Of a stretch of DNA of 27,781 nt, positions 1 to 27,781 are shown in pieces; the first letter of the stretch is position 1; every line of letters begins with the position of its first letter. A model generated the notes under the pieces. It had not been told where the DNA came from and did no database searches. It saw only the letters and a program-made list of their open reading frames with translations. This stretch comes from a virus (taxonomy: Duplodnaviria; Caudoviricetes), in IMG/VR virus record IMGVR_UViG_3300038530_001398, positions 1 through 27,781 of that record; one strand, written 5' to 3'. A program made the translations under genes and the position numbers.

Positions 1-103
1 TTATATATCCTTATGGGTATCAGAAAAAAGGCTCAACAGTAAACATGATTGGATGGGGCGACTACAAAGAGGAGAAACACTTACAAGAAAGAATATGTTT
101 TAG

Positions 104-238
104 ATGATAGATCTAAAAGATATTGCAGATAAAGAACTTATACCATGCAAAGATTGTAGTGGTATATCAGTAATAATATGTACATTCAAAGATTCAAACA
201 TACAGTTTGGACTTTGTGCCGAATGTGCAGCAAGTTAA
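104..238 (+). CDS. Small zinc-finger protein, 44 aa (not in ORF track)
   Basis: Hand translation MIDLKDIADKELIPCKDCSGISVIICTFKDSNIQFGLCAECAAS* has two CxxC pairs. The ATG abuts upstream stops and the TAA overlaps the SD of the next gene. Confidence 0.65.
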   Translation: MIDLKDIADKELIPCKDCSGISVIICTFKDSNIQFGLCAECAAS

Positions 239-248
239 GGAGGTTGAA

Positions 249-854
249 ATGGCAGCAAAATTCTTAGAAGATTACATCAAAGTTGATGATCTAATTAAGA
301 AACTAAACAAAGATAATCCAAGTGCAAGACTTGTTACAGAGTTAGAAACTATGGTTGGAGATATTGTTATCTTCAAAGCAAGTTTGTATCTGGATGATTC
401 TGATGTTGTGAAATGTACCGGGTATGGTGCAGAGAACATAAACAGGGAGAAAAAACTAGAAAAGGCTGAATCGGTAGCTCGTGGGCGTTGTTTGCGTGTT
501 TACTTCGGTGCAGAGCCTACACAGGAGGAAATGGAGGATATTGCTAGAAATAAGGCAACTACGCCTAAAAAGGGCTCTAAATCCACATTAGATACCAAAG
601 TAGAGGCACTTGTTGATGATGGATTGGTTGAAGATCTATCCCAGAAACAACAAAGCATTATTAATAATGTAAAGAACTTTTCTATGGATATTACAAACAA
701 AAACGAGTACAACGCAAAATCTTTTTATGCTCAAGCTCTTGGAGAGATGGGTATGAAAGAAAATGAACTATCTGTAAATAATATGGATTCTGTGAAGAAT
801 AAAATACAGGATTTAGTAACATTATCTCAAATTGAAAATGATAAGGGAGAGTGA
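249..854 (+). CDS. Putative Rad52/Sak-like single-strand annealing (recombination) protein
   Basis: DYIKVDDLIKKL...FKASLY...TGYGAE...LEKAESVARGRCL resembles phage Rad52-fold annealing proteins. AGGAGG at 238-243 favours ATG 249 over TTG 207. Confidence 0.6.
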   Translation: MAAKFLEDYIKVDDLIKKLNKDNPSARLVTELETMVGDIVIFKASLYLDDSDVVKCTGYGAENINREKKLEKAESVARGRCLRVYFGAEPTQEEMEDIARNKATTPKKGSKSTLDTKVEALVDDGLVEDLSQKQQSIINNVKNFSMDITNKNEYNAKSFYAQALGEMGMKENELSVNNMDSVKNKIQDLVTLSQIENDKGE

Positions 855-1267
855 TGTCTTGGATACAGGTAGATATATCTTTTTTGCGAAATCCTAAATT
901 GATTCAGTTTGCAAAAGCCAATGGGCTTTCACAGATGGAGGCAATAGGATCACTCGTAAAACTTTGGGCATATTCTTTTGAGTTTGGAAAAAAGCCCGGC
1001 TATATTCCCCATCCTGAACTACTGAAAAACGAAGTTTGGGATGGTGTGGATCTACTTGAGCAAATGGTAGATGCAGGATTTGTTGATAAAAAAAAGTCTG
1101 GATATTTTGTACATGATTGGCAAGATAAGTATTCACAACTAGATAAATATAGAAAGATGAATGCAGCTAGACAGAAAGCATATCGGCAAAGAAAAGCAGA
1201 AGAAGAATCTCAAAAGAAATACAAAAAGTTAATGAAAGACTTACATGGGCATGACATTGTTGAGTAA
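851..1267 (+). CDS. Phage replication initiator / replisome organizer, N-terminal domain
   Basis: WIQVD...NPKL...AIGSLVKLW...GYFVHDWQD...NAARQKAYRQRK is typical of phage initiator N-termini. Followed by iteron-like repeats. Confidence 0.65.
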   Translation: MMSWIQVDISFLRNPKLIQFAKANGLSQMEAIGSLVKLWAYSFEFGKKPGYIPHPELLKNEVWDGVDLLEQMVDAGFVDKKKSGYFVHDWQDKYSQLDKYRKMNAARQKAYRQRKAEEESQKKYKKLMKDLHGHDIVE

Positions 1268-1350
1268 TGTTAGCGTTGCGTTACTGTTACATAACTGTAA
1301 CAAACATGTGATGATACAGAGTAGAGTAGAGTAGAGAAGAGTAAAGAAGA
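1268..1350. repeat. Origin-like tract: GTTAC/GTAAC motifs, perfect inverted repeat TGTTACA-N4-TGTAACA, AGAGT pentamer array
   Basis: Inverted repeat at 1285-1302; AGAGT x3, AGAGA, AGAGT at 1318-1342; AT-rich flank to the right. Confidence 0.6.
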
Positions 1351-1371
1351 TAATATATAAAAATAAGGAGG

Positions 1372-1629
1372 TTGAAACTGTTTAGATATAACAATAAATT
1401 AACAGATTTACAGAAAGTTAGATCAGTCTTAGAACTTGAGGGCGAGATTTGCTCTTTAGATCCAAATGTTAAAAGAGTAAGGCAGCAGATCTATGTTCTT
1501 ACTAAAAATGAACATTTGGATATTTGGAAAGAGGATTGTGATTGTCAAGATGGTATGACAAGAGCAACACTCAATCGTGATGGTACACCTAGAAAACATA
1601 AAAGATATTTTTTGGAGTGGGCATTATGA
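1372..1629 (+). CDS. Small winged-HTH-like protein with Cys/His residues
   Basis: TDLQKVRSVL...ICS...RQQIYVL...DI...CDC...HKRYFL. AGGAGG directly abuts TTG 1372, so the in-frame CTG at 1378 is an alternative start. Confidence 0.5.
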   Translation: MKLFRYNNKLTDLQKVRSVLELEGEICSLDPNVKRVRQQIYVLTKNEHLDIWKEDCDCQDGMTRATLNRDGTPRKHKRYFLEWAL

Positions 1630-1787
1630 AACCAAAAAAACACAAAATGATTCTTGTACTAGAAAGATCATATCTTGCAAAAGATGTAGTTCAAGCGTAT
1701 AAAATGTTCAATGAGGATAAAAAATATATTCATCCAAATTGGAAAGTAAAGAGTGAGATGTTTGTAAAAAAACAAGAAGAAGAATGA
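1626..1787 (+). CDS. Hypothetical protein, 53 aa (not in ORF track)
   Basis: MKPKKHKMILVLERSYLAKD...KKQEEE*, with ATGA overlaps at both ends. Confidence 0.65.
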   Translation: MKPKKHKMILVLERSYLAKDVVQAYKMFNEDKKYIHPNWKVKSEMFVKKQEEE

Positions 1788-1867
1788 TGGATGTTATTTT
1801 TGTATTATTGATTGTTTTAGGTGTAAATTATCTTGCATGGTGGTTGATAAAAAACGATAAAATATGA
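1784..1867 (+). CDS. Single-TM micropeptide, 27 aa (not in ORF track)
   Basis: MMDVIFVLLIVLGVNYLAWWLIKNDKI*, ATGA-coupled to both neighbours. Confidence 0.55.
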   Translation: MMDVIFVLLIVLGVNYLAWWLIKNDKI

Positions 1868-2280
1868 TTGATTTACTTTTATCTTGTTCATTGTTGGCAC
1901 AGTTGAACTTTCATATATACCAGCCCAATGACATACCAACTGTTGTTCAACAATGCGAGATAATAGAGGAAGTGCAGGAGTGGATACCTTTAGTTAGCGA
2001 AATGTTCACAGATGATTCTGCTCTTGCACTTACTATTCTTTTTTGTGAATCATCTGGGTATGCAAATGCAACAGGGTACAATAAAGATGGATCAATAGAT
2101 CAGGGATTGTTTCAATTTAATAATAATACTGAAAAATGGCTTGAGGATGATATTTATAAGAGAGATCTTGATATGTATGATCCATACACAAATGTAAAAG
2201 CTGCTCGGTGGTTGTCTAAATATGATGGTTGGCATCATTGGAATAGTTCTAAACATTGTTGGGGGAGATATGACAGATAG
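1864..2280 (+). CDS. Secreted lysozyme-fold / SLT-type lytic transglycosylase
   Basis: Catalytic-like CESSG, DQGLFQFN, DPYTNVKAARWL and WHHW motifs; hydrophobic N-terminus. Confidence 0.8.
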   Translation: MIDLLLSCSLLAQLNFHIYQPNDIPTVVQQCEIIEEVQEWIPLVSEMFTDDSALALTILFCESSGYANATGYNKDGSIDQGLFQFNNNTEKWLEDDIYKRDLDMYDPYTNVKAARWLSKYDGWHHWNSSKHCWGRYDR

Positions 2281-2518
2281 AGAAACAATAAAAAATATTC
2301 TCTTACGAAATGAGGATAATTGGGTATGTAGCTCTGTTTTCTTGCGAGATCACTTTATAAAAGATTATGCACAAAGAATAAGCGAAATCAAACATGATAA
2401 TTATAATGGATTCAAGATAGAGATACAGGGAAAAAAATGCGATATGCACGACCACAGGTTATTCATGTACAAATTGAGCAGAGAGATGCCTGATTATGAA
2501 CGCAATACCTTATTCTGA
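2270..2518 (+). CDS. Small winged-HTH-like protein with Cys/His residues
   Basis: MTDRETIKNIL...WVCS...YAQRISEI...EI...CDMHDH...YKL. GGGGGAG just upstream favours ATG 2270. Confidence 0.55.
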   Translation: MTDRETIKNILLRNEDNWVCSSVFLRDHFIKDYAQRISEIKHDNYNGFKIEIQGKKCDMHDHRLFMYKLSREMPDYERNTLF

Positions 2519-2921
2519 TGACATAAACAAAGGCTTTGAGATTGTAAAAAAACATCTCAAAGATATTGGATTATGGAACAGAATATACAGTAGATACGAA
2601 ATAGATTCTTTGGCTGAACATCACTTATTCCAGAATCATTATGGTGGAGTTGAGTTTGATGTAAAAATTAAGAATGTTGATTCAAGATGGCACATTGTTT
2701 ATACATACAAAGATTTATTTAATGTACTTACAGAAACAGAAAACAGTAATCAAATCCTTTGGGATCTAGCTTATGATGATCTAGTTGCTTTATTGTATGC
2801 TGTGGTAGTAGAACTGAAAAAAGAAGAAGATAGATTGCTTGGTAAAGCGATCAGAGAATCTGAATACAGGAAAGCTGCAAAGCGAATGCACTACTACAAT
2901 GATGGCAACTTTCCAATTTAA
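2496..2921 (+). CDS. Hypothetical protein
   Basis: 141-aa ORF overlapping its neighbours; no recognisable motif. Confidence 0.7.
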   Translation: MNAIPYSDDINKGFEIVKKHLKDIGLWNRIYSRYEIDSLAEHHLFQNHYGGVEFDVKIKNVDSRWHIVYTYKDLFNVLTETENSNQILWDLAYDDLVALLYAVVVELKKEEDRLLGKAIRESEYRKAAKRMHYYNDGNFPI

Positions 2922-3117
2922 AAAGCATCAAGAAGTAAGATTTGTTGAGCCCGGTACAGATTTCTTAATGCCAGAAACACAAGATATTATTTGGCGATAT
3001 GGAAAAATTTTATTCAAGATAAATAAGAAGTATGGTGCAACAAGTTACATGATTGAAGAGCACATAAACAAAAACAAACTCAAGATTTCAGAATATCTTG
3101 TCTTTGAAGTACATTAG
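2899..3117 (+). CDS. Hypothetical small protein, possibly SH3-like beta-barrel
   Basis: FKKHQEVRF...YGKI...SYMIE...KISEYLV pattern. ATG 2899/2902 preferred over TTG 2839. Confidence 0.55.
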   Translation: MMATFQFKKHQEVRFVEPGTDFLMPETQDIIWRYGKILFKINKKYGATSYMIEEHINKNKLKISEYLVFEVH

Positions 3118-3124
3118 AAATATG
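3110..3124 (+). promoter_or_regulatory. Putative leaderless promoter (-10 TACATT, 6 nt, ATG)
   Basis: TACATT 3110-3115, ATG 3122, no SD. Same geometry at 6354 and 27106. Confidence 0.4.
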
Positions 3125-3307
3125 CTAGAAAATAATGGAATGACAACGAAAGAAATGATTATGCTTGTGATTCAGGGGCAGCGTGAGATCAATCAGCGTA
3201 TTGATGAATTACACGAAAAAACGAATAGTAAAGTTTCTAAAACAGAGTTTTTCAGTTACATGGGCGTAATCATATCATTTGCTGTTCTTCTTAGGTCAAT
3301 GATGTGA
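3122..3307 (+). CDS. Small coiled-coil protein with C-terminal TM helix
   Basis: GQREINQRIDELHEK helix followed by FFSYMGVIISFAVLL. Confidence 0.7.
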   Translation: MLENNGMTTKEMIMLVIQGQREINQRIDELHEKTNSKVSKTEFFSYMGVIISFAVLLRSMM

Positions 3308-3318
3308 TGGAGGATAAT

Positions 3319-3357
3319 ATGGACTGTTGTGGGCAGGGCTGTTGTTCTGGTGGATAA
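3319..3357 (+). CDS. Tetracysteine micropeptide MDCCGQGCCSGG
   Basis: GGAGG at 3309-3313, ATG 3319; an in-frame ATG at 3307 overlaps the upstream stop. Four Cys in 12 aa. Confidence 0.45.
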   Translation: MDCCGQGCCSGG

Positions 3358-3366
3358 AGATGGAGA

Positions 3367-5535
3367 GTAAAACTCATAAATAAACTTGCAAGAATTGTAT
3401 TTGCATTATTTTTAATATTTCCCACACCTGTAATAGCAGAAGAAGATAATACAACAACTACAACTACTACTACCACTACAACAACAACTACGATACCGGG
3501 AGAAGTAGAAGAGATAGAAACATTTGATGGTACAACAACTACCACAACTACAACTATTCCTGATGAATCAGTTGAAACAACTACAACTACTACAACTACT
3601 ACAACTACAACGATTCCTGATCTATCAACAACTACAACAACTGTTCCTGAAACATGGGAACAATCAACAGATATTGTTTTGCCAGAAGATGAGATAGATA
3701 GTCAGGGAAACGAAATAGAGAACAACATACAGATTGATGACATTCATAGCAATGGTAATTGGTTTTGTTGTGGAATGACAGATTTCCACATGAATTTACA
3801 CTATCAGAGGCATGGGGATAATAGTGAAGATTATACATTTGATCTACCTGATGAGCATGATATTTATGAGGTAGGTTTTCGCATAGGTGCTTTAAATAAT
3901 GATGGAACAGTAACCTATACGCATACTGATGAAACAACTCAAGTAAATGTTTTGGAGGGGCAAAGTAATTCAAATGTGCAAACAATGTTTGAAGATGTTG
4001 TATATAACATTAGAGAAACATTAGAAACATTCATTGATAGTTTTACAATAACCATAAATGATTGGTCTTTATTAGATGATATAAGTTTCAAGTATGTAAC
4101 AACTACTACCACAACTACTACTACAACCACTACAACAATTTATATTCCTCCACCACCAGATCCAGAGCCAGAGCCAGAGCCAGAGCCTGAAGTTTTTGTA
4201 GTAATATTAGATTCAGGAGAAGAGGCTGAATATCAGAAACACGAAATAGAAGATGGAACTGTGGAAAGAGATAATCAGCGAGATCAAAATTTTCTTGAAA
4301 CAGGAATTAGGGAAACAGATGCACAAAGAGAAAGAAGAGAGGCAGAAGAGGGCATAGACAATGAAGAGGAAATTGAAATCGGAGATGAATTTTTTGAGGG
4401 AGATGATGAAATATCTATCATTCCAGATGAAGATGAAATGGAAAGAGATGTCAAAAGGCTTGAATATACAGAAGAGATTGAAATATTTACTTTTGAAGAT
4501 GAAGAGGAAATTGAAGAGTTCATTGATACCATCATTGAAGTTGAAGAGTTTTTGGAAGATTTTGAAGAGGTAGAGATAATTATTATTGAAGATTTGGAAG
4601 ATTTAGACATAAATTTAGAGCTTGAAGATATACAGATCCCGGAAAAAGAAGAAAAGTTTGATGATTGGGATACAGAGTTTGAAGAGATAGAAGAAGAATT
4701 TATTGAGGAAGAAATCATTGAAGATATAGAAGAAGAGATACTTGAAGAGATTTTGCCTGAAGAAATAACAAAAGAAGAATATGAAGAAATCAAAGATAAG
4801 GAAAAAGAAGATCTAACACTTGAGGAAGAGATTATCTTAGTTGAGGTTGTTGAGGAAATCATAGAAGAAGTTGTAGATGTTGAGGAATTAGAAACAGTTT
4901 TTGAGGAAAATGATATTGAAATACTTGAGCAGGAGGAGTTAGATAATCTTAGTGAAGAAGAACAGATTATCTATGAAGAAGAGCTAGAAGAGGTTGTAGA
5001 GGAGTTTGTTGAGTCTTTGACTGTGGAAGAATTAACAACAGTTGTTGAACAAGTAGCAGAAGTTTCGGTTGAGAGTCTTGAAGTAGCAGATACACAAACA
5101 CAAAAGATAGTTCAAGCAGTTGTTACAGAGGTTGTTAGCACAGAAGTTATTGAAGATTTAACAGAAAAAGAAGTACAAAGCGTTGCAGAGGTTTTAAATG
5201 TTGAGGCAGAAGATGTAGAGATCTATGCAGAATTAGTTGAAACAGATGAGGTTGTAAAACAAGCAGTTGAGGAATATGTTGAGAGAGCAATAGAAAATGC
5301 AGAAAGCTCTTTGCAGCCTTACAATTTAGCTGATGTTCAGAGTGAGCTTAGGGCAGAACAGCTATTATCAGATCCTATTGGAACTTTGCTTGATGTTGAT
5401 TTAACAGAGATAAGTTTTGCAGAGATAACTTCCATGCCTGAATCACAAAAACAAAAATCCCAAGAAGTTTTGATCCCGGTAGTTTTAACAAGAATAGCAA
5501 GTATGTTTAGTATGGTAACGAGGAGAATAGGATGA
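3367..5535 (+). CDS. Large secreted Thr-rich, extremely acidic surface protein (about 720 aa; exact start uncertain)
   Basis: The frame of track ORF 3679..5535 is open from 3358 and encodes a Sec-type signal (KLINKLARIVFALFLIFPTPVIA|EED), TTTTTIP runs, a globular domain, a PEPE linker, an E/D-rich helical region and a hydrophobic C-terminal tail. Confidence 0.75.
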   Translation, partial: VKLINKLARIVFALFLIFPTPVIAEEDNTTTTTTTTTTTTTTIPGEVEEIETFDGTTTTTTTTIPDESVETTTTTTTTTTTTIPDLSTTTTTVPETWEQSTDIVLPEDEIDSQGNEIENNIQIDDIHSNGNWFCCGMTDFHMNLHYQRHGDNSEDYTFDLPDEHDIYEVGFRIGALNNDGTVTYTHTDETTQVNVLEGQSNSNVQTMFEDVVYNIRETLETFIDSFTITINDWSLLDDISFKYVTTTTTTTTTTTTTIYIPPPPDPEPEPEPEPEVFVVILDSGEEAEYQKHEIEDGTVERDNQRDQNFLETGIRETDAQRERREAEEGIDNEEEIEIGDEFFEGDDEISIIPDEDEMERDVKRLEYTEEIEIFTFEDEEEIEEFIDTIIEVEEFLEDFEEVEIIIIEDLEDLDINLELEDIQIPEKEEKFDDWDTEFEEIEEEFIEEEIIEDIEEEILEEILPEEITKEEYEEIKDKEKEDLTLEEEIILVEVVEEIIEEVVDVEELETVFEENDIEILEQEELDNLSEEEQIIYEEELEEVVEEFVESLTVEELTTVVEQVAEVSVESLEVADTQTQKIVQAVVTEVVSTEVIEDLTEKEVQSVAEVLNVEAEDVEIYAELVETDEVVKQAVEEYVERAIENAESSLQPYNLADVQSELRAEQLLSDPIGTLLDVDLTEISFAEITSMPESQKQKSQEVLIPVVLTRIASMFSMVTRRIG
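3451..3645 (+). repeat. ACN codon runs encoding poly-Thr tracts ending in IP/VP
   Basis: Four Thr runs here; another at about 4099-4137, followed by (CCAGAG)x4 at 4162-4185. Confidence 0.9.
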
Positions 5536-5720
5536 TAGAAAAGATATGGAAATGGTTAGTTGAGGCGATTAGGGAAACATTAGCTTTGAGCTGGACAATC
5601 TTGGGGCTTGTGATTTCTTATTTGACACTTTCCGGAAAAGCTGCTGCGATAACAGGCGTAGGGTTGATTATTACACTTACAATATGGCTTTTAACGATCA
5701 GTTTTCGTAAAAATGTGTAA
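5532..5720 (+). CDS. Small two-TM membrane protein (holin-like topology)
   Basis: Amphipathic N-terminus, two hydrophobic helices, basic C-terminus; ATGA-coupled to the acidic protein. Confidence 0.7.
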   Translation: MIEKIWKWLVEAIRETLALSWTILGLVISYLTLSGKAAAITGVGLIITLTIWLLTISFRKNV

Positions 5721-5772
5721 ATGTAATTATATATGCTGTGGATGTGCATTTCATTGTAAATCTTACAAATAG
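5713..5772 (+). CDS. Cys-rich micropeptide MCKCNYICCGCAFHCKSYK
   Basis: 19 aa with six Cys and one His; start overlaps the upstream stop; no SD. Confidence 0.4.
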   Translation: MCKCNYICCGCAFHCKSYK

Positions 5773-5788
5773 ACACAATATATAGTGT
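5773..5788. promoter_or_regulatory. NrdR-box-like palindrome ACACAATATATAGTGT
   Basis: 16/16 match to the NrdR-box consensus acaCwAtATaTwGtgt, in the intergenic gap. Confidence 0.55.
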
Positions 5789-5825
5789 ATTTCTAAAAAA
5801 AATTTATTTTTGACCGCCAAAATCA

Positions 5826-5895
5826 AAAAAGTTCAGACAGAATATATATATAGGCAAAAAAACCGGAAATATATAAAAAGTTCAGAGAGAATATA
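5826..5895 (+). repeat. 21-bp direct repeat AAAAAGTTCAGASAGAATATA, two copies
   Basis: Copies at 5826-5846 and 5875-5895 with one mismatch. Confidence 0.85.
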
Positions 5896-5908
5896 AGTAG
5901 GGGAGAAA

Positions 5909-6310
5909 ATGAAACCAAAGCAATATAAAACACTAAGATCAAACGATATTCATTGGTTTGGAGATAATAATAGTCATAGTGGTAAAACACATATACTAGA
6001 TGAAGTTAGCTTTGAAGATGACTATCATCCATTTTATGTAAAGGCTATCTGTGGCACATCATTTAAAACTAGATATAAAGATTCAGCTCATAATTTAGAC
6101 ACAGAAAGAGGAGTGGGTTGTTTTAAATGTATGATAAAAGCTGGATATGTAAAATATGATTCTCCTGTAAAAATTGAACACGCTGGAGAAAAAGTACAAG
6201 TAGGAAAACTATATGAAGTCTTAATACCTTTTTTATGTTCAAGATTCCACACAGAAACAAAAAAATATAATATAGGAGAAACATATTTTTATCATTTCAA
6301 ATCTGAATAA
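5909..6310 (+). CDS. Hypothetical protein with putative zinc-binding motif (H...CG...CxxC)
   Basis: GKTHI...KAICG...GCFKC; GGGGAG SD. Confidence 0.7.
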   Translation: MKPKQYKTLRSNDIHWFGDNNSHSGKTHILDEVSFEDDYHPFYVKAICGTSFKTRYKDSAHNLDTERGVGCFKCMIKAGYVKYDSPVKIEHAGEKVQVGKLYEVLIPFLCSRFHTETKKYNIGETYFYHFKSE

Positions 6311-6353
6311 AACTTTGCTAAAGAATAATTCATAAGTTTGAATGTAGATAAGT

Positions 6354-6368
6354 TATAGTTATCTTATG
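6354..6368 (+). promoter_or_regulatory. Putative leaderless promoter of the packaging operon (-10 TATAGT, 6 nt, ATG)
   Basis: TATAGT 6354-6359, ATG 6366, no SD. Confidence 0.5.
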
Positions 6369-6866
6369 GATTACATAGATGATATGCACTTAGCATTACC
6401 TCATCAACAACAGGTAGGCGAATCAAACATAGATTTCAAAAGATTTCAATATTATTTAGATATAGGTGCATCAAGAACATACAAGAAAGTTTCGGAAAAC
6501 TTCGGGATTACAGAGAGGCGAATACAACAGATTTCAGCTAAGAATGGATGGAAAGATAGAATATTTGCAATAAATAAAATGCTGAATGAGCAAATAATAT
6601 CAACTGTTTTAGCTCAAGTAGGAGAAACAGCTAGAGATTTATCAGAACAGATCAAGCCTGTTATTTTTAAAATAATAAACGAAATAAACGAAAAGGATCT
6701 AGCAAGTATGAATCCAACAGAACTTAAGGGAATACTTGATGTTTGTTATAAGATACTTGCTCAAATCTATGGCTTTGGTAATCCTCAAGTACAGGTTACA
6801 AATGTTGAATATCCACAGATAAACTTCAAATGGGATTGGGAACAAGATGGCGATCAAGACTATTGA
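6366..6866 (+). CDS. terS: Terminase small subunit (HTH)
   Basis: GES...FQYYLDIG...RTYKKVS...WKDRI HTH pattern; immediately upstream of and overlapping terL. Confidence 0.7.
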   Translation: MDYIDDMHLALPHQQQVGESNIDFKRFQYYLDIGASRTYKKVSENFGITERRIQQISAKNGWKDRIFAINKMLNEQIISTVLAQVGETARDLSEQIKPVIFKIINEINEKDLASMNPTELKGILDVCYKILAQIYGFGNPQVQVTNVEYPQINFKWDWEQDGDQDY

Positions 6867-8085
6867 TGCCAATCCACCTGATCTACATTCTGGACAAGTA
6901 GAAGTAATAAAAGCTCTCAATGAAAATAGACATGTTATTGCTGTATGTGGAAGAAGATGGGGTAAATCTACACTCTCTCTCGTGGCAGCACTAGATCAAG
7001 CACTTAAGAAAAATAAAGTATGGGTTATCTTTCCTGTGTATCCACAGAGTTTAGAGGCATGGCTCAATATCAAATCTTTGATAAGACAACTCCCGGAAGA
7101 ATATGCAGAAGTAAGGGAGGTAGAAAAAAGAATAGTTTTGAAAAATGGTGGATCTATACAAATCAAATCAGCTAATAAACCTGAATCATTGAGGGGTGCA
7201 GGTGGTATTTCTTTGATTATCTTTGATGAGGTTGCTTATATGGATAAAGAAACATGGGATACAGTACGACCAATACTATCTGATAATCTTGGTAAGAGTC
7301 TTATGATTACTACACCAAATGGAGTGAATTGGTTTTATGATCTGTTTGAAAATGCAAAGCGTAGAGATGATTGGGCAGTATTTCATTATCCAACAGAAAA
7401 CAGCCCAAAAATAGATAAGAAAGAACTAGCCTTAGCAAAAGAAGAACTTGGATCGTTAGTTTTTGCTCAAGAGTTTCTTGCAGAGTTTACAGAGGTTGGC
7501 AATATGTTTAAGAGAGAATGGTTTAGATATTTTGAGATTTTACATCCAAACTCTGAAGATCCAGAGTATTTAGTTGATGGAGAGGTATATAAACATTCTG
7601 ATCTATCTTTCTTTGGAACTATGGACACAGCTTTATCACAGAAAGAAACTGCTGATTATTCTGTAATTATGGTTGTAGGCACTACACCAGATGGCAAGAT
7701 GTTAATAATGGATATATACCGGGATAGACTAGCTGCTCCTGATTTAGTGCCAAGAATAGAATATACAATACAAAAGTTTGATCTTGCATGGCTTGGTGTT
7801 GAGGATTCTTCTTTTGGACTAGGTATTATTCAGATGGCTAGGAGGCAGGGGCTACCTATAAAGAATCTCAAAGCAGATAAATCAAAGACAGCTAGAGCTG
7901 TACCAGCAGCAGCAGGAGTAGAAAATGGCACGATCTACTTTTTGAAAAACGCCAAATGGTTAGTAGAATTTGAGAAAGAACTTACGAGCTTTCCGAGTTC
8001 TGGTACACATGATGATCAGGTGGATGCGTTAGCTTACGCAGCTAGGCATGGTATTGTAAGAAAGACAAAATGGAGTGTAATCTAA
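6847..8085 (+). CDS. terL: Terminase large subunit
   Basis: Walker A CGRRWGKS, SLRG, Walker B LIIFDE, motif ITTPNG, nuclease MDTA...ADYS and HDDQVDA. Confidence 0.97.
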   Translation: MAIKTIDANPPDLHSGQVEVIKALNENRHVIAVCGRRWGKSTLSLVAALDQALKKNKVWVIFPVYPQSLEAWLNIKSLIRQLPEEYAEVREVEKRIVLKNGGSIQIKSANKPESLRGAGGISLIIFDEVAYMDKETWDTVRPILSDNLGKSLMITTPNGVNWFYDLFENAKRRDDWAVFHYPTENSPKIDKKELALAKEELGSLVFAQEFLAEFTEVGNMFKREWFRYFEILHPNSEDPEYLVDGEVYKHSDLSFFGTMDTALSQKETADYSVIMVVGTTPDGKMLIMDIYRDRLAAPDLVPRIEYTIQKFDLAWLGVEDSSFGLGIIQMARRQGLPIKNLKADKSKTARAVPAAAGVENGTIYFLKNAKWLVEFEKELTSFPSSGTHDDQVDALAYAARHGIVRKTKWSVI

Positions 8086-11000
8086 TTGGGATTAACAGAT
8101 AATATTAGAGATTTTTTCAGGCAACAGGGAGAACAAGAAACAAAGGCATACAGCAGTTTCCCAAACAATCAGGTTGTTTTTCCTTTCAATACAGATATAG
8201 GTTTTTTTAGTGGTGTAGATCAGATGAGCCCGGAGGGTAACTCTGCTGCACTCGCTTGTTTGAATGTTCTAGGTACAGCGTTTTCAGAGCCACCATTAGA
8301 AGTCTATGAAGAAACAACTGATGGTAAAGAACAAGTATTAAATCATCCTGCATCAATGCTTATGAAGAAACCATCTCCATACATGAGTGGTAACTTACTT
8401 AATCAATATATTGTTGCATCTGTGTCTGTGGCAGGAGATGCCTTTATCTTGAAGTTAAGAAGTGAGGCAGGAGATGTAGTTCAGTTATATCCTTTGATTC
8501 CAGAACAAGTTGATGTAAAAGGTACAAAAGAAGAACTGATTACACATTACGAATACAAGCAAAAAGGTCAAAATATGTATATTCCAAGAGAGGACATGAT
8601 ACATATTAGAGAGAGGATAGATCCTAGAAATCACAGAAGAGGACTAGCTCCACTTAGATCAGTAATGGTAGAAATACTTGGAGATAGTGCTGCAAGTCAA
8701 ATGGCATCAGCTCTTGTAAAAAATATGGGTGTTCCGGGAGTAGTTATATCTCCAAAGAACGATCTATCAATGTCAGGAGAAGAGGCAGAAAACATTGCAG
8801 AGGTATTCGGTAGAAGATTTGGTGGAGAGAACAGAGGTAAACCTCTAGTTGTATCAGGTGGAGAGATTGATGTACAAACACTTTCTTTTTCTCCAAAAGA
8901 TTTAGAGATAGGTAGTTTGAGGCATGTTAATGAAGAGAGAATATCAGCAGTTCTTGGTATTCCAGCAATATTAGCTGGACTTGGAGCTGGTCTTGCATCA
9001 AGCACTTATGCAAATGTAAGTGAGCTAAGAAACTTCTTTACAGAACAAAAACTGATCCCAATGTGGAAGAATGTTGCACAGGATCTTACAAATCAATTAT
9101 TACTTGCAGATTTTACAGATGAGTTGAATTATTCAATGATGTACGATCTATCTGATGTGAGAGCTTTACAATCTGATGAGGCATTAGAAATGGATAAGGT
9201 TGTAAAGGGTTTACAAGCAGGTTTCGTAACAATAGCAGAGGCAAGAAAAGCAACAGGATTTTCTTCGGAAGATCCAAACATGGATGTGTACTTGCGAGGC
9301 ATACAACAGGTTGAAGTTCCAGCAGATGGATCAGAGCCAAGAGTGTTTGCAGGTCAAGTACCAACAGGCGTTCCTGATGCAGATCAGTTTGAAGAAAACA
9401 AGTCTGGAAAGAAAGATGAAGAATATGATGATACCTACATCATTCTTGAAGATGGCGAGAGAGTTCATATCTCTTGGCTTGAGCAAAAAAAGATTAAGAA
9501 AGAAGATGGTAGATATTGTGTATATTCAAAAGATGGAGATAGAAAGTTTGGCTGTTATGACACGAGAGCAGAGGCACAAAGAAGATTAAGACAGATTGAA
9601 AGATATAAAGCTATGTTTGGAGATTTGAAAGTAGGGGATTCTGTTTCGTGGTCTATCAACAAAGATCCTGATCCTCCAAGTACAATTCATGGTGTCATAG
9701 AGTCTTTGAATCAAAATGAAGAAACAGCAAACATAAGAGTATGGGCAATCTTAGAAGATGGAGGACACCAGAGAACAGATAGAGTTGTTGAGGTAGAAGT
9801 ATCAAAGCTCAGAGTGATTGATGCAATAGATCAAGAAGAAAAGCAACTATCCGATAGAGTTGAGAAAGCTCTTAAGAAAAAAATGGAAGAGCACAATGCT
9901 GATTCTCCAAAGTACAGAGCGACAATGGGAATGTTACGAAAAGTTTTTGAAAGAGGAGTTGGAGCATATAGAACAAATCCCGGATCAGTAAGAGGTAATG
10001 TAACATCAGCAGATCAATGGGCAATGGCTAGAGTAAATGCTTTTCTAAAAGCTCTGAAAACAGGTAAGTTTCCACGATCTCCTTTTGATACAGATTTATT
10101 ACCAGAGGATCATCCAGATGCCTCTGATGAGAAATATGGAAAGCCAAAGAAACCAAAGAAACCTAGAAGAAGAAAAAAAGCAATAGATAATGTACCAACT
10201 TACATACAAAAAAATGCACAAAGAGGGTTAGATCTTCTTGAGTTTGCAGGAGATGGTTTAGTAGAAAGAACAATCCGAGAGGCAAGAAGAATGGCAAATG
10301 GAGAAATATCTGATGATAAGGCAAGAAGAATGTCAGCTTGGTTTGCAAGACATGAAGTAGATTTAGAAAGCGATAGAGCAAAAGATTACATAGCAGGTAG
10401 AATTTCCGAGCCACCTCCCGGAGTTGTTAGCTGGTTGCTTTGGGGTGGATCTTTATCAGAGTCAGAGAGAATGAATGCACAGAAATGGGCAGCAAGACAA
10501 GTAGAGCAAATGGATGAAGAAAAATCCTTACGATATGATTTCTATGGATGGGAAGATCCAACAGTAAAGTATCTTGGTTTGCCACCTGTAAAAAGATATA
10601 AGACAGAAGAAGAAAAACAAATCTATTGGAAAGAGATAGATAATTTAAGAACAAGATGGGAGGGAACACTATCAGAGATATATGCAAAAGAGCTTAATAG
10701 ACAAAAGCGAGAGATAGCACGAGAAATTAGATCAAGTAAAAATATTGATGATATGGAAACACGAATAGAAAAGGTAATAGATAGTACAAACTTTGAAAAA
10801 GAGTTTTTACCATTGTATTACTCTCTTTCAGATGATTTCTCTGTAAGAACATACGATAGTTTGTTTCCACAGCAGAAAGAAGAAAAGGCAGCAGATCCTG
10901 TAAGTTTGGGTGTAACTGTTGATGAAGAAGAAACGATCAGAACAGTTTTTACAACTCTTGGTACATTACTTCCATCACAGGGAAGAAGTATCAGAAATAT

Positions 11001-11571
11001 TGTTGAGGAGGGTTTTTATCGTAGGCAACGAAATGTACCTCCAGCAGTAGGATCATTGTTTCAAGATGGACAAGCAGCAAACTTCTTGCAAGAAAATGGT
11101 AAAGCAGTAATGAAAGATCTTAACAATACAACAAAGAAAAGAATATCAACAATCGTTGCAAATACATTGAAAGAGTTTGAAGATCTAGGAATAATTAAAC
11201 CTGTTGCAGGTACACCAAATGGAGAAAAGTTTTTCAATGAGTTAGCAAGAAAGATAAATGTGCAACTAGGTGGACAATCATTGAATAGAGCAAAGATTAT
11301 TGCTAGAACAGAGGTATTGAAAGCATCATCTTGGGCTCAACAAAGAGCAGCCTTATCAACAGGCAAGAAACTTGAAAAAGAGTGGGTATCTCAAAGAGAT
11401 ATTCTCGTAAGAGAGGCTCATCAGATATTAGACAATCAAAGAGTTCCGGCTGATAGCTTTTATCTGTATAATGGAATCAAGTTGGATTTTCCGGGAGATC
11501 CGAAAGCTCCAGCAGATTTAGTAGTAAATTGTAGATGCACAGAGGCATTTGTAGAGGTAATAGATGAGTGA
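8086..11571 (+). CDS. HK97-type portal fused to several small inserted domains and a C-terminal MuF (gp7-like head morphogenesis) domain
   Basis: Portal motifs HPASMLMKKPSPYMSG, GLAPL, PGVVI, ISAVLGIP, TYANV, TIAEAR. MuF motifs RAKIIARTE, KEW, VREAH...LD, FPGDP, VVNCRC. TTG start. Confidence 0.92.
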   Translation: MGLTDNIRDFFRQQGEQETKAYSSFPNNQVVFPFNTDIGFFSGVDQMSPEGNSAALACLNVLGTAFSEPPLEVYEETTDGKEQVLNHPASMLMKKPSPYMSGNLLNQYIVASVSVAGDAFILKLRSEAGDVVQLYPLIPEQVDVKGTKEELITHYEYKQKGQNMYIPREDMIHIRERIDPRNHRRGLAPLRSVMVEILGDSAASQMASALVKNMGVPGVVISPKNDLSMSGEEAENIAEVFGRRFGGENRGKPLVVSGGEIDVQTLSFSPKDLEIGSLRHVNEERISAVLGIPAILAGLGAGLASSTYANVSELRNFFTEQKLIPMWKNVAQDLTNQLLLADFTDELNYSMMYDLSDVRALQSDEALEMDKVVKGLQAGFVTIAEARKATGFSSEDPNMDVYLRGIQQVEVPADGSEPRVFAGQVPTGVPDADQFEENKSGKKDEEYDDTYIILEDGERVHISWLEQKKIKKEDGRYCVYSKDGDRKFGCYDTRAEAQRRLRQIERYKAMFGDLKVGDSVSWSINKDPDPPSTIHGVIESLNQNEETANIRVWAILEDGGHQRTDRVVEVEVSKLRVIDAIDQEEKQLSDRVEKALKKKMEEHNADSPKYRATMGMLRKVFERGVGAYRTNPGSVRGNVTSADQWAMARVNAFLKALKTGKFPRSPFDTDLLPEDHPDASDEKYGKPKKPKKPRRRKKAIDNVPTYIQKNAQRGLDLLEFAGDGLVERTIREARRMANGEISDDKARRMSAWFARHEVDLESDRAKDYIAGRISEPPPGVVSWLLWGGSLSESERMNAQKWAARQVEQMDEEKSLRYDFYGWEDPTVKYLGLPPVKRYKTEEEKQIYWKEIDNLRTRWEGTLSEIYAKELNRQKREIAREIRSSKNIDDMETRIEKVIDSTNFEKEFLPLYYSLSDDFSVRTYDSLFPQQKEEKAADPVSLGVTVDEEETIRTVFTTLGTLLPSQGRSIRNIVEEGFYRRQRNVPPAVGSLFQDGQAANFLQENGKAVMKDLNNTTKKRISTIVANTLKEFEDLGIIKPVAGTPNGEKFFNELARKINVQLGGQSLNRAKIIARTEVLKASSWAQQRAALSTGKKLEKEWVSQRDILVREAHQILDNQRVPADSFYLYNGIKLDFPGDPKAPADLVVNCRCTEAFVEVIDE

Positions 11572-12610
11572 AGAAATAAAAAGACCAAAAGACTTAGTGT
11601 ACAAAAGTACACCGATAGAACTTAAAGAAGATGGAGATACTAGATACTTAGAGGCTGTATTTTCTTTATTTGATAAAGTAGATTCAGATAATGACATAAC
11701 ACAAGCAGGAGCTTTGAAATCAGGATATGAGGGTAACAAAGTTCCATTAGTTTGGAATCACGATTGGAGCAAAGTAATCGGTAGAGGTGTTATAGAGTCA
11801 GATAATGAAAAAGCAGTATTTAAAGGATATTTTCTAAATACCGAATCCGGCAAAGAGGCATACGAAACTGTAAAGCAAATGAGAGATATGCAACAGTTCA
11901 GTTATGGCTTTCAAGTCTTAGATTCAGATACATCAACAGCGACTGATTCAAAGGGAGAAGAAGTACCTGTAAGAGTATTGAAAGATGTAAAGGTTTGGGA
12001 AGTTTCTCCTGTACTTGTAGGATCACAACAAAACTCATTTGTTCAAGCATTGAAATCAGGTTTAGATCAGTTTGATACACCACAAGAGGAAGAAGAAAAG
12101 AGAGCTCTTGGGGATGATATGTACACAACAAAAGAAGAGGCAGAGGCTAGAGCAGAAGAACTAGGATGCTCTGGTTTTCACGAACACATGATGGATGGCG
12201 AAACAGTTTATATGCCATGTTCCAATATGGATGATTACACAAGAATTACAGGTCAAGAGCACGAGTCAGAAGATAATCCATCATTGACTTATGCAGGTAA
12301 GATTTCAAGTGAAACTGATACAGAAATCAGCACTTCTACTCAACAGGGTAAAAGGCTTGAAGAACAAGCCCTATCTTCTCTTGAGGAGATTAAGGCATTT
12401 ACAGAGAGAATAGAAGATCTTGCTCTTCTAAGAAACTCTGAAAAGAAAACAATGAGTTCAAAATCAACTGAATTATTGTCTAAGTATTTACAGGGTTTGA
12501 ATGCAATCTATAACAGATTGGATGATGTCTTGGAAACACATGGATATGATGAGGTTTCTGATGATGAACTCTTTTTGGAAGTTCAAAAGAACATTTTTAA
12601 AAACCAATAG
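11564..12610 (+). CDS. HK97-family prohead protease with a DUF3721-like insert
   Basis: VDSDND...GA, LVWNHD...IG, FSYGF, WEVSPV. Insert EAEARAEELGCSGFH...YMPC. Confidence 0.92.
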   Translation: MSEEIKRPKDLVYKSTPIELKEDGDTRYLEAVFSLFDKVDSDNDITQAGALKSGYEGNKVPLVWNHDWSKVIGRGVIESDNEKAVFKGYFLNTESGKEAYETVKQMRDMQQFSYGFQVLDSDTSTATDSKGEEVPVRVLKDVKVWEVSPVLVGSQQNSFVQALKSGLDQFDTPQEEEEKRALGDDMYTTKEEAEARAEELGCSGFHEHMMDGETVYMPCSNMDDYTRITGQEHESEDNPSLTYAGKISSETDTEISTSTQQGKRLEEQALSSLEEIKAFTERIEDLALLRNSEKKTMSSKSTELLSKYLQGLNAIYNRLDDVLETHGYDEVSDDELFLEVQKNIFKNQ

Positions 12611-12622
12611 GAGAAAAATATA

Positions 12623-13849
12623 ATGGCAACATTAAAAGAACTTAGAAATGAGAAAGCTGCTAAATCAAATGAATTAGCAGATATTTTTGATTCTGTTGAA
12701 GAAATGTCTGAATTAACATCCGATCAAAAAGAAGAAATAAAAAGAAGAAATCAAGAACTCGCAGATATTGGGGATTCAATTACTGAATTACAACAGTTAG
12801 AGGAAATCAAAGAATCTAACGAAAAGGTAGAAGAAAAGGTTGCTAAAACAGCTCCTATCTACCAAGAGCCAGAAGTTGAAAAAGCACCAAAATCTTTAGG
12901 GCAACAATTTCTTGAGTCTAATGCGTACAAAAGTTTCGTAGATCATGGATTGAAAAATATTCCATTTGAAACAAAAACTACTGTAACAACTTCAGTTTGG
13001 ACTAGAGATACAATCTATCAACAGGTTATTCCTGCAATAGAGCCAGATCCTAATCCAGCATTAGATCTTGTAGATTCTATAAACACAGATCAAACAACTT
13101 ATTATTTCTTACAAGAGGGATCAACAAACAATGCAGCCGAAAAAGCAGAGGGAAGTGCAGCACCAGAGGATGCTTTCACTTACACAGCAGTTACTGCTCC
13201 TGTTTCAAAATTCATTACAACTCTACCTATAACAGCAGAGTTGCTTGAAGATCAAGCAGGTGCTCAAGCATATTTTGATGGCAGATTAGCAAATCATGTT
13301 ATGCAAAGACTAGAAAAGCAGTTCCTTATCGGTGGAGCAGTTGCACCAAATATTCGCGGCTTGACACAACACGCCGGAATAAATACGATCACTTATACAG
13401 CAGGAGCTTTCCCAGCAACTGCTGGAGGTAAGTTGAGAACAGTATTGGATGGAATCAAAGATGTTGAGGTAAATGGTAAATTGAGCCCAGATGCAGTTCT
13501 TATGAGCCCAGCAGCTTATAACGCACTTGTAGCTCAAGTAGATGGTAATAACAACTTCATGTTAGGTGCATCAGCATTAGCTGGTACTCCTACCATTTGG
13601 GGATTACCTGTTACAAAATCATCTCAAATCGGTGGAGCAGTTGGAACTACTATTGATGTAGTTGTAGGTGCTTTCGGTGGATCTTTAGCAGCTAACCATG
13701 TGTTCAGAAGAGGTATGGAAATTTCCATCTCTGAAAATGCAGCAGATGGCGACTTTGGAAAAGATATATTGACAATCAAAGCATCATTACGATACGCATT
13801 GGCAGTATATAAACCACAGGCATTCACAAGAATCAACGATATAGAATAA
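12623..13849 (+). CDS. Major capsid protein, HK97 fold, with N-terminal delta domain
   Basis: Coiled-coil N-terminus, AEGSAAPE, ITAELLED, PTIWGLPV, VYKPQAF; AGGAG SD. Confidence 0.95.
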   Translation: MATLKELRNEKAAKSNELADIFDSVEEMSELTSDQKEEIKRRNQELADIGDSITELQQLEEIKESNEKVEEKVAKTAPIYQEPEVEKAPKSLGQQFLESNAYKSFVDHGLKNIPFETKTTVTTSVWTRDTIYQQVIPAIEPDPNPALDLVDSINTDQTTYYFLQEGSTNNAAEKAEGSAAPEDAFTYTAVTAPVSKFITTLPITAELLEDQAGAQAYFDGRLANHVMQRLEKQFLIGGAVAPNIRGLTQHAGINTITYTAGAFPATAGGKLRTVLDGIKDVEVNGKLSPDAVLMSPAAYNALVAQVDGNNNFMLGASALAGTPTIWGLPVTKSSQIGGAVGTTIDVVVGAFGGSLAANHVFRRGMEISISENAADGDFGKDILTIKASLRYALAVYKPQAFTRINDIE

Positions 13850-13853
13850 ATTT

Positions 13854-13913
13854 ATGGAAGAGCAGAGTCATACTTTTGTGTTAAAGACAGAGGTAGTGGA
13901 CTCTGCTATCCAT
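13854..13913 (+). other. Long RNA hairpin downstream of the capsid gene
   Basis: ATGGA/TCCAT, AGCAGAGTC/GACTCTGCT and TACTTTTGT/ACAGAGGTA (two G-U pairs); 7-nt loop; no strong U-tract. Confidence 0.65.
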
Positions 13914-13931
13914 TTACAAAAGGAGAAAAAC

Positions 13932-14126
13932 ATGAAAATTGTACAAAAAGAAAATCAAATGGTTTGGAAAGATAACAAGACCGGGAAAATGCAACAGGGT
14001 AAAGAATGCCCATTTACATCCGGAGTGTTAGTTGCTGGAATGGGAGATGAAATCCCAAGTGGTATCACAAAAAAAGCAGCAAAGAAACCAGAAACAAAAG
14101 CAGTAAAACCTAAAGAAAATAAGTAA
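13932..14126 (+). CDS. Small basic capsid-associated protein
   Basis: AAGGAG SD before ATG 13932; K-rich tail KKPETKAVKPKENK; typical position after the capsid gene. Confidence 0.75.
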   Translation: MKIVQKENQMVWKDNKTGKMQQGKECPFTSGVLVAGMGDEIPSGITKKAAKKPETKAVKPKENK

Positions 14127-14175
14127 GCTATGTGGTTTGATGATCCTTTATTGGATGATCTTGATGAGGAGTTAG

Positions 14176-14868
14176 ATGAGCCATCAGTACATGGACAAGA
14201 GCGAACTAAAGACATTTCTTGGAATGTCTGGAACAGCTCAAGATAACAATTTAGATTTTGCATTAGATGCTGCAAGTGCAGCTATTGATGATTTCTGTGG
14301 AAGAGTATTCTACAAAACAGATGTGCAAGATAGATTTTATGATTGTGAGTTCACAGATTTTGTGATGGTTGATGATATTGCAACAACAACAAATCTAGTT
14401 GTAAAGACTTTGAACTCTGATGGCACAGATCACGAAACCTTAACACTAAATACTGATTTTTATTTATATCCTCATAATGCAGCAAACTTAGATCCAAAGA
14501 TGCCATTTGATAAGATAGTCATGGCAATAGAGGTAAGTGGTAAAGTCTTACCAACTAAATATCCAAGAGGATTGAAAGTTACTGCGAGTTTTGGGTTTCC
14601 GGTGCAGTCTGGAAGTGAAACAGTACCGGCAGCAATACAACAGGCGACACTTATACAAGCTGCTCGGTTTTTCCAGAGAAAGAATAGCCCAATGGGATTT
14701 AGTGGCAATCCCGAAACAGGCAATGCACCGGTTATTTTTCTATCAGAGTTAGATCCTGATGTAAAGACACTTTGCAAAAAGTTCAAGAAAAAAACTGTAA
14801 CATTATCAGCAGGGCGACCATTTGTAGGTATTACGCAAGTAAATAGAAACAGGATTTATGGGGCATGA
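14176..14868 (+). CDS. Head-tail connector/adaptor (gp6-like)
   Basis: ELKTFLG...D..L...AASAAIDDFCGRVF...VPAAIQQATL...DPDV. Confidence 0.85.
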   Translation: MSHQYMDKSELKTFLGMSGTAQDNNLDFALDAASAAIDDFCGRVFYKTDVQDRFYDCEFTDFVMVDDIATTTNLVVKTLNSDGTDHETLTLNTDFYLYPHNAANLDPKMPFDKIVMAIEVSGKVLPTKYPRGLKVTASFGFPVQSGSETVPAAIQQATLIQAARFFQRKNSPMGFSGNPETGNAPVIFLSELDPDVKTLCKKFKKKTVTLSAGRPFVGITQVNRNRIYGA

Positions 14869-15419
14869 AACTAACACTAAATGGGGCTTTAGATCTAAGT
14901 AAAGCAATAAATAATCAAACTATATTTAATAAAAGATCAGTAGATACATTTAACGAAATAAAAAGAAAACTAAAACAAGATGCTCAAGACAGATTGAGAT
15001 TACCTCCATCTCCTCAATCTAAATCAAGTAAATCAACAGGTAGGACTAGAAAATCAATATTTACAGCAAATCTTGGTAATACAAATGCTTTGAGAATGGT
15101 TAGAGGTGTTAAATTAGCATCAACATCTAAAACAGCAATATTCTTACATGGTAAACCAATATATAGAAGTTTTACACCGATTAAGAAAACAAAACCTTTT
15201 TTCCCACCTTACAAAGAGGGATCAGAGTTATACAAATGGGCAAGAAGAGGATCTCCAAAACTAAACTCATTCTTAGTTGCAAGAGCAATATCTAAAAGAG
15301 GTTTAAAAATGAAACCTTTTATTGGTGGTACAGTATTTGAAATGAAAGATGAAATCAAAGATGATCTAAATAAAATGTTTGAAAAAATAGCACAAGATAT
15401 AGCTAGGTCAGTTAAATAA
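14865..15419 (+). CDS. Putative neck / tail-completion protein (HK97 gp10-like)
   Basis: TGRTRKSI, TKPFFPP, WARR, VARAISKRGLKMKPF; synteny. Confidence 0.65.
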   Translation: MKLTLNGALDLSKAINNQTIFNKRSVDTFNEIKRKLKQDAQDRLRLPPSPQSKSSKSTGRTRKSIFTANLGNTNALRMVRGVKLASTSKTAIFLHGKPIYRSFTPIKKTKPFFPPYKEGSELYKWARRGSPKLNSFLVARAISKRGLKMKPFIGGTVFEMKDEIKDDLNKMFEKIAQDIARSVK

Positions 15420-15829
15420 TGGCTACTTTTTCAAGCATTCGTGATGGACTCAAAACAAGACTTGCAACAATATCAGGTGTAACAGTTTATGATACTGTGC
15501 CAGATTTTTTAGATCCACCTGCAATAATCATTGCTCCATTCAACACTTTAAATTTTGATACAACAATGGCAAGAGGTGCAGATACTTATGAGATTCCTGT
15601 TATTCTTTATATTCAAAGAGTTGATGCAGCAAGTGCTCAAGATTCGCTAGATGCCTTTTTGGCAAGTAGTGGAGGATCAAGTGTAAAGGCTGCAATAGAG
15701 GGAGATCCAACATTGGGAGGTGCAGCAATGTCTGCTAGAGTGGTATCAGCAACAGATTATGGAGAATATGAAGTTTCGCAGGGAACTTCTTATCTCGGAG
15801 TAACATTTAATATTGAGGTAATAGGATGA
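15419..15829 (+). CDS. Tail terminator
   Basis: IRDGLKTRL...VYDTVPD...PPA...VKAAIEGDPTLGG; located before the tail tube genes. Confidence 0.7.
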   Translation: MATFSSIRDGLKTRLATISGVTVYDTVPDFLDPPAIIIAPFNTLNFDTTMARGADTYEIPVILYIQRVDAASAQDSLDAFLASSGGSSVKAAIEGDPTLGGAAMSARVVSATDYGEYEVSQGTSYLGVTFNIEVIG

Positions 15830-16074
15830 AAATAGAAATATTAGTTGGAAGTAATTATCCAGATGGCAAAGAAGAAAAAAGAGTAGAGCCGGGAGATGTT
15901 GTAGATGTTCCAGATAAAATCGCCAAAAGTTTGATAAAGAATAATGCAGCAGTAAAATTTGATAGTGCAAAGAAAAATAAAACAACTAAAAAAAGAGCTA
16001 GAAATGAGGATGGTAGTTTTAAGGCAGATGATCCAGAAACTCCTGAAAATGAGGCTTGGGAGGTAACTGAATAA
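15826..16074 (+). CDS. Small hypothetical virion-region protein
   Basis: EPGDVVDVP domain plus a RARNEDGSFKADDPETPENEAW tail; translationally coupled on both sides. Confidence 0.7.
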   Translation: MKIEILVGSNYPDGKEEKRVEPGDVVDVPDKIAKSLIKNNAAVKFDSAKKNKTTKKRARNEDGSFKADDPETPENEAWEVTE

Positions 16075-16790
16075 TGCCAACTTTCAGTCATGGTAAAGAT
16101 GCAGTTGTATTACTTGATAATACAAATTTAAGTACAACACTTACTGATGTAGCAGTATCACTTACAGCAGATGTAAATGAAACAAGCACTTTTTCAAGTT
16201 CTGCAAAATCGTTTATATCGGGTTTAACTGATGGTACTGCAACTGCATCTGGTTACTTTACAACTTCAAGCCCAGATTCTAATACAGAATACTTAGCACA
16301 GTTAGGCAGTTCAGGATCAGCTTTCTCAATAGCTCCGATAGGATATACAAGAGGCAATCCAGCAACTCTAGGTAAAGTTATAGAAACATCTTATGATAGA
16401 TCAGCAGATGTTGCAGGAGTTGTTGCAGTAGCAGTAGCTTTTCAATTTAGTGATGATAGTTTTGATGGTAAAAGTCTGGTTGCTCCAGCAGCTTTTACTA
16501 CTACATCAACTGAAACATCAGTTGATTTTGGAGCAGCAGGTACTAATGGAGGTGGAGCAGTCTTGCATGTAACAGCAGCAAGTGGTACTTCTCCGACATT
16601 AGATGCCAAAATACAAACAAGTGCAGATAACGCATCATTTTCTGATTACATAACATTTAGTCAGAAAACTGCTGTGGGATCTGAATATAAAACAAGTACA
16701 AGCAATCCAGCACGATATGCAAGAGCTGTTTTAACAATAGGAGGATCAACTCCTAGTTTTACAGTTGCTATTAGTTTTGGACAGGGATAA
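16074..16790 (+). CDS. Tail tube protein paralog 1 with a C-terminal beta-rich extension
   Basis: The first ~125 aa align by eye with 16803..17210; an extra ~110-aa domain follows. Confidence 0.7.
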   Translation: MPTFSHGKDAVVLLDNTNLSTTLTDVAVSLTADVNETSTFSSSAKSFISGLTDGTATASGYFTTSSPDSNTEYLAQLGSSGSAFSIAPIGYTRGNPATLGKVIETSYDRSADVAGVVAVAVAFQFSDDSFDGKSLVAPAAFTTTSTETSVDFGAAGTNGGGAVLHVTAASGTSPTLDAKIQTSADNASFSDYITFSQKTAVGSEYKTSTSNPARYARAVLTIGGSTPSFTVAISFGQG

Positions 16791-16802
16791 TAAAGGAGAA
16801 TA

Positions 16803-17210
16803 ATGCCAACATTTACACATGGAAAGAATGCAGCATTTAAGTTTGATGATTCTGGAGGAACATTAAGAGATATATCTAATGTCTTAACTGATGTTGCAGT
16901 ATCAAGAACAGCAGATGTTGCAGAGGTATCGGCTTTTTCAAATTCTAGTAAGGCTTTCGTATCTGGTTTGACTGATGGTACGATAACCTTATCTGGTAGC
17001 TTTGATGCAACAGTCAATGGTTATTTAACAGGTATTCTAGGATCAGAAGTTGATTTTGAGTTCTATCCGATAGGAACTACCGGAGGAAATCCAAAGGCTA
17101 GTGGTAAAGCAATTTTGACAGCTTATGATAGAACACCAGACATCGCAGGAGCAGTCGGTTTTTCAGCGACTTTCCAACTTACAGGCACAATAACAGAGGG
17201 TAGTGCTTAG
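16803..17210 (+). CDS. Major tail (tube) protein
   Basis: HGKN...ADVAEVSAF...KAFVSGLTDGTITLSG...FSATFQLTG; AAGGAG SD; precedes the chaperone. Confidence 0.8.
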   Translation: MPTFTHGKNAAFKFDDSGGTLRDISNVLTDVAVSRTADVAEVSAFSNSSKAFVSGLTDGTITLSGSFDATVNGYLTGILGSEVDFEFYPIGTTGGNPKASGKAILTAYDRTPDIAGAVGFSATFQLTGTITEGSA

Positions 17211-17241
17211 AATATAGATTGAATTAAAAAAGGAGATCTAT

Positions 17242-17598
17242 ATGAAAAGATTAAAACTTGAGGATATATCTAATCCTCCAGCACTAAAAGAACAAGAAGT
17301 AGAGCTTGAACAATGGAACAAAACAGTTATTGTTCAGGGTTTGACAAAAGCAGATACTGTTGAAATCAATGAATTATCAGAAGATGAGAATGGTATTAGA
17401 AATGATGTCTTGTTTGAAAAGTATCTTTTGTTAAAAGGATTGAAAGATCCAGAGCTTGATTCTCTTGATGATGTTGATAACTTTTACAGCAATGCTACAT
17501 CACAAGTAATAGATCAAATATTACTAGGTATTTATAAGTGTATGGCATGGACTAAGGAGGATCAGGCTAATATAGCCGATAAGTTTCCAGAACAATGA
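17242..17598 (+). CDS. Tail assembly chaperone (gpG-like)
   Basis: Between tube and tape measure genes; VELEQWNKTVIVQGLT...DPEL; AAGGAG SD. Confidence 0.8.
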   Translation: MKRLKLEDISNPPALKEQEVELEQWNKTVIVQGLTKADTVEINELSEDENGIRNDVLFEKYLLLKGLKDPELDSLDDVDNFYSNATSQVIDQILLGIYKCMAWTKEDQANIADKFPEQ

Positions 17599-17776
17599 TG
17601 AGTTAGCTTTTGAGTTTCGTTTAGCTCTTGATCTAGGAATGACAGTTGATGAACTAAGGAAGAAGATGTCAATTCAGGAGTTTGAGTCTTGGAAGTTATA
17701 CTACATTGATAGGAATAAAAAAGAAACGAAAGCAATGACAGAGGCAAACGCAACACGAAAGTTAAGGAATAGATAA
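17585..17776 (+). CDS. Tail assembly chaperone extension (gpT-like), in the +1 frame (not in ORF track)
   Basis: FQNNDELAFEFRLALDLGMTVDELRKKMSIQEFESWKLYY...; its TAA overlaps the tape measure ATG. Confidence 0.75.
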   Translation, partial: FQNNDELAFEFRLALDLGMTVDELRKKMSIQEFESWKLYYIDRNKKETKAMTEANATRKLRNR

Positions 17777-19770
17777 TGGCTAGTGCAACACTAGAGATGA
17801 TTATTGACTTGGTAGGAGTCAATAAAGCAGCAAGAGGATTCAAAAAAATATCTAGTGGTCTTAAATTATTTAATGATGAGGCAGAAGAGGGATCAAAGAA
17901 AGCTAAAAAGTTTGGTAGTAGTCTTTCAGGGTTACAAAAAACAGCGATAGCTGGTGGAGCGTTAATAGCTGGTAAAGCATTATTTGATTTTTCAAAAGAG
18001 GCAGTAAATGCAGCAACGAGTGCAGATGAGGCAGCAGCAGCTTTTGGAACTACATTTGGAACAGCAGCACAAAGAGCAACAGAGTTTTTAGAAGATTTTG
18101 CAAATAAAGCTGGTCTTACTGTTGGAGAGGCTCAACAACTTACAGCAACTCTTGGAGCTGTTGCACAGGGTATCGGATTTACACAAGAAGAGTCAGCAGA
18201 TCTTTCTATTGAACTTACAAAGATTGCAGCAGATGTTGCATCTTTTTCTAACATTACAGCAGGAGCAGAGCCTGTGTTACAAGCATTTAGATCAGCTTTA
18301 GTTGGAGAGAGGGAGGCATTGAAAACCTATGGTATTGCAATCACAGAGGCAGAGGTACAAACAAAGGCTTTTGAGCAAACAGGTAAATTTTCGGCAGATA
18401 TGCTTACACGACAAGAAAAGGCTTTTGCCACTCTAGCTCTGATACAGGAAAAAGCAGCAGTTCAAATAGGGGATTTGGATCGTACTTTACTTTCTTTTGC
18501 TAACCAATCAAGAATAGTTGGAGCTGAACTTAGGGAACTTAGAGAGGATATAGGTAAAGAATTAATACCAGCATTAGAAATATTATTGCCAAAATTTAGA
18601 GAATTGGTAGAGGATATTGCTCCAAGTTTGATTGAGGGTTTTGGTAATGCTGCAACAACTGTTATTGATCTTGTTTTAGCTCTTGATAGATTCAATGATA
18701 TGGATGAGGGGTTATTATTTCTAATTAAAAACTTTAGAGAATTAGCTGAAGAACAAAGAGCTATCAACGAGGCTTTTGCTTTTGCCAATAGACTTACAAC
18801 AGAAAAAATAGTTGCAGAGGCTTTACTAAACACAGAAAAAAGAAAATCAAGAAACGAAAGTAATTTACAGAGAGTTGCATTTGAAAAGTTAGATACACAG
18901 TTACAAAAAAAATCTATACCATTACTCAAAACTTATATTGATTTAGTTGAAATGCTCACAGGGGAAGATGAAGATCTAACAGGTGCTGAAGATGAACTAA
19001 CAGATGCAAAAGATAGAGTTGCAGAGGCACAAAGAAAAGAGGCACTTGCAACAGCAGAAGAAAGATTACAAAAGAAAGAATTACAAGCACAGATTCAAGA
19101 ACTTTTATTTTTTCAAGAAAAGGGTATTGATGTTAGTGAGGAACTAGCAGTAGCACAAGAAAAATTAAGACTTGTTGAATTTGAACTCACAAGAGAATCA
19201 GAAGAATTACGAACTGCAAAAAAAGATCTTGCAGATATAGAAAAAGAACTATCTGCTGTTGTTGATGAAACAACAGATTCTTTTGCAGGTCAAGTAGAAC
19301 AATTTATAAAATTAAATGAACAAGCAGATATTTTTAATCAACTGAATGCAGATGAAGATTTTATGGATCTTGTTAAAGCAAATAAGGAACTAAATCCATT
19401 TATAGCAGCAAATCTTGGTGTATTGAGTGATATAGCTGAATTACAGGGATTAAATGAAAGAGCTAGAGAATTTGACAATTTTGCAAGAGCTGCTGAAAGA
19501 TTAGCAGATGCTCAAGAAAGATTGACAAATATTCCAAGAATTGAATTTACACCACCAGATTTTACACCTGATCCCGGAGATATACCATTAGATCCGGCAT
19601 TACAAAAAGCATTAGATCAAGCTCAAAATGGAAATGGTAATGGTGGAACAGGAAATGGAGATATTAATTTAGATCTTACAGTTGAAGTAGCTGGAGAGGA
19701 AGTTGATAGAGTTTTTAGATCTACCTTACAAAGACTAGAAAACGCAAATGGATTTATCACTAATTTTTAA
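17776..19770 (+). CDS. Tape measure protein
   Basis: Ala-rich helical 664 aa; AADVASFSN...ALVGEREALKTYGI motif; synteny. Confidence 0.9.
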   Translation: MASATLEMIIDLVGVNKAARGFKKISSGLKLFNDEAEEGSKKAKKFGSSLSGLQKTAIAGGALIAGKALFDFSKEAVNAATSADEAAAAFGTTFGTAAQRATEFLEDFANKAGLTVGEAQQLTATLGAVAQGIGFTQEESADLSIELTKIAADVASFSNITAGAEPVLQAFRSALVGEREALKTYGIAITEAEVQTKAFEQTGKFSADMLTRQEKAFATLALIQEKAAVQIGDLDRTLLSFANQSRIVGAELRELREDIGKELIPALEILLPKFRELVEDIAPSLIEGFGNAATTVIDLVLALDRFNDMDEGLLFLIKNFRELAEEQRAINEAFAFANRLTTEKIVAEALLNTEKRKSRNESNLQRVAFEKLDTQLQKKSIPLLKTYIDLVEMLTGEDEDLTGAEDELTDAKDRVAEAQRKEALATAEERLQKKELQAQIQELLFFQEKGIDVSEELAVAQEKLRLVEFELTRESEELRTAKKDLADIEKELSAVVDETTDSFAGQVEQFIKLNEQADIFNQLNADEDFMDLVKANKELNPFIAANLGVLSDIAELQGLNERAREFDNFARAAERLADAQERLTNIPRIEFTPPDFTPDPGDIPLDPALQKALDQAQNGNGNGGTGNGDINLDLTVEVAGEEVDRVFRSTLQRLENANGFITNF

Positions 19771-19772
19771 TT

Positions 19773-21017
19773 ATGTCAGTAGCTTTTGATTCAGATGTAA
19801 CATTAACTTGCGAAATAGCTTTTGATTCTAATCCATTAGATTCTTCTCAAACATTTACAGATGTATCTGCTTTTCTTCGTAGTTTTAAAATATCAAGAGG
19901 AAGAGCATCAAACTTAACAGAGTTTCAGCCCGGAACAGCAGTTGTTGAATTAGATAATTCAGATAACAGATTTTCTCCGAATCAAACTACACATTTCTTT
20001 GATTCATCAACAAATAGAACTAAAGTACAGCCACTAAAAAGATTAAGAATAAAAGCTGCATATTCTGGTACAACATATACTTTATTTACAGGTTTTGTAG
20101 AATCTTTCCCGGTAAATTATCCTCTTGCAGGTCAAGATTCTGTTGTAAAAATAAAAGTAATTGATGCTTTCAAGCTATTTCATAATGCAACATTAGATTC
20201 AGTTGGCTGGAAACTAGGTACATCTTTACTTGGACAAACTACAAGACTTGCATTCGGACAAACACAAGAATTATCTTCTGTAAGAGCAGCAAATATATTA
20301 AATTCATTTGGTTACACAAATCAATCAATATCAACAGGTACATTACAGGTACAAACACAATCAACAACAGATACATTACTTGCAGCTCTTCAAGCTGTTG
20401 AAAGAGCAGAGAATGGTACATTTTTTATTGCAGCAAATGGTAATGCTACATTTAGAGATCGTAATTTTAGATTAACAAACACAACAACACCAGATGCTAC
20501 ATTTGGGCAGGGTGGATCAGATTTGCCTTATTCAGATATAGTTTCTTCTTATGATGATACAAAAATTATTAATACAGTTTTACTTACTAGGACAGGTGGA
20601 TCACAACAAACAGCAGTTTCTGATGATTCTGTGCAAAGATTTGGTACACACACATTAAAAAGAACAGGTTTGCTTAATATTCAGGATTCTGATGTTTCTT
20701 CTATTGCAAATCAAAAAGTTGTTGAAAATGATATACCACAAACATCAGTAGCAAGTTTGACATTTAAACCACAAGTAGATACTTCATTATGGGCAAAGGC
20801 TTTAGGTTTAGATATTGGAGCTTTTGTAAAAACTAATGTTTTGACTCCATCTGGTACAACAGAATCTTATGATTTGTTTATTGAAAACATAAGCCATAAT
20901 GTTGATTCAAGAACTAAAACTTGGACATGGAAAATAGGTCTATCTCCAGCAGAAACCGGAGCATGGATTTTGGGAGTTTCAAAGTTAGGAATTGATACTA
21001 ACATAAGTTATACTTAA
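19773..21017 (+). CDS. Minor tail / hub protein
   Basis: ISRGR...PGTAVVELDNSDNRFSP...LFTGFVE...G.FFI..NG.ATFRDR; follows the tape measure gene. Confidence 0.75.
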   Translation: MSVAFDSDVTLTCEIAFDSNPLDSSQTFTDVSAFLRSFKISRGRASNLTEFQPGTAVVELDNSDNRFSPNQTTHFFDSSTNRTKVQPLKRLRIKAAYSGTTYTLFTGFVESFPVNYPLAGQDSVVKIKVIDAFKLFHNATLDSVGWKLGTSLLGQTTRLAFGQTQELSSVRAANILNSFGYTNQSISTGTLQVQTQSTTDTLLAALQAVERAENGTFFIAANGNATFRDRNFRLTNTTTPDATFGQGGSDLPYSDIVSSYDDTKIINTVLLTRTGGSQQTAVSDDSVQRFGTHTLKRTGLLNIQDSDVSSIANQKVVENDIPQTSVASLTFKPQVDTSLWAKALGLDIGAFVKTNVLTPSGTTESYDLFIENISHNVDSRTKTWTWKIGLSPAETGAWILGVSKLGIDTNISYT

Positions 21018-21034
21018 AAAAATAAAGGAGAATT

Positions 21035-21919
21035 ATGGCAGCCGGTGGATGGTTTGATTGGACAACAGGAGATTTAGTAACCGAGTCTAGGTTTCAAGAT
21101 ATACAAGATAGTATTGTATTCATTTTTAGCTCTGAAAGTGCAGCAAATTCAGCCCTTACAAACAAAGTTGAGGGAACAATATTTTATGACACCACAGCAA
21201 ATTTAATTAAGGCATGGAATGGATCTGCTTGGATTGCTGCTGAATCAGGCGATATTGAGGGCATCACAACGAGCTCTACATCTGGTTTAGCAGGTGGTGC
21301 TACATCTGGAACACCAAGCCTTAGTGTATCTCCAAACTCGGCAACATCAGGTACGATTGCAGCAGGAGATGAAATACTTTTTGGAGATATATCTGATAGT
21401 AACAATCTTAAAAAAGCCACAGCACAAACGATTGCCGATTTAGCTAGTGTTACATCACTTATAACAAATGTAACAGTAAAAGTGGCAGATGATGGATCAG
21501 GTAGTCAAAATGTCTTTTATATGCTTTCTGGATCAGATACAGGATCAGGAACTAAAACACCAGCTTTAGATATTTCATTTGGTATGAAAGTACGATTTGA
21601 TGTTTCAGATTCTTCATTTTCAGGACATAATTTTAAATTTTCAACAACAAAAGATGGTAATCATGGTGGAGGATCTGAATTTACAACAAATGTAACTACA
21701 AATGGATCTCCGGGCAGTACAGGTGCTTATGTACAATTAGAGGTAACACCTGAAACATTAGGAACAGCAACAGCAACAGGATCAACAGTTGGCACACTTT
21801 ATTATTATTGCAATAACTCCGGTCATTCTGGTATGGGAGGAGAGGGAAGATTAAGTCTTTTTCCTGCTACTTCAACAGGTGGAGGAGCAAGTGTTGGACT
21901 AATATTAGCTTTAGGCTAG
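21035..21919 (+). CDS. Tail fiber/tip protein with a C-terminal cupredoxin-like domain
   Basis: EGTIFYDT...WNGSAW fiber motif; RFDVSDSSFSGHNFKFSTT...LYYYCNNSGHSGMGG. Confidence 0.7.
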   Translation: MAAGGWFDWTTGDLVTESRFQDIQDSIVFIFSSESAANSALTNKVEGTIFYDTTANLIKAWNGSAWIAAESGDIEGITTSSTSGLAGGATSGTPSLSVSPNSATSGTIAAGDEILFGDISDSNNLKKATAQTIADLASVTSLITNVTVKVADDGSGSQNVFYMLSGSDTGSGTKTPALDISFGMKVRFDVSDSSFSGHNFKFSTTKDGNHGGGSEFTTNVTTNGSPGSTGAYVQLEVTPETLGTATATGSTVGTLYYYCNNSGHSGMGGEGRLSLFPATSTGGGASVGLILALG

Positions 21920-21929
21920 AAAGGATAAA

Positions 21930-22265
21930 ATGGCTGAAACATATAAAAATGCACGATTGGCAATAACAAACTCCGAGCAAACACTATACACTAATGGAAG
22001 TGGTGGAGCTGGGATAATTGTTTCATTAATTATTACAAACATTGATGGATCAGCAGATGACACAGTAACAGTAAAAGTTAGAGATTCTTCTGCATCAGCA
22101 GATACAGAAATAGCTAGTACAATGACTGTTCCAGCAGATTCACGATTAGATGTTTGTGGAGATAATACTAAAGTGTTTTTAGAAAATGGCGACAGCATAA
22201 AGATTACAGGAGGAGCAGCCTCAGGAGATCTTATAGCATTAGCGAGTATTTTAGAGATTACATAA
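21930..22265 (+). CDS. Small tail-associated beta-sandwich protein
   Basis: LYT...IITNIDG...VPADSRL...KVFLENGDSI...SILEIT. Confidence 0.65.
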   Translation: MAETYKNARLAITNSEQTLYTNGSGGAGIIVSLIITNIDGSADDTVTVKVRDSSASADTEIASTMTVPADSRLDVCGDNTKVFLENGDSIKITGGAASGDLIALASILEIT

Positions 22266-22274
22266 AGGGGAAAT

Positions 22275-22898
22275 ATGCCATTCAGCTATGTGGGGAATTT
22301 TCCTAACCAAAAAATTAAAAATTCTGGTATTTTTTCTCCAGAAGATGTTTTAAATTTATCATCTGTTGGAGAGTATGGTGGTAGTTTAGAGTTTATTGCG
22401 CAAGAAACTTATTCATCATCAGTTTCTACTGTTGATTTTCTTAATATAAAAGAAAATAAATTTGATGTTCATGTATTAGAAATTATTTCTCTTAAAATTT
22501 CGCCAACTAATTCAGGTGTCAGAGTTCAAATGTATGAAAATGGAGTTTTAGAAAGTGGCACAGTTTATCATGGTGCTAGGCAGGTTTGTGGTGTATCAGG
22601 AACTTTCTTAGAGCAAAAGGATACAACATATAGCGGAATTGTTGTTGGTGGTAGTACAACAACTGCAACAGGTCATAATACAATGGCATATATATATTTG
22701 TATAATCTTGGCAACTCAAGTAAATACAGTTTTTCCAACATTCACGATATGACTTTTGATTATTATGAGGCTGGTGTTTCTAATTTTGGTCTTTTTGTAT
22801 TACCACAAGCTAGTTCAGTAAATGGTTTAAGAGTTACAACAACATCTGGTAATTTTACAGATTTTGATATAAAACTTTATGGAGTGAAAAAAATTTAA
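22275..22898 (+). CDS. Tail-tip beta-sandwich protein, cassette 1 type A
   Basis: Paralog of 25141..25716 (GIFSP.DV, LE.I, F.N....K..VH.L, E.G.LESG.VYH, LPQ.S.V.G, LYG). Confidence 0.75.
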   Translation: MPFSYVGNFPNQKIKNSGIFSPEDVLNLSSVGEYGGSLEFIAQETYSSSVSTVDFLNIKENKFDVHVLEIISLKISPTNSGVRVQMYENGVLESGTVYHGARQVCGVSGTFLEQKDTTYSGIVVGGSTTTATGHNTMAYIYLYNLGNSSKYSFSNIHDMTFDYYEAGVSNFGLFVLPQASSVNGLRVTTTSGNFTDFDIKLYGVKKI

Positions 22899-22899
22899 C

Positions 22900-23421
22900 A
22901 TGAGTAATTTAAGATTATTAAATCAAACAGATGTAACAAGTGCAAGTCAAATAAATATTACAGATGTATTTACTTCTGATTTCGATATATACAAAATTGA
23001 ATTTGATTATTCTTTTGATGCTACTTCTAATATAAGTGCAAGATTAATAAATTCAAGTGGAAGTGCTGTAAGTACAGCTAATTATGATTTTGCTTACTTG
23101 CAAACAAGAACAGATACAAGTTTTAGTGAGGGCAGAGGTACAGGTAGCACAAATTTTTATTATTTAGGAAGTTCAACTGCTGGAAGTACGCTTGGAGGTG
23201 GAACTATACTTTATATACTAAATCCATTTTCTACCTCATCTTATACTTTTATGATTTATCAAAATTCTGGTAGTTATAGTTCATCCACTGCACTAGGTTA
23301 TAAAGGGATAGCAATTTTAAAAGAAAATAGTTCAATCACAGGTTTTCAATTAGATACTTTGACTACAAATAATTTTACCAATACAAAAGTAAGAACTTAT
23401 GGATTGAGAGTTGATAGCTAA
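22900..23421 (+). CDS. Tail-tip beta-sandwich protein, cassette 1 type B
   Basis: Paralog of 25716..26228 (NL.L, FT...D.YK, RL..S.G, YD.A, SSYTF..Q, YK.I, ITG). Confidence 0.75.
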   Translation: MSNLRLLNQTDVTSASQINITDVFTSDFDIYKIEFDYSFDATSNISARLINSSGSAVSTANYDFAYLQTRTDTSFSEGRGTGSTNFYYLGSSTAGSTLGGGTILYILNPFSTSSYTFMIYQNSGSYSSSTALGYKGIAILKENSSITGFQLDTLTTNNFTNTKVRTYGLRVDS

Positions 23422-23933
23422 TGGCAGGTAAATTAGTACAAGTAGCAACAAGTACAGTAAGCGGTACTTCAACAAATGCAGTTGATTTAATTGGAACAAC
23501 TACTGATGATGTATATATGGTTGCTTTAACAAATGCAAGTACAACTTCAGATGGACAAATTAGAACAAGAGTTTTAGTTAGTAGTAGTGCAGATACAAGT
23601 TCAGAATACGATCAAGCAAGTAAGGCACTTATAGCAAATGCGTCTTTTAGTAATGATACACAAACGAATGCAGATCAGTGGCGATTTATGTTTACAGGTA
23701 ATCAAGCTAACGAAACTCAATCAGCAATAATATATTTATATAATTTTAATGACAGTTCAGAATACAGTTTTGTAACAAATGAAGTAGCAGGTTGGACTAA
23801 TGATCCAAGACTTTATGGATTGCAAGGTGGTGCAGTACAAACTGAGGCACAAAGTTGCAATGGTATTAGGTTTTATGCTTTAAATGGAAATTTAAGTGAT
23901 GGAAGTAAATTTACATTGTATAAGGTGGTATGA
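23421..23933 (+). CDS. Tail-tip beta-sandwich protein, cassette 1 type C
   Basis: Paralog of 26228..26746 (MAG.L, AV.L.G, AD..SEYD.A, NE, L.NF...SE.S..T.E, L.G.QG, GN....KF.L). Confidence 0.75.
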   Translation: MAGKLVQVATSTVSGTSTNAVDLIGTTTDDVYMVALTNASTTSDGQIRTRVLVSSSADTSSEYDQASKALIANASFSNDTQTNADQWRFMFTGNQANETQSAIIYLYNFNDSSEYSFVTNEVAGWTNDPRLYGLQGGAVQTEAQSCNGIRFYALNGNLSDGSKFTLYKVV

Positions 23934-23934
23934 C

Positions 23935-24849
23935 ATGACAACACAAAAACAATTCGGTGTAATAGGAAATGTTCCAGATCAATCATTTGCAAATCTACCA
24001 AGAAAATATAATCCAATAGTAAAACCAAATGAATATACAATAGAATATTTAGTTATAGCTGGATCAGGTGGATCAGCACAGGGTGGCGGAGGATCAGGAG
24101 CAGGGGGTTACAGAAACTCTTATGCAACTGAAACATCTGGAGATGGATCATCAACTGAAACACCAATATCAGTAAAAGGATCAGCATTTTTTGAAGTTAC
24201 TGTTGGAGCAGGTGCATCAGGAACTATTGGCGGAAGTAATCCAAGCAATGGCTCTAATTCAAGTTTTGGAAATATTGTATCAATAGGTGGAGGATCTGGT
24301 GGAAGATACGATCAACATTCTGGACAATCTGGAGGCTCTGGTGGGGGGGGAGGCACAGGAGCAACAGGTGCAGGTAGTGGAACAGCTAATCAGGGTGGAG
24401 ATGGAACAGCAGGTCAATCCAATACAGCCGGAGGTGGTGGAGGGGGAGCATCAGGCAATGCAAGTGCCTCATCTACTAACAATGGTGGTAATGGAGGAAA
24501 TGGTCTAGCATCTTCAATTACAGGATCTTCAGTTACACGAGCTGGAGGTGGGGGAGGTACAGGTAACTCCTATGGAGGCTCTGGGGGATCTGGAGGAGGA
24601 GGAGCAGGTGCAAATACTTCATCAGGTGCAGGAGGTAATGGTACTGCTAACACCGGATCTGGTGCTGGAGGAGGCTATAAAAATCCAGCAGGAGCAGGTG
24701 GAAATGGTGGATCAGGAGTAGTAATTATTAGAGTTCCAGATTTTGTAAATGTTACTGTTGGATCAGGTTTGACATCATCAACATCAACAAGTGGAAGTTC
24801 TAAAATTGTAACATTTACAGCAGGAACAGATATAGTGAGTTTTTCATAA
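23935..24849 (+). CDS. Glycine-rich tail fiber/adhesin-like protein
   Basis: EYLVIAG.GG...GAGGYR, VTVGAG, RAGGGGG, GTANTGSGAGG, GGSGVVIIR. ATG 23935 follows the upstream TGA. Confidence 0.8.
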   Translation: MTTQKQFGVIGNVPDQSFANLPRKYNPIVKPNEYTIEYLVIAGSGGSAQGGGGSGAGGYRNSYATETSGDGSSTETPISVKGSAFFEVTVGAGASGTIGGSNPSNGSNSSFGNIVSIGGGSGGRYDQHSGQSGGSGGGGGTGATGAGSGTANQGGDGTAGQSNTAGGGGGGASGNASASSTNNGGNGGNGLASSITGSSVTRAGGGGGTGNSYGGSGGSGGGGAGANTSSGAGGNGTANTGSGAGGGYKNPAGAGGNGGSGVVIIRVPDFVNVTVGSGLTSSTSTSGSSKIVTFTAGTDIVSFS

Positions 24850-25148
24850 TGGCACATTACGCATTTTTAGATGAAAATTCTATCGTTACTGAAGTTATAG
24901 TAGGTAAGGATGAGGGTAATGGTGTTGATTGGGAAGAATATTATGGAAATATTAGAAAACAAACATGTAAAAGAACTTCTTATAATACTCTAGCCAATGA
25001 ACATAAATTGGGTGGTACTGCATATCGTGGTAACTACGCATCAATAGGATATACTTATGATGATACAAATGATGTGTTTATTGCTCCAAAACCAGCAGAT
25101 AATTACACATTAAATACTGAAACTTGGACATGGGAAGAAGATGAGTAA
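24849..25148 (+). CDS. Small partner of the Gly-rich protein (assembly/chaperone-like)
   Basis: MAHYAFLDENSIVTEVIVG...RTSYN...NYASIGYTYD...FIAPKP; TAATG-coupled. Confidence 0.7.
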   Translation: MAHYAFLDENSIVTEVIVGKDEGNGVDWEEYYGNIRKQTCKRTSYNTLANEHKLGGTAYRGNYASIGYTYDDTNDVFIAPKPADNYTLNTETWTWEEDE

Positions 25149-25716
25149 TAAAGGAATATTTAGCCCAAAAGATGTAAAATTTTTAATGGATTTTGAACAA
25201 TATCCAATGTTAGGACAATTAGAATTGATACAAACACAAAATATTACTACTGCACAATCAAGTGTAATATTTAGTAATCTTCAAAACGATAAATACCAAG
25301 TTCATTTTTTAATAGCATCAAATTATCATCCTGCTACTAATGATAGATTAGGAATGCAATTTTTTGAAAGTGGAACATTAGAATCTGGAAGTGTATATCA
25401 CATAGCATATAGGTATGGTTATTACAGTTCATCATTTGGACATAATAAATCAACAAGTTCTAATCATATTAAAATATGCCCAGATGAAGAAGATGATACA
25501 GGAGATAGTAGTAGTGGTTATTGTTACATTTATAATGCAGCCGATCCTAATCAATACACTTTTACCACACAACAAATGGTAGGAACTGATTACTTTAGAT
25601 TTGGTGGTGGTTGTTTACCACAAAAAAGTGTTGTTGATGGAATAAAATTATTTGGGGATGATAATGGACAGGATTTTACAGGCACTTTTTCCCTTTATGG
25701 TATAAGGTTTACATAA
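25141..25716 (+). CDS. Tail-tip beta-sandwich protein, cassette 2 type A'
   Basis: Paralog of 22275..22898 but lacking its first ~14 aa. Confidence 0.75.
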   Translation: MSNKGIFSPKDVKFLMDFEQYPMLGQLELIQTQNITTAQSSVIFSNLQNDKYQVHFLIASNYHPATNDRLGMQFFESGTLESGSVYHIAYRYGYYSSSFGHNKSTSSNHIKICPDEEDDTGDSSSGYCYIYNAADPNQYTFTTQQMVGTDYFRFGGGCLPQKSVVDGIKLFGDDNGQDFTGTFSLYGIRFT

Positions 25717-26228
25717 TGGCAACGAATTTACAATTAATAGAATCTTTCAACTCTACTGTTGCAACATTGAACTTAGTAAATATTTTTACTGATAAATATG
25801 ATAATTACAAACTAATAGCATCAAATTATGCCAACAGCTCTGCAACAACTAATTATAATGTTAGATTATTAGATAGTGGTGGAAACAGGATAGCTGATTC
25901 AGAGTACGATAACGCAACATATATTTTAGATAGTAACGCATCTCCTGCTGAATATAGAGGAGAGGGTAATAGTTTATTTAGATACTTTCCTGTTACAAAT
26001 TCAAGTTATAATGTTGGAATCGGAACTGCTATTGATGTGTTTAGCCCAAATAATAGTTCAAGTTATACATTTTTACAATGGCAGGGTACTGCATGGTCTG
26101 GAACAAAAATTTATAATTATAAAGCTATTGGAGTTCACAAAGTTGCAGAACAAATAACAGGCATAGAAATAGTTGCTAATTCTGGAACTATGAATGGTTT
26201 TAGAGTATCTGTGTTTGGAGTAAAGTAA
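25716..26228 (+). CDS. Tail-tip beta-sandwich protein, cassette 2 type B'
   Basis: Paralog of 22900..23421; TAATG-coupled. Confidence 0.75.
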   Translation: MATNLQLIESFNSTVATLNLVNIFTDKYDNYKLIASNYANSSATTNYNVRLLDSGGNRIADSEYDNATYILDSNASPAEYRGEGNSLFRYFPVTNSSYNVGIGTAIDVFSPNNSSSYTFLQWQGTAWSGTKIYNYKAIGVHKVAEQITGIEIVANSGTMNGFRVSVFGVK

Positions 26229-26746
26229 TGGCAGGTAGTTTAAAATTAATTCAGGAAACAAATGTTACATCTGGAACATCTGCGGTTACATTGACAGGGA
26301 TTGACAGCACTTTCGATATTTATGTAGTTTACTTTTCAAATGTAGAATGCAGCACAGATAATGAAGAGCTTTATTTTAGAGTTACCACATCTGGAACTGC
26401 TGATAGTGATAGTGAATATGATTACGCTATGATGGAGTTTAAATCTTATGGATCATACAGTAATAGTTACTCTACTAATCAAACAAAACAATATCTAACC
26501 TATTTAGGTACTCCATCAAATGAACAAGCTAATGGGATTTTACACCTTTTTAACTTTTCTAACGCAAGTGAGTTTTCTATTTATACTATTGAAAATGTAA
26601 ACCTAAATTCAATTTCAAAACTTTCTGGAGCACAGGGGGCAGGTAAACATACTGTACAAGAGGCAAATGATGGGGTTTCTTTCTTCATGGATAATGGAAA
26701 TATTGATAAAGGTAAATTCCAGCTTTTTGGAATCAAAAAAGACTAG
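26228..26746 (+). CDS. Tail-tip beta-sandwich protein, cassette 2 type C'
   Basis: Paralog of 23421..23933; TAATG-coupled. Confidence 0.75.
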   Translation: MAGSLKLIQETNVTSGTSAVTLTGIDSTFDIYVVYFSNVECSTDNEELYFRVTTSGTADSDSEYDYAMMEFKSYGSYSNSYSTNQTKQYLTYLGTPSNEQANGILHLFNFSNASEFSIYTIENVNLNSISKLSGAQGAGKHTVQEANDGVSFFMDNGNIDKGKFQLFGIKKD

Positions 26747-26769
26747 ATTAGAATATAGAAAGGTAAATT

Positions 26770-27090
26770 ATGGCAAAAACAGAGGCACAAGCTAAGAAAG
26801 AGGCACAAGCTGAATTTGATGCACTAAAAGAGCCACTTAAAAAAAGTGTAAATGGTGTAGTAGAAGATTTCAGCTCAAGCGACAATGAACAATGGATAGT
26901 AGATAGAACAAACTCTATTTTATATGAGGCTAATGAAAAATGGGCTCAAGATAGAATGGAGAACTATCCTCCATTAGTTGATTTTGTTGAGGCTTACACC
27001 GAAAAAGAGATCGGTGGAGATGATACAAAATGGAAAGCCTATAAAACAGCTTATGAAAAAGTAAGATCAGATTATCCAAAACCTAGCTAA
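26770..27090 (+). CDS. Tail fiber assembly-like small protein
   Basis: C-terminal DRMENYPPL...W...KVRSDYPKPS pattern, typical of genes following phage fiber genes. Confidence 0.6.
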   Translation: MAKTEAQAKKEAQAEFDALKEPLKKSVNGVVEDFSSSDNEQWIVDRTNSILYEANEKWAQDRMENYPPLVDFVEAYTEKEIGGDDTKWKAYKTAYEKVRSDYPKPS

Positions 27091-27105
27091 TAACTATTAA
27101 ATAGA

Positions 27106-27120
27106 TATACTTGCGTTATG
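27106..27120 (+). promoter_or_regulatory. Putative leaderless promoter (-10 TATACT, 6 nt, ATG)
   Basis: TATACT 27106-27111, ATG 27118, no SD. Confidence 0.5.
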
Positions 27121-27369
27121 GAATCTTTAGAAGATTTTACAGAGAAACAGGGTGGCGTATCAGGTCATAAAGCACAAATGAGATATATCCTTAAAAACAA
27201 AAAAGCTAGAGATATATTTCTTGAGATTGCAAAAGAGGCAGAAGAAAAAAACATATCTGATACAATCGCAGCACAATATCTTGTAGAGAAATACGATTTA
27301 TTTTCACATCTACATTACAACACAGTAAGAAGATATTTCAGGGATTATAGGTATGGCAGAATCAAGTGA
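27118..27369 (+). CDS. Small HTH-like hypothetical protein
   Basis: ISDTIAAQYL...LHYNTVRRYFR. Confidence 0.6.
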   Translation: MESLEDFTEKQGGVSGHKAQMRYILKNKKARDIFLEIAKEAEEKNISDTIAAQYLVEKYDLFSHLHYNTVRRYFRDYRYGRIK

Positions 27370-27781
27370 TTTAGACAAATTCAAAGAAACTGTTTACGAC
27401 AGATCTCCTTATCAACGCAGAAAAAGAATACATCCACAGGGTTATGAGCCCGGTTACAAGTTTTCAGAAGAAACACAATCAGGAGAGATTACATCATCTC
27501 CACAAAAAACAAATGATGTAGATTGGCAAGAGCAGCTTTCATCATACTTTGGTAAAGATGCACATAAATATCAAGTTGTTCCCGGAACAGCAGAAATAAG
27601 ATTTTGGGATGCCAATATGGGCAATGGAGACATAGAGAGATTTTATTATTTCAAAGCAAAGATTGTTTCATCTGAAAAGTTTATGCCAGATGAAGATTTT
27701 AGAAAGCTCTTAAATCTTACTAAGAAGATCAAGCCATACGAAAAAAAGAAACTAAAAAAAGGAAAGTTGTTTACTGTTTGC
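27353..27781 (+). CDS. Partial ORF running off the window; possibly the N-terminus of a phage metallophosphoesterase
   Basis: Open for 143 codons: MAESSDLDKF...HPQGYEPG...IRFWD...YYFKAKI...LFTVC. Catalytic motifs would lie beyond the edge, so the function is recalled, not seen. Confidence 0.55.
   Translation, partial: MAESSDLDKFKETVYDRSPYQRRKRIHPQGYEPGYKFSEETQSGEITSSPQKTNDVDWQEQLSSYFGKDAHKYQVVPGTAEIRFWDANMGNGDIERFYYFKAKIVSSEKFMPDEDFRKLLNLTKKIKPYEKKKLKKGKLFTVC

Follow-up and report, generated by a model that had tools for sequence, protein, structure and literature searches.

The window, a 27,781-nucleotide contig of a marine siphovirus, lacks GAAGC and GAAGG as two of some 40 short words purged from it, and the purge was achieved by synonymous recoding independent of strand and codon phase. 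These words were probably removed under selection by many orthodox Type II restriction enzymes distributed across the strains of the likely host, Ca. Actinomarinales, with GAAGC and GAAGG as separate cases. Restriction-site avoidance is a known phenomenon, of which the window is an extreme variant.

The original prediction held that GAAGC, GAAGG, GCTTC and CCTTC are absent, and each has 0 copies in the window: the 194 copies of GAAG on the + strand comprise 144 GAAGA and 50 GAAGT, and the 40 copies of CTTC comprise 19 TCTTC and 21 ACTTC. Maximal-order Markov expectations for the two strands together are 35.1 (GAAGC/GCTTC) and 17.5 (GAAGG/CCTTC), while a codon-aware null of 500 per-gene synonymous-codon shuffles over 38 genes gave 41.3 +/- 4.9 (minimum 28) and 29.8 +/- 4.4 (minimum 18), respectively; the counts lie far under expectation in both. 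Strand-wise, the shuffles predict 29.3/12.0 for GAAGC/GCTTC and 25.1/4.7 for GAAGG/CCTTC. Expectation is non-zero in all three codon phases for the purged words and the zeros hold on each strand and in each phase, the small strand-phase cells, some with an expectation below 2 (CCTTC 2.6/0.7/1.3), being of little weight as proof when taken singly. The depletion is confined neither to one strand nor to one codon phase.

The recognisable features of the window, all on the + strand, are as follows:

851..1267, +, replication initiation protein-like gene (PHROG 9474)
1864..2280, +, SLT transglycosylase, with a 48% identical relative on phage contig G276:C36
3376..5535, +, large acidic Thr-rich protein with a signal-like N-terminus
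6366..8085, +, terminase small and large subunits
8086..13849, +, portal fused to a Mu F-like domain, prohead protease and major capsid protein
12134..12151, +, Glu-Ala written twice as GAG-GCN in the prohead protease gene
within 14176..21919, +, head-tail adaptor, tail terminator and two major tail paralogues
within 14176..21919, +, tape measure, minor tail and tail-fibre-like genes
21930..26746, +, variable tail-tip module with paralogous genes of 170-207 aa and a Gly-rich protein (Gly_rich_2)

The open frame of the 3376..5535 gene reaches upstream of the TTG at 3679, and an ATA start is presumed; its C-terminal domain is common to phage contigs G276:C30, G276:C36 (53%) and G136:C11 (38%). 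No integrase or methyltransferase was recognised in the window, nor were any tRNA or Rfam matches found in it. Searching 50,697 phage records with the terminase gave 28% identity at best and no cultured relative.

Codon usage displays the recoding directly. It had been noticed that Glu-Ala and Glu-Gly are written GAG-GCN and GAG-GGN despite the dominance of GAA among the Glu codons (GAA 438 vs GAG 249 overall), and across 22 genes GAA-GC occurs 0 times vs 29 for GAG-GC and GAA-GG 0 times vs 18 for GAG-GG; the example quoted for this usage is present and starts at 12134. Avoidance of GCT-TCN in Ala-Ser and of CCT-TCN in Pro-Ser was likewise borne out in the same genes (GCT-TC in 0/16 Ala-Ser(TCN) and CCT-TC in 0/5 Pro-Ser(TCN) pairs). 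GAA-CC is also absent, yet GAG-AC has 0 copies vs 37 of GAA-AC; thus, the Glu codon that is avoided depends on the word, and neither codon bias nor mutation bias can produce the pattern. Of 20 sites at which G007, a relative, has GAAGC and encodes the same residues, 16 read GAGGC in the window.

The purged contiguous words include 6 four-mers, 14 five-mers and 20 six-mers, besides which about a dozen spaced patterns are purged, with 13 surviving copies over the whole list. Shuffled control genomes yielded between 0 and 2 such words in each length class, and spaced zeros in none of 20 shuffles. Of the 64 six-base palindromes, 45 are missing, with 200 copies overall vs 389 expected. CAAGG, ACGG and GACG are also on the list; we know of no enzyme for any of these three, for GAAGC and GAACC, or for several of the spaced patterns. 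The survivors are concentrated in the tail-tip module, which holds 9 of the 13 in 17% of the window (binomial P 5e-5) and is likely to be a more recent acquisition; in the relative G010, 8 of the 9 GAAGC copies fall inside 2.3 kb.

Complete two-strand elimination of short sites has likewise been described in non-temperate dsDNA phages (Rusinov et al. 2018, PMC6286503). According to the portion of that survey available, avoidance almost exclusively concerns the sites of orthodox Type II systems; 7% of Type II site-genome pairs are eliminated, and avoidance is absent for Type I and IIG, rare for Type III and weak for Type IV/IIM. The Type IIG or III defence suggested earlier draws no support from these data. 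Compared with the cases in the same portion, the window differs in scale (40 words and the spaced patterns in 28 kb, about half of them asymmetric), its host has not been cultured, and an entire dinucleotide has gone from a sister lineage. In pelagiphages (PMC9516812, available in part), marine subclades also differ sharply in one methylation word, GANTC, which is depleted; there, a single word and a known host methyltransferase are involved, as against dozens of words in the window.

Comparison with relatives separates the two words. GAAGG alone is avoided in 77 of 90 clade loci, both words in 8, neither in 5 and GAAGC alone in none; in most relatives GAAGC is at or above expectation, whereas GAAGG is avoided clade-wide, and therefore a GAAGG-only pressure exists. 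The history is split, the loss of GAAGG being old and clade-wide and that of GAAGC recent and found in the species group of the window. GAAGC requires a second pressure, the target of which could be GAAGC, GAAGS or GAASC. Thus, of the earlier proposal that a host defence reads GAAGS, sequence-specific selection, most likely by host restriction, stands, and a single GAAGS site as the whole explanation is not supported, as 77/90 loci lose GAAGG only. Removal of purged words continues among close variants: synonymous alleles recreating them in 20 close loci number 15 vs 209 expected (GAAGC 1 vs 10.3, CCTTC 0 vs 8.6), in a test that is unpolarised and on loci that are not independent (L089, L252 and L253 are one record).

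A single relaxed enzyme reading GAAGS (or GAASC) in the species group, atop a clade-wide GAAGG-only enzyme, is possible but rather unlikely. The nesting of GAAGC loss within GAAGG loss would suit it, as would the scarcity of both words in two distant phages (G413, 5/33 and 8/25; G412, 9/24 and 7/26), and the available part of PMC2816704 mentions marine homologues of HpyAV whose site may be CCTTC or differ from it by one base. However, the nesting is barely informative since 85/90 loci avoid GAAGG anyway, and an enzyme of its own for GAAGC would explain the data just as well; GAACC, too, is purged clade-wide. That CCTTC is the HpyAV site was confirmed, HpyAV/Hin4II being a Type IIS system cutting at CCTTC 6/5 (PMC2816704, same part). 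This site is purged on both strands in 85/90 clade loci and in the phage contig G136:C11 (CCTTC 1/22), which does not avoid GAAGC (57/51); GAAGC is not the site of HpyAV/Hin4II, and a matching enzyme pair was not found in 65 candidate host genomes. The preferred reading, in which the two words are separate cases, would make GAAGG the target of an HpyAV/Hin4II-type enzyme and GAAGC that of a second, separate one. A literature search found nothing on GAAGC as a methyltransferase motif. As a fingerprint for host prediction, which was also proposed, the avoidance is not supported: GAAGG is kept by the close relative G416 (27/22) and by two phages in another genome of the candidate host order (73/59 and 40/40), so that the word marks sub-lineages at best.

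The host is likely to belong to Ca. Actinomarinales, tiny marine actinobacteria, as judged from tail and holin genes common to the clade of the window and to phage contigs in such genomes. The candidate order is represented here by 65 incomplete Acidimicrobiia genomes, one per species, its name being assigned from size, GC and class. The contig G136:C11, from a 1.1-Mb genome of this order, carries WhiB and matches 16 of the 38 window proteins, its genes being 29-42% identical to those of 14176..21919; the capsid match is only 26%. The available part of PMC7771536 describes Ca. Actinomarinales phages of 24-29 kb and 33.6-36.5% GC with WhiB as a marker, and hosts of ~1.1 Mb and 32.5% GC with a flexible RM island in genus G2; avoidance of sites is not a topic of that part. 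The clade of the window differs from those phages in its distinct capsid and terminase and in WhiB, which was found neither in the window nor in the clade records examined. DNA matches to window positions 1-7000 in 62/65 genomes of the order are mostly Thr-codon repeats and were discounted as host evidence.

It is conceivable, though doubtful, that the phage infects some other restriction-rich marine group, or several, with the actinobacterial link reflecting gene sharing only. The lack of WhiB would agree with this, as would the capsid search and the terminase alignment, in which the 65 genomes yielded only distant proteins and the genome contigs no close prophage (best terminase 43%, in Planctomycetota). 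Against it stand the r1t-type holins of the relatives (under the Pfam cut-off), 74-76% identical to holins on G136:C11, G276:C30 and G276:C36, the tail module and matching word set in common with the WhiB phage G136:C11, and the nearest Atlas capsid cluster, mostly Actinomycetota among members with a phylum (a lead only). In pooled candidate-host DNA the purged words are kept (GAAGC 0.90, CCTTC 0.99; 40 words O/E 0.50-1.31), the pool being 812 kb of overlapping loci and the phage-specificity of the avoidance depending on the host assignment.

Under many orthodox Type II enzymes, each host strain would carry one or two interchangeable RM cassettes; with cassettes that differ between strains, and a phage that has no methyltransferase of its own, selection would act against the union of the strains' sites. 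The candidate order has a C5 MTase in 13/65 genomes, and the neighbours of its MTases include NgoPII, Bsp6I, MvaI/BcnI, Sau3AI, BglII-like and HNH nucleases. GGCC and CCWGG, presumably the sites of the NgoPII and MvaI/BcnI families present in the order, are purged from the window, though most purged words have no enzyme assigned to them. Against this reading, the 65 genomes show many fewer cassettes than there are purged words, neither GAAGC nor GAAGG was matched to an enzyme, and a Sau3AI-type cassette occurs in the order, yet the window keeps GATC (152 vs 172). An HpyAV-like set (C5 and N6 MTases, fused or paired, beside an HNH nuclease), sought without the HpyAV sequence as query, was not found in the 65 incomplete genomes; HNH_2 exceeds the cut-off in 2/65, each time adjoining a single C5 MTase, and the homologues of a 422-aa HNH protein beside a C5 MTase in G208 are all unnamed. 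Type I-like N6 MTase loci occur in 6/65 genomes, none linked to GAAGS. If the reading is true, the restriction specificities of an abundant, uncultured marine group can be read better from its phages than from its own streamlined genomes, and the purge list names concrete targets for methylomes and cassette screens.

An alternative in which host methylation marks the words, exposing the phage DNA to cutting by modification-dependent nucleases of other strains, is improbable. Stand-alone-looking methyltransferases (core N6/N4 MTase in 58/65 genomes) and Mrr-like and HNH proteins are present in the order, and such a mechanism would suit the CG-free sister lineage as well; however, in most examined cassettes the methyltransferase is accompanied by a nuclease of an orthodox family, and Type IV/IIM avoidance is only weak in the available part of PMC6286503. 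Relatives that carry a Mom-family gene show no weaker purge of non-CG words than the others (O/E 0.35-0.38 vs 0.37-0.45). A neutral cause (codon-pair bias, mutation bias or assembly artefact) is very improbable overall, and ruled out for the zero words by the recoding directions and the variant alleles; the partial depletion of TTAA, AATT and TATA (about 60-70% of expectation) may have a non-restriction cause, but exact zeros with opposite recoding directions, the unaffected host-order DNA and coverage of the window in 30/30 bins by contigs from three runs, spanning three studies, argue against it.

A larger surprise than the purge of the window itself lies outside it, in the CG-free sisters. 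CG-free loci make up 81 of 143 in the clade, and the CG-free lineage has 3 CG in 265 kb of non-redundant DNA vs 7,314 expected; CG-free and CG-keeping lineages coexist inside one phage clade with almost no intermediates, providing a paired natural comparison for what strips CG from phage DNA. Candidate-host loci retain CG at 0.33-0.63 of expectation. A literature search, within the parts of papers available, found none on this phage clade or on CG-free phages.

Tentatively, a host defence may read bare CG, with the purge list of the window representing further uncatalogued specificities of the same uncultured hosts; such a two-base target, shorter than usual restriction sites, would have driven the sister lineage to nearly zero CG. 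M.SssI and M.MpeI, CG-specific C5 methyltransferases, were the only prokaryotic CG readers among the matches listed in the available sources. M.MpeI, which we take to be structure 4dkj, is not a near match for any of the 4 host-order C5 MTases tested (of 13). Decay by CpG methylation and deamination was rejected, as the CG-free phages have no CA/TG excess (1.12-1.17 vs 1.22 in the window); synonymous CG replacements in G001 are AG (40), TG (24), CT (18) and CA (14), not mainly C-to-T. The few CG that remain do not form UUCG hairpin loops, and no support emerged for their being kept as a way around a spaced palindrome with a gap of 5 bases. A search for genes in six CG-free records and absent from seven others gave none of convincing size bar one, a 205-aa ORF, located for instance at G414:13209-13823, present in all 6 CG-free records.

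The pentanucleotides GAAGC and GAAGG, which the original prediction had described as avoided on both strands, are absent from the window. GAAGC/GCTTC was expected 41.3 ± 4.9 times and GAAGG/CCTTC 29.8 ± 4.4 times in 500 synonymous shuffles, with a non-zero expectation on both strands and in every phase. The purge follows a synonymous route; as also claimed, Glu-Ala and Glu-Gly are written with GAG in all the 29 and 18 cases, respectively (22 genes), and no GAA codon stands in front of GC, GG or CC. Before AC, it is GAG that is not used (0 vs 37), and the direction of recoding is thus set by the word.

Exhaustive enumeration of the words present at ≤12% of expectation (referred to as purged words) yielded six four-mers (ACGG, ACGT, CGTC, GCGC, GGCC, TCGA), 14 five-mers (ACTGG, CAAGG, CACTG, CATCG, CCAGG, CCTTC, CTCAG, GAACC, GAAGC, GACCC, GAGAC, GGGAC, GGTGA, GTCAC) and 20 six-mers; 20 shuffled genomes yielded 0 four-mers, 0-1 five-mers and 0-2 six-mers of this kind. 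In addition, 45 of the 64 six-base palindromes are missing, and spaced patterns with zero counts, none of which arose in 20 shuffles, include CC..GG, GC..GC, GG..CC and CAC.....GT (0/24 observed/expected), though some GAA-initial spaced zeros may partly be a by-product of the five-mer purges. TTAA, AATT and TATA are only partially depleted, and CCGG is over-represented (37 vs 15), in part because Pro-Gly shuns CCA-GG and CCT-GG and takes CCG or CCC.

The purge is selection acting on the words, and their removal is continuing. Twenty loci (identity 88-99.5%) showed 926 isolated single-base differences. Judged by how often the remaining synonymous sites vary, 209 synonymous alleles that create a purged word would be expected, against 15 observed; the comparison is unpolarised and its loci are not independent. 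The tail-tip module, 17% of the window, harbours nine of the 13 surviving copies, which would fit a recent acquisition of this module.

About eleven of the 14 purged five-mers are presumably sites of known Type II enzymes, and we know of no enzyme for GAAGC, GAACC, CAAGG, ACGG or GACG. CCTTC is listed as the HpyAV/Hin4II site (PMC2816704).

A single GAAGS specificity, as originally proposed, is not borne out by the relatives, in which the two words have split histories. GAAGG alone is avoided in 77 of 90 clade loci (≥6 kb, redundant), both words in 8, neither in 5 and GAAGC alone in none. In the related phage records G001-G005, counted whole, GAAGC stands at 45/41, 41/40, 57/50, 58/44 and 61/48, and CCTTC at 3/23, 0/22, 0/24, 1/26 and 0/27. 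Since most clade loci avoid GAAGG and keep GAAGC, a pressure against GAAGG alone is required, and GAAGC loss marks a second pressure covering at least GAAGC. In the capsid tree, only the window's own group shows loss of GAAGC; L104 also counts as GAAGC-avoiding under the looser threshold of the 90-locus tally. Partial loss recurs in two distant phages, G413 (5/33) and G412 (9/24), with GAAGG low in both.

The suggested restriction by Type IIG or III enzymes is disfavoured because, in a survey of ~4,000 viruses, site avoidance was almost exclusively for orthodox Type II sites (PMC6286503). The original interpretation is partly supported, and the window shows the known phenomenon of restriction-site avoidance in an extreme form. 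Every streamlined host strain would have one or two Type II cassettes that can be exchanged, and a phage passing from strain to strain with no methyltransferase of its own would face selection against all of their sites combined. Of the 30 window proteins scanned, none was recognised as a methyltransferase or an integrase.

All the 38 called genes of the window (single contig of 27,781 bases, separate virus record, GC 35%) lie on the plus strand.

Gene set of the window
Plus strand, replication initiator
Plus strand, SLT transglycosylase
Plus strand, terminase
Plus strand, portal fused to Mu F-like domain
Plus strand, protease
Plus strand, capsid
Plus strand, siphovirus-type tail
Plus strand, variable tail-tip module

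Relatives have methyltransferase-type genes that are interchangeable (short C5, ParB-N6/N4, Mom, MT-A70, Dam), and the window was found to contain none of these.

Methyltransferase-type genes in loci of relatives
L005, 4627-5310
L049, 560-2089
L104, 1088-1915
L112, 777-1316
L018, 562-1077
L126, 222-971

The candidate host order (Acidimicrobiia) comprises 65 genomes of 0.6-1.1 Mb, with GC of 29-36% in 16 of 17 sampled loci. We infer that it is Ca. Actinomarinales, whose description is compatible in size and GC (PMC7771536), and which is a plausible host. The phage contig G136:C11 (29.7 kb, with WhiB), inside one order genome, matches 16 of the 38 window proteins (24-51%) and shuns CCTTC, ACTGG, CACTG, CCAGG, GAGAC and GTCAC, GAAGC not being avoided. 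The holins of the clade share 74-76% identity with the holins of G136:C11 and of two circular ~43.8-kb phages from one small Acidimicrobiia genome (G276:C30 and G276:C36; L286-L291); these two phages have zero GATC and keep GAAGG. Against the link count the lack of a close capsid or terminase match in any genome contig and the retention of GATC in the window despite a Sau3AI-type cassette in the order. The WhiB phages G136:C11 (L292-L293) and G412 (30.6 kb) encode a WhiB protein of ~215 aa. Each purges a set of words of its own, with CCATC among them and, for G412, CATG as well.

Restriction-modification cassettes in the order are scattered and varied. C5 methyltransferases occur in 13 of the 65 genomes, D12-class in 11, Type I-like with strong scores in six and a core N6/N4 methyltransferase in 58; neighbours include NgoPII, Bsp6I, MvaI/BcnI, Sau3AI, BglII-like, GIY-YIG and HNH families. 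No HpyAV-like pair was seen in the 65 incomplete genomes, and host DNA retains the purged words. Defence cassettes take turns at few fixed spots (L254, L259, L265, L266, L339-L357), adjoining e.g. a NUDIX-like or a lysA-like gene (names read off sequence); one has a DarT-type NADAR gene and another a fused N6-C5 methyltransferase.

A sister lineage has lost virtually all CG. G001-G005 (21-26 kb; CheckV 72-88% complete) contain 0, 0, 1, 1 and 0 CG vs 579-695 expected, and 81 of 143 clade loci (≥2 kb) have ≤2. Clustered at 95% identity, these 81 give 32 groups; the representatives together carry 3 CG in 265,276 bases vs 7,314 expected. The distribution is bimodal (81 loci at 0, 3 near 0.05, 59 at 0.25-0.7), and all four arginine CGN codons are unused in six CG-free records. 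Deamination fails to explain the loss, as CA/TG are not in excess and transversion replacements are as frequent as transitions. A reader of CG itself is favoured over summed four-base sites, because ACGA and other contexts never avoided by CG-keeping relatives are also at zero. No CG-reading enzyme was found (4 of 13 host C5 methyltransferases tested); host loci retain CG at 0.33-0.63 of expectation. The CG-free loci fall into two groups when capsids are compared in a tree, and into roughly a single group in a quick terminase tree. A literature search, at the level of listings, found no published account of CG-free phages. The subgroup G003, G004, G005 and G414 also purges GAAGA, the MboII site (1-3 vs 60-70).

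CG-free examples are G001-G005, G414, L019, L022, L114, L117, L135, L138 and L361. Group members L151, L153 and L360 have scattered CG (O/E about 0.05-0.07) and are perhaps relaxing or incompletely purged. An ORF of 205-209 aa (G414:13209-13823, minus strand; L037:7270-7896), without a Pfam match, occurs in 6/6 CG-free and 0/7 CG-keeping records.

Window DNA was found in 19 runs, 13 labelled marine or seawater metagenome, and contigs from three runs cover 8000-14200 throughout. The window is probably short of a full genome by 2-3 kb, since complete relatives are larger (30-31.6 kb) and carry lysis genes missing from it. The frame of the acidic protein is open for ~100 codons upstream of the called TTG (3376-3678); this stretch begins like a signal sequence and contains runs of Thr, and translation likely starts at ATA. 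A pair of imperfect 48-base direct repeats (5813-5909) lies in the intergenic region ahead of a 133-aa gene.
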